DNA from: an uncultured Dehalococcoidaceae bacterium
GTDB lineage: Bacteria; Chloroflexota; Dehalococcoidia; Dehalococcoidales; RBG-16-60-22
Direction of reading: 5' to 3'
DNA length: 35,301 nucleotides
Assembly (NCBI GenBank): GCA_964580635.1
Contig: CAZOMF010000002.1
Span: 1-35,301 of the forward strand
In this document: positions 1 to 35,301 of the stretch, in pieces
Layout: each line of letters starts with the position of its first letter
How positions within the stretch are numbered: the stretch's first letter is position 1
The notes under the pieces: generated by a model
What the model was told of the DNA's origin: nothing
Databases searched by the model: none
Seen by the model: the letters and a program-made list of their open reading frames with translations, nothing else
Translations under genes and position numbers: made by a program

Positions 1-226
1 CGTCGCTCATGTGGGGTATCTGGATGACGATGCCGCCGCTGGCCATGCCGCCGAGGTGGCCATAGCGCTCGATAAGGACGGTTTTAACGCCGTTGCGGGC
101 GGCGGCCATGGCGGCGGAGTGACCGCCCGGGCCGCCGCCGACCACGACGACGTCAGCCTCGTAGACGACATTGGTATCGCGGGCGGGTTCGTGGATCTTC
201 TTGCCGGTGGTAGCTAGCTTGGTCAT
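1..226 (-). CDS. FAD-dependent oxidoreductase, N-terminal fragment (continues past the window edge)
   Basis: Absent from the ORF track because there is no stop inside the window. The reverse complement reads ATG(226) MTKLATTGKKIHEPARDTNVVYEADVVVVGGGPGGHSAAMAAARNGVKTVLIERYGHLGGMASGGIVIQIPHMSD. It has a GxGxxG dinucleotide fold followed by LIER and HLGGMxSGG. AGGAGAGA lies at 231-238 on the complement, just upstream of the ATG. Confidence 0.75.
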   Translation of the reverse strand, partial: MTKLATTGKKIHEPARDTNVVYEADVVVVGGGPGGHSAAMAAARNGVKTVLIERYGHLGGMASGGIVIQIPHMSD

Positions 227-401
227 GATATCTCTCCTGTCGGAACACGTGCTTCTCTTTCTATTATAGCGCTAAACAACCGCGGGGGCACGATACCGTC
301 CCCAGGTTCCTCGCACCGCCGACCCTTGCTCGCGACGGCATGACGATATATCATGCGGGATATCAGGTGATACGCGTACGATAACGAAAGGCAGGTCTGC
401 T

Positions 402-1331
402 GTGACGGCTGAACCAATAGAACTCATCTTTCACAACATCCACGAGCACGGTGTGGGCATCATCGACCGGTGGGTAGCGGAAGTAGAACGTCGCACCGGC
501 GGTGGGGTGCGGTTCACGAAAACCGGCGGGGAAGACCCGGTGCTCATCCGGGCTGCCGACGTCGTCCGGGACGTGCCGGCCGCGGCGGTACAGTACCCGC
601 TGCTCGGACTCGTGCAGCTGCCGCTGCTGTTCCCGAACGCGACGGCGGGCAGCCGCGTCCTGGCGCAGCTGTACGAGGAGTTTGCCGAGTTGCGCGAAGA
701 GTTGAGTGACCACAAGATTGTGGGTTTAAGCATCGGCGCGGCGATGGCCATCTTCACGACGCGGGCGTGGGGACCGATCAAAACCGTCGTAGGTCTCGCG
801 GGGGCGCGGATACGGTCGCTGCCGGTCATCGACGGGGCGCTCCGCGCGCTCGGGGCCGAGCCGCTGCATGTCCCGTACCTGGACATCGCCGGACAGTTAA
901 AGGACGGACGACTGGACGCAACGGTGCTCGGCGTCCTCCCGGCCCGCCAGTTCCGGCTGGCGGACGGCGCCGCGCCGTACTGCCTGATGACGGGACGGAA
1001 CTCCATCACCATGCACCCGATGCGCACGTACATGAAACGGGAAAGCTGGAACCGGCTGCCGCAGGACTATCAGGATATCATCGGCGGGCTGGGGCCGGCC
1101 GGTGCCGAGTGCTGGTTCGCCCGGGAGAGCGGCCGTGACGCTGACGCCCACCTTGATGAGGGGCTGGCGGAATTCGAGGTAACGACTTTCACGCCCGGGC
1201 AGGTCGAAGAGCTACGGGGAATCATCGCGCCTGAAGTGGAAAAGGTACTGGCGGCCGTCGAGGCGCAGGGCCGGCCGGCGCGCCGGTTCTACAAACGAAT
1301 GGTCGAACTGGCGTCCGCGTACGGCGTTTAG
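402..1331 (+). CDS. DctP-family (TRAP-type) solute-binding-protein-like protein, without a leader peptide
   Basis: 309-aa ORF. The GTG at 402 is the first start after an in-frame stop. Length and overall pattern resemble TRAP DctP-type binding proteins; this is recognised by eye, not searched. The sequence begins directly with mature-domain-like residues (PIELIFHNIHEHG...), with no signal peptide or lipobox. Confidence 0.55.
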   Translation: MTAEPIELIFHNIHEHGVGIIDRWVAEVERRTGGGVRFTKTGGEDPVLIRAADVVRDVPAAAVQYPLLGLVQLPLLFPNATAGSRVLAQLYEEFAELREELSDHKIVGLSIGAAMAIFTTRAWGPIKTVVGLAGARIRSLPVIDGALRALGAEPLHVPYLDIAGQLKDGRLDATVLGVLPARQFRLADGAAPYCLMTGRNSITMHPMRTYMKRESWNRLPQDYQDIIGGLGPAGAECWFARESGRDADAHLDEGLAEFEVTTFTPGQVEELRGIIAPEVEKVLAAVEAQGRPARRFYKRMVELASAYGV

Positions 1332-2515
1332 ATTTCAACTTTCCGGGAAAAGACGGGCAGGAAGGCCATGGCCGCCAGGGCGACGCTGACCGCCCCGGCC
1401 AGGTAGAAGACCGGCGCCAGGTCACTGCCGCGGCTGACGAAGCCGGAGACCATCGGCCCGGTCATCATGCCGATGGCGTAGACCGCCTGGAACACGCCCA
1501 TCGCCGTCGCTTGCTGGCTCCGCGGCAGGCCGCGGATACCGAGCGCCATCAACATCGTCCCGAGCACGCCGCTGCCGAACCCGAAGGCGAGCTGCACCAC
1601 CATCAGCACGTGGACCGAGCTGATGAAGGGCGTGGCGAACATGGTGGCGCCAACCAGGGTCGCGTTCACGATAACGGTGGCGCGGTCGCCGATCCCGGCC
1701 TGGACGCGTACCGCCCACAGTGAGCCAAGGGCCGAGGCCGCCAGGTTGATCATGGTGATGATGCCGAGATCGCCGCTGGTGGCGCCGAGGCCGGTGGCGT
1801 AGATAGGGGTGAAGCCGAAGATGCTGGCGAAGGTGGCGAACTGGAGCAGCACCGCCATGATGGACACCGCGACGAGCATGGGTTGGGTGGCGACCATCCG
1901 GAAGCCGGTCCACGAGACCGGTGTGCGCTCCGTGCGTGTCTCCCGGGTCATCAGCAGGGCGGGCAGGCCGATGATGCCGAACAGGGCGGCGAACCAGAAT
2001 GGATTGACGAGGCCCAGTTTCTCCGCCAGGAAGCCGCCGCCCGGCGTGGCGACGATGAGGGCCAGGCTGCGCTCGAAGTTGATAAGGCCGATGGCGCGGC
2101 CGCTTTCCTCGTGCTCGAACCAGGCGGCGAAGTAGATGGGGAAGACCACCCAGAAGGCGGCGCCCACCCCGGTGGTGAAGCGGGCCAGGTAGAGCAGGCC
2201 CGGTGTCTTGGCCAAAGCAAGACTCAATGCACCGAGCGAGGTGAGTATAATACCGGCCGCCACGAGCGGCTTGCGGCGGCCCCACCGGTCCGAGAGGATG
2301 CCGATGGGGATGCGGAAGAGAAGCTGCGGCAGTGAATAGGCCGAGAGGATGGTGCCGACCGTGCCCAGGCTGGTGGTGGTCGTCTGGATGTAGAGGGGCA
2401 GGATAGGCACGTAGAGGTAAAGGCTGATCCACCAGAGGAAGTTGACCACGTAGAAGAAGGCGACCGACCGCAGCCGGTCCGGGGACAGGTGGGAATCGGC
2501 GGCGGCATCGGTCAC
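1328..2515 (-). CDS. MFS transporter
   Basis: 395 aa with about 12 hydrophobic segments. MFS motif A-like LSDRWGRRKP follows TM2. GTG start at 2515 with GGAGGA 7 nt upstream. Confidence 0.85.
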   Translation of the reverse strand: MTDAAADSHLSPDRLRSVAFFYVVNFLWWISLYLYVPILPLYIQTTTTSLGTVGTILSAYSLPQLLFRIPIGILSDRWGRRKPLVAAGIILTSLGALSLALAKTPGLLYLARFTTGVGAAFWVVFPIYFAAWFEHEESGRAIGLINFERSLALIVATPGGGFLAEKLGLVNPFWFAALFGIIGLPALLMTRETRTERTPVSWTGFRMVATQPMLVAVSIMAVLLQFATFASIFGFTPIYATGLGATSGDLGIITMINLAASALGSLWAVRVQAGIGDRATVIVNATLVGATMFATPFISSVHVLMVVQLAFGFGSGVLGTMLMALGIRGLPRSQQATAMGVFQAVYAIGMMTGPMVSGFVSRGSDLAPVFYLAGAVSVALAAMAFLPVFSRKVEI

Positions 2516-2570
2516 GCGGGCGTCCTCCGTGGCGGGTAGGTGCAGCCCCTATTATACTACAACAGAAAGG

Positions 2571-4394
2571 CTACGGGGACGGCTCGGCGCGGGAGAGCGT
2601 CTCGTACATCTGCGCGTAGAGCCCCTGCTTCTTCATGAGCTCGGCGTGGGTGCCGGATTCGACGATGTTCCCGTGGTCGAGGACGATGATCCGGTCGGCG
2701 TTCGTCACCGTGGAGAGGCGGTGGGCGATGATGAGGCAGGTCTTGTTCTTCGAGATACGGTCGAGCGAAGCCTGGAGGACGCGCTCGGTGGCGGTATCGA
2801 TGTTGGAGGTGGCCTCGTCCAGGATGAGGATGGGCGGGTCGGCGAGCACGGCGCGGGCGAGACAGACGAGCTGCCGCTGGCCGGGGCTCAAAGTGCCGCC
2901 CCGCTCGCCGACGGTCGTCTCATAGCCCTTTTCGAGCTGGCTGATAACGTCATCCACGCCGGCGGCCCTGGCGGCTTCGATGACCTGTTCACGGGTGGCT
3001 TCGGGGTTCCCGTCGCGGATGTTGTCCTCGATGGTGCCGGAGAAGAGGAAGGGGTCCTGCGGCACGAAACCTATCTGCTTCCGCAGCGACTGCTGGGTGA
3101 CGCTGTTCACGTTGTGGCCGTCGATAGTCACCGCGCCGCCGGAGGCCTCGTAGAAACGGGCGACGAGGCTGGCGATGCTGCTCTTCCCGGCCCCCGTCCG
3201 CCCGGCGATGGCGACCCGCTGGCCGGGGGCGGCGCCGAAGCTGACGCCGTGGAGTACCTCGACATCCGGCTCATAGGAGAAGTGGACGTCGTCGAATTTG
3301 ATGTCCCCCCTGACGGCGGGCATTTCTTCCGCATCGGGCGCGTCCTCGATCTCGGGAGTGACGTCGAGCAGCTCGAAGATACGCTGGCCGGAGGCCATCG
3401 AGAGCTGTATCTGCGTGTACATCGTGGCCACCTGCTGGACGGGCTGACCGAGCCGCTGGATGTAGAGCAGGAAGGCGAGCAGGAAGCCGACGTCCATGGT
3501 GCCGTTGAGTACCTGGAAGCCGCCGAAGATGAGGACGATAACGTAGGAGCTGTCCGTGAGCATCTGGGTGACCGGCATGATCAGCCCCTGGAGGAAGGCG
3601 GCCTTTTTATTGGCCTCGAAGTTGGCCTTGTTGATCTCGTCGAAGCGGCGGATATTCTCCGCTTCTCGGGACATGTTCTTGGTGACGCGGACGCCGGAGA
3701 TGCTTTCCTGGAGGTTGTCGTTCACGGCGGCGATGGCCCGGCGGGTCCAGACGAAGGCGCGGCGGGCCCGCCGCTGCCAGATGATGACGACGATGACGAG
3801 GATGGGCAAAGTGCTCAGGGCCAGGAGCGCCAGCTTCCAGTTGAGGACGAGCATGATGATGACGATGCCGACGATGGTCATCAGGTTGACGGACACCGTG
3901 ACGAAGTTCTGCGAGACGAGCGTTTGGAGCTGGTCCACGTCATTCTGGACGCGGGACATTATCTTGCCGACCTTGTTGTGGTCGAAGAAGCCCAACGAGA
4001 GCTTGTGGAGGTGTTCGAACATCTGGGTGCGCATCTTGAGCAAAATGCCCTGCGAGGCGAAGGCGAGGTAGAGCGTCTCCACGTACTGCGAACCCCAGAC
4101 GAGCAGTACCACGCCGATGTAGATGAGCATGATGATGGTAAGGCCGCCGGTGTCTCCGGCGACGATGCGGTTGGCGGCCTCCGCGACGATGAGAGGCGTG
4201 GCCAGGTTGGCGACGGTGCGGAAGAAGACGCCGAGACCGCCGACAATGAGGTCTTTCCTTACGCCCCTGACATAGCCGCCGAGCCGGACGACGATGTCGC
4301 TGTCGTAGACCTTGCCGAGGAGGTCGTCCGCGTTGGACTCGTCAACGGCGCTGCGGAGCCGCTGGCCGGGGTTCGGGGCGGGGGCGTTAAACAT
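2571..4394 (-). CDS. ABC exporter, fused permease/ATPase (type I exporter half-transporter)
   Basis: 607 aa. N-terminal 6-helix TMD, then an NBD with Walker A GRTGAGKSS, signature LSPGQRQ, Walker B ILILDEATS and H-loop IAHRL. Confidence 0.9.
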   Translation of the reverse strand: MFNAPAPNPGQRLRSAVDESNADDLLGKVYDSDIVVRLGGYVRGVRKDLIVGGLGVFFRTVANLATPLIVAEAANRIVAGDTGGLTIIMLIYIGVVLLVWGSQYVETLYLAFASQGILLKMRTQMFEHLHKLSLGFFDHNKVGKIMSRVQNDVDQLQTLVSQNFVTVSVNLMTIVGIVIIMLVLNWKLALLALSTLPILVIVVIIWQRRARRAFVWTRRAIAAVNDNLQESISGVRVTKNMSREAENIRRFDEINKANFEANKKAAFLQGLIMPVTQMLTDSSYVIVLIFGGFQVLNGTMDVGFLLAFLLYIQRLGQPVQQVATMYTQIQLSMASGQRIFELLDVTPEIEDAPDAEEMPAVRGDIKFDDVHFSYEPDVEVLHGVSFGAAPGQRVAIAGRTGAGKSSIASLVARFYEASGGAVTIDGHNVNSVTQQSLRKQIGFVPQDPFLFSGTIEDNIRDGNPEATREQVIEAARAAGVDDVISQLEKGYETTVGERGGTLSPGQRQLVCLARAVLADPPILILDEATSNIDTATERVLQASLDRISKNKTCLIIAHRLSTVTNADRIIVLDHGNIVESGTHAELMKKQGLYAQMYETLSRAEPSP

Positions 4395-6162
4395 CGGTGT
4401 CCTCCCCGCCGGCCTCGATGGCCGCTTCCTCGGCGGCTTTCCGGTTGGCGGCTACCTGGTCCATATAGGCCTGCCGGTAGAGCCCGCTCTGGGCCATGAG
4501 CTCCTCGTGGGTGCCCTGCTCGGCGATGCGGCCGTCCTTGAGGAGCAGGATGAGGTCGGCCCGCTGGATGAGGGTCAGGCGGTGGGTGATGACGAAGGTG
4601 GTCCGACCGGTGATCAGCTTGTTCAAGGCTTCAAGGATGAGGTGCTCGGTCTCCGCGTCCACGCTCGAGGTGGAATCGTCGAGGACGAGCACGGACGGGT
4701 CCATGAGGATCGAACGGGCGATGACGATGCGCTGCTTCTCGCCGCCGGAGAGGGTCACGCCGCGCTCGCCGACGAGGGTATCGTAGCCGTTCGGCAGGGA
4801 GCGGATGAAATCGTCGATGCGGGCGGCCCGCGCAGCCTCCTCGACCTGCGCCTGCGTGGCGTCGGGCACGCCGTAGGCGATGTTCTCCCGGAGCGTGGCC
4901 GAGAAGAGAAATACGTCCTGCTGGGCGATGCCGATATTGCGGCGGAGCGAGGCAAGGGTGAGGTCGCGGATGTCGGTGCCGTCGAGGGTAATGCCGCCGT
5001 CCGTGACGTCGTAGAAACGGGACATCAGGTTCGTGATGGTCGTCTTGCCGCTGCCGGAGCCGCCGAGCAGCACGACCAGTTGGCCGGGTTTCACGTCGAA
5101 ATCAACGTGCCGGAGTACCGGGGCGGTGCCGTAGCTGAAGCTGACGTCATGGAAGGAGACGGCGCCTTCGGCGCGGCCGGGGTCGATGGCATTGGGCCGG
5201 TCTTTGATAGCGGGTTCGGTATCCAGCACCTCGAAGATGCGGCGCCCTGCCGAGATCGTGCGGGAGACCATGGCGGCCAGCTGGCCGAGACGGGCGACAA
5301 AGCCTGAGAGCATCCCGAGGTAGAGGATGAACTGGGTGATACCGCCGATGGTCAGGCTGCCGTTCATGACCTGGAGGCCGCCGTACCATAGCACGAAGCC
5401 GGTCGGTATGGCGAGCAGCATCATCATGATGGGCGTGTAGATGGCCTGGAGGCGGGCGGCCGCTATCTGCTGGTCGTAGAGCTCGACCGCGCCGGAGGAG
5501 AACTTGGCGTTCTCCTTGTTCTCCAGCGTGTAGGCCTTGACGATCTTGATACCGCTGAGGCTTTCCTGGAGGATGGTGCCGAGCCAGGCTATCTTCTGCT
5601 GCACGGCCATCCAGACCGGCTGCATCTTGTTGCTCATGCGGATGGTCTGCCAGAGGACGGCCGGCATGAAGGCGAGCGTAATGAGGGCGAGCTGCCAGTT
5701 GAGCGAGAGGAGCAGGTAGCCGACACCGAAGACCACGAGGAAGATCTGGATGAGGTTGAGCAGGCCGGCGCTGAGGAACATGCGGGCCGCCTCGATGTCC
5801 GCCGTGCAGCGGGACATGATCTGGCCGGTCTGGGCCTGGTCGTAGTAGGCGAAGCCGAGCTGGTGAAGGTGGTCGTAGAGGGCGTTGCGGATATCGTAGG
5901 AGGCCTGCTGGGAGACGATCTGGGTGATGTAGGTGTCTCCGAAGCGGGCGGCGCTCCGTATCACCGTGGTGCCCAGAATGACGCCGGCCAAAATGAGGAT
6001 GGTGGTCTTGCTGCCGGAGCCGAGAGCGGTATCGATGCCGTTGCCGAGCAGGCGCGGTATGACGAGCCCGCCCACCGTGCTCGCGGTGATGCAGACGAAG
6101 CCGAACAGCAGGTTCGCCCAGTGTTTCCTGACGAAAACGATGAGCCGCAGGATGGTTTTCAT
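4387..6162 (-). CDS. ABC exporter, fused permease/ATPase (partner half-transporter)
   Basis: 591 aa. Walker A GGSGSGKTT, signature LSGGEKQR, Walker B VLVLDDSTS, H-loop ITHRL. An 8-nt overlap with the downstream half-transporter suggests translational coupling and a heterodimer. Confidence 0.9.
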   Translation of the reverse strand: MKTILRLIVFVRKHWANLLFGFVCITASTVGGLVIPRLLGNGIDTALGSGSKTTILILAGVILGTTVIRSAARFGDTYITQIVSQQASYDIRNALYDHLHQLGFAYYDQAQTGQIMSRCTADIEAARMFLSAGLLNLIQIFLVVFGVGYLLLSLNWQLALITLAFMPAVLWQTIRMSNKMQPVWMAVQQKIAWLGTILQESLSGIKIVKAYTLENKENAKFSSGAVELYDQQIAAARLQAIYTPIMMMLLAIPTGFVLWYGGLQVMNGSLTIGGITQFILYLGMLSGFVARLGQLAAMVSRTISAGRRIFEVLDTEPAIKDRPNAIDPGRAEGAVSFHDVSFSYGTAPVLRHVDFDVKPGQLVVLLGGSGSGKTTITNLMSRFYDVTDGGITLDGTDIRDLTLASLRRNIGIAQQDVFLFSATLRENIAYGVPDATQAQVEEAARAARIDDFIRSLPNGYDTLVGERGVTLSGGEKQRIVIARSILMDPSVLVLDDSTSSVDAETEHLILEALNKLITGRTTFVITHRLTLIQRADLILLLKDGRIAEQGTHEELMAQSGLYRQAYMDQVAANRKAAEEAAIEAGGEDTDV

Positions 6163-6193
6163 TCAGCCGACCGGTCAACGTTATAAAACATTA

Positions 6194-6233
6194 CGATATA
6201 TCGGATTATAGCGAAAGAGACCGCCGGTGTCCA
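6194..6233 (-). promoter_or_regulatory. Candidate sigma-70-type promoter of the ABC exporter operon with a palindromic operator
   Basis: On the minus strand: TGGACA (6233-6228), a 17-nt spacer, then TATAAT (6210-6205). The palindrome CGATATATCG (6203-6194) follows immediately, about 32 nt upstream of the ATG at 6162. The same 11-mer CGATATATCGG recurs at 18206-18216. Confidence 0.5.
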
Positions 6234-6256
6234 GTGGCGGTTTTATATAAGGCTGG

Positions 6257-6284
6257 AAAGAAAAAGTCGCCGCGGGCGCGGCGG
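6257..6284 (-). terminator. Candidate intrinsic terminator downstream of glnN
   Basis: On the minus strand: an all-GC 6-bp stem (6268-6273 pairing with 6278-6283) with a 4-nt loop, then AC and UUUUUCUUU (complement of 6257-6265). The stem is short, so confidence is moderate. Confidence 0.45.
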
Positions 6285-6357
6285 CGGGATGAGTGCCCGC
6301 GGGGGGAGGGTTCAGGGTCCCCCGCGGGCATCCGGTGTATGGAGGTAACGGCCGGTG

Positions 6358-8469
<2,112 letters not shown>

Positions 8470-8548
8470 GTAACCTTCCCTTCACATAAAAATATCATGG
8501 GATCGAGCGGGGGAGTCTGTTCCTTATATCATATAATAGCCGACGTTT

Positions 8549-8564
8549 GTTACGTTAATGTTAC
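8549..8564 (-). promoter_or_regulatory. GTnAC-n6-GTnAC direct repeat upstream of glnN (candidate OmpR-family GlnR-type box)
   Basis: The plus strand reads GTTAC gttaat GTTAC. On the glnN strand this is GTAAC-n6-GTAAC, lying 10 nt upstream of a TATTAT -10-like hexamer and about 80 nt upstream of the ATG. Confidence 0.3.
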
Positions 8565-8649
8565 GCGGGTTGACATAAAAAGTATCTCCCAAGCTCAGCG
8601 GTCTGTGGAGCGTGACGAGGTATGTGCGGCTTTGACACCCGTCGTGTAG

Positions 8650-9318
8650 CTAATATTTTGAGGCGCCGATCTCCTCGATAACGCCGGTGACGGTGAAGAC
8701 GATGCGCTCGCAGATGTTGGTGACGCGGTCGGCGGCGCGCTCCAGGTTGTGGGCGGCCCAGATGAGGCGGGTGGCCCGGGTGATGGTCTTGGGGTCTTCC
8801 ACCATATAGCTGACGAGGACGCGGAAGAGGTCGCTGTAGAGGTTGTCCACCTCGTCGTCCTCCAGGGCGATCTGCCGGGCCTGGTCGGCGTCGTGGCCGA
8901 TAAAGGCCTCCATGGACCGTTTGAGCATATCGATGGTCTTGTCCGCCATGCGGGGGATGGAAACGAGCGGCTTGAGGGGCGGCTCGTCGCCGTTCATGAT
9001 CACGATGCGGGCGATGCCCTCGGCGTAGTCACCGATGCGTTCCAGCTCGGTGATGATATGGGTGACGCCCATGATGGTGCGCAGGTCCTTGGCCATGGGC
9101 TGCTGCTTGGCGATGATGGCCAGACACTTGGTCTCGATGGAGAAGCGCCGGTTGTTGACGGCCTTGTCCCCGGCGATGACCTCCTCGGCTTCGGGGAGGT
9201 CACGCTCGCGCAGGGCGTGGACGGACTTGGCGATGGCCTTTTCCACCATGTTGCCCAGGAAGATGACGTCCTGCTGTATCTCGCGCAGTTCCTTGTGAAA
9301 TTCGGTCCGTATTTCCAT
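8650..9318 (-). CDS. phoU: Phosphate signalling complex protein PhoU
   Basis: 222 aa starting MEIRTEFHKELREIQ, with two PhoU repeats. ATG at 9318 with GGAGGAG 4 nt upstream. The first 106 codons of the 328-aa track ORF overlap pstB and are R/H/G-rich, so I discarded them. Confidence 0.9.
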   Translation of the reverse strand: MEIRTEFHKELREIQQDVIFLGNMVEKAIAKSVHALRERDLPEAEEVIAGDKAVNNRRFSIETKCLAIIAKQQPMAKDLRTIMGVTHIITELERIGDYAEGIARIVIMNGDEPPLKPLVSIPRMADKTIDMLKRSMEAFIGHDADQARQIALEDDEVDNLYSDLFRVLVSYMVEDPKTITRATRLIWAAHNLERAADRVTNICERIVFTVTGVIEEIGASKY

Positions 9319-9332
9319 GTCGCTCCTCCGCT

Positions 9333-10202
9333 CTACCCGAACCTGCCGGTGATGTAGTCTTCCGTCCGCCGGTCTTTGGGCGTGGTGAATATCTGGCTCG
9401 TTTCCCCGTACTCGACGAGGAATCCGGCCCGGTCGTCGTCCATCATGAAGAAGGCGGCCGTGTCCGAGACGCGGGCGGCCTGCTGCATGTTGTGCGTCAC
9501 GATGACGATGGTGTACCGCTGGGACAGCTCTTTCATGAGGTCTTCTATCTTCAGCGTGGCCACGGGGTCGAGGGCGGAGCAGGGCTCGTCGAGGAGGATG
9601 ATCTCCGGCTCCACCGCCAGCGCCCGGGCGATGCAAAGGCGCTGCTGCTGGCCGCCGGACAGGGAGGTACCGGACTCGTGGAGCTTGTCCTTGACCTCGT
9701 CCCAGAGGGCGGCCTGGCGCAGGCTGCGCTCCACGATATCCGCGAGCTGCCAGCGTCGGCTCCAGAGGCGGGTCAGCTTGAGGCCGGCGGCCACGTTATC
9801 GAAGATGGACATGGTGGGAAAGGGGCTCGGCTTCTGGAAGACCATGCCGATGCGCCGCCGGACCTGCACCGGGTCCACGCCGGGGTCGTAGATGTTGTTG
9901 CCTTCCAGTCGTACCTGGCCGACCACGTGGCCGTGGTTGGAGGCCTCGTGCATGCGGTTGAGGCACCGGATGAAGGTACTCTTGCCGCAGCCGGAAGGCC
10001 CGATGATGGCGGTGATGGCCTGGCCGGGGATATGGAGGCTGGTGTCCTTGACCGCGAGGAAATCGCGGTAGTAGGCCCGGAGGTTTTCCACCTCCAGAAC
10101 GATGGACCGGTCCTCGGGCGGGGTGGGGCGGTTGTTCGTATTTACGGGTATATCCAAGGTGTTTATCATAGTCTTTTCCTTTTCACTCGTCAACATGGTC
10201 AC
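9333..10202 (-). CDS. pstB: Phosphate ABC transporter ATP-binding protein PstB
   Basis: Walker [18 protein letters not shown], signature LSGGQQQRL, Walker [13 protein letters not shown]. The start is ambiguous: GTG at 10202, ATG at 10196, or ATG at 10169 (the last is preceded by AAGGAAAAG). Confidence 0.92.
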
Positions 10203-10206
10203 CTCG

Positions 10207-11049
10207 CTAGCTCTTGCGGCGGCTTACCCAGCGGACCACGACGCTGATAAGGAGCACGAGCACGACGAGGATGAAGGCTCCCGCCCAGGCGAGCTGGGTC
10301 TGGTCCTGGTAGGCCGACAGTGCGTATCGATAAATGGTCAGCGGCAAAGCGCTGATTGGCTTGAGGATGCCGTCGAAGCCGAAATAGTTGCCGAAGGAGG
10401 TGAAGAGGAGCGGGGCCGTCTCCCCGGCGATGCGGGCCACCGCCAGCATGATGCCCGTGACGACACCGGTCAGGGCCCCGGGCAGCACGACGCCGACGAC
10501 GGCCCGCCAGCGGGTGATGCCGAGCGCCAGCGCCGCCTCCCGCATGGAGTGCGGCACGAGGCGCAGGGCCTCCTCGGCGGTGCGGGCGACGATGGGTATC
10601 ATGATGATGGCCAGCGCGACGCCGCCGGAAAGGGCTGAATAGCTGTGCATGGGCCGCACCACGACGGCGTAGGCCAGAACGCCGACGACGATGGACGGCA
10701 CGCCGGCGAGGATATCCGCCGCGAAGCGGACCCCGGCGGCGGTCCGGGGACCGGCGAAATCGGACAGGAAGAGCCCCGCCAGCAGACCGACCGGCAGCGC
10801 CATCGCCGAGGCCAGTGATACGATGATAAGCGTGCCGACGATTTCATCGCGGAGGCCGCCGCCGGTCTCACCGGCCGGAACGGCGCTGTGGGTCAACGTA
10901 CCCAGGTTCAGGTAGCTGATACCCTTGAACAGCGTATAGCCGAGGATGAGCGCCAGCAGCGCGATGCCGATGGCCGCCGCCAGACCGGTGGCGGTCAGCA
11001 TGATGCCGCTCGTCCATTTCCTTCTTAGATGTCCGCCCTGTGAGACCAT
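10207..11049 (-). CDS. pstA: Phosphate ABC transporter permease PstA
   Basis: 280 aa, 6 TM, with the binding-protein-dependent permease EAA loop [15 protein letters not shown]. Sits between pstC and pstB. Confidence 0.9.
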
Positions 11050-11053
11050 CTTC

Positions 11054-12010
11054 CTATTCCTGCACTACTTTCACGGAGGTCATCCTCCAGACGAGCAGTC
11101 GTGCGACAACGTTGATCACCAATGTCACGGCGAACAGCACGAGGGCCAGCTCGACGAGACTGGAAACGAAAATCTGGTTGGGGGCCTCGCCGAACTCACC
11201 GGCGATCTTGCTGGCGATGGTGGTGCCGGGCGAGAAGAGCGACGAGGTGACGATATATTTGTTGCCGATGACCATGGTGACGGCCATCGTCTCGCCGAGG
11301 GCGCGGCCGAGGCCCAGGATGATCGCCCCGACGAGTCCGGAACGGCTGTAGGGCAACACCGCCCGCCGGATGGTCTCCCAGCGCGTGGCGCCCAGGGCCA
11401 GCATGGCTTCCCGCTGGGTGTTGGGCACGGCCCGCATGATGTCCCGGCTCATGGCGGTGATGATGGGGATGACCATGATGGCCAGTATGATGCCCGCCGA
11501 GAAAAAGCTCAGCCCGCCGAATATCGACCCCCGGAAAAGCGGGATGAAACTCAAGTGGCTGCGCATCCACGTCTCGACCGGGTTGCCGATGAAGGGCGCC
11601 ATCACGAACAGTCCCCACAGGCCGATGATGACGCTGGGAATGGCCGCCAGCATCTCGATGAGGAACGAGCCGGGCCCGCGTATCCAGGCGGGGGCCAGCT
11701 CCACCAGGAAGATGGCGGCGCCGAGGCTGACGGGTACCGCGATGAGCAGTCCGAGGACCGAGCTCACCAGCGTGCCGAAGATGGCCGGCAGGGCGCCGAA
11801 CTCATTGGTCACCGGGTTCCAGGTGGTGCTCCAGAGGAAGCTCCAGCCGAACTTGTGGATGGAGTCCCTGGCGTCGAGGCCGAGAATCGCGATGGAGCCG
11901 ATCAGAATGACGACGATACTGAGGGCAAAAATGAGCGTCAGATTGGAAAATATACTGTCGCTGAGACGGGAGTGACGCCGGGGTTTTTTCGCGGTCGCTT
12001 CTACGTTCAC
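11054..12010 (-). CDS. pstC: Phosphate ABC transporter permease PstC
   Basis: 318 aa, 6 TM, EAA loop REAMLALGATRWETI. GTG start at 12010. First gene of the pstCAB-phoU string. Confidence 0.9.
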   Translation of the reverse strand: MNVEATAKKPRRHSRLSDSIFSNLTLIFALSIVVILIGSIAILGLDARDSIHKFGWSFLWSTTWNPVTNEFGALPAIFGTLVSSVLGLLIAVPVSLGAAIFLVELAPAWIRGPGSFLIEMLAAIPSVIIGLWGLFVMAPFIGNPVETWMRSHLSFIPLFRGSIFGGLSFFSAGIILAIMVIPIITAMSRDIMRAVPNTQREAMLALGATRWETIRRAVLPYSRSGLVGAIILGLGRALGETMAVTMVIGNKYIVTSSLFSPGTTIASKIAGEFGEAPNQIFVSSLVELALVLFAVTLVINVVARLLVWRMTSVKVVQE

Positions 12011-12211
12011 ATCGCTCTCGGCCGGCCCTCGGTCCGGCAGCAGATTGAGGGGTTTTACTTTACCAGCGGATAGCTGCTCCGGAGTGCCTGGTCAAAGGGT
12101 TCCTCCGTAATGATTGTACACTATGTGAAAGCGGTTGATGACCCGGGACGGCTGCCTGTCCCACCGCCGGCGAAGGTCCGTCTGACCTACGTTTTCATTA
12201 TCGGGTCGGCA

Positions 12212-12271
12212 CTTTAACACGGCGTTAGGTTTTTGTTAAGGCAGGTAAAGGGGAGGTTAACGTTTTGTTAA
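12212..12271 (-). promoter_or_regulatory. Array of six 11-bp-phased TTAACA-like hexamers (candidate Pho boxes)
   Basis: On the minus strand: TTAACA aaacg TTAACC tcccc TTTACC tgcc TTAACA aaaac CTAACG ccgtg TTAAAG. Hexamers start (plus-strand coordinates) at 12266, 12255, 12244, 12234, 12223 and 12212, giving spacings of 11, 11, 10, 11 and 11. This matches the Gram-positive PhoP-type consensus TT(A/T/C)ACA with about 5-nt spacers. A GATAAT -10-like hexamer (12202-12197) lies 9 nt downstream. Confidence 0.55.
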
Positions 12272-12380
12272 ATCAGGGGAGTGCCCTTGGCGGGACGCAA
12301 CTTTATTCCCGCAGGGTCGCCGGTATATAATGGGGCAAGCCGGACCGCGGCGCAAAATCGTCAGAGGAGATTATCCGTCC

Positions 12381-12587
12381 ATGCCATCGATCGAGTATCA
12401 GAAAGTAATGAGCGAGATTGTCTACATCAATCTGCCGGCTCCGTCCGAGCCAACTCCCGGCATGTCCGGGATGGAGATACTGCACGGCTTCCTGGGGGAG
12501 TTCTACAACACGCACGACGATACGGTGAAGAAATTCACCAGCGACATGTGTCTGAAATGGAACGTCCATTTCCGCGCCAAGAAATAG
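12381..12587 (+). CDS. Hypothetical small protein (68 aa)
   Basis: ATG at 12381 with GAGGAG 11 nt upstream. MPSIEYQKVMSEIVYINLPAPSEPTPGMSGMEILHGFLGEFYNTHDDTVKKFTSDMCLKWNVHFRAKK. The composition looks protein-like, but I recognise no family. Confidence 0.35.
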   Translation: MPSIEYQKVMSEIVYINLPAPSEPTPGMSGMEILHGFLGEFYNTHDDTVKKFTSDMCLKWNVHFRAKK

Positions 12588-12689
12588 CGAACGTTCTGAG
12601 ATACCATTCATAAAGGCGGTTCCGTAACGGGAAACGAGCTTGTACCGTGGACCAACCTTGAAATAGTCATCCGGCTGGCGGCGGCCGCC

Positions 12690-13034
12690 GTGGCCGGGGC
12701 GGCCATCGGCTGGGAGCGCCAGGCTCAGGCCAAGCCGGCCGGCGTGCGTACTCACAGCCTGGTGGGTCTGGGGGCGGGACTGCTTACCTCGCTTTCGATC
12801 TACGCCTTCACGCCGGGGGCGGACATCTCCCGAGTGGCTTCGGCGGTGGTCATCGGCATCGGTTTCATCGGGGCCGGGATGATCATGGTGCAGGAGCAGA
12901 AGGTGCGCGGGCTCACCTCGGCGGCCACCGTCTGGGTGGTGGCCGCGGTCGGTATCTCTTTCGGGGCTGGCTACTACATTCCGGCCGTTGTCGCGGCGGT
13001 CCTCACCTTCATCGTCCTCCGGTTGCCCTGGTAG
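12690..13034 (+). CDS. MgtC/SapB-family membrane protein (5' end uncertain)
   Basis: Family signature AIGWERQ...AGVRTHSLVGLGAGL followed by further TM helices. The homologous first helix (NLEIVIRLAAAAVAG) lies upstream of the only canonical start, GTG at 12690. See findings. Confidence 0.7.
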   Translation: MAGAAIGWERQAQAKPAGVRTHSLVGLGAGLLTSLSIYAFTPGADISRVASAVVIGIGFIGAGMIMVQEQKVRGLTSAATVWVVAAVGISFGAGYYIPAVVAAVLTFIVLRLPW

Positions 13035-13055
13035 ACCCGGACTGCGTATCAGGGC

Positions 13056-13706
13056 CTAGTGGTCGAGGGAGACGATCCCGTTCTTGATGGCGTAGCGGGT
13101 GAGGTCGGCGCGGTTGTGCAGGTTGAGCTTACCCATGATGTTGGAGCGGTGGGTCTGCACGGTGGTGGGACTGAGGAAGAGCCGGGCGGCGATCTCCTGG
13201 TTATTGTAGCCTTCTCCGATCAGCTTCAGCACTTCCATTTCCCGGTTGGTGAGCCCGTCCTGCCGGTCCCGGTCCGCCGCCGGTCGGCCCCGCTCCAGGT
13301 AGCCGGAGAGGAGCTTCTTGGCCATGGTGGGGTAGAGGAAGACATCGCCGCGGGCGACCGCCTTGAGCGCCGAGATAAGCTCCTCCGAGGAGCCGCCCTT
13401 CACGAAGTAGCCGGACGCGCCGGCCTCCAGCGCGTTGAAAAAGTACTCGTCCTCCTCGTGCATGGTAAGGATGAGGACCTTGACATCGGGGTGCTCGTCA
13501 TTGATGCGGCGGGCGGCTTCCAGGCCATTGACGCCCGGCATGGTGATATCCATCAGCACGACGTCCGGGTGCAGCCGGACGACTGCTTCGAGGGCCTCCT
13601 CGCCGCTGGTGGCCTCGCCGACAACCTCGACGCCCTCGCAAGGCTCCAGCAAGGCCCGCAGCCCCTCCCGGACGATAACGTGGTCATCCACGATCAACAC
13701 CTGCAT
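13056..13706 (-). CDS. Response regulator, NarL/LuxR family (REC + GerE-type HTH)
   Basis: 216 aa. REC domain (MQVLIVDDH..., phospho-acceptor context VVLMDITMPG) and C-terminal HTH LTNREMEVLKLIGEGYNNQEIAARLFLSPTTVQTHRSNIMGKL. ATG at 13706 with AAGGAG upstream. Confidence 0.92.
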   Translation of the reverse strand: MQVLIVDDHVIVREGLRALLEPCEGVEVVGEATSGEEALEAVVRLHPDVVLMDITMPGVNGLEAARRINDEHPDVKVLILTMHEEDEYFFNALEAGASGYFVKGGSSEELISALKAVARGDVFLYPTMAKKLLSGYLERGRPAADRDRQDGLTNREMEVLKLIGEGYNNQEIAARLFLSPTTVQTHRSNIMGKLNLHNRADLTRYAIKNGIVSLDH

Positions 13707-13731
13707 TGCTCTGGCTCCTTTATCTCTTTGG

Positions 13732-15543
13732 TTATACCGTCGCCTGGTCCAGGGGGATGGTCACCGTCATGCGGGTGCCCGTCCCGGGGACGGACTCGAT
13801 GGCGAACGTGCCATGCAGGAGCGTCGTCCGCTCCTGCATGCCGAGGATGCCCAGCGACTGCTTGCCGGCCTTTTCCCGCAACACCTCTTCCACGTTGAAA
13901 CCGCTGCCGTTATCGGTGATCTCGATGCGGAGCACGCCGTCCGCCGCTTTCAGGTTGATGCTGACCTCGGTGGCCCCGGCGTGCTTGACGACGTTGTGGA
14001 CCGCCTCCTGGATGATGCGGAACACTGCTATCTCCGTGTCCGGCTTGAGGCGGGAACCGACGCCGGCGTGGTCGAAAGTGATGTTAAGGCCGATGTCCGA
14101 CTGGACGGTCGAGAGGTAGGCCCGCAGCCCGGCCACCAGGCCCAGGTCGTCGAGGGAGGAAGGCCGCAGGTCGAGGGTGAGTTTCCGCATCTCGGCGAGG
14201 GTCTTCGTCAATATGTCCTTCGTTTTCCCGAGCTTGGTTAGGAAGGCGGGTTTTTCGCTCTCGGCCATGTCCTCCAGGGACTCCACGTTCATGATAAGTC
14301 CGGTGAGGGTCTGGCCGTACTCGTCGTGGAGTTCCCGGGCGATGCGCTTGCGCTCCTGCTCCTGGGCGTCGATGACGTTCTCCAGGAGGCGCCCGCGCAG
14401 CTCTTCCTTGTCCTTGGCCGCCCGGTAGTTGTCCATGATCTCGTTGCGTGACCGGGCTATCTCCTGACGCATGGTATCGAAGGCGGCGCTCAGTTCGCCG
14501 ATCTCGTCGTTCCGCTGCCGGGGCACCTCGACGTCGTAGTCGTGGACCGACATTTTTCGGGCCGCCCGGGTCAGCTTCTTGATGGGGTCCACCACGGACC
14601 GGGTCAATGCCAGGAGCGGCAGTACCATGAACCCGAGCATGATGCCCCCGAAGGCGAGGAACTGGTGCTCCAGGTGGCCGGTCGCCGCGAAGGTCTCGTC
14701 CTCCGACTGCCGGATGACGACGCCCCATCGCGTCGCGGAGAGCGGGGCGAAGGCGAGCACGTCCTTGCGGCGCTGTACGCTGGAGCCGGCCGTGTGGCAG
14801 CGGTGGCAGGTGCCGACGGTCGGCTGGTGCTCGTCGATGAGGGCGGCGAAACGGCCCGGGTGGTCGCTCGTCTCGAACGGCGAAGGCGGCGTGCCGGGGG
14901 CGGTCCGCGCCAGCACGATGCCGTTACCGTCGATGATCTCCAGGTAGCCGGTCTGGCCGAGCGCAATGTCCTGCCCGAAGGTCTCGGTGCTTATCTGACT
15001 CACGTTCAATGAGCATGACAGCACACCGGCCACGCCGCCGGTGGCGCTCATGAAGGGAACGCTGACCAATACCGTGGGAACGGAGGAAAATACCCCGGAG
15101 ACCAGGTTGGAGATGTCCGGGTTGCCGGAGGTCAGCACTCGCTGGAAATCCGGCAGGTCGGCCAGTGTGGTGCCGGTGAGATTGCCGCCGGCCGGGTCGG
15201 CATCGATGATCTTACCGGTGCTGCCGGTGAGGAAGACGTGGTCGATATCGATATCGAGTTTGCCGAGGTCCGTCCGGAGCTCCTGCGCGAAGGACGTAAA
15301 GCGGGCGCCGTCCGGCAGGGACGGCTCGGACTGGATGGCCTCGCCGACGTGACCGAGGACGTAGTTCAGCGTCTGGTCGAGGCGCCCGGCCAGCACGCGC
15401 GCCAGTACGAGCCGCTCGTCGAGGGCGGTATCGACGCTCTGCCGGACCGACTGCACACCGAGCCAGCTGAACACCACCAGGACGATGAGCAGTGTGGCGA
15501 GGGCCAGCAGCATGACCCGTCCCCTGAGCGAGAGTGCCTTCAA
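13732..15543 (-). CDS. Sensor histidine kinase (HisKA_3 type) with a CxxCH motif in the extracytoplasmic sensor domain
   Basis: TM1 (res. 11-30), a roughly 255-aa outside domain, TM2, HAMP, H-box RIARELHDEYGQTL, and ATPase boxes HNVVKHA, DNGSGF and GILGMQER. CHRCH lies at residues 246-250. The start is either TTG at 15543 or ATG at 15513. Confidence 0.9.
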   Translation of the reverse strand: MKALSLRGRVMLLALATLLIVLVVFSWLGVQSVRQSVDTALDERLVLARVLAGRLDQTLNYVLGHVGEAIQSEPSLPDGARFTSFAQELRTDLGKLDIDIDHVFLTGSTGKIIDADPAGGNLTGTTLADLPDFQRVLTSGNPDISNLVSGVFSSVPTVLVSVPFMSATGGVAGVLSCSLNVSQISTETFGQDIALGQTGYLEIIDGNGIVLARTAPGTPPSPFETSDHPGRFAALIDEHQPTVGTCHRCHTAGSSVQRRKDVLAFAPLSATRWGVVIRQSEDETFAATGHLEHQFLAFGGIMLGFMVLPLLALTRSVVDPIKKLTRAARKMSVHDYDVEVPRQRNDEIGELSAAFDTMRQEIARSRNEIMDNYRAAKDKEELRGRLLENVIDAQEQERKRIARELHDEYGQTLTGLIMNVESLEDMAESEKPAFLTKLGKTKDILTKTLAEMRKLTLDLRPSSLDDLGLVAGLRAYLSTVQSDIGLNITFDHAGVGSRLKPDTEIAVFRIIQEAVHNVVKHAGATEVSINLKAADGVLRIEITDNGSGFNVEEVLREKAGKQSLGILGMQERTTLLHGTFAIESVPGTGTRMTVTIPLDQATV

Positions 15544-15614
15544 ACGCCTGAACAGAATGTACCCTCCAAATCCGTTCGTCGTCCCGGTCGTCCCGGGCGA
15601 ACCTTTTTCTAATT

Positions 15615-15643
15615 TACCACAATGTGGTAGTAATTTCTATAAT
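15615..15643 (+). promoter_or_regulatory. 15-bp perfect palindrome at the -35 position, plus a TATAAT -10, upstream of the decaheme cytochrome gene
   Basis: TACCACA A TGTGGTA (15615-15629), with TATAAT at 15638-15643. The hexamer at -35 distance (TACCAC) is a poor -35, as in activator-dependent promoters. The site lies in the divergent region between the kinase/regulator operon and the cytochrome gene. Confidence 0.4.
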
Positions 15644-15861
15644 GGAAGGGACTACTCGGGGCGTTGTACCCCGGCCTACTTTGGAAAATGTAGCCTCGAT
15701 TTACTCGTTGGAACGTATGCGCCCGAGCCCGGCTGTCGCGTAAAATAGGCATAAGCTAAGAGTGGACCGTCCCGGTACGTCCGGCAAATTTCCCGTTTGG
15801 CAAGGAAAATCCCTGTCCGTGCGTCACTGACGGTCACCGAGAAAGGTGGAAAGAGGTCGAT

Positions 15862-18102
15862 ATGAAGAAACGAATTTTATGGGGGGTAGTGGGGCTGGCC
15901 GGTCTGCTGGTAATGGCGCTGCTGATCGTCTCATGCCAGGGCTCGCCGGGGGCAACCGGTCCGGCGGGAGCGACCGGACCTGCGGGACCCGCCGGGCCAG
16001 CCGGACCTGCCGGCGCCACCGGCGCAACCGGTCCGCAGGGACCGGCCGGACCAGCCGGGCCTGCCGGCCCCATGGCTCCCGGCATCGATACCGGGGAGAA
16101 CGTCACCGTGCAGATTTCCCAGCCGGCCAACGGGCAATACCTGGCCGTGGGCGAAGCAGCGACGGTAACCGTGATGCTGAAGGACAACTACGGGAACGCC
16201 CTGTCCCGGTCGGACTTCAGCACGCTCAGTCTGTACCTCGATGGTCCGCAGGAGACCACCGAGACGGTTACGGCCGTAAAGATGCTCAACGCGAGCACCG
16301 ACCGCAGCCAGAACCCGCACTACTACATCGATCTCCTGACGAACCCTGACGCGCAGGAGAGCAACGGTGTGGTCACCTACAAGCTCCAGCCGGTCAGCGA
16401 CGAGCTGCCCGGGACCTACATGGTCGGCGTCAGGGCGATCAAGAAGGACAACGCGCTGGACCAGAGCTTCCCGCTCCAGAGTTTCCAGCTCGGTACCGCG
16501 ACGGTGGAGGCCCAGATAGTGAGCGCCGACAACTGCGGCAGCTGCCACTACGATGCCCTGAACGGGCAGTACTACCTTCATCACACCCAGGTCTCCAGCC
16601 GCAGCGCGGTCGGCAGCCCGGCCCTCGATTCGCTGCCGGTCGAGACCTGCAAGTTCTGCCACAACAACGACGGCTACGCCGCTTACCACGGCAATATCGA
16701 CGATCCCTCGGCCGGGACCGACGTCGAGACCCCGGATCCCATCGTGCGGCGCGTGCACGGCGTCCATATGGGCTCCCAGCTCGAGAACCCGTTCAATACC
16801 GATAACGCCACCGGCAACTTCGCGGACTTCACGTCCGTCGTGTTCCCGGCGAATGTGGAGAACTGCACCGCCTGCCATACCGATGACCGGTGGAAGACCG
16901 AGCCGTCCATCGAGGCGTGCGGCTCCTGCCACGACAACATCTGGTTCGGCCCGGTGGCCGATATGCCGGCCACGGCCGAGGCCCATCCCGGCGGCCCGCA
17001 GTCGAACGACCAGCTGTGCAGCGCCTGCCACCCGGCGGATGGCCCGTCGCCTTCCGTCTCTGGCGCTCACGACGTGACGCAGACGCTCGATACACTCGAT
17101 ATCACCATGACGCCGCCGGCCAACGGCAAGTACTACGTCGACGGCGAAGCACCCAAGATCACCATCAACGTCCTCGACGACAACGGCAACGTCGTCGACC
17201 CGACCATGGTCACGGATGCCAACTTCTCAGGGGCCGACCTCTTCGTCTACGGCCCGCGCGACATGGCCAGGCCGGTCCTCACCCTCGCTTCCCATGACCT
17301 CGGCACCGGCTACGACAATCCCAACGACCTGCTCGATCCCGCCGCGGACCCGGCCATCTCCGTGACGGCGTCCGGTATCACCTACCAGCTCGATGCCATC
17401 CAGGGTCTCGATGCCGGCACCTATATGGTGTACTCCTTCATCAACCCGAAGGAAGGCGCGGTCGCCGACATGACGGCCAACTCGGCCATCGGGCTGATCA
17501 ACTTCCAGGTCGGCACGGCCACCGTGGAACCCAAGATAGCCGAGAACTGCACCGACTGCCACGGCAATACCATCTGGCATGACGACGGCACCCATATCCA
17601 TCCCGAGCCGTTCGATACCGACTACTGTCTCGCCTGCCACGACTACGGCCGCGGCGGCACCGGCGACCTGTGGGCCGCCATCGGCGGGAACTCCACCAGC
17701 GGCTTCGCCGGCTACGGCGCCCAGCCGCTCTCGAACCGCGTTCATGGCGTCCACTACGGCGCCTACGTGGCTAATCCGGACTACATCACCTCCAACGGCG
17801 CCTTCTCGGACGTCGTCTTCCCGCAGGACATCAGGGATTGCCAGAAGTGCCACGATTCGAACACCTCCGGCGCCTGGAACTCCGACCCGAACCGGCTGGC
17901 TTGCAGCGGCTGCCACAACGATGGCACCGCCCTCGCTCACATGAATACGATGATCGATAACTTCAACCGGCTCGATCCGTACAGCGAGGACTCCACCCCG
18001 GCCTGCGAGATCTGCCACGGCGCCGATGCCGACTTCGCCCCGGCCAAGGTACACAGCATCGCCAACCCGTACGTACCGCCGTACCCGCGCGCCGGCGGCT
18101 AG
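15862..18102 (+). CDS. Lipoprotein decaheme c-type cytochrome with a collagen-like stalk (MtrC/OmcA-like domain layout)
   Basis: 746 aa. Signal peptide plus lipobox LIVS-C25. (G-X-Y)15 at residues 27-71. Ten CxxCH motifs at C225, 263, 335, 353, 386 and C563, 589, 660, 681, 715. The internal duplication is visible: QLGTATVEAQIV..NCGSCH vs QVGTATVEPKIAENCTDCH; RRVHGVHMG vs NRVHGVHYG; FTSVVFPANVENCTACH vs FSDVVFPQDIRDCQKCH. AAGAGG lies 5 nt upstream of the ATG. Confidence 0.9.
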   Translation: MKKRILWGVVGLAGLLVMALLIVSCQGSPGATGPAGATGPAGPAGPAGPAGATGATGPQGPAGPAGPAGPMAPGIDTGENVTVQISQPANGQYLAVGEAATVTVMLKDNYGNALSRSDFSTLSLYLDGPQETTETVTAVKMLNASTDRSQNPHYYIDLLTNPDAQESNGVVTYKLQPVSDELPGTYMVGVRAIKKDNALDQSFPLQSFQLGTATVEAQIVSADNCGSCHYDALNGQYYLHHTQVSSRSAVGSPALDSLPVETCKFCHNNDGYAAYHGNIDDPSAGTDVETPDPIVRRVHGVHMGSQLENPFNTDNATGNFADFTSVVFPANVENCTACHTDDRWKTEPSIEACGSCHDNIWFGPVADMPATAEAHPGGPQSNDQLCSACHPADGPSPSVSGAHDVTQTLDTLDITMTPPANGKYYVDGEAPKITINVLDDNGNVVDPTMVTDANFSGADLFVYGPRDMARPVLTLASHDLGTGYDNPNDLLDPAADPAISVTASGITYQLDAIQGLDAGTYMVYSFINPKEGAVADMTANSAIGLINFQVGTATVEPKIAENCTDCHGNTIWHDDGTHIHPEPFDTDYCLACHDYGRGGTGDLWAAIGGNSTSGFAGYGAQPLSNRVHGVHYGAYVANPDYITSNGAFSDVVFPQDIRDCQKCHDSNTSGAWNSDPNRLACSGCHNDGTALAHMNTMIDNFNRLDPYSEDSTPACEICHGADADFAPAKVHSIANPYVPPYPRAGG
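15940..16074 (+). repeat. Collagen-like G-X-Y triplet repeat (15 triplets) inside the cytochrome gene
   Basis: GSP GAT GPA GAT GPA GPA GPA GPA GAT GAT GPQ GPA GPA GPA GPM. Nearly every copy uses different synonymous codons (ggt ccg gcg / gga cct gcg / gga ccc gcc / ggg cca gcc ...). Confidence 0.9.
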
Positions 18103-18130
18103 CACCACACTCACCCGACATGGAAAACCA

Positions 18131-18165
18131 GGGGGGTGGCCCAGCGGGCCACCCCCCGTCTTTTA
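18131..18165 (+). terminator. Intrinsic terminator after the decaheme cytochrome gene
   Basis: GGGGGGTGGCCC agc GGGCCACCCCCC (12-bp stem) followed by GTCTTTTAT. Confidence 0.85.
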
Positions 18166-18202
18166 TGCAGCCACTTTCATCTGACCATACGGCTTTTTAT
18201 TT

Positions 18203-18246
18203 ACCCGATATATCGGGTTGAAATGCCGTCGTATTCGACCTATAAT
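18203..18246 (+). promoter_or_regulatory. Near-consensus promoter with a 16-bp palindromic operator, upstream of selenoprotein gene 1
   Basis: Palindrome ACCCGATATATCGGGT (18203-18218) abuts TTGAAA (18218-18223), then a 17-nt spacer, then TATAAT (18241-18246). The ATG at 18311 is preceded by GGAGGA. Confidence 0.6.
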
Positions 18247-18310
18247 GACCAGAATGAAAATCCGGCCCGGAATCTCTCTTTGATCGCACACCGGGCGGCG
18301 GAGGAAGTGT

Positions 18311-20080
18311 ATGTCCTACCAGATACTGCTCTCGGTGATGAGCCCTGAGACCGGAGTGAAGAAAGCCCCCGGCGCCCCGCCGCCCGGAATGGGTGCGCCG
18401 GCCAAAGGAAAAGCGACCAGGGCCAAACGGCTCGATACGCTGGAAGGCAAGACCGTCTACCTGGTGGATACCGGCTTCGGCGGGGGCTATAACTTCTTCG
18501 TGCAGCTCCAGAAATGGTTCCAGGAGCATATGCCATCCGTCAGGACCGTCCGCAAGCGCAAGCCGGGCAACCTGTTCCGGGACGATAACGACACCCTCTG
18601 GGAGGAGATCAAGCAGAAGGGCGATGCCGCGGTCGTCGGGGTGGCCGGCTGACCGGGCTGCGTGACGGCGGTCGCCGCCAGCCACACCAAGCTCGAACAG
18701 ACCTACGGTGTCCCCGTGGCCCCGCTCTCCACCTACCAGTTCCAGACGGTGGTCCAGGGTAACCCGATGTCTTCCTCGCTGCCCTTCGTGTACACGCCGC
18801 ACCCGGTCATCGGCCTGTCTCCGGAGGCGCTCGACGCCTACATAATCGGCGAGGACCCGGACACCGGGAAGACCGTCATCGACGAGATCATCGATGTCCT
18901 CACAAAACCGGTCGAACGCAACAGCGGGAAACCCGCCGCCTCGGCCTCCGGCGAACCGGCAGCGACCGGGACCACGCTCGGCCCGGACACCGAGGACAAC
19001 CTCCAGCGCCTGTTCTACGAGCGGGGCTGGACGGACGGCCTGCCCGTCATCCTGCCCACCGAGGAGCGCGTCCGGGCGATGCTGAAGGGCACCAGCGCCG
19101 CCCCGGACGAGGTCGTGGCCGAGCAGTTCTCGTTCGCGACGCGGGAGATGATACAGTACACCGTCGAGCACTTCGCGGTCATCGCGGTGATGGCCGGCGC
19201 CCGGCCGGAGTACTTCCCGGTCATCCTCGCCATCGGAGCGACCAAGCAGAGCTCGCTCATGCCCTCCACCACCCCCTTCGAGGCGATGCTGCTCGTTAAC
19301 GGTCCCGTCCGGCGGGAGATCGGCATGAACTGCGGCATCGGCGCCTACAGCGCCGTCAACATGGCCAACGCGGTGCTGGGCCGGGCCTGGACGCTGATGA
19401 GCATCGTCCACGGGTTCGCCAGGCCGCGGTCCACGCTGTGGAGTTCGCAGGGCAACAACCATACCTACAACAATATGTGCGCCGGCGAGAACGAGGAGGC
19501 GAGCGTCTGGGAACCGTTCCACGTTACCAAAGGCTTCACCGCCGAAGAGAGCGTCGTCAGCATTTTCCGGGGCTGGAGCTTCCTCAACAGCACCGGGGCG
19601 GCCTCCAAGCGCTCGCTCGGGGAGGAGCTGAACCTCCAGCTCGCCGTCATGCCGCCCGTTAACTCGTCGTGCACCATCATCATGGACCCGCTCGTGGCGA
19701 AGAACCTGAAGGAGAACGAGGGCTACGCCACGAGGCAGGACTTCACCGGATGGATGTCCGAGAATATCAGGATGCCGAACGGGCAGTTCTGGAAGACGGA
19801 CTACATCGATATGCTCGTCGCCTCCGAGGCGTACAAGGGCGTCGAACCCTACGCGTCCTGGAAAGCGCTCCCGGACGACGCCATGATAGCCCCCTACCAC
19901 AAGCCGGAGAACATCAATATCATCGTCGTGGGCGGCGAGACGAGCCCGCTCTGGAAGGTGGCGGACTACGGCTACTCCGGCAGTTCCTCCGTCGACCGCT
20001 GGCGACCGCTCGCCGCCGACGCGGACTGTCCCGACGGTTCCTGCGGTCTGTCAGACCCCGTGGGCGACTACGACGAGTAG
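18311..20080 (+). CDS. Predicted selenoprotein: U-x-x-C (UPGC) redox module fused to an uncharacterised ~450-aa domain; in-frame TGA at 18650-18652 read as Sec114
   Basis: Track ORFs 18311..18652 and 18662..20080 are in the same frame, separated only by TGA. The sequence across the junction is ...GDAAVVGVAG-U-PGCVTAVAASHTKLEQTYGVPVAPL.... The downstream part has no ATG or SD of its own. The paralog at 23216..24904 has a TGA at the aligned position (...LDTLIVAYGD-U-GSCTKYSLYNAISAEERGIPAVAV...). A hairpin with a GGUC apical loop starts 3 nt after the TGA. Confidence 0.75.
18656..18683 (+). other. Candidate bacterial SECIS hairpin for the TGA at 18650
   Basis: GGCTGCGTGACGGCGGTCGCCGCCAGCC. Lower stem is 18656-18659 with 18680-18683. 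Upper stem is GGC/GCC closing the apical loop GGUC (18670-18673). Further pairs are 18666-18677, 18664-18678 and 18662-18679, leaving a bulged U at 18663. The loop sits about 18-21 nt after the UGA. Confidence 0.4.
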
Positions 20081-20104
20081 GCAGATAGACCGCCGTACCA
20101 CACC

Positions 20105-20138
20105 GGCCCCCGGAAAAAACTCTCCGGGGGCCTTTTGT
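20105..20138 (+). terminator. Intrinsic terminator after selenoprotein gene 1
   Basis: GGCCCCCGGA aaaaactc TCCGGGGGCC followed by TTTTGTT. Confidence 0.85.
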
Positions 20139-20514
20139 TGACATAAGGAAAACACCGGGATGGCTGCGAGGAAAACAGCCGCACTGCTGCCGCGAAACGG
20201 CGAAAACGCGCGCCATTTTTTACCGGAGCGGACTACGCGGTTCGTATGATGCCGCGACAGGCGGGTGCCAGTGGAGCCGGTGATCTCCCGGTCCGGCGTG
20301 ATATCGCTTCAAAGCGAACGTAAAACAGGGCATATTTGAAGCTATTGCACGGGTAAAATCCTGAAGGCCAAACCAGCGGAATATGTAGCCAGTCTACCCG
20401 GTGAATAGTATTCCGGCTGACTCCTACGCTGTGGTATAGTGGCAGTATCTGCTACTGCATTTTTACCGTCGAGACGTGGCGATTTCCGCCAGACCCAACC
20501 CCGGAGGTACGTAC

Positions 20515-20586
20515 ATGCCGCGAGATACGAGCCGGAAAGAACTCCTCAAGAAAGCCCGTATCGTTTCTCATAACCTGAGTATCTAG
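20515..20586 (+). CDS. Possible 23-aa leader/small ORF upstream of the Rieske gene
   Basis: GGAGGT lies 6 nt upstream of the ATG at 20515. MPRDTSRKELLKKARIVSHNLSI, TAG at 20584. The SD is strong, but I see no recognisable family or TM segment. The Rieske gene itself has no obvious SD. Confidence 0.2.
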   Translation: MPRDTSRKELLKKARIVSHNLSI

Positions 20587-20609
20587 ATAGGTTAGTGTAA
20601 AGCCGAAAA

Positions 20610-21101
20610 ATGATGAACTTCAAAAACAATATCACCAGACGAGACTTTCTGAAACGTATCGTTATCGGCGGCGCCGGCGCCGTCGCCGCGGCCATCGCCA
20701 CGCCGCTCATCGGTTCGTTCCTCAGCCCCCTATGGCAGAAGAGCAAAAAACCGGCCATCGCGGTGGCCCATACTGACCAGATACCAGTCGGCACGCCGAC
20801 CTTTGTCCGCTTCGAAGAGCGCGCGCCGGACGGCTGGCTGGTGACGACGGAGAGCCTGGGCGTCTGGATACTCACCCAGGACGGTAAAAACTTTACCCTC
20901 TACGACCCGCACTGCACGCACCTGCGCTGCCCGTTCTACTGGGACGCTCAGAAGAAAACGTTCATGTGCCCGTGCCATGGCGGAGAGTTCGATATCGACG
21001 GCAACGTCATCGCCGGGCCGCCGCCCCGCCCGCTGGACCGCTGGGAGTTTACGATCCAGGACGGTGAAATCATCACGTCAGGGGAGATAATCAAAGGTTA
21101 A
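20610..21101 (+). CDS. Rieske [2Fe-2S] protein of a cytochrome bc-type complex, Tat-exported
   Basis: 163 aa. Twin-arginine motif TRRDFLK followed by a TM helix. Box I is CTHLRCP and box II is CPCHGGEF, including the disulfide cysteines typical of bc1/b6f Rieske proteins. Confidence 0.92.
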   Translation: MMNFKNNITRRDFLKRIVIGGAGAVAAAIATPLIGSFLSPLWQKSKKPAIAVAHTDQIPVGTPTFVRFEERAPDGWLVTTESLGVWILTQDGKNFTLYDPHCTHLRCPFYWDAQKKTFMCPCHGGEFDIDGNVIAGPPPRPLDRWEFTIQDGEIITSGEIIKG

Positions 21102-23129
21102 ATGGCTGAGCAAAAAAACAACGGCTGGGTTGAAGAGCGCCTATCGCTCAAAAAGCCCTGGGGATGGTTCCTAGACCGGAAAGTGCCGCGCACCGGGTGG
21201 GTGTATACCCTCGGCAGCGCTACGATGTTCGTGTTCATCATCCAGGTGATGACGGGCATCTTCCTGATGTTCAACTACTCACCGTCGCCGGACCACGCCT
21301 GGGACAGCATCAATTACATTATGACCAACGTGACCTTCGGCGCGTTCATACGGAGCATGCACTTCTACGCGGCCAGCGCCATGGTCATTCTCGTTATCCT
21401 GCACCTGGTGCGTGTCTTTTTCATGGCGGCCTATAAATACCCGCGCGAGCTCACCTGGGTCGTTGGCGTCGGGCTCCTGCTGCTGGTGCTCGGCTCGTCC
21501 TTTACCGGTTACCTGCTGCCCTGGGACCAGCGGGCTTACTGGGCTACCAACGTCGCCTCCGGCATCGCCGGTGAAACGCCGTTTATCGGTCACTGGGTAC
21601 AGGCCCTCCTCATAGGAGGGTCCCAGATAGGCACGGTGACGCTCACGCGTTTCTTTACCTTCCACGTCATCGTCATCCCGGCGCTGACCGCCGGGCTCAT
21701 CGGTCTCCACCTGATGATGGTGGTGCGCCAGGGCATCTCGGCCTCGCCCCGCAAGATGAAGGGTCAGATGCTGCCCGCCCAGACCGTGAAGGACGCCTAC
21801 GAAGCCGAATACGAAGCCAGCAAGAAGGACGGCGAGTCCTTCTTCCCCGGTACCTTGGCCAAGGATACCATCATGGCACTGGCGGTGGTAGGCGTCATCA
21901 TGCTGCTGGCCGCCCTCTTCCCGCATGTCAGCCAGGCCCCGGCGGACCCCACCAGCACGACCTATAACCCCCGCCCCGAGTGGTACTTCCTCTTCTTCTT
22001 CGAGTTCCTCAAGCTCTTCCCCGGCTCACTGGAGTCGGTGGCCGCGGTCCTGGTGCCCGCGCTCGCCTTCCTGCTGCTGCTGGCAGTGCCGTTCCTGAGC
22101 CGCGGCTTCCGGCGTACCTGGTCGAGCCGCAAGGTTTCCCTCTCCGTCGGCGGAGTGGTCGTGGCCGGGTTGCTCATCTTTGAGGTACTCGGCGCGGCAT
22201 CGGCCCCGGCGCGACCGGAGGTCGGCCTCACCGAGGTCCAGGTACAGGGGCAGCGCGTCTACCAGGAGGTTAACTGCGGCTACTGCCACACCATCAACGG
22301 CATCGGCGGCGCCGTCGGTCCCGACCTCTCCAATATCGCTTCGACGCTCACCCCGGACCAGATAAAAGCCTATCTCAGCAACCCGGACGCGATGGTGCCC
22401 AACACGCTCCATCCCAAGCTTCAGTTCACGCCGGACGAGCTGAACGAGCTGACCGCCTATCTCTCCACTTTGGGCGCGCCGGTAAGCTACAGCGCCCAGG
22501 CCCCGGGTCTCTTCGACAAATATTGCAGCAGCTGCCATGCCGTCAACGGCCAGGGCGGCACCATCGGGCCCGACCTGACCGATGTCGGCAGCCGGCACCC
22601 GCTGACCTTCATCGAATCGTTCATCAGCGATCCCGGTTCCGTGGTTACCGGCGCCAGCATGCCCGCCTTCCACGATAAGCTGACTCAGGACCAGATCAAC
22701 GATATCGCCGGCTATCTCTTCAGTCTCAAGAACAGCGCTGCCACGCCGACACCGACCGCGACAGCCACGACGCCCAGCCCGACGGCGACCACCACCACGA
22801 CGCCGACCATGACGACGACCAGCCATACGGCCACGACCACGCCGAGCCCGACTACTACGACGACCAGCCCCACGGCTACCACCACCACGACGACGGCCGC
22901 GATCGATGCCGCCGGTCTTTACACGCAGTATTGCGCCGGGTGCCACGGGGACAGCCGGCAGGGAGGTATCGGGCCGGCGCTGACGCCATCGATACTGGGC
23001 GGCCAGTCGATTTCGGAGATAACCGGCGTGATCACCCAGGGTAAAGAAAACATGCCGGGTTTCTCCAGTCTGTTAAGCGCCGACCAGATCGACGCCCTGG
23101 CCAACTACATACAGACCTCACAACCCTAA
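21102..23129 (+). CDS. Fused cytochrome b (b6-like) + subunit IV + three monoheme cytochrome c domains
   Basis: 675 aa. The ATG abuts the Rieske TAA. Helix B histidines are SMH-x13-H and helix D histidines are FH-x14-H (b6/Firmicute-type spacing). Qo-site motif PEWYF. Then CGYCH, CSSCH, a Thr/Pro-rich linker and CAGCH, each followed by an MP-type methionine ligand region. Confidence 0.9.
   Translation: MAEQKNNGWVEERLSLKKPWGWFLDRKVPRTGWVYTLGSATMFVFIIQVMTGIFLMFNYSPSPDHAWDSINYIMTNVTFGAFIRSMHFYAASAMVILVILHLVRVFFMAAYKYPRELTWVVGVGLLLLVLGSSFTGYLLPWDQRAYWATNVASGIAGETPFIGHWVQALLIGGSQIGTVTLTRFFTFHVIVIPALTAGLIGLHLMMVVRQGISASPRKMKGQMLPAQTVKDAYEAEYEASKKDGESFFPGTLAKDTIMALAVVGVIMLLAALFPHVSQAPADPTSTTYNPRPEWYFLFFFEFLKLFPGSLESVAAVLVPALAFLLLLAVPFLSRGFRRTWSSRKVSLSVGGVVVAGLLIFEVLGAASAPARPEVGLTEVQVQGQRVYQEVNCGYCHTINGIGGAVGPDLSNIASTLTPDQIKAYLSNPDAMVPNTLHPKLQFTPDELNELTAYLSTLGAPVSYSAQAPGLFDKYCSSCHAVNGQGGTIGPDLTDVGSRHPLTFIESFISDPGSVVTGASMPAFHDKLTQDQINDIAGYLFSLKNSAATPTPTATATTPSPTATTTTTPTMTTTSHTATTTPSPTTTTTSPTATTTTTTAAIDAAGLYTQYCAGCHGDSRQGGIGPALTPSILGGQSISEITGVITQGKENMPGFSSLLSADQIDALANYIQTSQP
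22737..22901 (+). repeat. Thr/Pro/Ala-rich low-complexity linker coding region
   Basis: Encodes AATPTPTATATTPSPTATTTTTPTMTTTSHTATTTPSPTTTTTSPTATTTTTTAA, between the second and third cytochrome c domains. Confidence 0.85.
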
Positions 23130-23154
23130 GGACTGACGTAGAACCTGAATAAAT

Positions 23155-23194
23155 AACCGCCTCCGGGTTTGATCCCGGAGGCGGTTTTCTTTTC
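23155..23194. terminator. Bidirectional intrinsic terminator between convergent genes
   Basis: AACCGCCTCCGGG tttgat CCCGGAGGCGGTT (13-bp stem) followed by TTCTTTTC on the plus strand and TTATTTATTC on the minus strand. Confidence 0.85.
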
Positions 23195-23215
23195 TAGCGG
23201 GCTATCGTTATTTGG

Positions 23216-24904
23216 CTAGTACCGGACGTAATTCGGGACGACGTTCTTGTACTTTTTGACGAGCTTGTCCCAGTTCTGTGGGAACTCTATCTTCTGTATC
23301 TCGGCGCAACCCGGCGTCGGCACGCCGCCCATCGCGTGGGCGATGAACGAGCCTGGCCCGCCGGCCACGAGCACCCGGATCACCCGCGGGTCGCGGACGA
23401 GCGGCAGGGTATCGCCCTCGCGGGCGGTGACGTGCCCCTTGAAGAGCTTGGGTGCGCCCTGTCCCATCGCCCGTCCCCGCTGGGTCGCCGGCAGGCGCTT
23501 GTACTCGCAGATGAAGTCCCGGATGTCCTGCTTGGTCCAGCCGAAGGAGGCCAGCGTCTTGGCGTGGAGCGGCGGGAACATGATGGAGTAGCCGAAGCCC
23601 GGCACGATGTTGTCCAGCACGGACCGCATGATGCCGTCCTCGTCGTTGCTCGGCGGATAGTGCTGGACGTAAGACTGCGGGAAGGTCAGCATGAGGGTGC
23701 TGTCCTCGCGGCTGAAGCCGTACTCGGTGTGGAGCGGTTCCCAGGGGCTCTCCTCCTCGTTCTCCGGCATGACGGCGGTGTACTTCATCGGGTTGCCCAT
23801 GACGCCCATGTCCTCGATGCCCTTGCGGACGCCGCCGAGGTTCTTGATGACGAAGCCCAGCGCCCGTCCGATAGCCGCGTTGGCGATATTACCCGGGCTC
23901 AGCACGCCGGAGCTGCTGTTGAGGTTGATCTGGCCCCGGACGGGCCCGTTGACGGTCCAGAACGGCGCCCAGGAACCGGTGCTGACGCCGAAGGTAGTGA
24001 AGCCCTGGAAACCCATCTCCGAATCGAGCAGCAGCCGCGTCCCGGCCAGGATGACCGGCAGGTGGGTGGGCAGGGCGCCGGCCATGACGGCGTTGACGGC
24101 TACCTTCTCCACCGTCACCTTGCCCAGGCGCGGGATAAGCTTGCCGAGGAGCGTGTCCCGGGCGAGGTCCGTGCCCGTCAGCATCTCGGCGACGCGGTCC
24201 TCGGTCGGGGGGATGATGGGGAAGCCGTCCGTCCAGCCGCGCTGGTAGTAGAAGCGGTTGACGTCGTCGAGGCTGCCCTTGAAGACGAGCCGGCTGACCT
24301 TCTCCGTTTTCGCCGGGGCGGGCGAGCGCTCCGCCTCGGTGAGGGGCGTCACCGCTGCCTTGACGATGGCGTCCACGGCGAGCAGTGTGTTCTGTTCGAT
24401 GACGTCGAGCATGGTGGATTCCGGCGGCACCGTGGTGGGCACGAAGCGCACCCCCGGCATGGCCCGGCTCGAAGCGGCCGAGTGGGCGTCCTCGATGAAG
24501 CCGTCGTTGATGACGGCGACGGCCGGGATGCCGCGCTCTTCCGCGGAAATTGCATTGTACAAACTGTACTTGGTGCAGGACCCTCAGTCGCCGTAGGCGA
24601 CGATGAGGGTGTCGAGACCCTTGAGCCAGTCTTCGAACTTCTCCTTGTTGATGGATTCCGCCTCCGGCGTGTTCATCTGGGTCTCCTGGTACCAGGCGAA
24701 GGTGGCGTCCGGGTAGCGCCGGGAGAGCTCTTTTTCCAGCACGTCGAGCAGCGGCTTGGAGGCGCGTTTCCAGATGTGGTAGAGGCCGATGGTCTTGCCG
24801 GCGAGGTCGGCGGGGCGTTCAACAGTGAGGCCGCGTGGCGCCACCGGGTCGACCTCCGCCCAGGGACTGAGCGTTTCGTACGCGGGGGATGCGTTCTGTG
24901 GCAT
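23216..24904 (-). CDS. Predicted selenoprotein paralog: U-x-x-C (UGSC) module fused to the same uncharacterised domain; in-frame TGA at 24586-24584 read as Sec107
   Basis: Track ORFs 24584..24967 and 23216..24562 share a frame and are separated only by TGA. The true start is probably ATG at 24904 (MPQNASPAYETL), with GGAGGT 4 nt upstream. Blocks shared with the 18311 gene: GKT(V/I), D-x8-U-x-x-C, G(V/I)P(V/A), (Y/F)Y(E/Q)RGWTDG(L/F)P(V/I)I(L/P)PTE(E/D)RV, AV(I/N)AVMAGA, NGPVR, ENEE.S.WEP(F/L)H. Confidence 0.75.
24551..24577 (-). other. Weak candidate SECIS hairpin for the TGA at 24586
   Basis: On the minus strand: UGCA CCAA GUAC aguuu GUAC AA UGCA. Two 4-bp stems with an internal loop, starting 6 nt after the UGA. 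This stretch is unusually AT-rich for coding sequence here. There is no GGUC loop, so support is weak. Confidence 0.3.
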
Positions 24905-25059
24905 ACTTACCTCCTGATACGGGTTTGCGCAGCGTTCGCCCCGACACGCGGGGCGGCGCCTGTCCATTCATCATATACGATACGCAAGCGCACCGCCACC
25001 ATGCGTTGCCGTTATTCCGCGTTGTGAAACACACGCACGGAGCACGCGTTTTTTCGTAA

Positions 25060-25075
25060 TGTGACATAGTTCACA
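25060..25075. promoter_or_regulatory. Perfect TGTGA-N6-TCACA palindrome (CRP/FNR-family-type site)
   Basis: TGTGA catagt TCACA, in the divergent intergenic region between selenoprotein gene 2 (start 24904, minus) and the NrfD-like gene (start 25230, plus). The centre is about 70 nt upstream of the transcription start predicted from TATAAT at 25125. Confidence 0.45.
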
Positions 25076-25101
25076 GACTTGATTGCTCAAATGATGTATC
25101 A

Positions 25102-25130
25102 TGGAAATGTAAGGTTAAGTATCGTATAAT
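25102..25130 (+). promoter_or_regulatory. Candidate promoter of the NrfD-like gene
   Basis: TGGAAA (25102-25107), a 17-nt spacer, then TATAAT (25125-25130). Two GCGTAACG direct repeats (25156-25163 and 25182-25189) lie in the predicted leader. Confidence 0.35.
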
Positions 25131-25229
25131 AAATAAAGCATTGAAACGCTAATATGCGTAACGATTATTAGAAAACACTGCGCGTAACGTAATCAAGCAA
25201 CCCCCGGACCGGAAGGAGTACCTGCCCCG

Positions 25230-26132
25230 ATGTCGAATGCAATACATGATTGGATGGTCAACTATACCCGCCAGACCGAGTGGATAGACCGACGCGGTCT
25301 TTTCCTCTGGGTGGCCTTTTTCTCCGGCACGCTCGGCGGCGGCCTCTACCTGGCGTCGCTCTATTTCAACAGCATCTGGGGCATGTTCGCCGGCTGGCTC
25401 ATCGTCGCCGTCATCAAGGGCGGCGCTCACATGATGGACCTCGGCAAGCCATGGCGCGCCTGGCGCATGGTGATGCGGCCCGGCTCTTCTTGGATGTCCC
25501 GCGGGCTCATCTTCGTATTTACCTTCATCGGCGCCGGCGCCGTCCAGCTCGCCCTCTCGCTCTGGCTGCCAGGCAGCGCCGCCGAGATCACCAGCAAGAT
25601 ACTGGCCGGCATGGCCGCCTTCGGCGTGGCCATCTACAGCGGCTTCGTGCTCAACACGGTCAAGGGCGTGCCCTTCTGGAACTCGGCCCTCCTGCCCATG
25701 CTCGTCGGCCTCTACGGCGTGCTCTGCGGGCTCGGCGTGATGATGGTCATCGGCCTCGCCGGCAGCAGCATCGACCTCACCCTCGCCGAGGGCGTCAGCC
25801 GCTACCTCATCTTCACCACTACCGCCCTCATCGCCGTCTATCTCTGGACGGCCGCCCGGCGCGGCCCCACCGGCCGGAACTCTGTCCTCCAGCAGGTCCG
25901 CGGCGAGCTGAAGACGGTCTTCTGGGGCGGCCTCGTGACGCTCGGCATCGTGGTGCCGGTCGTCATCGCCATCGTGAGCTTCTTCGTCAGCGAGGTATCC
26001 CCGGTGCTGCTTGTCATCGGCGTCGTCTCCGAGGTCGTCGGCGGGCTCTCGCTCGGCTTCTGCGTGCTCAAGGCCGGGGCTTACAAACCCCTCGTCGCCA
26101 GGCCCGCCCACAGCCGCCAGCCCGTTCGCTAG
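25230..26132 (+). CDS. NrfD/PsrC-like polytopic membrane protein (putative quinone-interacting anchor), orphan
   Basis: 300 aa with about 8 TM helices. The N-terminal pattern W..R.LFLWVAFFSGTLGGGLYL resembles the first helix of NrfD-family subunits; this assignment is by eye. GGAAGGAG lies upstream of the ATG. The gene has its own promoter and terminator, and no adjacent 4Fe-4S or catalytic subunit gene. Confidence 0.55.
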   Translation: MSNAIHDWMVNYTRQTEWIDRRGLFLWVAFFSGTLGGGLYLASLYFNSIWGMFAGWLIVAVIKGGAHMMDLGKPWRAWRMVMRPGSSWMSRGLIFVFTFIGAGAVQLALSLWLPGSAAEITSKILAGMAAFGVAIYSGFVLNTVKGVPFWNSALLPMLVGLYGVLCGLGVMMVIGLAGSSIDLTLAEGVSRYLIFTTTALIAVYLWTAARRGPTGRNSVLQQVRGELKTVFWGGLVTLGIVVPVVIAIVSFFVSEVSPVLLVIGVVSEVVGGLSLGFCVLKAGAYKPLVARPAHSRQPVR

Positions 26133-26153
26133 AACGTTCATTATCGTTACAAC

Positions 26154-26185
26154 AAAAAGCCCCCGCATTTGTGGGGGCTTTTTAT
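26154..26185. terminator. Bidirectional intrinsic terminator between the NrfD-like and URO-D-family genes
   Basis: AAAAAGCCCCCGC attt GTGGGGGCTTTTT. The GC stem is flanked by an A-run and a T-run. Confidence 0.85.
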
Positions 26186-26200
26186 TGTAGCTGAACCGGT

Positions 26201-27472
26201 CTAGTAGACGCCGAACTCTTTCACCGCGTCCACCCAGGCCCTGACGAGCGCCGGCTGGCTGCCGCCCATTTCGCCGACACCGGTAGACATCAGGAAGCCG
26301 CCGCCCTTGCCGGCGTGCTCGCACACCTTCCGGGTACGTTCGCGGACCTCTTCCGGCGTGCCCGCCGCCAGCATCGAGTTCGGCATGCCGCCGATGATGC
26401 ACATCGTGCCTCCCACGATGTCCTTGACCTTGAAGATATCGCTCGCCTGGAACCAGCCCACCGTCTTGCCCTTCGGCAGCTCGGCCAGGTACTCGAGCCG
26501 CTGGTCCCAGATGCCCTCGTAGAACACGACCGGGCGGATGCCGTTCTCCACGAGCGTCACCAGCACGTGCTTGAGCTGGGGCCAGTAGAACTTCTCGAAC
26601 TGCTTGAGTGACATGAACCCGTCCGAGCCCCGGTGGAGCGGCAGGAAGGCGTTCTCCATGCCGGTGGCCTTGCACATGGTGATGGCGTACTCGAGCTGGA
26701 ACCTGGCCACCTTCTCCTCGGCGGCCAGCAGTTTGTCCGGCCGCTGCATCAGGTCGAGCATGATGCCGCGCATGCCCCGCATGGTGTCGGACATGAGGTC
26801 GAAGGGCGCCTCGATGCCCGCCCCGGCCAGGATGCTGCCCGGGAACCCGAGTGCCGCCATGCGCTGGGCGCTTTCGATGACCCGCATCGTGCCGTCGGCC
26901 ACGGCCTGGATGACCTTGGCGAAGGTCTTCAGCGATTCCGCCAGCGGTCCCATGCCGAACCCGCCGACGTTGCTCATGAAGTAGCTGCCGGACACGAACA
27001 TGGCGAGCGGCGGCAGCAGTGTGAAGCCTTCGAGCTTCTCGTACGCCCGCGGCAGGTACGTGCGGATGGCCCAGTCCGACGGGTCTTCCAGGAAGGCGTC
27101 GTAATCGTCCGCCTTCATGAACTCGTGCTCGACGAACTGGTACTGGTTATCGGGGGCGAGCTGGTGGCCCGGCCAGGCCGTCATCCGGTCGCCGAGCATG
27201 AGGTAGGGGGTTGGGTCACCCGGCAGCGGCCCGAAGATAGAGTCCGGCTGGTATTCCAGCGCCGCCTGCTCCAGCAGCTCCTGGCATTTGTCCGGGTTAT
27301 CGAGGAGTTCCTGCTTGGTGATGCCGCCGATCTCCGCCAGCATGTAGCTGATCGGCATCATGATCGGGACGCGGTCCGGCTGACGCAGGTTGAGGACGTC
27401 GTTGAGCCGCCTGGTGCGTTCCTGCAAGAGCTGTTCGGGTTTCTTACCGGCGTCGCTGTTGCTGCTTGGCAT
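26201..27472 (-). CDS. Uroporphyrinogen decarboxylase (URO-D) family protein, MtaA/CmuA-like methyltransferase-type
   Basis: 423 aa. The overall pattern is that of URO-D-fold proteins (N-terminal ...PDRVPIM..., C-terminal ...GGGFLMSTG...); this family call is by eye. ATG at 27472 with GGGAGGA upstream. Lies downstream of the MFS gene on the same strand. Confidence 0.75.
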   Translation of the reverse strand: MPSSNSDAGKKPEQLLQERTRRLNDVLNLRQPDRVPIMMPISYMLAEIGGITKQELLDNPDKCQELLEQAALEYQPDSIFGPLPGDPTPYLMLGDRMTAWPGHQLAPDNQYQFVEHEFMKADDYDAFLEDPSDWAIRTYLPRAYEKLEGFTLLPPLAMFVSGSYFMSNVGGFGMGPLAESLKTFAKVIQAVADGTMRVIESAQRMAALGFPGSILAGAGIEAPFDLMSDTMRGMRGIMLDLMQRPDKLLAAEEKVARFQLEYAITMCKATGMENAFLPLHRGSDGFMSLKQFEKFYWPQLKHVLVTLVENGIRPVVFYEGIWDQRLEYLAELPKGKTVGWFQASDIFKVKDIVGGTMCIIGGMPNSMLAAGTPEEVRERTRKVCEHAGKGGGFLMSTGVGEMGGSQPALVRAWVDAVKEFGVY

Positions 27473-27566
27473 GAATTCCTCCCCACCGGACCGGTACGGC
27501 CCGGCTGTTCGTGTAGATACTGCGTTAGACAGTATCTTAACACGCGGGGAGGGGGATTGCCATGTC

Positions 27567-28895
27567 TCAGCGTACGGTCACGACGCCCGGCTTGCGCAGG
27601 CGGGCGCCGGGCCGTCCGTAGCCCTTGAAGAAGAACTCCATGGTGTTCAGCCGCCGCACGTTCCGCACCTCTTTGATGCCTCCCAGCAGGGCCAGCACGG
27701 CGACACCCCGCATCACGCCGGAGATGGTGAACAGGGTCTTCAGGTTATAGCCGAGCAGCGCCGGCAGGTGCGGCGCGATGAAACCGCCGATGAACGCGCC
27801 CAGGCAGATAGCCATGCCGGTCATGGCGTTGAACAGCGCGATGTAGCGTGTCCGGTCCTGCGGCCGGGTGGCGTCGTAGAGGAAGTTGGTCGTTGCCAGC
27901 AGGAAGCCGGACCAGGCGAAGCCGCTGATGACCTCGGCGAAGAGCAGGTAAGCGTAGTTGCCGCTGAACAGCCAGACGAGCGGGATAACGGGCATCAGCC
28001 AGCCGGTCATCTTGATCACCCGCACGTTGCCGCCGCGGTCGGCCCGCTGCCCCCAGAAATGGACGAATGCAAAGCTGGCGATGGCGGCGAAGGAGATGTT
28101 GACCATGTAGCCCAGGTAGCTGAAATGCAGGTCCCGCAGCATATAGACCGAGAAGAACGGGCTGGCGATGTAGGCGGAGAAGTAGATGAGCGTTACCATC
28201 AGCATGAAGCGTCCCAGGTTGGAGCGACGCAGCTCCTTCCCGAGCGCGACATAGCCGCGCCGTTCTCCGGGCACGGTGACCGTGACCGGCTCGTGCATGC
28301 GGGAAAGGTAGTAGACGGATGCCAGCCGCATCGCCGCCGCCCCGGCGAAGAGGATCGCGAAGCCGGTGAAAACGTCTTTCGTGTAGAGCTGGAGGATGCC
28401 CCCGCCGATGAAGGAACAGACGAGCGTGATGAACCCGCCGATGCGTCCCCGGATGGAAAAATACCGTCCCCGGATGACCGGCGGCACCAGGTCCGCCATG
28501 AGGCTGCCCCAGGCCGGGTTGGCCAGCGAGCCGAGCACCATGTTGAGCGTCACGAAGCCGATGAGCCAGACCACCGGCGACTGGTGGAACAGGTAGGGGA
28601 TGAGCAGGACCGGCAGCCAGGTCAGCGCGTGGAGAAGCACCACCGGCAGGATGAAGCGCTTGCGGGTGCCGGTCATCTCGCAGAGGCCGGGGGCGGCCAG
28701 CTGGCCCAGCGCCATGGAGAGGTTCGGGACGCTCGTCAGCAGCCCGACCTGCACCGTGCTCGCCCCGAGGGCCAGGGCGAACGGCGTGAGGTAGCTCTGG
28801 GTCAGGCCCACCATGCCGGCGAAGGCCGCCCCGTCGGCCACGCTGAACCGCAGGGAACGACGCACGGAACGCTTCGAGATATAGCGGGAAGACAT
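27567..28895 (-). CDS. MFS transporter
   Basis: 442 aa with about 12 hydrophobic helices and short basic loops (GTRKRF, QRADRGG). First gene of a two-gene unit with the URO-D-family gene. Confidence 0.8.
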   Translation of the reverse strand: MSSRYISKRSVRRSLRFSVADGAAFAGMVGLTQSYLTPFALALGASTVQVGLLTSVPNLSMALGQLAAPGLCEMTGTRKRFILPVVLLHALTWLPVLLIPYLFHQSPVVWLIGFVTLNMVLGSLANPAWGSLMADLVPPVIRGRYFSIRGRIGGFITLVCSFIGGGILQLYTKDVFTGFAILFAGAAAMRLASVYYLSRMHEPVTVTVPGERRGYVALGKELRRSNLGRFMLMVTLIYFSAYIASPFFSVYMLRDLHFSYLGYMVNISFAAIASFAFVHFWGQRADRGGNVRVIKMTGWLMPVIPLVWLFSGNYAYLLFAEVISGFAWSGFLLATTNFLYDATRPQDRTRYIALFNAMTGMAICLGAFIGGFIAPHLPALLGYNLKTLFTISGVMRGVAVLALLGGIKEVRNVRRLNTMEFFFKGYGRPGARLRKPGVVTVR

Positions 28896-29072
28896 AGGTC
28901 AGGAAAGGGGCGTGCGAAGACGCCGCGTGGAAGAGGGGAGCAGCGCGGTCCCGGTGAAGGATATGGCGCCACGATCCGAACGGCAAATCGGCGGGCACTG
29001 GTAGGAACGAGCGGGGCGGGCCATATCCGGTTGTGGTCCTTTTTCTCAGCGGGTTCGGGCTCGGTCGACTTA

Positions 29073-29134
29073 ATACCGGAATAAATCTTCCGGTATCCTT
29101 ATTCCATTATCAATCTACCTCAATTGAAAGTCAA
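29073..29134 (-). promoter_or_regulatory. Candidate promoter plus inverted-repeat operator of the MFS/URO-D operon
   Basis: On the minus strand: TTGACT (29134-29129), a 17-nt spacer, then GATAAT (29111-29106). A perfect 9-bp inverted repeat follows, ATACCGGAA n6 TTCCGGTAT (29073-29096), just downstream of the predicted transcription start. Confidence 0.5.
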
Positions 29135-29212
29135 GAGGGTACCGGGGGATTTTTAGTAGGGGTACGTATGGGTTGGGCTGTCGAGCGGCTGCCTCGGGCG
29201 ACCGGTATCCTA

Positions 29213-30196
29213 TTATTCTTTGGTGCGGAGTTGCGCTCCCCGCGAGGGCTCCTCCCGGCCGCTCCGGTACTTCTTCACGTACTCGTCGAAGTCCCAGGTG
29301 CTGAAGAACTTCTGCGCCGCCTTCCGGCCGGACTCGTAGAGGGCCTCGCTCTTTTCCTTCGTGATATCGAACTCGGTCGTCCGCACGCCGAGGGTGGGTA
29401 TGGCCACCGTCCGCACGAAGTCGTGGTCGGCGATGTAGCGGGCATCGTGGGCCTCCATCATGGCGCTGAAGAGTGCCGTCAACATGCTCACCGGTCCCTT
29501 GATATCGGCCGGTTCGCCGGCGTCCGGCTCGACGAGCTTGAACCCGATAGTCGGCCAGGTGGGCGCGTCCGCGGTGTCGAAGAGCCAGACGGGATAGTTG
29601 CTGAGGATGCCCCCGTCCACGATGTAGCTCTTGCGGCCCGTTGTGAGGTTCTTCAGCGTCGCCGGCTCGTAGAAGAACGGGATGCTCATGCTCATCCGTA
29701 CCGCGTCCGCCACGTTGAGGTCTTCCGGACGGCCGCCGTAGTCGCGGATATCGCCGGGCAGCACCAGCAGCCTGCCGAGCGTGATGTCCGAGGCAATCAC
29801 GTTGAGCTTGAACCGGTAGCGGTCCTCCGTCTCGCCGGGAATGAGCAGGTCCCCGAAGGTCGTGATCCCCTTGGCCGCGAGCAGGTCGCGGAGCCAGTCG
29901 TGGAAATAGTCGCCTTCGTAGATGCCCTTCTCGGTGATGAGGCTGATGACCGGACCGGCCAGGGGAATCCGGTCGACCGGACTGCCGTCCTTGAAGCGCC
30001 GGTAATCGAGTTTGCTCAGGATGTCGTGAAGCTCGGCCGCCTTATACCCGGCCGCCGCCAGCGCCGCGATGATGGCCCCCGCCGAGGTCCCGGCCAGGTT
30101 CTGCCACTCGACGTCCCGCTGCTCGGCCACCGCCAGCGCCCCGGCGAAGCCGATGCCCTTGACCCCGCCCCCTTCGAATACGCCGTCCGCTTTCAT
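29213..30196 (-). CDS. Patatin-like phospholipase
   Basis: Starts MKADGVFEGGGVKG (oxyanion GGGxKG). Nucleophile elbow GTSAG and catalytic Asp context IVDGGILSNYP. ATG at 30196 with AAAGGA upstream. The 16 extra codons in the track ORF are not needed. Confidence 0.88.
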   Translation of the reverse strand: MKADGVFEGGGVKGIGFAGALAVAEQRDVEWQNLAGTSAGAIIAALAAAGYKAAELHDILSKLDYRRFKDGSPVDRIPLAGPVISLITEKGIYEGDYFHDWLRDLLAAKGITTFGDLLIPGETEDRYRFKLNVIASDITLGRLLVLPGDIRDYGGRPEDLNVADAVRMSMSIPFFYEPATLKNLTTGRKSYIVDGGILSNYPVWLFDTADAPTWPTIGFKLVEPDAGEPADIKGPVSMLTALFSAMMEAHDARYIADHDFVRTVAIPTLGVRTTEFDITKEKSEALYESGRKAAQKFFSTWDFDEYVKKYRSGREEPSRGAQLRTKE

Positions 30197-30407
30197 GCTT
30201 GTCCTTTCATGGTTGCCACACCGTATGCAGAACGATGGTAACACGCTGCCGCTGGATTGTAAACGGAGTTTTGTCGCATTTTTCGGTCCGTTTTTCAGGT
30301 TGCGGCGCCCCGGATGCCGTGGTATAGTACCACAATACCCGGCACGGGGGGCGGCGCCTGGTAGTCATGTTCGCAGCATCCGTGCCGGAACGTGTCCGGA
30401 CGGTCGT

Positions 30408-33023
30408 ATGGAAGACGAGACCACCAGACTGAAGAACGGCTCGCGGGTGGCCATCGTCGGCGGCGGCCCGGCCGGGAGCTTTACCGCCCTCTACCTGCTG
30501 TCCTACGCGCAGCAGCTCGGCGTCCAATTGTCCGTCACCGTCTTCCAGGACCGCGATTTCGACCAGAAAGGCCGCGCCGGCTGCAAGGGCTGCGCCGGCG
30601 TCCTCTCACTCATGTTCCTCCGCAACCTGGGAGACATCGGCCTGCGCGTGCCGGACGGCATCATCCAGCATAACATCAACGATTACGCCGTCCACAGCCC
30701 GTACTCGTCCATCGCCATCGCCAACCCGGAACGGGACGTGCAGATCGTGAGCGTCTATCGCGGGGCCGGTCCGCAGCGGGGACCGGAGCCGGTGCAGTCG
30801 TTCGATGCCTTCCTCCTCCGCCAGGCCGCGGCGCGCGGCGCCCGCGTGGTGCCGCTGGCGGTCACCGCCGTCCACCTGGACGGCCTGGCCCGGGTCACCG
30901 CCGGCGGTGAGACCGGGGAGTACGAGCTCGTCGTGCTGGCCAACGGCGTCAACGGCCCGCCGATTGCCATTACCGGCGTCGACTACCTCCCTCCGCCGAC
31001 CGTCACCATGACCCAGAGTGAGCTCTACATCGGCCGCGACGAGGTGGCGGCCCGGCTCGGGGACGCCGCCCACGCCTTCCTGCTGCCCCGCACCGGCATG
31101 GTCTTCGGGACGCTCGTGCCCAAGGGGCCGTACGTGACTGTCTCCATCCTCAACGGTCCGGGCGGCACCACTACCTTGCCGGACTTCCTGCGGCACGGGC
31201 TCGTCAAGGGCGTACTGCCCTCGACCGGCGAACCCGTCTGCGGCTGCCGTCCCTCAGCCGTCGTCGGCCCGGCCCGTACCTGCTACGCGGACCGGTTCGT
31301 CGCCATCGGCGATGCCGCCGTCTCCCGTCTCTACAAGGACGGTACCGGCACCGGGCTGCTGGCGGCGCGGCAGCTCGCCTGGACGGCGCTCCACCACGGT
31401 GTTTCCGCCGGTGACTTCCGCCGCCACTACGAGCCTTTCAACCGCTCCATACGCCGCCACAATGCCTGGGGCAAGGCACTCTTCGCGGTCAACAACGTCG
31501 TCAAGAACTCGCGCACCTTCCTGCTCGCCCAGCCGCGCCTTATCGGGGACGAGGTGCACCGCGCCGGCGGTAAGCAGCCGTTCACCCGGGCCGCCTGGGG
31601 CATGTTCACCGGGTCGTACCCCTACGGGCAGATCGCCCGTATGGTGCTCTCGCCCGTCTCGCTGGCGAGGATGGCGGGCGCCGTCGCCCGGGAGGTGCTG
31701 CGCCTGCCGGTACGCCGACGCGAGACGGGACCGCGGAAGATACGCGTCGGCGTGACGCGGGTGCTCATTCTGGGCAGCGGCTTCGGCGGCGCCCACGTGC
31801 TGCGGCGGCTCGTGCCCGGCCTCAACCTCAACGAGAACGTCCGCACCACCATGATCAGCGACGAGAACTTCCTCCTCTTCTCGCCGCTCCTCCACGAGGT
31901 CGCCATGGGCCGCATCGAGTCCCGCCACGTGGCCTATCCCATCCGCCGCCTCCAGTGGCGCGACCGCTTCGATCTCGTTCAGGCCTCCGTCAACCGCATC
32001 GACCTCGCCGCGGAGCAGGTGGAGACGGACGTCGGTACCTTCGGCTATGATTACCTCGTCCTTGCCCTCGGCGGCGTGGCCGACCTCTCCGGCCTCAAGG
32101 ACCCGGCGCAGAAGGCCAACGTCTTCACCCTCAAGACGCTCTACGATTCCCGCCTCATCCGCAACCACCTGATCCGCATGTTCGAGAAAGCCTCCATCGA
32201 GACCGGCACCGAGCGCCAGAAGCAGCTCCTCACCTTCGTCATCAGCGGCGCCGGCTACATCGGTCTCCAGCTCGTCACCGAGCTGCGTGACTTCATCACC
32301 CACAGCCTCGCCCGGTACTACAAGGCGGTGGATACCCACAACATCCGTATCCTCCTGGTGGAGAAGGAGAAGAAGCTCATCGCGGGCCTGGATACCCGCC
32401 TCGGGGCCTATGCTTTCAAGCAGTTGCAGAGGAAGGATATCGAGATCCGCTTTCAGTCCCGGCTGACCCGCGTCTGGGACGACCGCGTGGAGATCAACGG
32501 TAAGGAGATAATACCAACCTCGACGGTCATCTGGCTGTCCGGGCAGGTCGCCAGCCCCCGCATCGCCGAGCTCGACGTGCCTAGGGACAACATCGGCCGG
32601 GTGCTCGTCGACCAGAACCTGGAGGTGGAGGGCCATCCGCGCGTCTTCGCCCTCGGCGACTGTGCTCATTTTGACGATCCCGTCTCCGGACAGCCCGCGG
32701 CGCGCCGGGCCCACATCGCCGTCCGCCAGGCGAGGACGGTCACCCGCAATATATTGGCCTCCATCCGCGGCGTCGAGAAGAAGCCCTACCGTTACAAGCG
32801 GCCGGTGGACCTCGTTTCCCTCGGGGTCTCCCAGGCCATGTTCCGCTGGCGTAAGCTTCGTCTCTACGGCTGGCCGGCCCGCCTGCTCTGGCTGGCGAGC
32901 GACGTGATGCTGGTGACAGGGGCCTATAACCGCGTGCGCATTATCATCGACTGGACCTCCGCCATCTTCTTCGGGCGGGACACGTCCTATATCAAGACGA
33001 AGATAGGCAAGTCGGGCCAGTAG
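30408..33023 (+). CDS. Fusion flavoprotein: FAD-dependent (geranylgeranyl-reductase-like) domain + type II NADH dehydrogenase-like domain
   Basis: 871 aa from ATG at 30408 (MEDETTRLKNGSRVAIVGGGPAGS...GDAAVS...). It continues with no stop into RVLILGSGFGGAH ... FVISGAGYIGLQ ... ALGDCAHF ... and an amphipathic C-terminal tail typical of NDH-2. The first 113 codons of the track ORF overlap the patatin gene and were discarded. Confidence 0.8.
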   Translation: MEDETTRLKNGSRVAIVGGGPAGSFTALYLLSYAQQLGVQLSVTVFQDRDFDQKGRAGCKGCAGVLSLMFLRNLGDIGLRVPDGIIQHNINDYAVHSPYSSIAIANPERDVQIVSVYRGAGPQRGPEPVQSFDAFLLRQAAARGARVVPLAVTAVHLDGLARVTAGGETGEYELVVLANGVNGPPIAITGVDYLPPPTVTMTQSELYIGRDEVAARLGDAAHAFLLPRTGMVFGTLVPKGPYVTVSILNGPGGTTTLPDFLRHGLVKGVLPSTGEPVCGCRPSAVVGPARTCYADRFVAIGDAAVSRLYKDGTGTGLLAARQLAWTALHHGVSAGDFRRHYEPFNRSIRRHNAWGKALFAVNNVVKNSRTFLLAQPRLIGDEVHRAGGKQPFTRAAWGMFTGSYPYGQIARMVLSPVSLARMAGAVAREVLRLPVRRRETGPRKIRVGVTRVLILGSGFGGAHVLRRLVPGLNLNENVRTTMISDENFLLFSPLLHEVAMGRIESRHVAYPIRRLQWRDRFDLVQASVNRIDLAAEQVETDVGTFGYDYLVLALGGVADLSGLKDPAQKANVFTLKTLYDSRLIRNHLIRMFEKASIETGTERQKQLLTFVISGAGYIGLQLVTELRDFITHSLARYYKAVDTHNIRILLVEKEKKLIAGLDTRLGAYAFKQLQRKDIEIRFQSRLTRVWDDRVEINGKEIIPTSTVIWLSGQVASPRIAELDVPRDNIGRVLVDQNLEVEGHPRVFALGDCAHFDDPVSGQPAARRAHIAVRQARTVTRNILASIRGVEKKPYRYKRPVDLVSLGVSQAMFRWRKLRLYGWPARLLWLASDVMLVTGAYNRVRIIIDWTSAIFFGRDTSYIKTKIGKSGQ

Positions 33024-33133
33024 GGCGTCTCAGACCGGTCCCGCTTGACTTTGCCGGCGACCATAACCGACAATACTAAAGACTGGTTCGCGAGATTGGG
33101 CGAGTGCCTTCGTATCGATTTCAAGCGAGCCTC

Positions 33134-33171
33134 TTGAAAATACCTTGTATTCCTGTTATACTATTCAGGAA
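33134..33171 (+). promoter_or_regulatory. Candidate promoter with an overlapping inverted repeat, upstream of the wHTH regulator
   Basis: TTGAAA (33134-33139), a 17-nt spacer, then TATACT (33157-33162). The inverted repeat TTCCTG-n10-CAGGAA (33150-33171) brackets the -10. Confidence 0.5.
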
Positions 33172-33233
33172 TTCTACTTCATAAATAGTTCCGGGACGGG
33201 CGCCGGCGGTGCCGGCCGGGAAGGAGTACCGCC

Positions 33234-33539
33234 ATGCCGGGATGGAAATTTCTGACCAACCACGCACTGGTCCTGTGCCTCGTCGCACAGCAGCCGCGGA
33301 TCACCGGGCGAGAGATAGCCAACACCGTCGGCATCACCGAGAAAGCCACCAGGAACATCATCAACGACCTGGAAACGGACGGCTACATCACCAAGAAACG
33401 GGAAGGCCGCCGCATCCGCTACCGCATCGATCCGGACATGCCCCTCCGCCACGAGACCCAGCAGGACTCCTCTATCGGCAACCTTCTGGAGGTGCTCGGC
33501 TGGAAACCCCGCCGCCGCCGGAAACCCGCCGCCGGGTAA
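33234..33539 (+). CDS. Small winged-helix (MarR/ArsR-like) transcriptional regulator
   Basis: 101 aa. HTH-like ITGREIANTVGITEKATRNIINDLETDGYI, with a wing region KKREGRRIRYRI. GAAGGAG lies 7 nt upstream of the ATG. Confidence 0.7.
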   Translation: MPGWKFLTNHALVLCLVAQQPRITGREIANTVGITEKATRNIINDLETDGYITKKREGRRIRYRIDPDMPLRHETQQDSSIGNLLEVLGWKPRRRRKPAAG

Positions 33540-33613
33540 CCGTCACTCTCGCCGCTATCCTCCTGGAGATCCCCATTGCGCCGCAGCCCCTGAAAAACAG
33601 GGGGTAACCCTCA

Positions 33614-33689
33614 TTGACAGGATATATTTTAGGTGCTAAACTATTGAGTAACTAAAAAGTCCTGTTATCTAATTATAGAGTTACTAAAA
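33614..33689 (+). promoter_or_regulatory. Candidate promoter and repeated operator half-sites upstream of the MarR gene
   Basis: TTGACA (33614-33619), a 17-nt spacer, then TAAACT (33637-33642). GAGTAACTAAAA (33646-33657) and GAGTTACTAAAA (33678-33689) follow; their cores AGTAACT and AGTTACT are reverse complements of each other. Confidence 0.5.
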
Positions 33690-33692
33690 CAA

Positions 33693-34184
33693 ATGACCGA
33701 CGCCACCAAACGGGAGCGGGAAGACCTCCTCCAGGAACTCATTGACCGCATAATGTCCATCATGCGCAAGGTGCGGCATGACACCGTCCCTGCCGAGCCG
33801 TTCCTCAGTCCTCCCCAGTTCCACATCTTCTTTACCATCGCCATGAAAAAGAGCGGCGTATCGGTCTCGGAACTGGCGGAACTGAGCGGCGTGACCCCCG
33901 GCGCGGTGACCCAGTTCGTTAACGCCCTCGTGGAGAAGGAGCTGGTGGTGCGGGAGACCGATCCCAGCGACCGTCGCGTCGTCCGGCTGAAGCTGACCCC
34001 GAACGCCCGCGGCCAGCTGGCGCGGCTGCGCCGGGAACACCTGGCCACCGCCGCCCGTATTTTCGATGTGCTGAGCACCGAAGAACTCCGTACCCTGAAC
34101 GACATTTTTAATCATCTGGATGTGTCGCTTGAAAAGGATGAGCATCTGCCGGACGGCCGCGGGCCGTCCCACCGACACGCGTAG
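33693..34184 (+). CDS. MarR-family transcriptional regulator
   Basis: 163 aa. Typical MarR wHTH: LSPPQFHIFFTIAMKKSGVSVSELAELSGVTPGAVTQFVNALVEKELVVRETDPSDRRVVRLKLTPNARG. Confidence 0.88.
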   Translation: MTDATKREREDLLQELIDRIMSIMRKVRHDTVPAEPFLSPPQFHIFFTIAMKKSGVSVSELAELSGVTPGAVTQFVNALVEKELVVRETDPSDRRVVRLKLTPNARGQLARLRREHLATAARIFDVLSTEELRTLNDIFNHLDVSLEKDEHLPDGRGPSHRHA

Positions 34185-34190
34185 ACCCGT

Positions 34191-35301
34191 ATGGTAAAAA
34201 TAGTCCGACATCTTAGACCGTTCGCCTTATCTATCGTCCTCATCTTCGGCCTTCTCTTCGGGCAGGCGATGGCGGACCTCTCACTGCCCGGCTACATGGC
34301 GGACATCGTCAACGTCGGCATCCAGCAGAGCGGCGTCCGGAATGCCGTGCCCCAGGTCATCCGCGTGTCCTCGTATGACAAGCTGGCCCTCTTCATGACC
34401 GATGCCCAGCAGGCCGAGTTCATGGCCGACTACACGAAGCTCGACCGCAGTCAGCTCTCCGATGCCGCCTATCAGAGCGACGTCGCGAAGTACCCCGCTT
34501 TGGCCGACGAGCCCCTCTACGCGCTCAACAAGATCAGCGGCGCCGAGAACTCCCGCCTCAACGCCATCTTCAAGCCGGCCATGATCGCCGTGTCCGGTCT
34601 TTCCGCCCTCAGCTCCGGCAACGCCACGTCCAGCATCCCGCTCCCGTCCGGCTTCGAGCAGCTGCCGCCCGGCACGGACCCCTTTACCGCGCTGGAATCC
34701 CTCACGCCGGCCCAGCGCCAGGATATGCTCGCGCAGTTCCGGACGCAGATAAGCGCCCTCCCGGAGCAGGTGGTGTCCCAGGGGGCCATCGTCTACGTCA
34801 TCCGGGAATACCAGGCCATCGGTTTCGATCTCAAGGGCCTCCAGTTCCACTATATGTTCGGCATCGGCACCCTCATGGCCCTCCTCACGCTGGCCAGCGC
34901 CGCCGCTTCCATCACCGTCGGTTTCCTGGCGGCGCGGGTCGCCGCCGGCATGGCGCGGAACCTCCGGCGCCAGCTCTTCGAGCGCGTCGAGAGCTTCTCC
35001 AACACCGAGTTCGACAAGTTCTCCACCGCCTCGCTCAACACCCGGTCCACCAATGACATCCAGCAGATACAGATGCTGTTCGTCATGCTGTTCCGCATCG
35101 TGTTCTACGCTCCTATCCTCGGCATCGGCGGCATCATCCGCGTCGTGACCACGGACGCCTCGATGTGGTGGATCATCGTCGCCGCCGTGGGCGCGATGCT
35201 CGCCATGATCGGCACCATCTTCCTTTTCGCCGTGCCCAAGTTCCGCATCATCCAGAAGCTGGTGGACCGCGTCAACCTGGCCACCCGGGAGATGCTCACC
35301 G
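34191..35301 (+). CDS. ABC exporter permease/ATPase, N-terminal part (continues past the window edge)
   Basis: Absent from the ORF track because there is no stop in the window. ATG at 34191, 7 nt after the MarR stop. MVKIVRHLRPFALSIVLIFGLLFGQAMADLSLPGYMADIVNVGIQQSG... has a long extracytoplasmic insert between TM1 and TM2, then type I exporter TMD blocks (ARNLRRQLFERVESFSNTEFDKFSTASLNTRSTNDIQQIQ). Confidence 0.85.
   Translation, partial: MVKIVRHLRPFALSIVLIFGLLFGQAMADLSLPGYMADIVNVGIQQSGVRNAVPQVIRVSSYDKLALFMTDAQQAEFMADYTKLDRSQLSDAAYQSDVAKYPALADEPLYALNKISGAENSRLNAIFKPAMIAVSGLSALSSGNATSSIPLPSGFEQLPPGTDPFTALESLTPAQRQDMLAQFRTQISALPEQVVSQGAIVYVIREYQAIGFDLKGLQFHYMFGIGTLMALLTLASAAASITVGFLAARVAAGMARNLRRQLFERVESFSNTEFDKFSTASLNTRSTNDIQQIQMLFVMLFRIVFYAPILGIGGIIRVVTTDASMWWIIVAAVGAMLAMIGTIFLFAVPKFRIIQKLVDRVNLATREMLT

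What the first reader, a model, noticed from the sequence alone, without database searches (positions are those of the whole stretch)
13056..26132. Candidate undescribed redox system: heme-sensing two-component pair, collagen-stalked decaheme, fused bc complex, orphan NrfD and two U-x-x-C selenoproteins in one 13-kb island
Seven consecutive transcription units, each bounded by clear promoters or terminators, are all redox-related. (1) A kinase with a CxxCH sensor domain plus a NarL-type regulator. (2) A surface decaheme lipoprotein. (3) Selenoprotein 1. (4) Rieske plus cytochrome b-IV-c3. (5) Selenoprotein 2. (6) An NrfD-like anchor. The selenoproteins have no export signal, so they should be cytoplasmic. 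The hemes and the Rieske cluster face outward. One reading is an electron path linking a cytoplasmic Sec-dependent reductase or oxidoreductase chemistry, via the quinone pool (NrfD-like protein, bc complex), to an extracellular decaheme terminal. I know of no described system with this composition. The functional link is inferred from co-localisation only.
Basis: inference. Interest (0 to 1): 0.85.

Follow-up and report, generated by a model that had tools for sequence, protein, structure and literature searches.

The report
Redox gene mosaic, not one system
A contig, probably from Chloroflexota, carries a collagen-stalked ten-heme surface cytochrome, a bc complex, a lone membrane anchor and two selenoproteins side by side. 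Comparison with about 170 related loci shows that the selenoproteins and the anchor are only neighbours in this one lineage, not parts of a new respiratory system.

Summary
Both TGA genes are true selenoproteins. They belong to the known "UGSC" family, here fused to an uncharacterised domain of about 400 aa. That fusion family is very large (6,449 clusters at 50% identity), spans many phyla and is often multi-copy.

In 84 loci from other species (1.29 Mb) it never lies near a Rieske protein, cytochrome b, this type of NrfD or a decaheme. Its recurrent neighbours are short-chain dehydrogenases, transporters and catabolic enzymes. The "orphan" NrfD descends from ordinary Fer4–NrfD–molybdoenzyme operons. 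The full arrangement recurs only in three near-identical congeners, which already differ by two 1-kb indels.

A smaller core does have outside support: the two-component pair, the decaheme and the bc complex. Rieske/cytochrome b genes adjoin decaheme relatives in 4 of 83 loci (about 0.2 expected), and NarL-type pairs lie directly upstream in about 7.

So the region is a lineage-specific mosaic. It holds a plausible electron-export module, interleaved with unrelated cytoplasmic selenoprotein genes and a stray anchor.

Two parts deserve follow-up: the lipobox–collagen-stalk–decaheme architecture, for which I found no paper, and the unstudied UGSC-fusion family.

The parts
13056..13706 (-). NarL/FixJ-type response regulator (receiver plus GerE helix-turn-helix)
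   Evidence: Pfam Response_reg 110 bits and GerE 79 bits. No NCBIfam equivalog cutoff is reached.
13732..15543 (-). Sensor histidine kinase: TM, extracytoplasmic dCache_1 with one CHRCH (aa 246), TM, HAMP, HisKA_3, HATPase
   Evidence: The CxxCH motif is conserved in congeners L001 and L002 only. It is absent from the decaheme-adjacent kinases of L089.
15614..15643 (+). Promoter-like site upstream of the decaheme gene, in the divergent intergenic region shared with the kinase operon
   Evidence: 10 of 12 matches. This is a consensus match only.
15862..18102 (+). Lipoprotein-anchored decaheme c-type cytochrome of the MtrC/OmcA family
   Evidence: PF22113 97.7 bits; TIGR03507 205.6 bits against a cutoff of 209.3. 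Ten invariant CxxCH motifs. Lipobox Cys25.
15940..16074 (+). Collagen-like G-x-y run (15 triplets, aa 27-71) directly after the lipobox cysteine: the proposed stalk
   Evidence: Of 120 relatives, 48 have 5-29 triplets at the same place.
18131..18157 (.). Strong bidirectional terminator-like hairpin (12 bp, 11 GC) separating the decaheme gene from selenoprotein gene 1
18311..20080 (+). UGSC-domain selenoprotein 1 (589 aa): N-terminal UGSC domain with U-P-G-C, fused to an uncharacterised C-terminal domain; cytoplasmic
   Evidence: PF24696 52 bits. It is 28% identical to selenoprotein 2 over 439 aa. dN/dS is 0.12 for the N-terminal half and 0.20 for the C-terminal half. No signal peptide or TM segment.
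18650..18652 (+). In-frame TGA read as selenocysteine (selenoprotein 1)
   Evidence: The orthologues in L001 and L002 keep the TGA.
18654..18695 (+). Hairpin downstream of the UGA (apical loop GGUC/GUC): candidate bacterial SECIS
   Evidence: MFE -19.5 kcal/mol, z = -1.0, not significant on its own. Family-level covariation.
20105..20132 (+). Terminator-like hairpin after selenoprotein gene 1
20610..21101 (+). Rieske [2Fe-2S] subunit with Tat signal (RRDFLK), CTH and CPCH
   Evidence: JGI names cluster members 'menaquinol-cytochrome c reductase iron-sulfur subunit'.
21102..23129 (+). Fusion of cytochrome b6, subunit IV and three class-I cytochrome c domains (CGYCH, CSSCH, CAGCH). Seven TM helices; PEWY motif. 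The third c domain sits on a Thr/Pro-rich tether of about 53 aa (nt ~22743-22901).
   Evidence: PF00033 171 bits, PF00032 37 bits, PF13442 x3. ExtP model 229 bits against a cutoff of 290..
23155..23186 (.). Bidirectional terminator-like hairpin (13 bp) between the convergent cytochrome b gene and selenoprotein gene 2
23216..24907 (-). UGSC-domain selenoprotein 2 (563 aa): UGSC domain with U-G-S-C, fused to an uncharacterised C-terminal domain; cytoplasmic
   Evidence: PF24696 101 bits; NF041046 86.8 bits against a cutoff of 125. More than 4,167 relatives found. dN/dS is 0.14 and 0.11 for the two halves. AF2 model pLDDT 80, with no significant PDB match.
24584..24586 (-). In-frame TGA read as selenocysteine (selenoprotein 2)
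   Evidence: 50 of 50 family genes use TGA.
24551..24577 (-). Hairpin 10-36 nt after the UGA (core GUACA/UGUAC, loop GUU): candidate SECIS
   Evidence: z = -0.04, not significant alone. The core stem, alignment columns 18-21 with 27-30, covaries across 48 genes.
25102..25168 (+). Two promoter-like sites upstream of the NrfD gene
25230..26132 (+). NrfD/PsrC-type membrane protein (300 aa) with no iron-sulfur or catalytic partner gene in the window
   Evidence: PF03916 59 bits. dN/dS 0.16. Homologues at 60-65% identity lie in Fer4_11-NrfD-molybdopterin operons.

Best explanation
The 13-kb stretch is a lineage-specific mosaic of at least five separately transcribed units. It is not one conserved system.

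(A) A core module probably moves electrons between the menaquinone pool and a target beyond the cell wall.
- The Rieske/cytochrome b6-type complex exchanges electrons with quinol. This is inferred from family membership.
- Its three fused outward-facing cytochrome c domains, the last on a flexible Thr/Pro tether, would pass electrons on. This is inferred.
- The acceptor would be an MtrC/OmcA-type decaheme held off the membrane on a lipid-anchored collagen-like stalk. The stalk is probably trimeric and about 13 nm long. This is inferred from sequence and by analogy with bacterial collagen-like stalk proteins.
- The direction of flow, export or uptake, cannot be told from sequence.
- The divergently transcribed NarL-type two-component pair, whose Cache sensor carries a c-heme motif, probably controls expression in response to an extracytoplasmic redox or gas signal. 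This is inferred.

(B) The two selenoprotein genes are paralogues (28% identity) of the UGSC-fusion family. They are cytoplasmic proteins in which a U-x-x-C redox domain is joined to an uncharacterised domain of about 400 aa. Their usual genomic company is short-chain dehydrogenases, solute transporters and catabolic enzymes. That company points to soluble substrate-specific redox enzymes unrelated to the respiratory chain. This is an inference.

(C) The NrfD gene is an intact anchor of the type that serves Fer4-NrfD-molybdoenzyme complexes in Dehalococcoidia. Here it is separated from any partner gene. Its partner, if it has one, is encoded elsewhere.
For: Gene identities and topologies. Separate transcription units.

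Selenocysteine reading:
- 50 of 50 family genes use TGA at the U position.
- The downstream hairpin covaries: 67.6% of cells paired against 25-48% when slid, and 0 of 500 shuffles reach the observed value.
- dN/dS is 0.11-0.20 on both sides of the TGA.

Size and spread of the UGSC-fusion family:
- More than 4,167 hits at 90% clustering.
- 6,449, 4,084 and 1,540 clusters at 50% identity for E <= 1e-3, 1e-10 and 1e-30.
- At least 590 stretches in species-representative genomes of many phyla.
- Tandem arrays are common.

No link between the selenoproteins and respiratory genes:
- 0 of 84 loci (1.29 Mb) have a Rieske protein, cytochrome b, this NrfD type, a decaheme or this kinase.
- Recurrent neighbours are SDR (21 loci), ABC ATPase (14), TctC (13), luciferase-like (9), MmgE/PrpD (8) and TauD (8).
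- Individual neighbourhoods are unrelated to one another.

Support for the core module:
- Rieske plus cytochrome b lie directly beside decaheme relatives in L148, L152, L153 and L162. That is 4 of 83 loci against about 0.2 expected (Poisson P = 6e-5), and 0 of 84 in the control loci (Fisher P = 0.06).
- NarL-type kinase/regulator pairs lie directly upstream of the decaheme in about 7 loci, against 0 of 84 controls (P = 0.007).

NrfD: Fer4_11-NrfD-molybdopterin operons in L172, L173 and L174.

Mosaic nature: against the 84% nt-identical congener L001, the window lacks an SDR gene and a stand-alone UGSC gene (two 1-kb indels), and synteny ends at 29171.
Against: - The bc-decaheme adjacency is a minority arrangement, and some of the four loci may come from related organisms.
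- Most decaheme relatives stand alone, lie in tandem, or sit next to other quinol-oxidase-type modules.
- In the window the decaheme and bc genes are separated by selenoprotein gene 1 and a terminator.
- The neighbourhood survey mainly sampled the selenoprotein 2 subfamily and more distant relatives. The U-P-G-C subfamily of selenoprotein 1 was seen only in congeners.
- One decaheme locus from another genus (L090) does carry a UGSC-like fusion two genes away. That member has no Sec or Cys, and its genome holds several family copies (L025).
- Heme attachment to the kinase, the triple-helix state of the stalk and the cell-envelope type of the organism are all untested.
Confidence: 0.7

Rival explanations
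1. One reading: all units form one new respiratory system. In it, cytoplasmic Sec-dependent redox chemistry by the two U-x-x-C proteins is coupled through NrfD and the bc complex to the extracellular decaheme.
For: - All units lie within 13 kb, and the order is kept in three congeners: L001, L002 and L091.
- In L001 a stand-alone U-D-G-C selenoprotein follows NrfD on the same strand.
- One further decaheme locus (L090) has a UGSC-like fusion nearby.
Against: - 0 of 84 UGSC-family loci from other species carry any of the respiratory genes.
- 0 of 83 decaheme loci carry this type of NrfD, and only L090 outside the genus carries a UGSC gene. That gene lacks the redox motif.
- Terminators separate the units.
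- The family is multi-copy and occurs in phyla where this decaheme family was not seen.
- Congeners already differ by gain or loss of a UGSC gene and an SDR gene inside the island.
- No iron-sulfur or flavin link between the cytoplasmic proteins and NrfD is encoded.
Confidence: 0.07
2. Pure coincidence throughout. Even the two-component pair, the decaheme and the bc complex are functionally unrelated neighbours. The bc complex would serve ordinary aerobic or nitrate respiration, and the decaheme would be fed by another quinol oxidase encoded elsewhere.
For: - Most decaheme relatives have no bc complex nearby (79 of 83 loci).
- Some sit next to 444-aa NrfD/PsrC-type proteins or porin-cytochrome genes instead.
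- Against the control loci the Fisher test for bc adjacency is only P = 0.06.
- The kinases upstream of other decahemes have different sensor domains.
Against: - Four independent contigs place Rieske and cytochrome b immediately next to a decaheme, including a monoderm-type arrangement of cytochrome b, small cytochrome c and decaheme in L153.
- The Poisson expectation is about 0.2 loci.
- The fused, tethered c domains suit delivery to a distal partner.
Confidence: 0.2
3. The TGA-containing genes are split genes or pseudogenes, not selenoproteins.
For: - Gene callers split them in every database record.
- No selA, selB, selC or selD lies in the window.
- The hairpins of the two window genes are not individually more stable than shuffled sequence.
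Against: - TGA, and never TAA or TAG, occupies the same codon in 50 of 50 genes across many phyla, within a conserved D/A-U-G-S/A-C motif.
- Cys-containing full-length homologues exist.
- There is purifying selection on both halves.
- The hairpin covaries 15-18 nt downstream.
- The family is a published selenoprotein family (PMC2398784; NCBIfam NF041046).
Confidence: 0.02

Closest known systems
UGSC-containing selenoprotein family (Zhang and Gladyshev 2008, PMC2398784; Pfam PF24696; NCBIfam NF041046), including the 'UGSC/Unknown_1 fusion' noted in ocean metagenomes
   Same: - An N-terminal domain of about 150 aa with the U-G-S-C motif and Sec encoded by TGA.
- Pfam gathering score passed by both genes.
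- Function still unknown in reviews from 2022 and 2026 (PMC9312934, PMC13188914).
   Different: - Both window proteins are fusions of about 570 aa and fall below the NCBIfam equivalog cutoff (41.8 and 86.8 bits against 125).
- Selenoprotein 1 has U-P-G-C.
- I could not verify that the published 'Unknown_1' domain is the same C-terminal domain, because that figure is held only as an image.
Shewanella MtrC/OmcA outer-surface decaheme lipoproteins (Mtr pathway)
   Same: - Ten CxxCH motifs.
- MtrC/MtrF domain II/IV Pfam match.
- Lipoprotein signal.
   Different: - No MtrA or MtrB porin-cytochrome partners and no CymA.
- A collagen-like stalk follows the lipid anchor.
- TIGR03507 scores just under its cutoff (205.6 against 209.3).
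- The host is probably a Chloroflexota bacterium without an outer membrane (inferred from the closest named relatives).
Geobacter extHIJKLMNOPQS cluster (PMC5877670)
   Same: - One cluster combines a Rieske protein (ExtO), cytochrome b (ExtP), a membrane subunit (ExtQ), a lipoprotein cytochrome c (ExtS), 10- and 12-heme cytochromes and a selenocysteine-containing protein.
- The window cytochrome b scores 229 bits on the ExtP model.
   Different: - The Geobacter selenoprotein is a periplasmic multiheme cytochrome (ExtKL), not a cytoplasmic UGSC protein.
- The ext cluster has a porin and a rhodanese.
- The ExtP and ExtS cutoffs are not reached (229 against 290; 30 against 100).
Menaquinol:cytochrome c reductases of Firmicutes and Actinobacteria (QcrABC; from my own knowledge of the family)
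   Same: - Rieske subunit with Tat signal.
- b6-type cytochrome b with a separate subunit IV homology region.
- c-type cytochrome domains fused to the membrane subunit rather than a separate cytochrome c1.
   Different: - Here cytochrome b, subunit IV and three monoheme c domains form one 675-aa polypeptide with a long Thr/Pro tether.
- The QcrA/B/C NCBIfam cutoffs are not reached.
NrfD/PsrC membrane anchors of complex iron-sulfur molybdoenzymes
   Same: - Pfam NrfD match.
- Homologues at 60-65% identity lie in Fer4_11-NrfD-molybdopterin operons in Dehalococcoidia-type contigs.
   Different: - No iron-sulfur or molybdopterin subunit lies next to it in the window.
- The 71%-identical homologue in L170 is likewise detached and sits next to a flavoprotein, a ferredoxin and a URO-D gene.
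Bacterial collagen-like stalk proteins (BclA, Scl1/Scl2; from my own knowledge) and heme-c sensor domains (Geobacter GSU0582/GSU0935, PMC3460858; sCache_heme/DUF3365, PMC12889525)
   Same: - Short G-x-y run between an anchor and a globular head.
- One CxxCH inside an extracytoplasmic sensor domain of a signalling protein.
   Different: - The head here is a decaheme cytochrome, and I found no paper on that combination.
- The kinase sensor matches dCache_1, not DUF3365.
- Heme binding is untested.

Membership tests
UGSC family (seleno)protein (PF24696 / NF041046) | Match to the family profile above the curated threshold | tested here: inconclusive
   Pfam gathering score met by both (52.1 and 101.3 bits against 25). 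NCBIfam equivalog cutoff not met (41.8 and 86.8 against 125). They share the domain but are not the stand-alone equivalog.
UGSC family (seleno)protein (PF24696 / NF041046) | U/C-G-S-C motif with Sec encoded by an in-frame TGA | tested here: met
   Selenoprotein 2 has D-U-G-S-C-T. Selenoprotein 1 has the variant G-U-P-G-C-V. TGA occupies this codon in 50 of 50 family genes.
UGSC family (seleno)protein (PF24696 / NF041046) | Stand-alone protein of about 150 aa | tested here: not met
   The window proteins are 589 and 563 aa, with an extra C-terminal domain of about 400 aa that has no Pfam, NCBIfam or PDB match.
Bacterial selenoprotein gene (SECIS-dependent recoding) | Stem-loop shortly downstream of the UGA | tested here: inconclusive
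   Family-wide covariation of a hairpin at columns 18-21 with 27-30. The two window hairpins are not individually significant (z = -0.04 and -1.0), and RNAalifold gave no consensus structure.
Bacterial selenoprotein gene (SECIS-dependent recoding) | selA, selB, selC and selD present in the genome | not testable with these tools
   The window is the whole 35.3-kb contig. It holds no tRNA and no sel genes.
OmcA/MtrC decaheme cytochromes (TIGR03507, PF22113) | Ten CxxCH motifs and MtrC/MtrF domain II/IV | tested here: met
   Ten motifs, invariant in 33 relatives. PF22113 97.7 bits against 30. TIGR03507 205.6 bits against a cutoff of 209.3, marginally below.
Mtr-type porin-cytochrome pathway | Adjacent MtrA-like periplasmic decaheme and MtrB-like porin | tested here: not met
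   Neither is in the window. Porin-like and 7-heme genes are present only in diderm-type relatives L148 and L152.
Rieske/cytochrome b (bc / b6c) complex | Rieske CxH...CxxH with Tat signal; cytochrome b N- and C-terminal (subunit IV) domains; c-type heme subunit | tested here: met
   CTH and CPCH; RRDFLK; PF00033 171 bits; PF00032 37 bits; PEWY motif; three CxxCH domains.
NrfD/PsrC anchor of a molybdoenzyme complex | NrfD profile match | tested here: met
   PF03916 59.3 bits against 25.8.
NrfD/PsrC anchor of a molybdoenzyme complex | Adjacent four-cluster ferredoxin and catalytic subunit genes | tested here: not met
   Absent from the window. Present for the 60-65% homologues. L001 has a molybdopterin gene 4 kb away but no Fer4_11 gene.
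sCache_heme (DUF3365/Tll0287) heme-c sensor domains | DUF3365 profile match with a conserved CxxCH in an inserted helix | tested here: not met
   The sensor matches dCache_1 (57.9 bits), with no DUF3365 hit at E <= 0.01. A CHRCH motif is present. Covalent heme cannot be tested here.
Geobacter ext (selenite/tellurite reduction) cluster | ExtP and ExtS equivalog scores; porin ExtI; rhodanese ExtH; Sec-cytochrome ExtKL | tested here: not met
   ExtP 229 bits against 290; ExtS 30 against 100. No porin, rhodanese or Sec-cytochrome in the window.
One conserved gene cluster (the proposed system) | Components syntenic or co-located outside the immediate lineage | tested here: not met
   0 of 84 from the UGSC side and 0 of 83 for NrfD from the decaheme side. 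Only the bc complex (4 of 83) and NarL-type pairs (about 7 of 83) recur next to the decaheme.

The most novel reading that the evidence does not exclude
The core that survives testing could be an undescribed route of extracellular electron transfer for bacteria without an outer membrane. A menaquinol-oxidising Rieske/cytochrome b complex would hand electrons through its own tethered cytochrome c domains to a decaheme. The decaheme would be displayed as a trimer on a lipid-anchored collagen triple helix of tunable length (5-29 triplets across relatives), long enough to reach through the wall. Independently, the UGSC-fusion proteins would be a very large family of cytoplasmic selenoenzymes (thousands of clusters) whose catalytic domain has no relative in the PDB.
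Probability: 0.3. Interest if true: 0.7.

Novelty: new variant of a known kind. Interest (0 to 1): 0.4.

Why it matters
If the island had been one system, it would have tied selenium biochemistry to extracellular respiration. The comparative data say it does not, which spares an expensive follow-up on a false lead.

Two things remain useful.

1. Decaheme cytochromes on collagen-like stalks are common in Chloroflexota metagenome-assembled genomes from groundwater and sediment. They are sometimes wired next to bc complexes. They may explain how these abundant, mostly uncultured, wall-bounded bacteria reach minerals or partner cells.
2. The UGSC-fusion family is among the larger selenoprotein families with no known function or fold. 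Its usual genomic company (dehydrogenases, transporters, catabolic enzymes) gives a starting point for biochemical work.

Tried and rejected
I modelled the 448-aa part after the TGA instead.
- Foldseek against the PDB gave nothing at E <= 0.001. The best hit was class-I fumarate hydratase at E = 0.013 and TM 0.18, followed by weak IRG1/MmgE-PrpD and Trx-like hits that I treat as noise.
- Sequence and profile searches of the PDB found nothing.
- A permissive Pfam scan of 25 family members found nothing for the C-terminal domain.
- A second AF2 model, of the C-terminal domain of selenoprotein 1, came out at pLDDT 58. It was too poor for a fold search.
- RNAalifold found no consensus SECIS, because the hairpin register differs between clades. 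The window hairpins are not more stable than shuffles.
- Rfam and tRNA scans of the window were empty.
- The 2008 supplementary figure showing the 'UGSC/Unknown_1' fusion is held only as an image, so identity with this C-terminal domain could not be checked.
- I considered that NrfD might pair with UGSC proteins, because L001 has a stand-alone U-D-G-C gene after NrfD. I rejected this as a general link: that gene is missing from the window, NrfD homologues elsewhere pair with Fer4 and molybdopterin genes, and no UGSC-family locus has this NrfD.
- I considered horizontal transfer of the island. The base composition does not differ from the flanks.
So I could not test conservation of the kinase CxxCH beyond the congeners. 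I also could not survey the neighbourhoods of the U-P-G-C subfamily or of the nearest outgroup decaheme (P0122, 60% identity).

Full report
**What is in the sequence**

- A NarL-type response regulator and a histidine kinase lie on the minus strand.
- The kinase has two TM helices around a dCache_1 domain. That domain carries a single CHRCH at aa 246. Two of the protein's three cysteines form this motif, and composition predicts 0.0003 such motifs by chance.
- Divergent from them lies a 746-aa cytochrome. It has a lipoprotein signal (Cys25), then 15 G-x-y triplets, then ten CxxCH motifs. All ten are invariant in 33 relatives, and the protein matches the MtrC/MtrF domain II/IV model.
- Next come a gene with an in-frame TGA (U-P-G-C), a Tat-dependent Rieske protein, and a 675-aa fusion of cytochrome b6, subunit IV and three cytochrome c domains, which abuts the Rieske stop codon.
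- Then come a convergent second TGA gene (U-G-S-C) and a 300-aa NrfD-family protein.
- Strong terminator-like hairpins at 18131-57, 20105-32 and 23155-86, together with promoter-like sites at 15614, 18218 and 25102/25141, mark these as separate transcription units.

The only correction is that the second selenoprotein probably starts at 24907.

**The TGA genes are real selenoproteins of a named family**

Both N-terminal regions match Pfam PF24696 "UGSC" above its threshold. Both also match the NCBIfam "UGSC family (seleno)protein" model, but below its equivalog cutoff.

Evidence for Sec recoding:
- In 86 loci, all 50 family genes that have the UxxC motif use TGA at that codon, never TAA or TAG.
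- A hairpin 15-18 nt downstream covaries (AU/GC/CG at one pair, CG/GC at another). 67.6% of cells are paired against 25-48% for slid registers, and 0 of 500 shuffles reach the observed value.
- The two window hairpins are not significant on their own, and RNAalifold finds no single consensus.
- Against the congener L001, both halves of both genes show dN/dS of 0.11-0.20.

Pseudogenisation is therefore excluded.

UGSC-containing proteins have been a recognised and abundant selenoprotein family since 2008. That paper also mentions a "UGSC/Unknown_1" fusion (PMC2398784). Reviews from 2022 and 2026 still list the function as unknown.

**The fusion family is very large, and its second domain has no known relative**

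- A search of 5.8 billion proteins gave more than 4,167 hits. Nearly all of the 120 listed hits are ORFs of about 430-450 aa that cover only the roughly 80% of the query downstream of the TGA.
- A profile search of 1.84 billion cluster representatives gave 6,449, 4,084 and 1,540 clusters at E <= 1e-3, 1e-10 and 1e-30.
It returned members from Dehalococcoidia, Acidobacteriota, Burkholderiales, Rokubacteria, Methylomirabilota, Actinomycetota and others.
- Forms with Cys, Ala, Gly or Ser at the U position exist, as do stand-alone C-terminal domains and tandem arrays of up to four copies.
- The AF2 model of the post-TGA part is confident (pLDDT 80, pTM 0.83). It has no PDB match at E <= 0.001.
- Sequence and profile searches of the PDB and permissive Pfam scans also find nothing for the C-terminal domain.

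**Test of the proposed system, starting from the selenoproteins**

I compared all window proteins by tblastn with 86 loci that carry a family member. Rieske, cytochrome b, NrfD, decaheme and kinase homologues occur only in L001 and L002. These are two assemblies whose selenoprotein 2 is 93% identical to the window's.

The other 84 loci cover 1.29 Mb. Even at E < 0.01 they have none of these genes, and only one locus has any ORF with 3 or more CxxCH motifs.

- Clustering of all ORFs shows no dominant neighbour. The most frequent are short-chain dehydrogenases (21 loci), ABC ATPases (14), TctC-type binding proteins (13), luciferase-like monooxygenases (9), MmgE/PrpD (8) and TauD (8).
- Annotated neighbourhoods at 71% and 58% identity are unrelated to each other and to the window.

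**Test starting from the decaheme**

The decaheme belongs to a family of at least 1,911 proteins, mostly from Chloroflexi or Dehalococcoidia metagenome-assembled genomes. Of the top 120, 117 have exactly ten CxxCH motifs.

I examined 83 loci (0.89 Mb).
- No locus holds an NrfD of this type.
- A UGSC-type gene is present in two loci only. One is the 83% congener L091. The other is L090, whose 589-aa member has lost both Sec and Cys. Its genome carries at least three more family copies (L025).
- Rieske plus cytochrome b lie immediately next to the decaheme in four loci: L148, L152, L153 and L162. About 0.2 would be expected for a single-copy complex (Poisson P = 6e-5). There were 0 of 84 in the UGSC loci used as background (Fisher P = 0.06).
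- NarL-type kinase/regulator pairs lie directly upstream in about seven loci, against none among the controls (P = 0.007). Some of these contigs come from sister samples, and their sensor domains differ.
- Other recurrent partners are small c-type cytochromes, 444-aa NrfD/PsrC-type proteins and, in diderm-type contigs, porin-like proteins.

So the decaheme combines with various quinol-side modules, and a bc complex is one of them.

**The NrfD protein**

- It has 684 relatives.
- At 60-65% identity they sit in three-gene operons of a four-cluster ferredoxin, NrfD and a 710-aa molybdopterin oxidoreductase. This is the ordinary molybdoenzyme arrangement.
- The 71% homologue is also detached from such partners.
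- The window gene is intact and constrained (dN/dS 0.16) but has no partner on this contig.

**Micro-evolution of the island**

Against L001 (about 84% nt identity) the window lacks a 1.1-kb segment carrying an SDR gene between selenoprotein 1 and the Rieske gene. It also lacks a 1-kb segment carrying a stand-alone U-D-G-C selenoprotein downstream of NrfD. Synteny ends at 29171, where L001 has a molybdopterin oxidoreductase and the window has a patatin-like gene. Genes come and go inside the "island" even within one genus.

**Most likely mechanism**

Shown:
- gene identities, motifs, topologies and unit boundaries;
- Sec recoding at the family level;
- the lack of conserved linkage for the selenoproteins and NrfD;
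- the recurrent linkage of the decaheme with bc complexes and NarL-type regulators.

Inferred:
- The bc complex exchanges electrons with menaquinol.
- Its three outward c domains relay electrons, the third on a Thr/Pro tether of about 53 aa.
- The acceptor is the decaheme, held about 13 nm from the membrane (45 residues at about 0.29 nm rise) on a probably trimeric collagen-like stalk.
- The kinase senses an extracytoplasmic redox or gas signal through a c-type heme.
- The direction of electron flow is open.
- The selenoproteins are cytoplasmic. A selenenylsulfide-forming U-x-x-C domain would serve or regulate an adjoining catalytic domain acting on a small organic substrate, to judge by their usual neighbours.

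**Comparison with known systems**

- The nearest described cluster is Geobacter extHIJKLMNOPQS. It combines Rieske, cytochrome b, 10- and 12-heme cytochromes and a Sec-containing cytochrome (PMC5877670). The window cytochrome b scores 229 bits on the ExtP model, below the 290 cutoff. There is no porin, rhodanese or Sec-cytochrome, so it is not a member.
- The decaheme resembles Shewanella MtrC/OmcA but lacks MtrA and MtrB and adds the stalk.
- The bc complex resembles the QcrABC type of Gram-positive bacteria (from my own knowledge).
- The kinase sensor recalls heme-c sensor domains (PMC3460858, PMC12889525), but it matches dCache_1, not DUF3365.
- Multiheme cytochromes in Chloroflexi genomes have been reported (PMC3971608, PMC7399161). 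I found no paper that links collagen-like repeats with multiheme cytochromes. That library is incomplete.

**Verdict and limits**

The finding is real as an inventory, but it is not a single undescribed system. It is a new variant of a known kind (a bc-fed surface decaheme with a stalk), lying beside members of a known but uncharacterised selenoprotein family.

Limits:
- The U-P-G-C subfamily was sampled only in congeners.
- Conservation of the kinase heme motif, the oligomeric state of the stalk, the envelope type of the host and the presence of sel genes could not be tested.
- Contig flanks are short in many metagenome loci.

Noticed in passing
window 15940-16074; relatives P0122-P0238: The collagen-like G-x-y run directly after the lipobox cysteine is a recurrent, length-variable feature of this decaheme family. 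It spans 5-29 triplets and occurs in 48 of the top 120 relatives, mostly labelled Chloroflexi or Dehalococcoidia. Relatives labelled Verrucomicrobia lack it. I found no paper on collagen-like multiheme cytochromes.
   Followed up: partly
window 22743-22901 (within the cytochrome b fusion): A Thr/Pro-rich low-complexity linker of about 53 aa tethers the third cytochrome c domain. It looks like a flexible, possibly glycosylated arm for a mobile electron-carrier domain.
   Followed up: no
L001:7640-8281(-) and L001:14468-15427(-): The 93% congener has a stand-alone U-D-G-C selenoprotein gene 138 bp downstream of NrfD, and an SDR gene after selenoprotein 1. Both are missing from the window as clean indels of about 1 kb.
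   Followed up: partly
window 30069-33023 (likely start 30408); L121:3440-3673; L127:2651-3970: A large flavoprotein fuses a geranylgeranyl-reductase-like domain to an NDH-2-like domain. The latter resembles the 'N-terminal to SelD' oxidoreductase model (116 bits, below the cutoff of 310). Homologues of its N-terminal half lie immediately downstream of decaheme genes in two unrelated metagenome contigs.
   Followed up: partly
L090:5960-7729(-); P0376-P0522: Some full-length members of the UGSC-fusion family have Cys, Ala, Gly or Ser instead of Sec, for example D-A-G-S-C. One member next to a decaheme has no redox motif at all (A-G-V-T). Stand-alone C-terminal domains of about 350 aa are also common.
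   Followed up: partly
L025:9977-15140; L033:772-8412; L008; L010: Sec-containing UGSC-fusion genes occur in tandem arrays: three copies in L025, up to four family ORFs in L033, and two each in L008 and L010. The family is expanded in some genomes.
   Followed up: no
L170:1705-6779; window 26201-27472; L173:1-900: A URO-D/MtaA-like gene recurs near this subfamily of NrfD genes (window, L001, L170, L173). In L170 the detached NrfD is followed by a 651-aa FAD_binding_2 protein and a small ferredoxin, which may be a different kind of NrfD-anchored enzyme.
   Followed up: no
L148:4144-13458; L152:1230-10073: Diderm-type contigs encode a 7-heme cytochrome, a porin-like protein of about 735 aa, a decaheme, Rieske, cytochrome b and a 9-heme cytochrome in one row. 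This is a porin-cytochrome cluster wired to a bc-type complex.
   Followed up: partly
L088:4391-14943: Four collagen-stalked decaheme genes lie in tandem next to a molybdopterin oxidoreductase and a ThiS-like gene.
   Followed up: no
window 29213-30244(-): A patatin-like phospholipase gives weak hits to anti-phage and CBASS lipase models (E 1e-7 to 1e-5, far below their cutoffs). It sits exactly where synteny with the congener ends.
   Followed up: no

What the first reader, a model, noticed from the sequence alone, without database searches (positions are those of the whole stretch)
15862..18102. Decaheme lipoprotein built as a tandem duplication of (beta-rich domain + pentaheme domain)
The ten CxxCH motifs fall into two clusters of five (res. 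225-390 and 563-719). Each cluster is preceded by about 140-150 heme-free residues. The two halves share clear sequence blocks. This four-domain layout, together with a lipobox cysteine, is the hallmark of the MtrC/OmcA outer-surface decaheme cytochromes that Shewanella uses for extracellular electron transfer. Here it occurs with no MtrA/MtrB-type porin partners, in a genome whose other features look Gram-positive-like. Electron delivery to it would therefore have to work differently.
Basis: partly seen in the sequence, partly recalled or inferred. Interest (0 to 1): 0.7.

Follow-up and report, generated by a model that had tools for sequence, protein, structure and literature searches.

The report
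Collagen-stalked MtrC-type decaheme lipoprotein
A bacterium that probably has no outer membrane (class Dehalococcoidia) encodes a ten-heme, Shewanella MtrC/OmcA-type "electron-export" cytochrome that has no porin partner nearby and is instead tied to the cell membrane by a lipid anchor followed by a short collagen-like stalk.

Summary
ORF 15862-18102 (+) encodes 746 aa with exactly ten CxxCH motifs, five in each of two clusters. Each cluster follows a 136-147-residue heme-free beta domain. The two halves are 29% identical (E 3e-33). The only other cysteine is a lipobox Cys25.

- Pfam's MtrC/MtrF domain II/IV model scores 97.7 bits against a cutoff of 30.
- NCBIfam's OmcA/MtrC model scores 205.6 bits, just under its 209.3 cutoff.
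- An AlphaFold model (pLDDT 81.7) matches only MtrC and OmcA over its full length (Foldseek E about 1e-19).
- No MtrA or MtrB homolog lies on this 35-kb contig, whose genes look like Dehalococcoidia (Chloroflexota).

- An uninterrupted (Gly-X-Y)15 collagen-like run sits between the lipid anchor and domain I. It recurs in 16 of 22 Chloroflexi copies and in 0 of 25 Verrucomicrobia copies.
- A divergently transcribed sensor kinase carries a conserved CHxCH heme motif.
- A Rieske/cytochrome b complex with a tethered cytochrome c domain lies 2.5 kb downstream.

The family is large, with relatives in more than 580 species, and databases already recognise the domains. I found no description of the collagen-stalked monoderm form. 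I rate it a new variant of a known kind.

The parts
15614..15643 (+). Promoter-like site (TTACCA, 18 nt spacer, TATAAT) upstream of the decaheme gene, in the 318-bp divergent intergenic region shared with the sensor kinase
   Evidence: Consensus scan, 10 of 12 matches. This is a weak pattern match only.
15862..15936 (+). Signal peptide (residues 1-24: MKKR, then a hydrophobic core) ending in the lipobox I-V-S-C25, the predicted lipidation site
   Evidence: The AlphaFold model has a helix at residues 2-23. The Cys is conserved directly before the collagen run in relatives.
15940..16074 (+). Collagen-like (Gly-X-Y)15 run, residues 27-71 (10 Pro at X; Ala or Thr mostly at Y): the proposed triple-helical stalk
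   Evidence: Pfam PF01391 scores 27.8 bits against a cutoff of 27.2. phmmer matches BclA 1wck and collagen chains. Triplet composition and chance estimate of 1e-16. The DNA holds 9- and 18-bp tandem repeats. The model has low pLDDT here, as expected for a monomer.
16090..16497 (+). Domain I, heme-free beta domain (residues 77-212)
   Evidence: Beta strands at residues 80-210 with pLDDT above 90. Included in the full-length Foldseek alignment to MtrC and OmcA.
16498..17076 (+). Domain II, pentaheme domain (residues 213-405; CxxCH at 225, 263, 335, 353, 386; invariant candidate distal His at 241, 299, 302, 375, 403)
   Evidence: Part of the NCBIfam TIGR03507 best stretch, residues 214-457.
17077..17517 (+). 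Domain III, heme-free beta domain (residues 406-552). It has no cysteines, and it lacks the roughly 130-aa insertion seen in the longer (850-930 aa) relatives
17518..18102 (+). Domain IV, pentaheme domain (residues 553-746; CxxCH at 563, 589, 660, 681, 715; invariant His at 573, 628, 631, 693, 731), plus the stop codon
   Evidence: Pfam PF22113 best stretch is residues 561-732, covering profile positions 7-176 of 176. Also.
18131..18157 (+). Strong intrinsic-terminator-like hairpin (12-bp stem with 11 G-C pairs, followed by a T run) 29 nt after the stop codon. The gene appears to be monocistronic
13732..15543 (-). Divergently transcribed sensor histidine kinase (dCache_1-HAMP-HisKA_3-HATPase) with a C-H-R-C-H heme-c motif at residue 246 of the extracytoplasmic sensor domain. 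Candidate redox sensor and regulator of the decaheme gene
   Evidence: Pfam. Motif found. CHxCH is conserved in 124 of 150 distant representatives of the sensor domain. The same kinase-cytochrome arrangement occurs in relative L078.
13056..13706 (-). NarL/LuxR-type response regulator, partner of the kinase
   Evidence: Pfam Response_reg plus GerE. Kinase/regulator pairs recur next to decaheme homologs in L003, L010, L017, L027, L053 and L078.
20610..21101 (+). Rieske iron-sulfur protein with a twin-arginine signal. Candidate membrane electron-input module (inferred, not shown)
21102..23129 (+). Cytochrome b (b6-like) fused to three monoheme cytochrome c domains. The third follows a Thr/Pro-rich linker of about 50 residues (roughly nt 22740-22895). 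Candidate electron donor or acceptor for the decaheme (inferred)
   Evidence: Pfam. NCBIfam. Heme motifs at 392, 475, 611 and the linker sequence. Synteny is kept in L078. Rieske/cytochrome b genes lie within 10 kb of decaheme homologs in L003, L007 and L061.

Best explanation
The gene encodes a divergent member of the MtrC/OmcA fold family of decaheme c-type cytochromes.

Shown:
- The protein has four domains (beta, pentaheme, beta, pentaheme) that arose by tandem duplication.
- It has ten CxxCH motifs and ten invariant extra histidines, five per heme domain, consistent with bis-His electron-transfer hemes and no catalytic site.
- It has a Sec-type signal peptide with a lipobox.
- Its host is a Dehalococcoidia-like Chloroflexota bacterium.

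Inferred:
- The host has no outer membrane, so the protein is lipid-anchored to the outer face of the cytoplasmic membrane.
- The 15 Gly-X-Y triplets after the anchor form a collagen-type triple helix about 13 nm long (45 residues at about 0.29 nm each). This helix would make the protein a trimer and lift three decaheme heads towards or through the S-layer or wall.
- There the heads exchange electrons with insoluble or macromolecular partners such as Fe(III) or Mn(IV) oxides, humic substances or other cells. The protein would thus be the terminal, surface-exposed wire of an extracellular electron transfer chain that needs no MtrAB porin module.
- Electron input most likely comes from membrane quinol oxidation. 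The best local candidate is the nearby Rieske/cytochrome b complex, whose third cytochrome c domain sits on a Thr/Pro tether of about 50 residues and could reach a head held off the membrane.
- Expression is probably controlled by the adjacent two-component system, whose sensor carries a c-type heme motif.
For: Motifs and duplication.

Family profiles: Pfam PF22113 at 7.5e-28; NCBIfam TIGR03507 at 1.4e-60; family profile against the MtrF sequence at 3.7e-14.

Fold: AlphaFold model with pLDDT 81.7 and pTM 0.77. Foldseek finds MtrC and OmcA as the only full-length matches.

Heme ligands: invariant His 241, 299, 302, 375, 403 and 573, 628, 631, 693, 731 across 54 relatives.

Host. Monoderm status of the phylum comes from the literature quoted.

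No Mtr partners: no other multiheme gene and no MtrB-like gene in the window.

Collagen run:
- Pfam Collagen is above its cutoff.
- The glycine phase is kept for 15 triplets; the chance estimate is about 1e-16.
- The ortholog in L078 (82% identical) differs by one whole triplet and by X/Y substitutions only.
- Uninterrupted runs of 12-87 residues directly follow the lipobox Cys in about 50 of the best 120 relatives.
- They occur in 16 of 22 Chloroflexi copies and in 0 of 25 Verrucomicrobia copies.
- In about 1.3 Mb of loci, such runs occur almost only in these cytochromes.
- Paralog pairs within one genome share stalk length and sequence although their cytochrome bodies are distant paralogs.

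Electron input: the gene order response regulator, sensor kinase, decaheme, Rieske, cytochrome b-c is kept in L078. Rieske/cytochrome b genes lie near decaheme homologs in three unrelated lineages.

Literature: Baker et al. 2022 (PMC8805035) found no mtrCAB in Gram-positive bacteria. They argued that the proteins would have to be adapted to a cell without an outer membrane.
Against: - No experiment exists. Heme attachment, lipidation, trimerisation and surface exposure are all inferred.
- The NCBIfam family score is slightly below its trusted cutoff.
- Sequence identity to the solved MtrC and OmcA structures is only 14-15%, and TM is about 0.5-0.58.
- The domain III disulfide of the Shewanella proteins is absent.
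- A collagen stalk is an insulator, so a carrier must bridge about 13 nm. The link to the Rieske/cytochrome b complex is by proximity only. The decaheme gene has its own promoter-like site and a strong terminator. A selenoprotein gene and a 530-bp gap separate the two.
- No neighbour is conserved across Chloroflexi loci apart from two-component systems, found in 5 of 19.
- Fifteen triplets is short for a stable bacterial triple helix, and no trimerisation domain was identified.
- Collagen-like runs also occur in some diderm members (Myxococcota, Gallionellales), so they are not exclusive to monoderms.
- The direction of electron flow is not determined.
Confidence: 0.6

Rival explanations
1. 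Same protein, opposite direction. It takes up electrons from extracellular donors such as Fe(II), reduced humics, minerals or a partner cell. It passes them to the cytochrome c domains of the Rieske/cytochrome b complex, either downhill to an oxidase or reductase or uphill by reverse flow.
For: Clear relatives sit in a classical MtoA (DmsE family, 265.9 bits) plus MtrB/PioB (369.8 bits) cluster of a Gallionellales MAG, an order of Fe(II) oxidisers (established knowledge). A bc-type complex normally delivers electrons to high-potential acceptors. It is the reverse-flow entry point in known Fe(II) oxidisers such as Acidithiobacillus (established knowledge). The neighbouring complex is of the Rieske/b6-like type.
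Against: No oxidase, Cyc2 or carbon-fixation gene is in the window. Heme potentials are unknown. MtrC-type proteins are reversible in vitro, so sequence cannot decide the direction.
Confidence: 0.2
2. The Gly-X-Y run is only a flexible low-complexity tether and forms no triple helix. The protein is a monomeric lipoprotein that stays in the space between membrane and S-layer. There it acts as an electron store or relay to soluble acceptors or to other envelope cytochromes.
For: The Pfam Collagen score barely passes, at 27.8 against 27.2. Only 15 triplets are present. No trimerisation domain was recognised. AlphaFold gives no structure there. Some Chloroflexi copies manage with a plain N-terminal membrane anchor and no collagen run.
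Against: The glycine phase is strictly kept over 4-29 triplets in dozens of relatives. Between orthologs, indels come in whole triplets and substitutions fall at X and Y only. Some relatives carry charged triplets such as GER, GDK and GKA, typical of stable bacterial collagens. A merely flexible linker would not need this periodicity.
Confidence: 0.15
3. The host actually has an outer membrane, or the contig is mis-assigned. In that case mtrA/mtrB-type genes lie elsewhere in the genome and this is an ordinary outer-membrane MtrC/OmcA paralog.
For: Only 35 kb could be examined. In many diderm relatives (Verrucomicrobiota, Planctomycetota) the gene also stands alone, with no adjacent MtrA-like gene. 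The family has moved between phyla (rough NJ tree).
Against: Genes across the contig have their best named relatives in Dehalococcoidia and Chloroflexota. A related genome keeps the same 20-kb synteny. The lipobox-plus-collagen N-terminus is the typical Chloroflexi form of the family.
Confidence: 0.05

Closest known systems
MtrC / OmcA / MtrF / UndA outer-surface decaheme cytochromes of Shewanella (PDB 6qyc, 4lmh, 3pmq)
   Same: Both have ten CxxCH motifs in two pentaheme domains that alternate with two beta domains. Both have a lipoprotein signal. The window protein matches the Pfam and NCBIfam family profiles and gives full-length structural matches. Ten conserved extra histidines fit bis-His ligation.
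   Different: Identity is only 14-15%, and the NCBIfam score is just under the cutoff. The domain III disulfide is missing (no spare cysteines). A collagen-like stalk is inserted after the lipid anchor. No MtrAB porin-cytochrome partner is nearby. The host is a probable monoderm, so the anchor would be the cytoplasmic membrane, not an outer membrane.
MtoAB-linked OmcA/MtrC-family decahemes of Fe(II)-oxidising Gallionellales (locus L059)
   Same: Same family: tblastn gives 39% identity and E 2e-86. The L059 copy scores 397 bits on TIGR03507. The copies are lipoproteins with a short Gly-rich or Gly-X-Y stretch after the Cys.
   Different: In L059 the genes follow a DmsE-family decaheme and an MtrB/PioB porin, which is a complete trans-outer-membrane conduit. 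The window has neither.
OcwA (Thermincola potens) and OmhA (Carboxydothermus ferrireducens), terminal surface multiheme reductases of Gram-positive bacteria (PMC6703420, PMC7829351)
   Same: They solve the same functional problem: a multiheme cytochrome at the surface of a cell without an outer membrane, acting as terminal electron-transfer protein. That is what I propose this protein works like.
   Different: From my own knowledge, OcwA is a nonaheme protein related to the NrfA/octaheme families. The papers were only keyword-searched. Neither protein appears among the Pfam, PDB-sequence or Foldseek matches of the window protein. No collagen-like stalk is reported for them.
Bacterial collagen-like surface proteins (BclA of the Bacillus anthracis exosporium, Scl1/Scl2 of Streptococcus, Lcl of Legionella)
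   Same: All have an uninterrupted Gly-X-Y run rich in Pro, Ala and Thr next to a globular head on the cell surface. phmmer and NCBIfam find weak matches. The number of triplets varies between relatives, as is known for BclA (established knowledge).
   Different: Here the head is a decaheme cytochrome and the anchor is a lipobox rather than LPXTG or an exosporium basal layer. The run has only 15 triplets. Triple-helix formation is untested.

Membership tests
OmcA/MtrC family decaheme c-type cytochromes | Ten CxxCH motifs arranged as two pentaheme domains | tested here: met
   Five motifs in residues 225-390 and five in 563-719. No variant motifs were found.
OmcA/MtrC family decaheme c-type cytochromes | Four-domain architecture: beta domain I, pentaheme II, beta domain III, pentaheme IV | tested here: met
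   Secondary structure of the AlphaFold model. Full-length Foldseek alignments to MtrC 6qyc and OmcA 4lmh at E 6e-20 and 3e-18, TM 0.49-0.58, with no other full-length hit. Internal duplication at E 3e-33.
OmcA/MtrC family decaheme c-type cytochromes | Scores above the curated cutoffs of the family profiles | tested here: inconclusive
   Pfam PF22113 (domains II/IV) scores 97.7 bits against 30, which is met. NCBIfam TIGR03507 scores 205.6 bits against 209.3, which is narrowly missed. phmmer against MtrF gives only E 0.002, but the family profile against MtrF gives 3.7e-14.
OmcA/MtrC family decaheme c-type cytochromes | Bis-histidine ligation of all ten hemes in a staggered-cross arrangement | not testable with these tools
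   Ten invariant non-motif histidines, five per heme domain, are consistent with bis-His ligation.
OmcA/MtrC family decaheme c-type cytochromes | Lipoprotein signal peptide (lipobox Cys) | tested here: met
   LLVMALLIVSC25 fits the PROSITE-type rule as recalled from memory. The Cys is conserved in the collagen-bearing relatives.
OmcA/MtrC family decaheme c-type cytochromes | Conserved disulfide (CX8C-type) in domain III, linked to flavin binding in the Shewanella proteins (from my own knowledge of Edwards et al. 2015) | tested here: not met
   All 21 cysteines are accounted for by the ten CxxCH motifs plus C25. Domain III has none.
OmcA/MtrC family decaheme c-type cytochromes | Works with an MtrA/DmsE-type periplasmic decaheme and an MtrB/PioB porin in an outer membrane | tested here: not met
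   None is present in the 35-kb window. As a positive control, both are detected in Gallionellales locus L059. The rest of the genome could not be examined.
OmcA/MtrC family decaheme c-type cytochromes | Exposure on the cell surface and reduction of extracellular acceptors | not testable with these tools
   Needs localisation and physiology.
Bacterial collagen-like proteins (Pfam PF01391) | Uninterrupted Gly-X-Y repeats with high Pro content | tested here: met
   15 triplets at residues 27-71, with Pro at X in 10 of them. PF01391 scores 27.8 bits against a cutoff of 27.2. The periodicity is kept in relatives and in the ortholog.
Bacterial collagen-like proteins (Pfam PF01391) | Forms a trimeric triple helix, usually nucleated by an adjacent trimerisation domain | not testable with these tools
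   Only single-chain prediction was available, and it gives low pLDDT there. No trimerisation domain was recognised.

The most novel reading that the evidence does not exclude
Monoderm Chloroflexota have re-engineered the MtrC/OmcA module into a free-standing 'electron antenna'.

A lipid anchor plus a collagen triple helix assembles three decaheme heads, possibly as heterotrimers of co-evolving paralogs, about 4-25 nm above the cytoplasmic membrane. The stalk length would be tuned to the envelope. In this reading the porin-cytochrome conduit is replaced by a tethered cytochrome c arm of a Rieske/cytochrome b complex. That would be a new architectural solution to crossing a cell envelope with electrons, and the first collagen-cytochrome fusion.
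Probability: 0.25. Interest if true: 0.8.

Novelty: new variant of a known kind. Interest (0 to 1): 0.6.

Why it matters
MtrC/OmcA proteins are the best-understood terminal wires of microbial metal respiration. They are thought of as outer-membrane proteins that depend on the MtrAB porin module. A published survey found no mtrCAB in bacteria without an outer membrane (PMC8805035).

This gene shows that the decaheme head alone is widespread in Chloroflexota, where a different tether has been bolted onto it. That bears on several questions.
- How abundant subsurface, soil and groundwater Dehalococcoidia and other Chloroflexota might respire minerals or humics.
- Gene-based surveys that require a complete mtrCAB cluster (as in PMC8805035) would miss these stand-alone genes.
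- The stalk length offers a simple, testable structure-function variable.
- It may suggest a design for displaying multiheme wires on Gram-positive chassis.

Tried and rejected
- Exact-sequence look-ups of the window's cytochrome and its glutamine synthetase found no record, so the sample could not be identified.
- Cluster look-up gave no taxon for the closest relative.
- Rfam and tRNA scans of the window found nothing.
- phmmer against PDB sequences gave only a marginal MtrF hit. The family profile and the fold search were needed.
- Clustering neighbours across 19 Chloroflexi loci found no universally conserved partner gene. The recurring ones were two-component systems in 5 loci, and molybdopterin enzymes and UGSC proteins in 3 loci each.
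- I tested whether the heme-motif sensor kinase family generally sits next to decahemes. Three contexts from other members show none, so that link is specific to this lineage.
- I considered an operon with the Rieske/cytochrome b genes and rejected it because of the strong terminator and the separate promoter-like sites.
- A stricter Gram-positive lipobox pattern written from memory did not match, because position -1 is Ser.
- A catalytic role such as nitrite or hydroxylamine reductase is unlikely. There is no CxxCK or variant motif, and every heme has a candidate sixth ligand.
- Literature searches for collagen-like multiheme cytochromes, or for MtrC/OmcA homologs described in Chloroflexota, returned nothing relevant. 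Only open-access papers and preprints were searched.
Full report
**1. The observation**

ORF 15862-18102 (+) encodes 746 residues. Its GC3 is 0.86, as in the other genuine genes of this 64% G+C contig. A Shine-Dalgarno-like AAGAGG lies 5 nt before the ATG.

There are exactly ten CxxCH motifs. They start at residues 225, 263, 335, 353, 386 and at 563, 589, 660, 681, 715. There are no CxxCK or longer-spaced variants, and the only other cysteine is C25.

C25 ends a signal peptide, MKKR followed by a hydrophobic core and then I-V-S-C. This fits the general lipobox rule as I recalled it from memory.

The heme clusters are preceded by heme-free stretches of 136 and 147 residues. The two halves align at 29% identity over 302 residues, E 3e-33. 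All factual parts of the finding are therefore confirmed.

**2. What the protein is**

Profiles:
- Pfam's MtrC/MtrF domain II/IV model matches at 7.5e-28, 97.7 bits against a cutoff of 30.
- NCBIfam's OmcA/MtrC family model TIGR03507 matches at 1.4e-60. Its 205.6 bits fall just short of the 209.3-bit cutoff.
- Direct sequence comparison with solved structures is marginal: MtrF at E 0.002.
- A profile built from 54 relatives reaches MtrF at 3.7e-14, aligning heme motifs of both pentaheme domains.

Structure:
- An AlphaFold2 model built on that alignment has pLDDT 81.7 and pTM 0.77.
- It shows a signal helix, a disordered stretch at residues 26-70, a beta domain (80-210), a helical heme domain (222-402), a second beta domain (410-550) and a second helical heme domain (563-730).
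- Against the PDB, the only full-length Foldseek matches are MtrC of Shewanella baltica (E 5.9e-20, TM 0.49/0.58) and OmcA (E 3e-18, TM 0.51/0.55).
- The next hits are unrelated Ig-like domains at E about 1e-6 and TM 0.11.

Heme ligands:
- Across the 54 relatives, ten non-motif histidines are invariant, five per heme domain: 241, 299, 302, 375, 403 and 573, 628, 631, 693, 731.
- This is what bis-His electron-transfer hemes require and leaves no obvious open catalytic heme.
- One feature of the Shewanella proteins is missing: the domain III disulfide. No spare cysteine exists.

I conclude that this is a divergent but genuine member of the MtrC/OmcA fold family.

**3.

Residues 27-71, directly after the lipidated Cys, form an uninterrupted (Gly-X-Y)15 run with Pro at ten X positions.
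- Pfam's Collagen model passes its cutoff, 27.8 against 27.2.
- phmmer finds the BclA exosporium collagen and vertebrate collagens.
- NCBIfam finds weak matches to the Scl and Lcl adhesins.
- Given the glycine frequency of the rest of the protein, fifteen in-phase glycines have a chance of about 1e-16.
- The DNA is a degenerate 9- and 18-bp tandem repeat.

The run is conserved as a feature, not as a sequence.
- The ortholog in a related genome (L078, 82% identical) has 14 triplets. It differs only by one whole-triplet indel and by substitutions at X and Y.
- About 50 of the best 120 database relatives carry a single uninterrupted run of 12-87 residues right after a lipobox Cys.
- Among species-representative genomes, 16 of 22 Chloroflexi-labelled copies have a run of at least 27 residues, against 0 of 25 Verrucomicrobia copies.
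- A few Myxococcota and Gallionellales copies also have one.
- In about 1.3 Mb of fetched loci, such runs occur almost only in these cytochromes.
- Where a Chloroflexi genome has two tandem decaheme paralogs, their stalks are alike in length (45/42, 42/36, 36/39, 51/57 residues) and in sequence. Their cytochrome bodies nevertheless fall in distant branches of the family tree. The permutation p is between 0.01 and 0.09, depending on the pool.

Such periodicity is not needed for a merely flexible linker. I therefore favour a triple-helical stalk of about 13 nm, which implies a trimer. This step is inferred, not shown.

**4. Host and context**

- The window is a complete 35,301-bp NCBI contig.
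- Its glutamine synthetase III is 75-79% identical to proteins of Dehalococcoidales, Dehalogenimonas and 'Chloroflexota bacterium'.
- The nearest named relatives of the cytochrome and of the cytochrome b-c fusion are Chloroflexi and Dehalococcoidia.
- Chloroflexota are regarded as monoderm: no LPS and no BamA (Sutcliffe 2010/2011, quoted in PMC5808234).

Pfam and NCBIfam scans of the 20 genes of the window show no MtrA/DmsE-like cytochrome and no MtrB/PioB porin. The only other CxxCH-bearing ORFs are a sensor kinase (one motif) and a cytochrome b-c fusion (three motifs). As a positive control, a Gallionellales relative (L059) has a DmsE-family decaheme (265.9 bits) and an MtrB/PioB porin (369.8 bits) directly upstream of two OmcA/MtrC-family genes.

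The decaheme gene looks monocistronic. It has a promoter-like site at 15614-15643 and a 12-bp G+C-rich terminator hairpin at 18131-18157.

Upstream, transcribed divergently:
- A dCache-HAMP-HisKA_3 kinase and a NarL/LuxR-type response regulator.
- The kinase's extracytoplasmic domain carries C-H-R-C-H at residue 246.
- A CHxCH motif at that position is present in 124 of 150 distant representatives of the sensor domain, so it is probably a c-heme sensor.
- Other members of that kinase family do not sit next to decahemes.
- Two-component systems of the same general type do recur next to decaheme homologs in L003, L010, L017, L027, L053 and L078.

Downstream, on the same strand:
- A UGSC-family selenoprotein gene.
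- After a 530-bp gap, a TAT-signal Rieske protein.
- A 675-residue fusion of a b6-like cytochrome b with three monoheme cytochrome c domains. The third lies behind a Thr/Pro linker of about 50 residues.
- This whole arrangement is kept in L078.
- Rieske/cytochrome b genes lie within 10 kb of decaheme homologs in a Pirellulales, a Phycisphaerales and a Myxococcales genome.
- My own rough estimate is about 0.6 such cases expected by chance among 77 loci, against 3 seen.

**5. How it most likely works**

Shown: a Sec/lipobox-targeted, MtrC/OmcA-fold decaheme with all-His ligand candidates, in a Dehalococcoidia-type genome, with no Mtr partners nearby.

Inferred:
- The protein is acylated at C25 on the outer face of the cytoplasmic membrane.
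- The collagen run trimerises it and holds the heads off the membrane, at or beyond the S-layer or wall.
- There they exchange electrons with insoluble or macromolecular partners.
- Electrons would enter from membrane quinol oxidation. The tethered cytochrome c arm of the neighbouring Rieske/cytochrome b complex is the best local candidate, but the evidence is proximity only.
- The heme-motif sensor kinase plausibly couples expression to extracytoplasmic redox state.
- The direction of flow (export or uptake) cannot be decided from sequence. Relatives in Fe(II)-oxidising Gallionellales keep the uptake reading alive.

**6. Comparison with the known, and novelty**

The protein works like, and is a distant member of, the MtrC/OmcA family. 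It fails two family-associated features: the domain III disulfide and the MtrAB partnership.

The family is not rare.
- At least 2,875 database proteins match.
- Relatives occur in more than 580 species genomes across Chloroflexota, Verrucomicrobiota, Planctomycetota, Myxococcota, Nitrospirae and Gallionellales.
- Databases variously label them 'hypothetical', 'cytochrome c3 family' or 'OmcA/MtrC family'.
- A rough NJ tree interleaves monoderm and diderm phyla, which suggests horizontal transfer.

What I could not find described is the monoderm form with a lipid anchor plus a collagen stalk.
- No paper in the searchable library combines collagen-like proteins with multiheme cytochromes.
- The mtrCAB survey of Baker et al. 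reports no Gram-positive occurrences.
- The one studied Chloroflexi electroactive isolate, Ardenticatena, uses a seven-heme protein.
- A Chloroflexi-wide genomic preprint mentions only very large multiheme proteins.

I therefore rate it a new variant of a known kind, with moderate to high interest. A specialist would accept the family assignment readily, but the stalk and its paralog co-variation are unexpected and easy to test.

Noticed in passing
window 18311-20080 (+) and 23216-24967 (-): Two paralogous UGSC-family genes each carry an in-frame TGA, in the contexts VAG-TGA-PGC at 18650-18652 and YGD-TGA-GSC at 24584-24586. They are probably selenoproteins that flank the Rieske/cytochrome b genes. 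The large C-terminal parts have no family match. The same pair is present in L078, and a homolog lies near a decaheme gene in Chloroflexi locus L036.
   Followed up: partly
window 13732-15543 (-), residue 246: The sensor kinase has a CHxCH (heme c-type) motif in its extracytoplasmic dCache_1 domain. The motif is conserved at the same position in 124 of 150 representatives clustered at 50% identity (570 representatives with E below 1e-3). This suggests a sizeable family of c-heme Cache sensors. Other members are not next to multiheme genes.
   Followed up: partly
window 21102-23129 (+), about nt 22740-22895: A b6-like cytochrome b is fused to three monoheme cytochrome c domains. The last domain follows a linker of about 50 residues made almost entirely of Thr, Pro and Ala. 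The linker is conserved in kind in the 78%-identical ortholog.
   Followed up: partly
loci L001, L020, L027, L049 (also L010, L045): Chloroflexi genomes often carry two tandem decaheme paralogs, typically a long form (about 870-970 aa, with an insertion in domain III) and a short form (about 740-770 aa). L001 instead has 739 and 805 aa. Their lipobox-plus-collagen N-termini are nearly the same within a genome although the cytochrome bodies are distant paralogs. This points to gene conversion or to co-assembly.
   Followed up: partly
loci L008, L019, L028, L042, L046, L048 (Verrucomicrobiota): Near the decaheme homologs of Verrucomicrobiota there is a recurring pair of a roughly 265-315-aa seven-heme protein and a roughly 560-750-aa nine-heme protein, usually upstream and on the opposite strand. 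L046 shows the nine-heme protein with two four-heme proteins instead. This may be a different conduit.
   Followed up: no
window 30069-33023 (+): A 984-residue ORF joins two flavin-dependent oxidoreductase modules: an N-terminal geranylgeranyl-reductase-like or FAD-binding part, and a C-terminal NDH-2/SQR-like part that matches the NCBIfam model 'Nterm_to_SelD'. The true start codon is uncertain, because the ORF overlaps the end of the patatin-like gene on the other strand.
   Followed up: no
window 25230-26132 (+): A stand-alone NrfD-like membrane protein has no adjacent NrfC-type iron-sulfur partner. It sits between a UGSC gene and a URO-D/MtaA-like methyltransferase-family gene. The arrangement is the same in L078.
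   Followed up: no

What the first reader, a model, noticed from the sequence alone, without database searches (positions are those of the whole stretch)
18311..20080. Hidden selenoprotein: two track ORFs joined by an in-frame TGA within a U-P-G-C motif
ORFs 18311..18652 and 18662..20080 are in one frame, separated only by TGA. Read as Sec, the junction gives a hydrophobic strand, then U-x-x-C, then a helix, then YGVP: the geometry of a redox-active selenol/thiol pair. The downstream 1.4 kb has no ATG or Shine-Dalgarno. The unit as a whole has a near-consensus promoter, a strong SD at 18311 and a strong terminator at 20105. The paralog at 23216-24904 has a TGA at the aligned residue. As far as I recall, a 'UGSC-containing' predicted selenoprotein family was noted in marine metagenome surveys, and the strand-U-x-x-C-...-GIP layout also resembles GrdB/PrdB-type reductase selenoproteins. 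I cannot verify membership in either. The fused ~450-aa C-terminal domain (RGWTDGLPVILPTEERV, NGPVR, ENEE.S.WEPFH) is not one I can assign to any known function.
Basis: partly seen in the sequence, partly recalled or inferred. Interest (0 to 1): 0.9.

Follow-up and report, generated by a model that had tools for sequence, protein, structure and literature searches.

The report
Two-domain UGSC-family selenoprotein gene
The two ORFs are one real gene whose in-frame TGA most likely encodes selenocysteine; it belongs to the known but functionally unexplained UGSC selenoprotein family, here fused to a large unnamed partner domain, so the gene is real and mis-annotated in databases but not a new kind of thing.

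Summary
18311..20080 is a single 589-codon reading frame with one TGA (18650-18652) in V-G-V-A-G-U-P-G-C. The minus-strand paralog 24904..23216 has a TGA (24586-24584) in Y-G-D-U-G-S-C.

All 57 gene copies I could read, from about 50 Dehalococcoidales, Bacillota and Acidobacteriota genome loci plus the window, keep TGA at this codon, with protein conservation on both sides. More distant full-length homologs carry CxxC there (CPGC, CSTC, CGSC). A hairpin with compensatory changes follows the TGA.

Residues ~30-180 match Pfam PF24696 (UGSC family), a selenoprotein family known since about 2005 and still of unknown function. The C-terminal ~350-400 residues match nothing in Pfam, NCBIfam, PDB sequences or PDB folds, although the models are confident.

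Elsewhere this domain is a separate gene directly next to a stand-alone UGSC gene (5 independent cases, including a haloarchaeon). The window gene is therefore a fusion of two obligate partners.

Conserved neighbours are a short-chain dehydrogenase (39 loci) and, for five Cys forms, a thioredoxin-reductase-like flavoprotein. This suggests an NAD(P)H-fed thiol/selenol reductase.

The family is known, and NCBI already names fused homologs 'UGSC family (seleno)protein'. Sec machinery could not be checked in this genome. Interest is moderate (0.4), not 0.9.

The parts
18218..18246 (+). sigma-70-like promoter TTGAAA-17-TATAAT
   Evidence: 11 of 12 matches; 0.2 expected in shuffles
18300..18305 (+). 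Shine-Dalgarno GGAGGA, 5 nt upstream of the ATG
   Evidence: read
18311..20080 (+). single CDS of 589 residues (Sec at residue 114), ending in TAG
   Evidence: tblastn matches to query residues 1-588 in one frame in ~45 loci
18401..18841 (+). UGSC domain (about aa 31-177), predicted flavodoxin/Rossmann-like alpha/beta fold
   Evidence: Pfam PF24696 at 52.1 bits (cut-off 25), aa 31-176; NF041046 at 41.8 bits; topology from the model of homolog P0136
18650..18652 (+). TGA read as selenocysteine, in the motif U-P-G-C
   Evidence: TGA in all 57 homologous copies; Cys at this position in P0135, P0136, P0145, P0149, P0174
18656..18683 (+). SECIS-like hairpin starting 4 nt after the TGA, with a G-rich apical loop (GGCG/GGUC)
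   Evidence: fold. On 29 orthologs, the upper helix is 86% paired and 3 of 5 pairs have compensatory changes. The 42 nt after UGA are more stable than other in-gene windows: median z -1.9 over the copies scored; this gene z -1.2
18983..20005 (+). unnamed partner domain (about aa 225-565). Conserved motifs: GWTDGLPxxxPTEERV, AVNAVMAG, VNGP, IGRA, ENEExSxWxPxH, VVGG, SxDxWR
   Evidence: no hit in Pfam, NCBIfam, PDB sequences or PDB folds; model pLDDT 89-93; 3668 representative clusters match
20027..20047 (+). C-terminal tail motif C-P-D-G-S-C-G (CxxxxC) on a low-confidence, probably flexible tail
   Evidence: C.DG.CG is present in 28 of the 57 Sec copies; tail pLDDT below 50; alignment
20105..20132 (+). 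intrinsic-terminator-like hairpin followed by TTTTGTTG
23216..24904 (-). paralogous CDS of 562 residues (Sec at residue 107), same two-domain architecture, ~27% identical to gene 1 in the part after Sec
   Evidence: PF24696 at 101 bits
24584..24586 (-). TGA read as selenocysteine in the literal U-G-S-C motif
   Evidence: also TGA in the 93%-identical copy in L001
24551..24577 (-). hairpin UGCA..GUACA-GUU-UGUAC..UGCA downstream of the paralog's TGA; candidate SECIS
   Evidence: It is not more stable than other windows of the gene (z +0.5), so the support is weak
24910..24915 (-). Shine-Dalgarno AGGAGG of the paralog
   Evidence: read

Best explanation
SHOWN. 18311-20080 is one gene, and its paralog 24904-23216 is another.

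- The internal TGA lies at a position occupied by Cys in homologs, so it is most likely decoded as selenocysteine. A downstream hairpin probably serves as the bacterial SECIS.
- The product has two parts. The first is an N-terminal UGSC-family domain, in which U-x-x-C sits between a beta-strand and the N-terminus of a helix. The second is a ~350-400-residue domain that no library names.
- In other genomes, a neighbouring gene next to a stand-alone UGSC gene encodes that second domain. The window protein is thus a fusion of two partners that belong together.

INFERRED.

- The Sec/Cys pair cycles between selenol/thiol and selenenylsulfide, and serves a reaction carried out on the partner domain.
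- Reducing power comes from NAD(P)H, through a thioredoxin-reductase-like flavoprotein or the general thioredoxin system.
- In about half of the Sec forms, including gene 1, a flexible C-terminal CxDGxCG tail may act as the relay.
- A short-chain dehydrogenase, encoded next to the gene in most Dehalococcoidales relatives though not in this window, probably acts on the same substrate.
- The substrate is unknown.
For: One frame and TGA conservation:
- The single TGA interrupts one frame.
- TGA is kept in 57/57 copies, in subtypes U-PGC, U-DGC and U-GSC. The copies come from Dehalococcoidales, Bacillota and Acidobacteriota, with both flanks conserved.
- All 120 best database homologs are N-terminally truncated at varying starts. 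That is the signature of gene callers stopping at a Sec codon.

Cys homologs: CPGC, CSTC and CGSC forms with the same architecture.

Hairpin after the TGA:
- Compensatory changes at third codon positions.
- The 42 nt after UGA are unusually stable compared with the rest of the gene, median z -1.9.

Family and fold:
- PF24696 matches above its cut-off.
- Confident models, pLDDT 89 and 93.

Partnership of the two domains. Stand-alone partner-domain genes lie directly beside stand-alone UGSC genes:
- L058, L062/63 and L064/65: UGSC genes with an in-frame TGA.
- L066/67: Cys form.
- Natrinema zhouii.

Electron supply. A TrxR-like gene is adjacent or in the same cluster in 5 Cys-form contexts:
- Pseudonocardia P0135
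- P0136
- P0145
- Neorhizobium galegae
- Variovorax

Other neighbours:
- An SDR gene lies next to the gene in 39 loci, directly adjacent and co-directional in most.
- SDR genes also lie beside P0136, and in the same operon as the stand-alone pair in L066/67.

Sec use in the lineage:
- Dehalogenimonas carries selC, the Sec synthesis genes and selB (PMC4918011).
- Dehalococcoidia MAGs are listed with 46-49 selenoproteins (PMC13326102).
Against: - No tRNA-Sec in the window, and no sel gene found among the ~30 ORFs scanned. The rest of the genome is not available, so Sec decoding in this organism is inferred.
- RNAalifold did not recover the hairpin as a consensus. The paralog's hairpin is not unusually stable.
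- No SDR or TrxR-like gene lies next to either copy in this window. Only one Sec-type locus (L029) has a TrxR-like gene nearby.
- Several family members have lost both redox residues: TVTS, MDTL, GGAT. The partner domain can therefore work without them.
- The partner domain has no conserved Cys or His, and no structural relative that would point to a chemistry.
- Neighbourhoods of distant members are heterogeneous: Opp-type ABC transporters, glycyl-radical enzymes, CoA-transferases.
Confidence: 0.85

Rival explanations
1. There are two separate genes. The TGA is a true stop that ends a 113-residue protein, and the ~470-residue protein is initiated independently, for example at GTG 18662.
For: Gene callers annotate it this way in all 120 best database hits. 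The UGSC domain and the partner domain do exist as separate genes in other genomes.
Against: - The stop falls inside the UGSC domain, not between the domains. The separate genes elsewhere split ~60-100 residues further on, and their stand-alone UGSC genes carry the same in-frame TGA.
- P-G-C immediately after the TGA is invariant, yet it precedes any start codon. Many orthologs have no ATG or GTG there, for example TGTATTGCA.
- Homologs have Cys at that codon in an uninterrupted frame.
- The frame is kept in 57/57 copies.
Confidence: 0.03
2. TGA is not Sec here. It is reassigned genome-wide to an ordinary amino acid (as in codes 4 or 25), or it is read through non-specifically.
For: TGA is a strikingly rare terminator:
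- 1 of 19 genes in this 64% G+C window (TAG 13, TAA 5).
- 11 of 127 neighbour genes in related loci.
Against: - None of the other 17 confidently identified genes needs an in-frame TGA to be full length.
- TGA still ends some genes.
- The recoded position is exactly the one that is Cys in homologs, within a CxxC motif.
- A positionally fixed hairpin follows the TGA.
Confidence: 0.04
3. Same gene, different mechanism. The protein is a GrdB/PrdB-type substrate-specific reductase. Sec itself attacks a carbon next to a carbonyl, forms a selenoether, and is released as a selenenylsulfide. The adjacent SDR makes the activating carbonyl. This is chemically parallel to glycine reductase, or to the SDR plus thiol beta-etherase route.
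For: - The U-x-x-C motif is the same type as in GrdB/PrdB (Table 2 of PMC2398784).
- Thioredoxin-reductase-like genes lie beside Cys forms, as trxB lies in grd clusters (my own knowledge).
- SDR adjacency in 39 loci.
- Several paralogs per locus, each with its own SDR (L003, L010, L016, L018-L021), as expected for substrate-specific catabolic enzymes.
Against: - No detectable sequence relation to PF07355 or TIGR01917; one member of 54 hit at E 0.064.
- No pyruvoyl-type or other carbonyl cofactor site could be identified.
- Members without any Cys or Sec exist.
- The substrate is unknown.
Confidence: 0.2
4. The TGA is a pseudogene lesion or a sequencing or assembly error.
For: None beyond the presence of a stop codon.
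Against: The same codon is present in 57 independent assemblies and in two paralogs within this window. Both halves are under protein-level conservation, and intact expression signals are present.
Confidence: 0.01

Closest known systems
UGSC family (seleno)protein (Pfam PF24696; NCBIfam NF041046; 'UGSC-containing protein' of Zhang & Gladyshev)
   Same: - The N-terminal domain matches the family models.
- It has the U-x-x-C motif, and Sec forms outnumber Cys forms.
- Function is unknown (PMC2398784, PMC1976440, PMC13188914).
- NCBI already gives this name to a fused 560-aa Cys homolog, WP_358488424.1.
   Different: - The classical members are ~150-215 aa and single-domain. Here the domain is fused to a ~400-aa partner.
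- Scores are below the NF041046 equivalog cut-off (42 and 87 against 125 bits).
- Gene 1 has U-P-G-C rather than U-G-S-C.
- A 'UGSC/Unknown_1' fusion was reported in 2008, but its figure is held only as an image. Identity with this partner domain could not be checked.
Glycine/sarcosine/betaine reductase protein B and D-proline reductase PrdB (PF07355)
   Same: - Selenoproteins with U-x-x-C.
- They work with a thioredoxin system.
- They are substrate-specific components encoded as families of paralogs.
   Different: - No sequence match.
- No GrdA/GrdE/PrdA-like genes are nearby.
- The partner domain is unrelated to anything named.
Thioredoxin / thioredoxin reductase couples fused or dedicated to a client enzyme
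   Same: A CxxC/UxxC motif at a helix N-terminus, with a ~310-330-aa Pyr_redox_2 flavoprotein carrying CxxC (CASC in N. galegae) encoded alongside.
   Different: The predicted UGSC-domain topology is a parallel beta-alpha-beta sheet of flavodoxin/Rossmann type. Foldseek returns flavodoxin, FtsZ N-domain and similar generic folds, not thioredoxins, and none below E 1e-3.
C-terminal shuttle cysteines of class I ribonucleotide reductase R1 (CxxxxC on a flexible tail)
   Same: A conserved CxxxxC (C-x-D-G-x-C-G) on a low-confidence, probably mobile C-terminal tail, in 28 of the 57 Sec copies.
   Different: This is an analogy from my own knowledge only. No homology is implied, and no evidence shows that the tail reaches the U-x-x-C site.

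Membership tests
UGSC family (Pfam PF24696) | HMM match above the Pfam gathering score | tested here: met
   52.1 bits (gene 1) and 101.3 bits (paralog) against a cut-off of 25
UGSC family (NCBIfam NF041046, equivalog) | whole-protein score at or above the curated cut-off of 125 bits | tested here: not met
   41.8 and 86.8 bits; best among 54 relatives E 2e-26. NCBI nevertheless names the fused homolog WP_358488424.1 'UGSC family (seleno)protein'
UGSC family | U/C-G-S-C motif after a hydrophobic strand | tested here: met
   The paralog has the literal U-G-S-C. Gene 1 has the variant U-P-G-C, and relatives have U-D-G-C
UGSC family | small single-domain protein (~150-215 aa) | tested here: not met
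   589 and 562 residues. The domain is fused to a ~400-aa partner
Bacterial selenoprotein (Sec recoding) | in-frame TGA conserved among orthologs, with coding conservation on both sides | tested here: met
   57/57 copies
Bacterial selenoprotein (Sec recoding) | homologs with Cys at the aligned position | tested here: met
   P0135 CSTC, P0136 CPGC, P0145 CSTC, P0149 CSTC, P0174 CGSC, N. galegae CSTC
Bacterial selenoprotein (Sec recoding) | SECIS stem-loop shortly downstream of the UGA, with G in the apical loop | tested here: met
   Gene 1 and its orthologs: hairpin with a GGUC/GGCG loop ~18-21 nt after the U of UGA, compensatory changes, and unusual stability. For the paralog alone the result is inconclusive (z +0.5). 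No dedicated bSECIS program was available.
Bacterial selenoprotein (Sec recoding) | selA, selB, selC (tRNA-Sec) and selD in the same genome | not testable with these tools
   No tRNA gene in the window, and no sel gene among the ORFs scanned. There is order- and class-level support from the literature only.
GrdB/PrdB reductase selenoprotein B (PF07355, TIGR01917) | HMM match to the family | tested here: not met
   No PF07355 hit at E<=1 in 56 members. TIGR01917 was touched by 1 of 54 members at E 0.064.
Thioredoxin-fold oxidoreductases | thioredoxin fold around the CxxC/UxxC | tested here: inconclusive
   The predicted topology is b-a-b-a-b-(CxxC)-a-b-a-b. Foldseek hits are generic alpha/beta folds, all above E 1e-3. 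This differs from the 'likely Trx-like fold' stated in PMC2398784.

The most novel reading that the evidence does not exclude
The UGSC domain and the unnamed ~350-400-residue partner domain, fused or adjacent in bacteria and haloarchaea, form the core of an undescribed reductase system. The system depends on Sec or Cys, is fed by NAD(P)H, and includes a dedicated SDR and a thioredoxin-reductase-like flavoprotein. It may perform reductive cleavage next to a carbonyl. If so, this would give a function to one of the most abundant environmental selenoprotein families.
Probability: 0.25. Interest if true: 0.7.

Novelty: new member of a known kind. Interest (0 to 1): 0.4.

Why it matters
Practical point. 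This gene, its paralog and essentially all of their close relatives are split or truncated in public protein sets. All 120 best hits are truncated. Selenoproteomes of Dehalococcoidales are therefore undercounted, and the N-terminal redox half of the protein is lost from annotation.

Scientific point. UGSC proteins rank among the most abundant selenoproteins in aquatic metagenomes and have had no function for about twenty years.
- The UGSC domain always travels with one specific, unnamed partner domain, either fused or encoded by the neighbouring gene.
- Cys forms come with a thioredoxin-reductase-like gene, and Sec forms in Dehalococcoidales with an SDR.
- Cys-form homologs exist in cultivable organisms such as Neorhizobium galegae, Variovorax and Natrinema.

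Together these make the question experimentally approachable. None of this changes the category: it is a member of a known family.

Tried and rejected
- **U-to-C substitution.** I used the 475-residue part after Sec instead.
- **RNAalifold.** On 29 orthologous TGA regions it returned a poor, different consensus. The lower stem shifts register between sequences, so I tested a hand-drawn structure and an in-gene stability comparison.
- **Shuffle z-scores.** Dinucleotide-shuffle z-scores of the two window hairpins were unremarkable (-0.4 and -0.9), as expected at 64% G+C.
- **Rfam and ARAGORN.** Rfam at gathering thresholds, and ARAGORN, found nothing in the window.
- **Searches for the partner domain.** All were negative or non-significant:
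  - PDB by sequence, with a single protein and with a profile.
  - PDB by fold, with two models.
  - Pfam and NCBIfam scans of 54-56 members.
  - The best fold hits were class I fumarate hydratase (E 2e-3, TM 0.16) and the Toblerone-fold cyanuric acid hydrolases (E 0.3). I do not regard them as evidence.
- **The 2008 'Unknown_1' domain.** I tried to check whether it is this domain. The figure panel is an image, and the stored sequence file is cut before the UGSC section.
- **Synteny with the window's own neighbours.** The cytochromes, the Rieske/cyt b genes and the two-component system are shared only with the closest relative, L001. They are not part of the system.
- **Other hidden selenoproteins.** A scan of the window for other ORFs joined by an in-frame TGA gave nothing convincing.
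- **Stand-alone UGSC search.** The word-index search with a stand-alone UGSC protein returned only 7 hits. How general the UGSC-partner adjacency is therefore rests on 5 independent cases.
Full report
**1. The observation**

Reading 18311-20080 in one frame gives 590 codons with one internal stop. That stop is TGA at 18650-18652, in the context AAVVGVAG-TGA-PGCVTAVAASHTKLEQTYGVP.

The minus-strand paralog starts at ATG 24904. It has TGA at 24586-24584 in LIVAYGD-TGA-GSCTKYS and ends with TAG at 23218-23216.

Gene 1 has the following signals:
- A promoter-like site TTGAAA-17-TATAAT at 18218-18246, with 11/12 matches against 0.2 expected.
- GGAGGA 5 nt before the ATG.
- A terminator-like hairpin with a T run at 20105-20132.

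The paralog has AGGAGG before its ATG and a terminator-like hairpin after its stop.

One detail of the finding is wrong. The downstream part is not free of ATG: the first in-frame ATG is at 18767. This does not affect the argument.

**2. The TGA is a coding position**

A scan of one genome per species returned 50 loci. They come mostly from Dehalococcoidales MAGs, with three Bacillota and two Acidobacteriota loci. tblastn matched query residues 1 to ~588 in one frame.

In every locus that holds the region, the codon aligned to residue 114 is TGA, and the flanking residues are conserved on both sides. A second pass also picked up second copies in the same loci. It found 57 copies, all with TGA, in three subtypes:
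- GVAG-U-PGC
- GVGG-U-DGC
- YGD-U-GSC

The invariant P-G-C follows the TGA directly and precedes any possible start codon. Several orthologs have no ATG or GTG there at all.

In the protein database, the 120 best hits are all 407-479 residues long and cover only the part after the TGA, with scattered starts. This is what gene callers produce at a Sec codon.

An exhaustive search of 1.84 billion representative proteins found 3668 related clusters. Among the full-length two-domain proteins in that set:
- Some carry CxxC at the aligned position: P0135 CSTC, P0136 CPGC, P0145 CSTC, P0149 CSTC, P0174 CGSC.
- Others have lost the motif: TVTS, MDTL, GGAT, SSTV.

**3. SECIS**

The 28 nt from 18656 to 18683 fold into a bulged hairpin with a G-rich tetraloop.

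RNAalifold on 29 orthologs did not recover it, because the lower stem changes register. When I counted a specified structure, the upper helix (columns 22-26 with 31-35) was 86% paired. Three of its five pairs showed changes on both sides, such as A-U to G-C at third codon positions. No shuffle reached the observed covariation score, and the structure beat all slid controls.

As an independent test, I compared the 42 nt after the UGA with other 42-nt windows of the same gene. Over the copies scored, the median z was -1.9, and 71% lay in the lowest decile. The loop stays at a fixed distance from the UGA.

Window gene 1 scores z -1.2. The window paralog has a hairpin (GUACA-GUU-UGUAC on a UGCA stem) but is not exceptional (z +0.5). 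Its SECIS is plausible rather than demonstrated.

**4. Sec machinery**

The window has no tRNA genes and no Rfam match. None of the ~30 ORFs I scanned with Pfam is a sel gene. I could not reach the rest of the genome.

Support is at lineage level only:
- Dehalogenimonas alkenigignens carries selC, the Sec synthesis genes and selB (PMC4918011).
- BSepDB lists Dehalococcoidia MAGs with 46-49 selenoproteins (PMC13326102).

**5. What the protein is**

Residues ~31-177 of gene 1 and ~27-183 of the paralog match Pfam PF24696 'UGSC family', at 52 and 101 bits against a cut-off of 25. They also match NCBIfam NF041046, but below its equivalog cut-off: 42 and 87 bits against 125.

The literature describes the 'UGSC-containing protein' as follows:
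- It is one of the most abundant selenoprotein families in ocean metagenomes.
- Its motif is UxxC.
- It had 255 Sec forms against 21 Cys forms in the GOS data.
- Its function is unknown (PMC2398784; PMC1976440; PMC13188914).

The 2008 paper mentions a 'UGSC/Unknown_1' fusion. I could not verify that Unknown_1 is the domain seen here.

NCBI names the fused Pseudonocardia homolog WP_358488424.1 'UGSC family (seleno)protein'. The family, and even the fused form, are therefore already in the annotation system.

**6. The rest of the protein**

The C-terminal ~350-400 residues have strongly conserved motifs:
- GWTDGLPxxxPTEERV
- AVNAVMAG
- VNGP
- IGRA
- ENEExSPWxPxH
- VVGG
- SxDxWR

There is no conserved Cys or His.

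Every library search for this part was negative:
- Pfam and NCBIfam, for the two window proteins and for 54-56 relatives.
- PDB sequences, with a single protein and with a profile.

AlphaFold models are confident:
- The window residues after Sec: pLDDT 89, pTM 0.88.
- The full-length Cys homolog P0136: pLDDT 93, pTM 0.92.

Foldseek against the PDB gives nothing below E 1e-3 for either model.

The UGSC domain is predicted as beta-alpha-beta-alpha-beta-[CxxC]-alpha-beta-alpha-beta. The CxxC sits between strand 94-100 and helix 105-120. The fold looks flavodoxin/Rossmann-like rather than thioredoxin-like.

**7. The two parts are partners**

Stand-alone versions of the C-terminal domain are encoded directly beside stand-alone UGSC genes in five independent settings:

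| Locus | Arrangement |
|---|---|
| L058 | partner gene, then a 175-codon UGSC gene with TGA in GD-U-GSC |
| L062/63 | UGSC gene with TGA in AA-U-GGC, then partner gene |
| L064/65 | UGSC gene with TGA in GD-U-GSC, then partner gene |
| L066/67 | partner gene, then a Cys-type GD-C-GSC gene; partner matches the window domain by BLASTP at E 5e-24 |
| Natrinema zhouii (haloarchaeon) | 'UGSC family (seleno)protein' overlapping by 4 nt a 350-aa 'hypothetical protein' that matches the window domain |

The window protein is therefore a fusion of two components that elsewhere are separate neighbours.

**8. Neighbourhood**

The window's own neighbours are shared only with the nearest relative, L001, so they say nothing about function. 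These neighbours are:
- a multihaem cytochrome
- Rieske and cytochrome b/c genes
- a two-component system
- a URO-D-like gene

Across the loci, the one recurrent neighbour is a ~320-aa short-chain dehydrogenase (PF00106). It lies next to the gene in 39 loci, directly adjacent and co-directional in most. It sits upstream of the U-PGC genes and downstream of the U-DGC genes.

Loci with two copies of the selenoprotein gene usually carry an SDR beside each copy. This window is an exception: tblastn finds no such SDR. L001 has one between the selenoprotein gene and the Rieske gene.

For Cys forms, a ~310-330-aa thioredoxin-reductase-like flavoprotein is adjacent or in the same cluster in five contexts:
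- Pseudonocardia P0135
- P0136
- P0145
- Neorhizobium galegae, with a CASC motif
- Variovorax boronicumulans

 Only one Sec-type locus, L029, has one.

SDR genes also lie beside P0136, and two SDRs sit in the same operon as the stand-alone pair in L066/67.

Other members sit in different settings:
- Opp-type ABC transporter operons
- next to CoA-transferases
- next to glycyl-radical enzymes
- after matA-matB

The family probably spans several substrates.

**9. Mechanism**

Shown:
- One reading frame with a recoded TGA at a Cys-equivalent position.
- A UxxC at a strand-helix junction.
- Fusion or adjacency with one specific partner domain.
- Association with SDR and TrxR-like genes.

Inferred:
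- The Sec/Cys pair is a redox centre that serves a reaction on the partner domain.
- It is re-reduced at the expense of NAD(P)H, either by the dedicated flavoprotein or by the general thioredoxin system.
- About half of the Sec forms, including gene 1 (20027-20047, C-P-D-G-S-C-G), have a conserved CxxxxC on a low-confidence C-terminal tail. By analogy with the tail cysteines of ribonucleotide reductase (my own knowledge), this tail could be the relay.

Open: whether Sec attacks the substrate directly, as in glycine or proline reductase, or only passes electrons. Family members lacking both redox residues argue that the partner domain has an activity of its own.

**10. Rivals**

- **Two independent genes.** Excluded by the position of the stop inside the domain, the conserved PGC before any start codon, and the Cys homologs.
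- **Pseudogene or sequencing error.** Excluded by 57/57 conservation.
- **Genome-wide reassignment of TGA.** This deserves a mention because TGA is a rare terminator here: 1 of 19 genes in the window, and 11 of 127 in related loci. It is unlikely, because no other identified gene needs an in-frame TGA, and the recoded site is the Cys position of a CxxC motif.

**11. Verdict**

The finding is real and correctly interpreted in its main point. It is a new member of a known, functionally uncharacterised selenoprotein family, in a fused architecture that NCBI already labels with the family name.

The added value is the evidence for an obligate partner domain that no library describes, and for SDR and TrxR-like companions. 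This turns an old 'unknown function' into a testable hypothesis in cultivable organisms.

Interest 0.4.

Noticed in passing
whole window; loci L001-L050: TGA is almost never used as a terminator despite 64% G+C. The window has TAG 13, TAA 5 and TGA 1 among 19 genes. Neighbour genes in related Dehalococcoidales loci have TAA 71, TAG 45 and TGA 11. This is unusual for a high-G+C bacterium and may relate to heavy Sec use or to release-factor biology.
   Followed up: partly
window 20027-20047; same motif in 28 of the 57 Sec copies (e.g. L002-L004, L044, L047): A conserved C-x-D-G-x-C-G motif sits on a low-confidence C-terminal tail, after the conserved SxDxWR end of the protein. It occurs in both the U-PGC and the U-DGC subfamilies. 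It is absent from the window paralog and from distant homologs.
   Followed up: partly
window 20081-20609 versus L001 7853-8812: In most relatives an SDR gene lies next to the selenoprotein gene. It is missing next to both copies in this window. The closest relative, L001 (86% identical), has it between the selenoprotein gene and the Rieske gene.
   Followed up: partly
window 15862-18102, 20610-21101, 21102-23129: A 746-aa multihaem cytochrome has MtrC/MtrF-like domains and a collagen-like N-terminal repeat. Nearby are a Rieske protein and a 675-aa cytochrome b fused to c-type cytochrome domains. This respiratory or extracellular-electron-transfer set is unexpected for Dehalococcoidales and is shared only with L001.
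   Followed up: no
window 26201-27472 (-); L019, L020, L024, L028, L047: URO-D-family genes (PF01208) recur within a few kb of the selenoprotein genes in six loci. An NrfD-like ORF lies at 25230-26132 (+), between the URO-D-like gene and the paralog.
   Followed up: no
protein database hits P0001-P0120: All 120 closest database proteins are N-terminally truncated at the Sec codon, with arbitrary starts. Most are named 'hypothetical protein'. This is systematic mis-annotation of the family.
   Followed up: yes
L068 (Neorhizobium galegae plasmid CP090555.1, 134658-137100): In this cultivable rhizobium the Cys-form fused homolog follows malonyl-CoA decarboxylase and malonyl-CoA synthase genes. 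A thioredoxin-reductase-like ORF (CASC) follows it and is missing from the plasmid gene table. The homolog is split by a frameshift in this assembly.
   Followed up: partly
L061 1571-11102: Two fused family members without redox residues (for example P0130, MDTL) flank two glycyl-radical enzymes and a radical-SAM activase.
   Followed up: no
window 30069-33023 (+): A 984-aa ORF has a Pyr_redox_2 domain in its C-terminal half and a long unassigned N-terminal half. It overlaps a 402-aa ORF (29033-30241) that has no family match.
   Followed up: no
window 25030-25200: A markedly A+T-rich stretch lies upstream of the paralog's start, in an otherwise 64% G+C window. It is probably the paralog's promoter region.
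   Followed up: no

What the first reader, a model, noticed from the sequence alone, without database searches (positions are those of the whole stretch)
23216..24904. Second hidden selenoprotein (UGSC motif), paralogous to the 18311 gene, convergent with the bc operon
ORFs 24584..24967 and 23216..24562 share a frame and are separated only by TGA. The junction reads ...LDTLIVAYGD-U-GSC-TKYSLYNAISAEERGIPAVAVIND.... The part after the TGA could otherwise only start at a TTG with no SD. Similarity to the first gene runs along the whole length on both sides of the TGA, and the Asp nine residues before U is aligned in both. The two loci therefore support each other's recoding. The two copies bracket the Rieske/cytochrome b operon.
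Basis: partly seen in the sequence, partly recalled or inferred. Interest (0 to 1): 0.85.

Follow-up and report, generated by a model that had tools for sequence, protein, structure and literature searches.

The report
Hidden UGSC-family selenoprotein gene, misannotated as two
One 562-codon gene is read through an internal UGA as selenocysteine, making it a real but unsurprising member of the known "UGSC" selenoprotein family, joined to a large domain of unknown function that public annotation splits into two hypothetical proteins.

Summary

**The gene.** Window 23216-24904 (minus strand) is a single gene. It has AGGAGG 5 nt before the ATG at 24904, an in-frame TGA at 24584-24586 (codon 107) and a TAG stop at 23216.

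**Evidence that the TGA is read as selenocysteine:**
- The Pfam UGSC domain (PF24696) runs across the TGA.
- In 75 of the 77 related genomic loci where the codon could be read, drawn from about ten phyla, the same codon is TGA. The context is [GA]D-U-G[SAG]C-T, with conserved protein sequence on both sides.
- Two loci, and many full-length database proteins, carry Cys at that position instead.
- A hairpin 9-36 nt after the UGA has G23 and U24 in its loop. It shows compensatory base changes between clades, and synonymous codon choice is strongly restricted over it.

**What is already known.** The UGSC-containing protein has been a recognised, abundant bacterial selenoprotein family since 2008. 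A UGSC/"Unknown_1" fusion was reported then. This is therefore a new member of a known kind.

**What remains open:**
- The C-terminal domain of about 350 residues has no Pfam, NCBIfam or PDB relative.
- The biochemical function is unknown.
- Selenocysteine machinery in this particular genome was not checked.
- TGA is almost never used as a stop codon in this window.

The parts
23216..24904 (-). Complete selenoprotein gene: 562 codons including Sec107, plus the TAG stop at 23216-23218
   Evidence: Single frame with one internal TGA. GC3 is 0.84-0.92 on both sides of the TGA. Orthologs with the same layout occur in 75 loci.
24910..24915 (-). Shine-Dalgarno sequence AGGAGG, 5 nt upstream of the ATG at 24902-24904
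   Evidence: Read directly from the sequence. The relative L001 has its upstream ORF called from the equivalent start (107 aa).
24584..24586 (-). UGA codon 107, decoded as selenocysteine (U of the UGSC motif)
   Evidence: TGA at the aligned codon in 75 of 77 loci and TGC in 2. Cys at this position in full-length homologs P0125, P0155, P0170, P0175, P0214 and others.
24551..24577 (-). SECIS-like hairpin. With U of UGA as position 1: outer stem U10-A36 to A13-U33, inner stem G18-C30, U19-A29, A20-U28, C21-G27, A22-U26, loop G23 U24 U25. The spurious TTG 'start' (24560-24562) lies inside it.
   Evidence: MFE fold. Pair counts on 52 sequences: 18-30 GC38/GU13/AU1, 19-29 UA50, 20-28 AU27/GC20, 21-27 CG29/GC20; covariation score 0.317 against 0.171 for shuffles, 0 of 500 shuffles as high. 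Normalised synonymous-codon entropy over codons +1 to +11 is 0.39 against 0.80 elsewhere (P 5e-5), and 0.35 against 0.68 in a second clade (P 1e-4).
24356..24826 (-). UGSC domain (residues 27-183), which spans the Sec codon
   Evidence: Pfam PF24696 at 101.3 bits (gathering cut-off 25). NCBIfam NF041046 at 86.8 bits, below its cut-off of 125. In the AlphaFold model of the Cys homolog P0125 the motif sits at the end of strand 3 and the start of helix 3 of a five-strand alpha/beta domain.
23219..24292 (-). C-terminal domain of about 350 residues (residues ~205-562), function unknown. Conserved motifs: YxRGWTDG[LF]PIIPPT, VEKIA[IV]NAVMAG, NGPxR, ANAxIGRA, ENEExSPWEP.
   Evidence: No Pfam or NCBIfam hit. 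No PDB sequence hit. None of the 50 Foldseek matches shown covers more than the N-terminal alpha/beta region, despite a model with pLDDT 85.9. It also occurs alone and in tandem in other proteins.
23155..23186 (.). Bidirectional intrinsic terminator (13-bp stem) shared with the convergent Rieske/cytochrome b operon
18311..20080 (+). Paralog (U-PGC motif, TGA at 18650-18652) with the same two-domain architecture
   Evidence: BLASTP 28% identity, E 3e-36, U aligned with U. Pfam UGSC at 55.6 bits across the TGA. TGA conserved in relatives L001, L002, L005 and L061. Hairpin in the same register with loop G22 U23.

Best explanation
Window 23216-24904 (minus strand) is one gene for a 562-residue selenoprotein.

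**Recoding step.** Translation starts at the ATG at 24904. At codon 107 the UGA is not read as stop. Instead it is decoded by Sec-tRNA(Sec), delivered by the elongation factor SelB. SelB is recruited by a hairpin that starts 9 nt after the UGA and presents G23 and U24 in its apical loop (a bacterial SECIS element).

**Protein.** The product has an N-terminal UGSC domain. This is an alpha/beta domain with Sec107-Gly-Ser-Cys110 at a strand-to-helix junction, the usual place for a redox-active UxxC/CxxC pair. It most likely cycles between a selenol/thiol and a selenenylsulfide. This domain is fused to a conserved C-terminal domain of about 350 residues and unknown function. That domain probably binds the substrate or partner on which the Sec/Cys pair acts.

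**Shown here:**
- one continuous reading frame;
- a protein domain spanning the UGA;
- conservation of the TGA across phyla;
- Cys-containing homologs;
- RNA-level constraint on the hairpin.

**Inferred, not shown:** actual Sec insertion, SelB dependence, the redox chemistry and the substrate.
For: - One frame with a single internal TGA and a good SD/ATG.
- PF24696 matches residues 27-183, across U107.
- Of the 77 related loci where the codon could be read, 75 have TGA at the aligned codon and 2 have TGC. They come from Dehalococcoidia, Thermodesulfobacteriota, Acidobacteriota, Alpha-, Beta- and Gammaproteobacteria, Methylomirabilota, Nitrospinota and others. The context [GA]D-U-G[SAG]C-T is conserved, and the upstream protein sequence is conserved right up to the TGA.
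- Full-length database homologs carry GDCGSCT or ADCGSCT. In a 100-sequence alignment the U column is C in 17 and the U+3 column is C in 77 of 86.
- Hairpin pair counts: pairs 20-28 and 21-27 switch AU/CG to GC/GC between clades, and pair 18-30 is paired in all 52 sequences.
- Synonymous-codon entropy is halved over the 11 codons after the UGA in two independent clades (P 5e-5 and 1e-4).
- The in-genome paralog, with an unrelated peptide after its U, has a hairpin in the same register.
- TGA still ends at least one gene in the window, and only these two in-frame TGAs exist, so the codon is not generally reassigned.
- Selenocysteine machinery and large selenoproteomes are reported for Dehalococcoidia (PMC4918011; PMC13326102).
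- The family is a recognised selenoprotein family (PMC2398784; PMC13188914).
Against: - No tRNA-Sec, selA, selB or selD lies in the window or in the 60 related loci scanned for tRNAs. The source genome could not be searched.
- No Rfam family matches the hairpin.
- On its own the hairpin is no more stable than shuffled or synonymously recoded sequence. Its z is about 0 for the window copy, and the mean z is -0.8 over 68 sequences.
- Cys-form loci do not uniformly lack a hairpin (L085 has none; L062 folds at -10.4 kcal/mol), so that control is inconclusive.
- In part of the Dehalococcoidia clade an alternative fold with a UAC loop competes with this one.
- The protein scores below the NCBIfam equivalog cut-off.
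- No experimental data are available.
Confidence: 0.92

Rival explanations
1. There are two separate genes. A 106-residue protein ends at the TGA, and a 448-residue protein starts at the TTG at 24562. This is how public gene calls treat the locus.
For: Every close database hit is called this way, as about 448 aa plus about 106 aa, all named 'hypothetical protein'.
Against: - The Pfam domain would be cut in the middle of its conserved motif.
- The TTG has no SD and lies inside the hairpin.
- Orthologs have no conserved start codon after the TGA, but they do have conserved sense codons G-[SAG]-C-T immediately after it.
- Continuous Cys-containing homologs exist.
Confidence: 0.02
2. The UGA is read through or reassigned to a standard amino acid (for example Trp, Gly or Cys) rather than to selenocysteine. 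This could happen because the lineage makes little use of UGA as a stop codon.
For: TGA ends only 1 of 22 genes in the window and 1 of 13 in the close relative L001, despite 64-65% G+C.
Against: - Only two in-frame TGAs exist in 35 kb, and both sit at the Cys-aligned redox position of UGSC-type domains.
- The same TGA is kept in proteobacteria and acidobacteria, which have no such stop-codon bias.
- A conserved hairpin with a GU loop follows the codon.
- The homologs closest in motif carry Cys at the site, although Ala is the commonest substitute overall. This Cys/Sec exchange is the classical signature of selenocysteine.
Confidence: 0.04
3. It is a pseudogene inactivated by a nonsense mutation.
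For: It has an internal stop codon under the standard genetic code.
Against: - The same codon is TGA in 75 loci across phyla.
- Protein conservation and coding-type GC3 are maintained on both sides.
- No other stop codon or frameshift is present.
Confidence: 0.01

Closest known systems
UGSC-containing selenoprotein family (Zhang & Gladyshev, GOS selenoproteome 2008, PMC2398784; NCBIfam NF041046 'UGSC family (seleno)protein'; Pfam PF24696)
   Same: It has the same domain (PF24696 at 101 bits) and the same U-G-S-C motif, with U encoded by an in-frame UGA. Cys-containing homologs exist. The UxxC arrangement matches. Function is unknown in both.
   Different: The family model describes a stand-alone protein of about 147 residues. 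This protein scores below the equivalog cut-off (86.8 against 125) and carries an extra C-terminal domain of about 350 residues. The AlphaFold model of a Cys homolog looks like a five-strand flavodoxin/Rossmann-type alpha/beta domain rather than the 'Trx-like fold' suggested in 2008.
UGSC/Unknown_1 fusion selenoprotein (Fig. S1A of PMC2398784)
   Same: An N-terminal UGSC domain is fused to a conserved downstream domain of unknown function. That domain also occurs on its own in some aquatic organisms. Marine alpha- and gammaproteobacterial loci found here have this architecture.
   Different: The published alignment is held only as an image and the sequence file is truncated. Identity of 'Unknown_1' with this C-terminal domain could therefore not be verified.
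Bacterial SECIS element of the E. coli fdhF type (own knowledge: Huttenhofer/Bock and Liu et al. 1998; bSECISearch model of Zhang & Gladyshev 2005)
   Same: The hairpin lies inside the coding sequence directly after the UGA. The loop presents G23 and U24, counted from the U of UGA. In the proteobacterial orthologs the 7-bp stem starts exactly 11 nt after the UGA.
   Different: The window copy has a short upper stem of 5 bp with a 3-nt loop, an internal loop instead of a bulged U17, and no Rfam match. SelB binding is untested.
Selenoprotein B subunits of glycine/betaine/D-proline reductases (GrdB, PrdB)
   Same: Both have a UxxC motif (PMC2398784, Table 2). Both are cytoplasmic enzymes in which Sec acts on a small-molecule substrate. 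Some homologs sit in clusters with Opp-type transporters and small-molecule catabolic genes.
   Different: No sequence similarity was detected: Pfam GRDB (PF07355) was not hit even at E<=10. The resemblance is an analogy only.

Membership tests
UGSC family (Pfam PF24696) | Domain match above Pfam's gathering score | tested here: met
   101.3 bits against a cut-off of 25, residues 27-183, profile positions 17-169 of 172. The N-terminal region alone gives 105 bits.
UGSC family (seleno)protein, NCBIfam NF041046 (equivalog) | Whole-protein score at or above the curated cut-off of 125 bits | tested here: not met
   86.8 bits. The fused homologs P0125, P0155 and P0135 also fall below it, at 76, 93 and 51 bits. 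The protein is therefore a domain-level relative, not the stand-alone equivalog.
UGSC-containing selenoprotein | U-G-S-C motif with U encoded by an in-frame TGA | tested here: met
   ...AYGD-TGA-GSC-TKY...
Selenoprotein (general bioinformatic criteria) | Homologs carry Cys at the position aligned with the in-frame UGA | tested here: met
   TGC in L062 and L082. GDCGSCT or ADCGSCT in P0125, P0155, P0175, P0217, P0223, P0225, P0231 and P0241. 17 Cys in the U column of A4.
Selenoprotein (general bioinformatic criteria) | The UGA and the flanking protein sequence are conserved in orthologs from different lineages | tested here: met
   75 of 77 loci from about ten phylum-level groups. The N-terminal fragment gives tblastn hits ending at the TGA in 44 loci.
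Selenoprotein (general bioinformatic criteria) | selA, selB, selC and selD present in the same genome | not testable with these tools
   None is present in the 35-kb window or in the fetched loci scanned for tRNAs. There is class-level support only (PMC4918011; PMC13326102).
Selenoprotein (general bioinformatic criteria) | Selenium detected in the protein | not testable with these tools
   This needs 75Se labelling or mass spectrometry.
Bacterial SECIS element | Stem-loop within about 40 nt downstream of the UGA, with G (GU) in the apical loop | tested here: met
   Window copy: stem 18-22/26-30 and loop G23 U24 U25, plus outer stem 10-13/33-36. The same register occurs in 52 orthologs.
Bacterial SECIS element | Structure maintained by selection (covariation, restricted synonymous change) | tested here: met
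   Two pairs show double compensatory change between clades. The covariation score exceeds all 500 shuffles and all slid controls. Synonymous entropy is 0.39 against 0.80 and 0.35 against 0.68. Stability measured against synonymous recoding is only weakly better, with mean z -0.8.
Bacterial SECIS element | Match to a curated Rfam SECIS model | tested here: not met
   No hit at the gathering score or at E<=10. Rfam's bacterial SECIS models cover few lineages (own knowledge).
UGSC/Unknown_1 fusion (PMC2398784, Fig. S1A) | The C-terminal domain is homologous to 'Unknown_1' | not testable with these tools
   The figure is stored as an image, and the supplementary sequence file is cut and contains no UGSC sequences.
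Thioredoxin-fold oxidoreductases | Trx fold (mixed sheet with beta-alpha-beta and beta-beta-alpha units) carrying the CxxC/UxxC motif | tested here: inconclusive
   The AlphaFold model of the Cys homolog has five alternating beta-alpha units. Its best Foldseek hits are lumazine synthase and flavodoxin-like or Fe-ADH N-terminal domains, at E about 1e-3 and target-normalised TM about 0.5. No thioredoxin appears among the 50 matches shown.

The most novel reading that the evidence does not exclude
The UGSC domain and its orphan C-terminal domain of about 350 residues may together form a previously uncharacterised selenoenzyme. The C-terminal domain has no Pfam, NCBIfam or PDB relative, although a high-confidence model is available. 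In this Dehalococcoidales lineage two divergent copies sit in one respiratory gene cluster. That cluster also holds a MtrC-like multihaem cytochrome, a Rieske/cytochrome b-c fusion and NrfD. The enzyme would then act as a Sec-dependent redox partner or substrate-reducing module of that electron-transport chain. A possibly linked reading is that near-total avoidance of TGA as a stop codon in this lineage reflects adaptation of the termination machinery to heavy selenocysteine use.
Probability: 0.12. Interest if true: 0.6.

Novelty: new member of a known kind. Interest (0 to 1): 0.3.

Why it matters
**Practical value.** The gene is mis-annotated wherever we looked. Both halves of this exact gene are stored as separate proteins (106 and 448 aa). 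None of the 240 listed relatives carries a name other than 'hypothetical protein', and the full-length Sec form never appears. Correcting such calls improves selenoproteome counts for Dehalococcoidia.

**Scientific value.** The selenocysteine call adds nothing conceptually new, because UGSC proteins have been among the most abundant known bacterial selenoproteins since 2008. The useful residue is the fusion partner. It is a large, widespread domain (4,651 representatives at 50% identity) with no known fold relative. It could give a handle on the still unknown function of the UGSC family.

Tried and rejected
- **Rfam scans** of the window and of the 300 nt around the TGA found nothing.
- **Single-sequence folding against shuffles** was uninformative, with z about -0.1.
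- **MFE against synonymous recoding** gave only a weak shift, so I moved to register-specific pair counts and synonymous-site entropy.
- **Pooled synonymous-entropy test** across all clades was not significant (P 0.11), because the peptide after the motif differs between clades. Per-clade tests were decisive.
- **Cys-form loci as a 'no hairpin' control:** only four had DNA, and the results were mixed.
- **Structure of the post-TGA part** with a shallow alignment gave a poor model (pLDDT 64) and no meaningful PDB match. It was replaced by a full-length Cys homolog with 100 sequences.
- **PDB sequence searches** with two profiles found nothing.
- **Lax Pfam and NCBIfam scans** for the C-terminal domain, or for a GrdB/PrdB link, found nothing.
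- **Checking the 2008 'Unknown_1' alignment** failed, because it is an image and the sequence file is truncated.
- **tRNA-Sec scan** of the window and 60 loci found none.
- **Look-up of the source contig** by exact protein found no record.
- **Gene-neighbourhood comparison** found the bc-operon context only in the three closest loci (L001-L003, from two assemblies) and no consistent context elsewhere.
Full report
**1. What is in the sequence**

On the minus strand, the reading frame from 24967 to 23216 has a single internal stop, the TGA at 24584-24586. The plausible start is the ATG at 24904, preceded by AGGAGG at 24910-24915 with a 5-nt spacer. The gene ends in TAG at 23216-23218. A 13-bp bidirectional terminator follows at 23155-23186. 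The convergent Rieske/cytochrome b operon uses the same terminator.

The read-through product is 562 residues, and the junction reads ...LDTLIVAYGD-U-GSC-TKYSLYN.... Coding-type GC3 is 0.84-0.92 on both sides of the TGA. A window-wide scan for an in-frame TGA with coding signal on both sides returns only this site and the one at 18650. The first start codon after the TGA is a TTG at 24560-24562 with no SD. It lies inside the hairpin described in section 4.

**2. The protein domain crosses the TGA**

With U written as C, Pfam PF24696 ('UGSC family') matches residues 27-183 at 101 bits against a gathering cut-off of 25. NCBIfam NF041046 ('UGSC family (seleno)protein', a 147-position equivalog model) matches residues 36-183 at 86.8 bits, below its cut-off of 125. 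The stop codon therefore sits in the middle of a recognised domain, at that domain's name-giving motif.

The remaining ~380 residues have no Pfam or NCBIfam match, even at E<=10.

**3. Comparative test of recoding**

*Close database hits.* A protein search returned 4,167 relatives. The best 120 are all about 448 residues, which corresponds to the post-TGA part only. Every one that carries a name is called 'hypothetical protein'.

*Genomic loci.* I fetched 80 genomic loci with flanks from one-genome-per-species contigs and translated upstream of each match in frame.
- 77 loci could be read at the aligned codon. Of these, 75 have TGA exactly one codon before G-[SAG]-C, and two (Burkholderiales/Betaproteobacteria, L062 and L082) have TGC.
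- The TGA loci carry labels from Dehalococcoidia, other Chloroflexota, Thermodesulfobacteriota, Acidobacteriota, Dormiibacterota, Methylomirabilota, Nitrospirota, Nitrospinota, and Alpha-, Beta- and Gammaproteobacteria.
- Protein sequence is conserved right up to the TGA (W[LV]KGVDAV[IV]AA[YV]GD-U). The window's 106-residue N-terminal part gives tblastn hits ending at the TGA in 44 loci.

*Full-length homologs.* An exhaustive profile-free search of 1.84 billion cluster representatives with the post-TGA part found 4,651 relatives. Many of them are 530-620 residues long with an N-terminal extension of about 100 residues. Their sequences show GDCGSCT or ADCGSCT (Cys forms; P0125 is 46% identical to the window protein), GDAGSC (Ala forms) and a few Ser forms.

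In a 100-sequence alignment, the U column is Ala 55, Cys 17, Met 7 and others 7. The U+3 column is Cys in 77 of 86.

A pseudogene or a two-gene reading cannot explain a TGA held at one codon across phyla, with selection on both sides.

**4. The SECIS element**

Positions are counted with the U of UGA as 1. The window mRNA can form G18-C30, U19-A29, A20-U28, C21-G27 and A22-U26, with loop G23 U24 U25. An outer stem runs from U10-A36 to A13-U33 (window 24551-24577).

On its own this hairpin is not more stable than shuffled sequence (z -0.1) or than synonymous recodings (z 0.07; mean -0.8 over 68 orthologs). The comparative evidence is much stronger:
- **Different peptide, same register.** In the proteobacterial clade the peptide after the motif differs (TSWCIHD instead of TKY[LS][VL]Y[DN]). 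Yet a 7-bp stem G15-C33 to G21-C27 with loop UGUAU forms in the same register, starting 11 nt after the UGA.
- **Pair counts.** On 52 distinct sequences, pair 18-30 is GC 38, GU 13, AU 1 and never unpaired. Pair 19-29 is UA in 50. Pairs 20-28 and 21-27 switch from AU/CG to GC/GC in 20 sequences. The covariation score is 0.317 against 0.171 for column shuffles (0 of 500 as high) and at most 0.144 for slid partners.
- **Synonymous sites.** Normalised codon entropy over codons +1 to +11 is 0.39 against 0.80 in the rest of the gene in the Dehalococcoidia-type clade (33 sequences, P 5e-5). It is 0.35 against 0.68 in the proteobacterial clade (25 sequences, P 1e-4). For example, Leu+7 is the rare CTT in 21 of 25, and Cys+7 is TGT in 18 of 18 while Cys+3 is TGC in 23 of 25.
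- **The paralog.** The in-window paralog has an unrelated peptide after its U (PGCVTAVAAS) but has G18-C30, G19-C29, C20-G28 and G21-C27 with loop G22 U23 C24 G25 C26.

From my own knowledge, loop G23/U24 and a spacing of 11 nt are the hallmarks of the E. coli fdhF SECIS element. I did not verify this here.

Caveats:
- Rfam has no match.
- Part of the Dehalococcoidia clade can adopt a competing fold with a UAC loop.
- The four Cys-form loci with DNA do not uniformly lack a hairpin.

**5. Is UGA generally reassigned?**

No. Only two in-frame TGAs exist in 35 kb, and TGA ends the MFS gene.

The stop-codon usage is nonetheless odd. It is TAG 15, TAA 6 and TGA 1 in a 64% G+C window, and TAG 7, TAA 5 and TGA 1 in the close relative L001. 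Two unrelated loci that carry Cys-form homologs use TGA in 6 of 10 and 8 of 16 genes. I record this as an unexplained side observation. It slightly raises the small probability of the 'read-through by a standard amino acid' rival.

**6. Selenocysteine machinery**

None is present in the window or in the fetched loci that were scanned. The window is a whole 35,301-bp NCBI contig, in which the two halves are stored as separate 106-aa and 448-aa proteins. Its assembly could not be retrieved.

The nearest genome label is Dehalococcoidales (94% amino-acid identity). In that class, Dehalogenimonas alkenigignens has selC, the Sec-synthesis genes and selB (PMC4918011). Dehalococcoidia MAGs are listed with 46-49 selenoproteins (PMC13326102). 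This gives plausibility at class level, not a test on this genome.

**7. The protein**

A full-length Cys homolog (P0125), modelled with a 100-sequence alignment, gave a confident model: pLDDT 85.9, pTM 0.85.

*N-terminal domain.* It has five alternating strand-helix units. The C/U-G-S-C motif lies at the end of strand 3 and the start of helix 3. Foldseek's best PDB matches are all weak (E about 1e-3) and cover only about 150-200 columns: lumazine synthase, flavodoxin-like domains and Fe-ADH N-terminal domains. The domain therefore looks like a flavodoxin/Rossmann-type domain rather than a thioredoxin fold. I could not inspect the coordinates.

*C-terminal domain.* None of the 50 Foldseek matches shown extends into it, and two profile searches find no PDB sequence relative. 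It also occurs alone (proteins of about 350 aa, and six loci lacking the UGSC part) and in tandem in proteins of about 710 aa.

*Mechanism.* This is inferred, with low confidence in the detail. Sec107 and Cys110 form a redox-active UxxC pair that serves the C-terminal domain. Many lineages keep only Cys110, with Ala or Met at the U position. This suggests Cys110 is the indispensable residue and that Sec/Cys107 is a catalytic enhancer.

*Gene context.* It gives no firm clue. The bc-operon, multihaem cytochrome and NrfD neighbourhood is found only in the three closest loci (L001-L003, from two assemblies). More distant homologs sit next to Opp-type transporters, SnoaL-like proteins, SDRs, glycyl-radical enzymes or acyl-CoA genes.

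**8. The paralog**

The gene at 18311-20080 has the same architecture. Pfam UGSC matches at 55.6 bits across its TGA, and it is 28% identical to the target, with U aligned to U.

Its own subfamily keeps TGA in a U-[PD]-G-C motif in L001/L002 (87% identity), L005 (42%) and L061 (39%). In L005 the two paralogs are adjacent and divergent, with no bc operon between them. Co-location of the pair therefore recurs, but the bracketing does not.

The target is 46-60% identical to orthologs in other phyla but only 28% identical to its genomic neighbour. The duplication therefore long predates this lineage.

**9. Comparison with what is known**

The 'UGSC-containing protein' was listed in 2008 as one of the most abundant selenoprotein families in ocean metagenomes, with 255 Sec forms, 21 Cys forms and a UxxC motif. 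The same paper reports a 'UGSC/Unknown_1' fusion, in which Unknown_1 also occurs alone in some aquatic organisms (PMC2398784). The family is still listed with function unknown in 2022 and 2026 reviews (PMC9312934; PMC13188914).

The architecture here very probably corresponds to that fusion. I could not verify it, because the published alignment is held as an image.

**10. Verdict**

The finding is real and correctly interpreted. It is a new member of a known selenoprotein family, not a new kind of thing. Its value is corrective, since public gene calls split it, and as a pointer to an uncharacterised, structurally orphan partner domain. Interest 0.3.

Noticed in passing
whole window (22 genes); L001: TGA is almost never used as a stop codon. 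The window has TAG 15, TAA 6 and TGA 1 at 64% G+C, and L001 has TAG 7, TAA 5 and TGA 1. Yet TGA is the commonest of the three trinucleotides overall (974, against 356 TAG and 255 TAA). Two unrelated loci of similar G+C use TGA for about half of their stops. This is unexplained. It may relate to release-factor content or to heavy selenocysteine use.
   Followed up: partly
window 15862-18102 (+): A 746-residue multihaem cytochrome c has MtrC/MtrF-like domains and a collagen-like (GPAGP/GATGP) repeat directly after its signal or lipobox-like N-terminus. This is an unusual combination, and it lies next to the paralog.
   Followed up: no
window 21102-23129 (+): Cytochrome b is fused to three c-type cytochrome domains. 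A long Thr/Pro-rich linker (PTPTATATTPSPTATTTTTP...) precedes the last domain. The gene follows a Rieske gene at 20610-21101.
   Followed up: no
L001 7898-8281 (-) compared with window 26132-26201: The close relative L001 has an extra 127-residue gene with a weak UGSC hit between URO-D and NrfD. The window has only a 68-nt gap at that place.
   Followed up: no
L005 782-2098 (-) and 3001-4344 (+): In another Dehalococcoidales genome the two paralog types (U-DGC and U-GSC) are adjacent and divergently transcribed, with no bc operon between them. This hints that the two proteins work together.
   Followed up: partly
alignment A4 (full-length homologs): A large subfamily has Ala (55 of 86) or Met (7) at the Sec position while keeping the second Cys (77 of 86). 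The U/C residue is therefore dispensable in many lineages.
   Followed up: partly
P0125 (L085 8001-9860): The closest Cys-form homolog carries an N-terminal twin-arginine signal (RRSFFRDLAITGAGMAAVPLLA). It is therefore probably exported, whereas the window protein has no signal peptide.
   Followed up: no
window 29213-30244 (-) and 30069-33023 (+): The patatin-like gene and the 984-residue Pyr_redox_2 ORF overlap by about 175 nt on opposite strands. The true start of the long ORF is probably further downstream.
   Followed up: no
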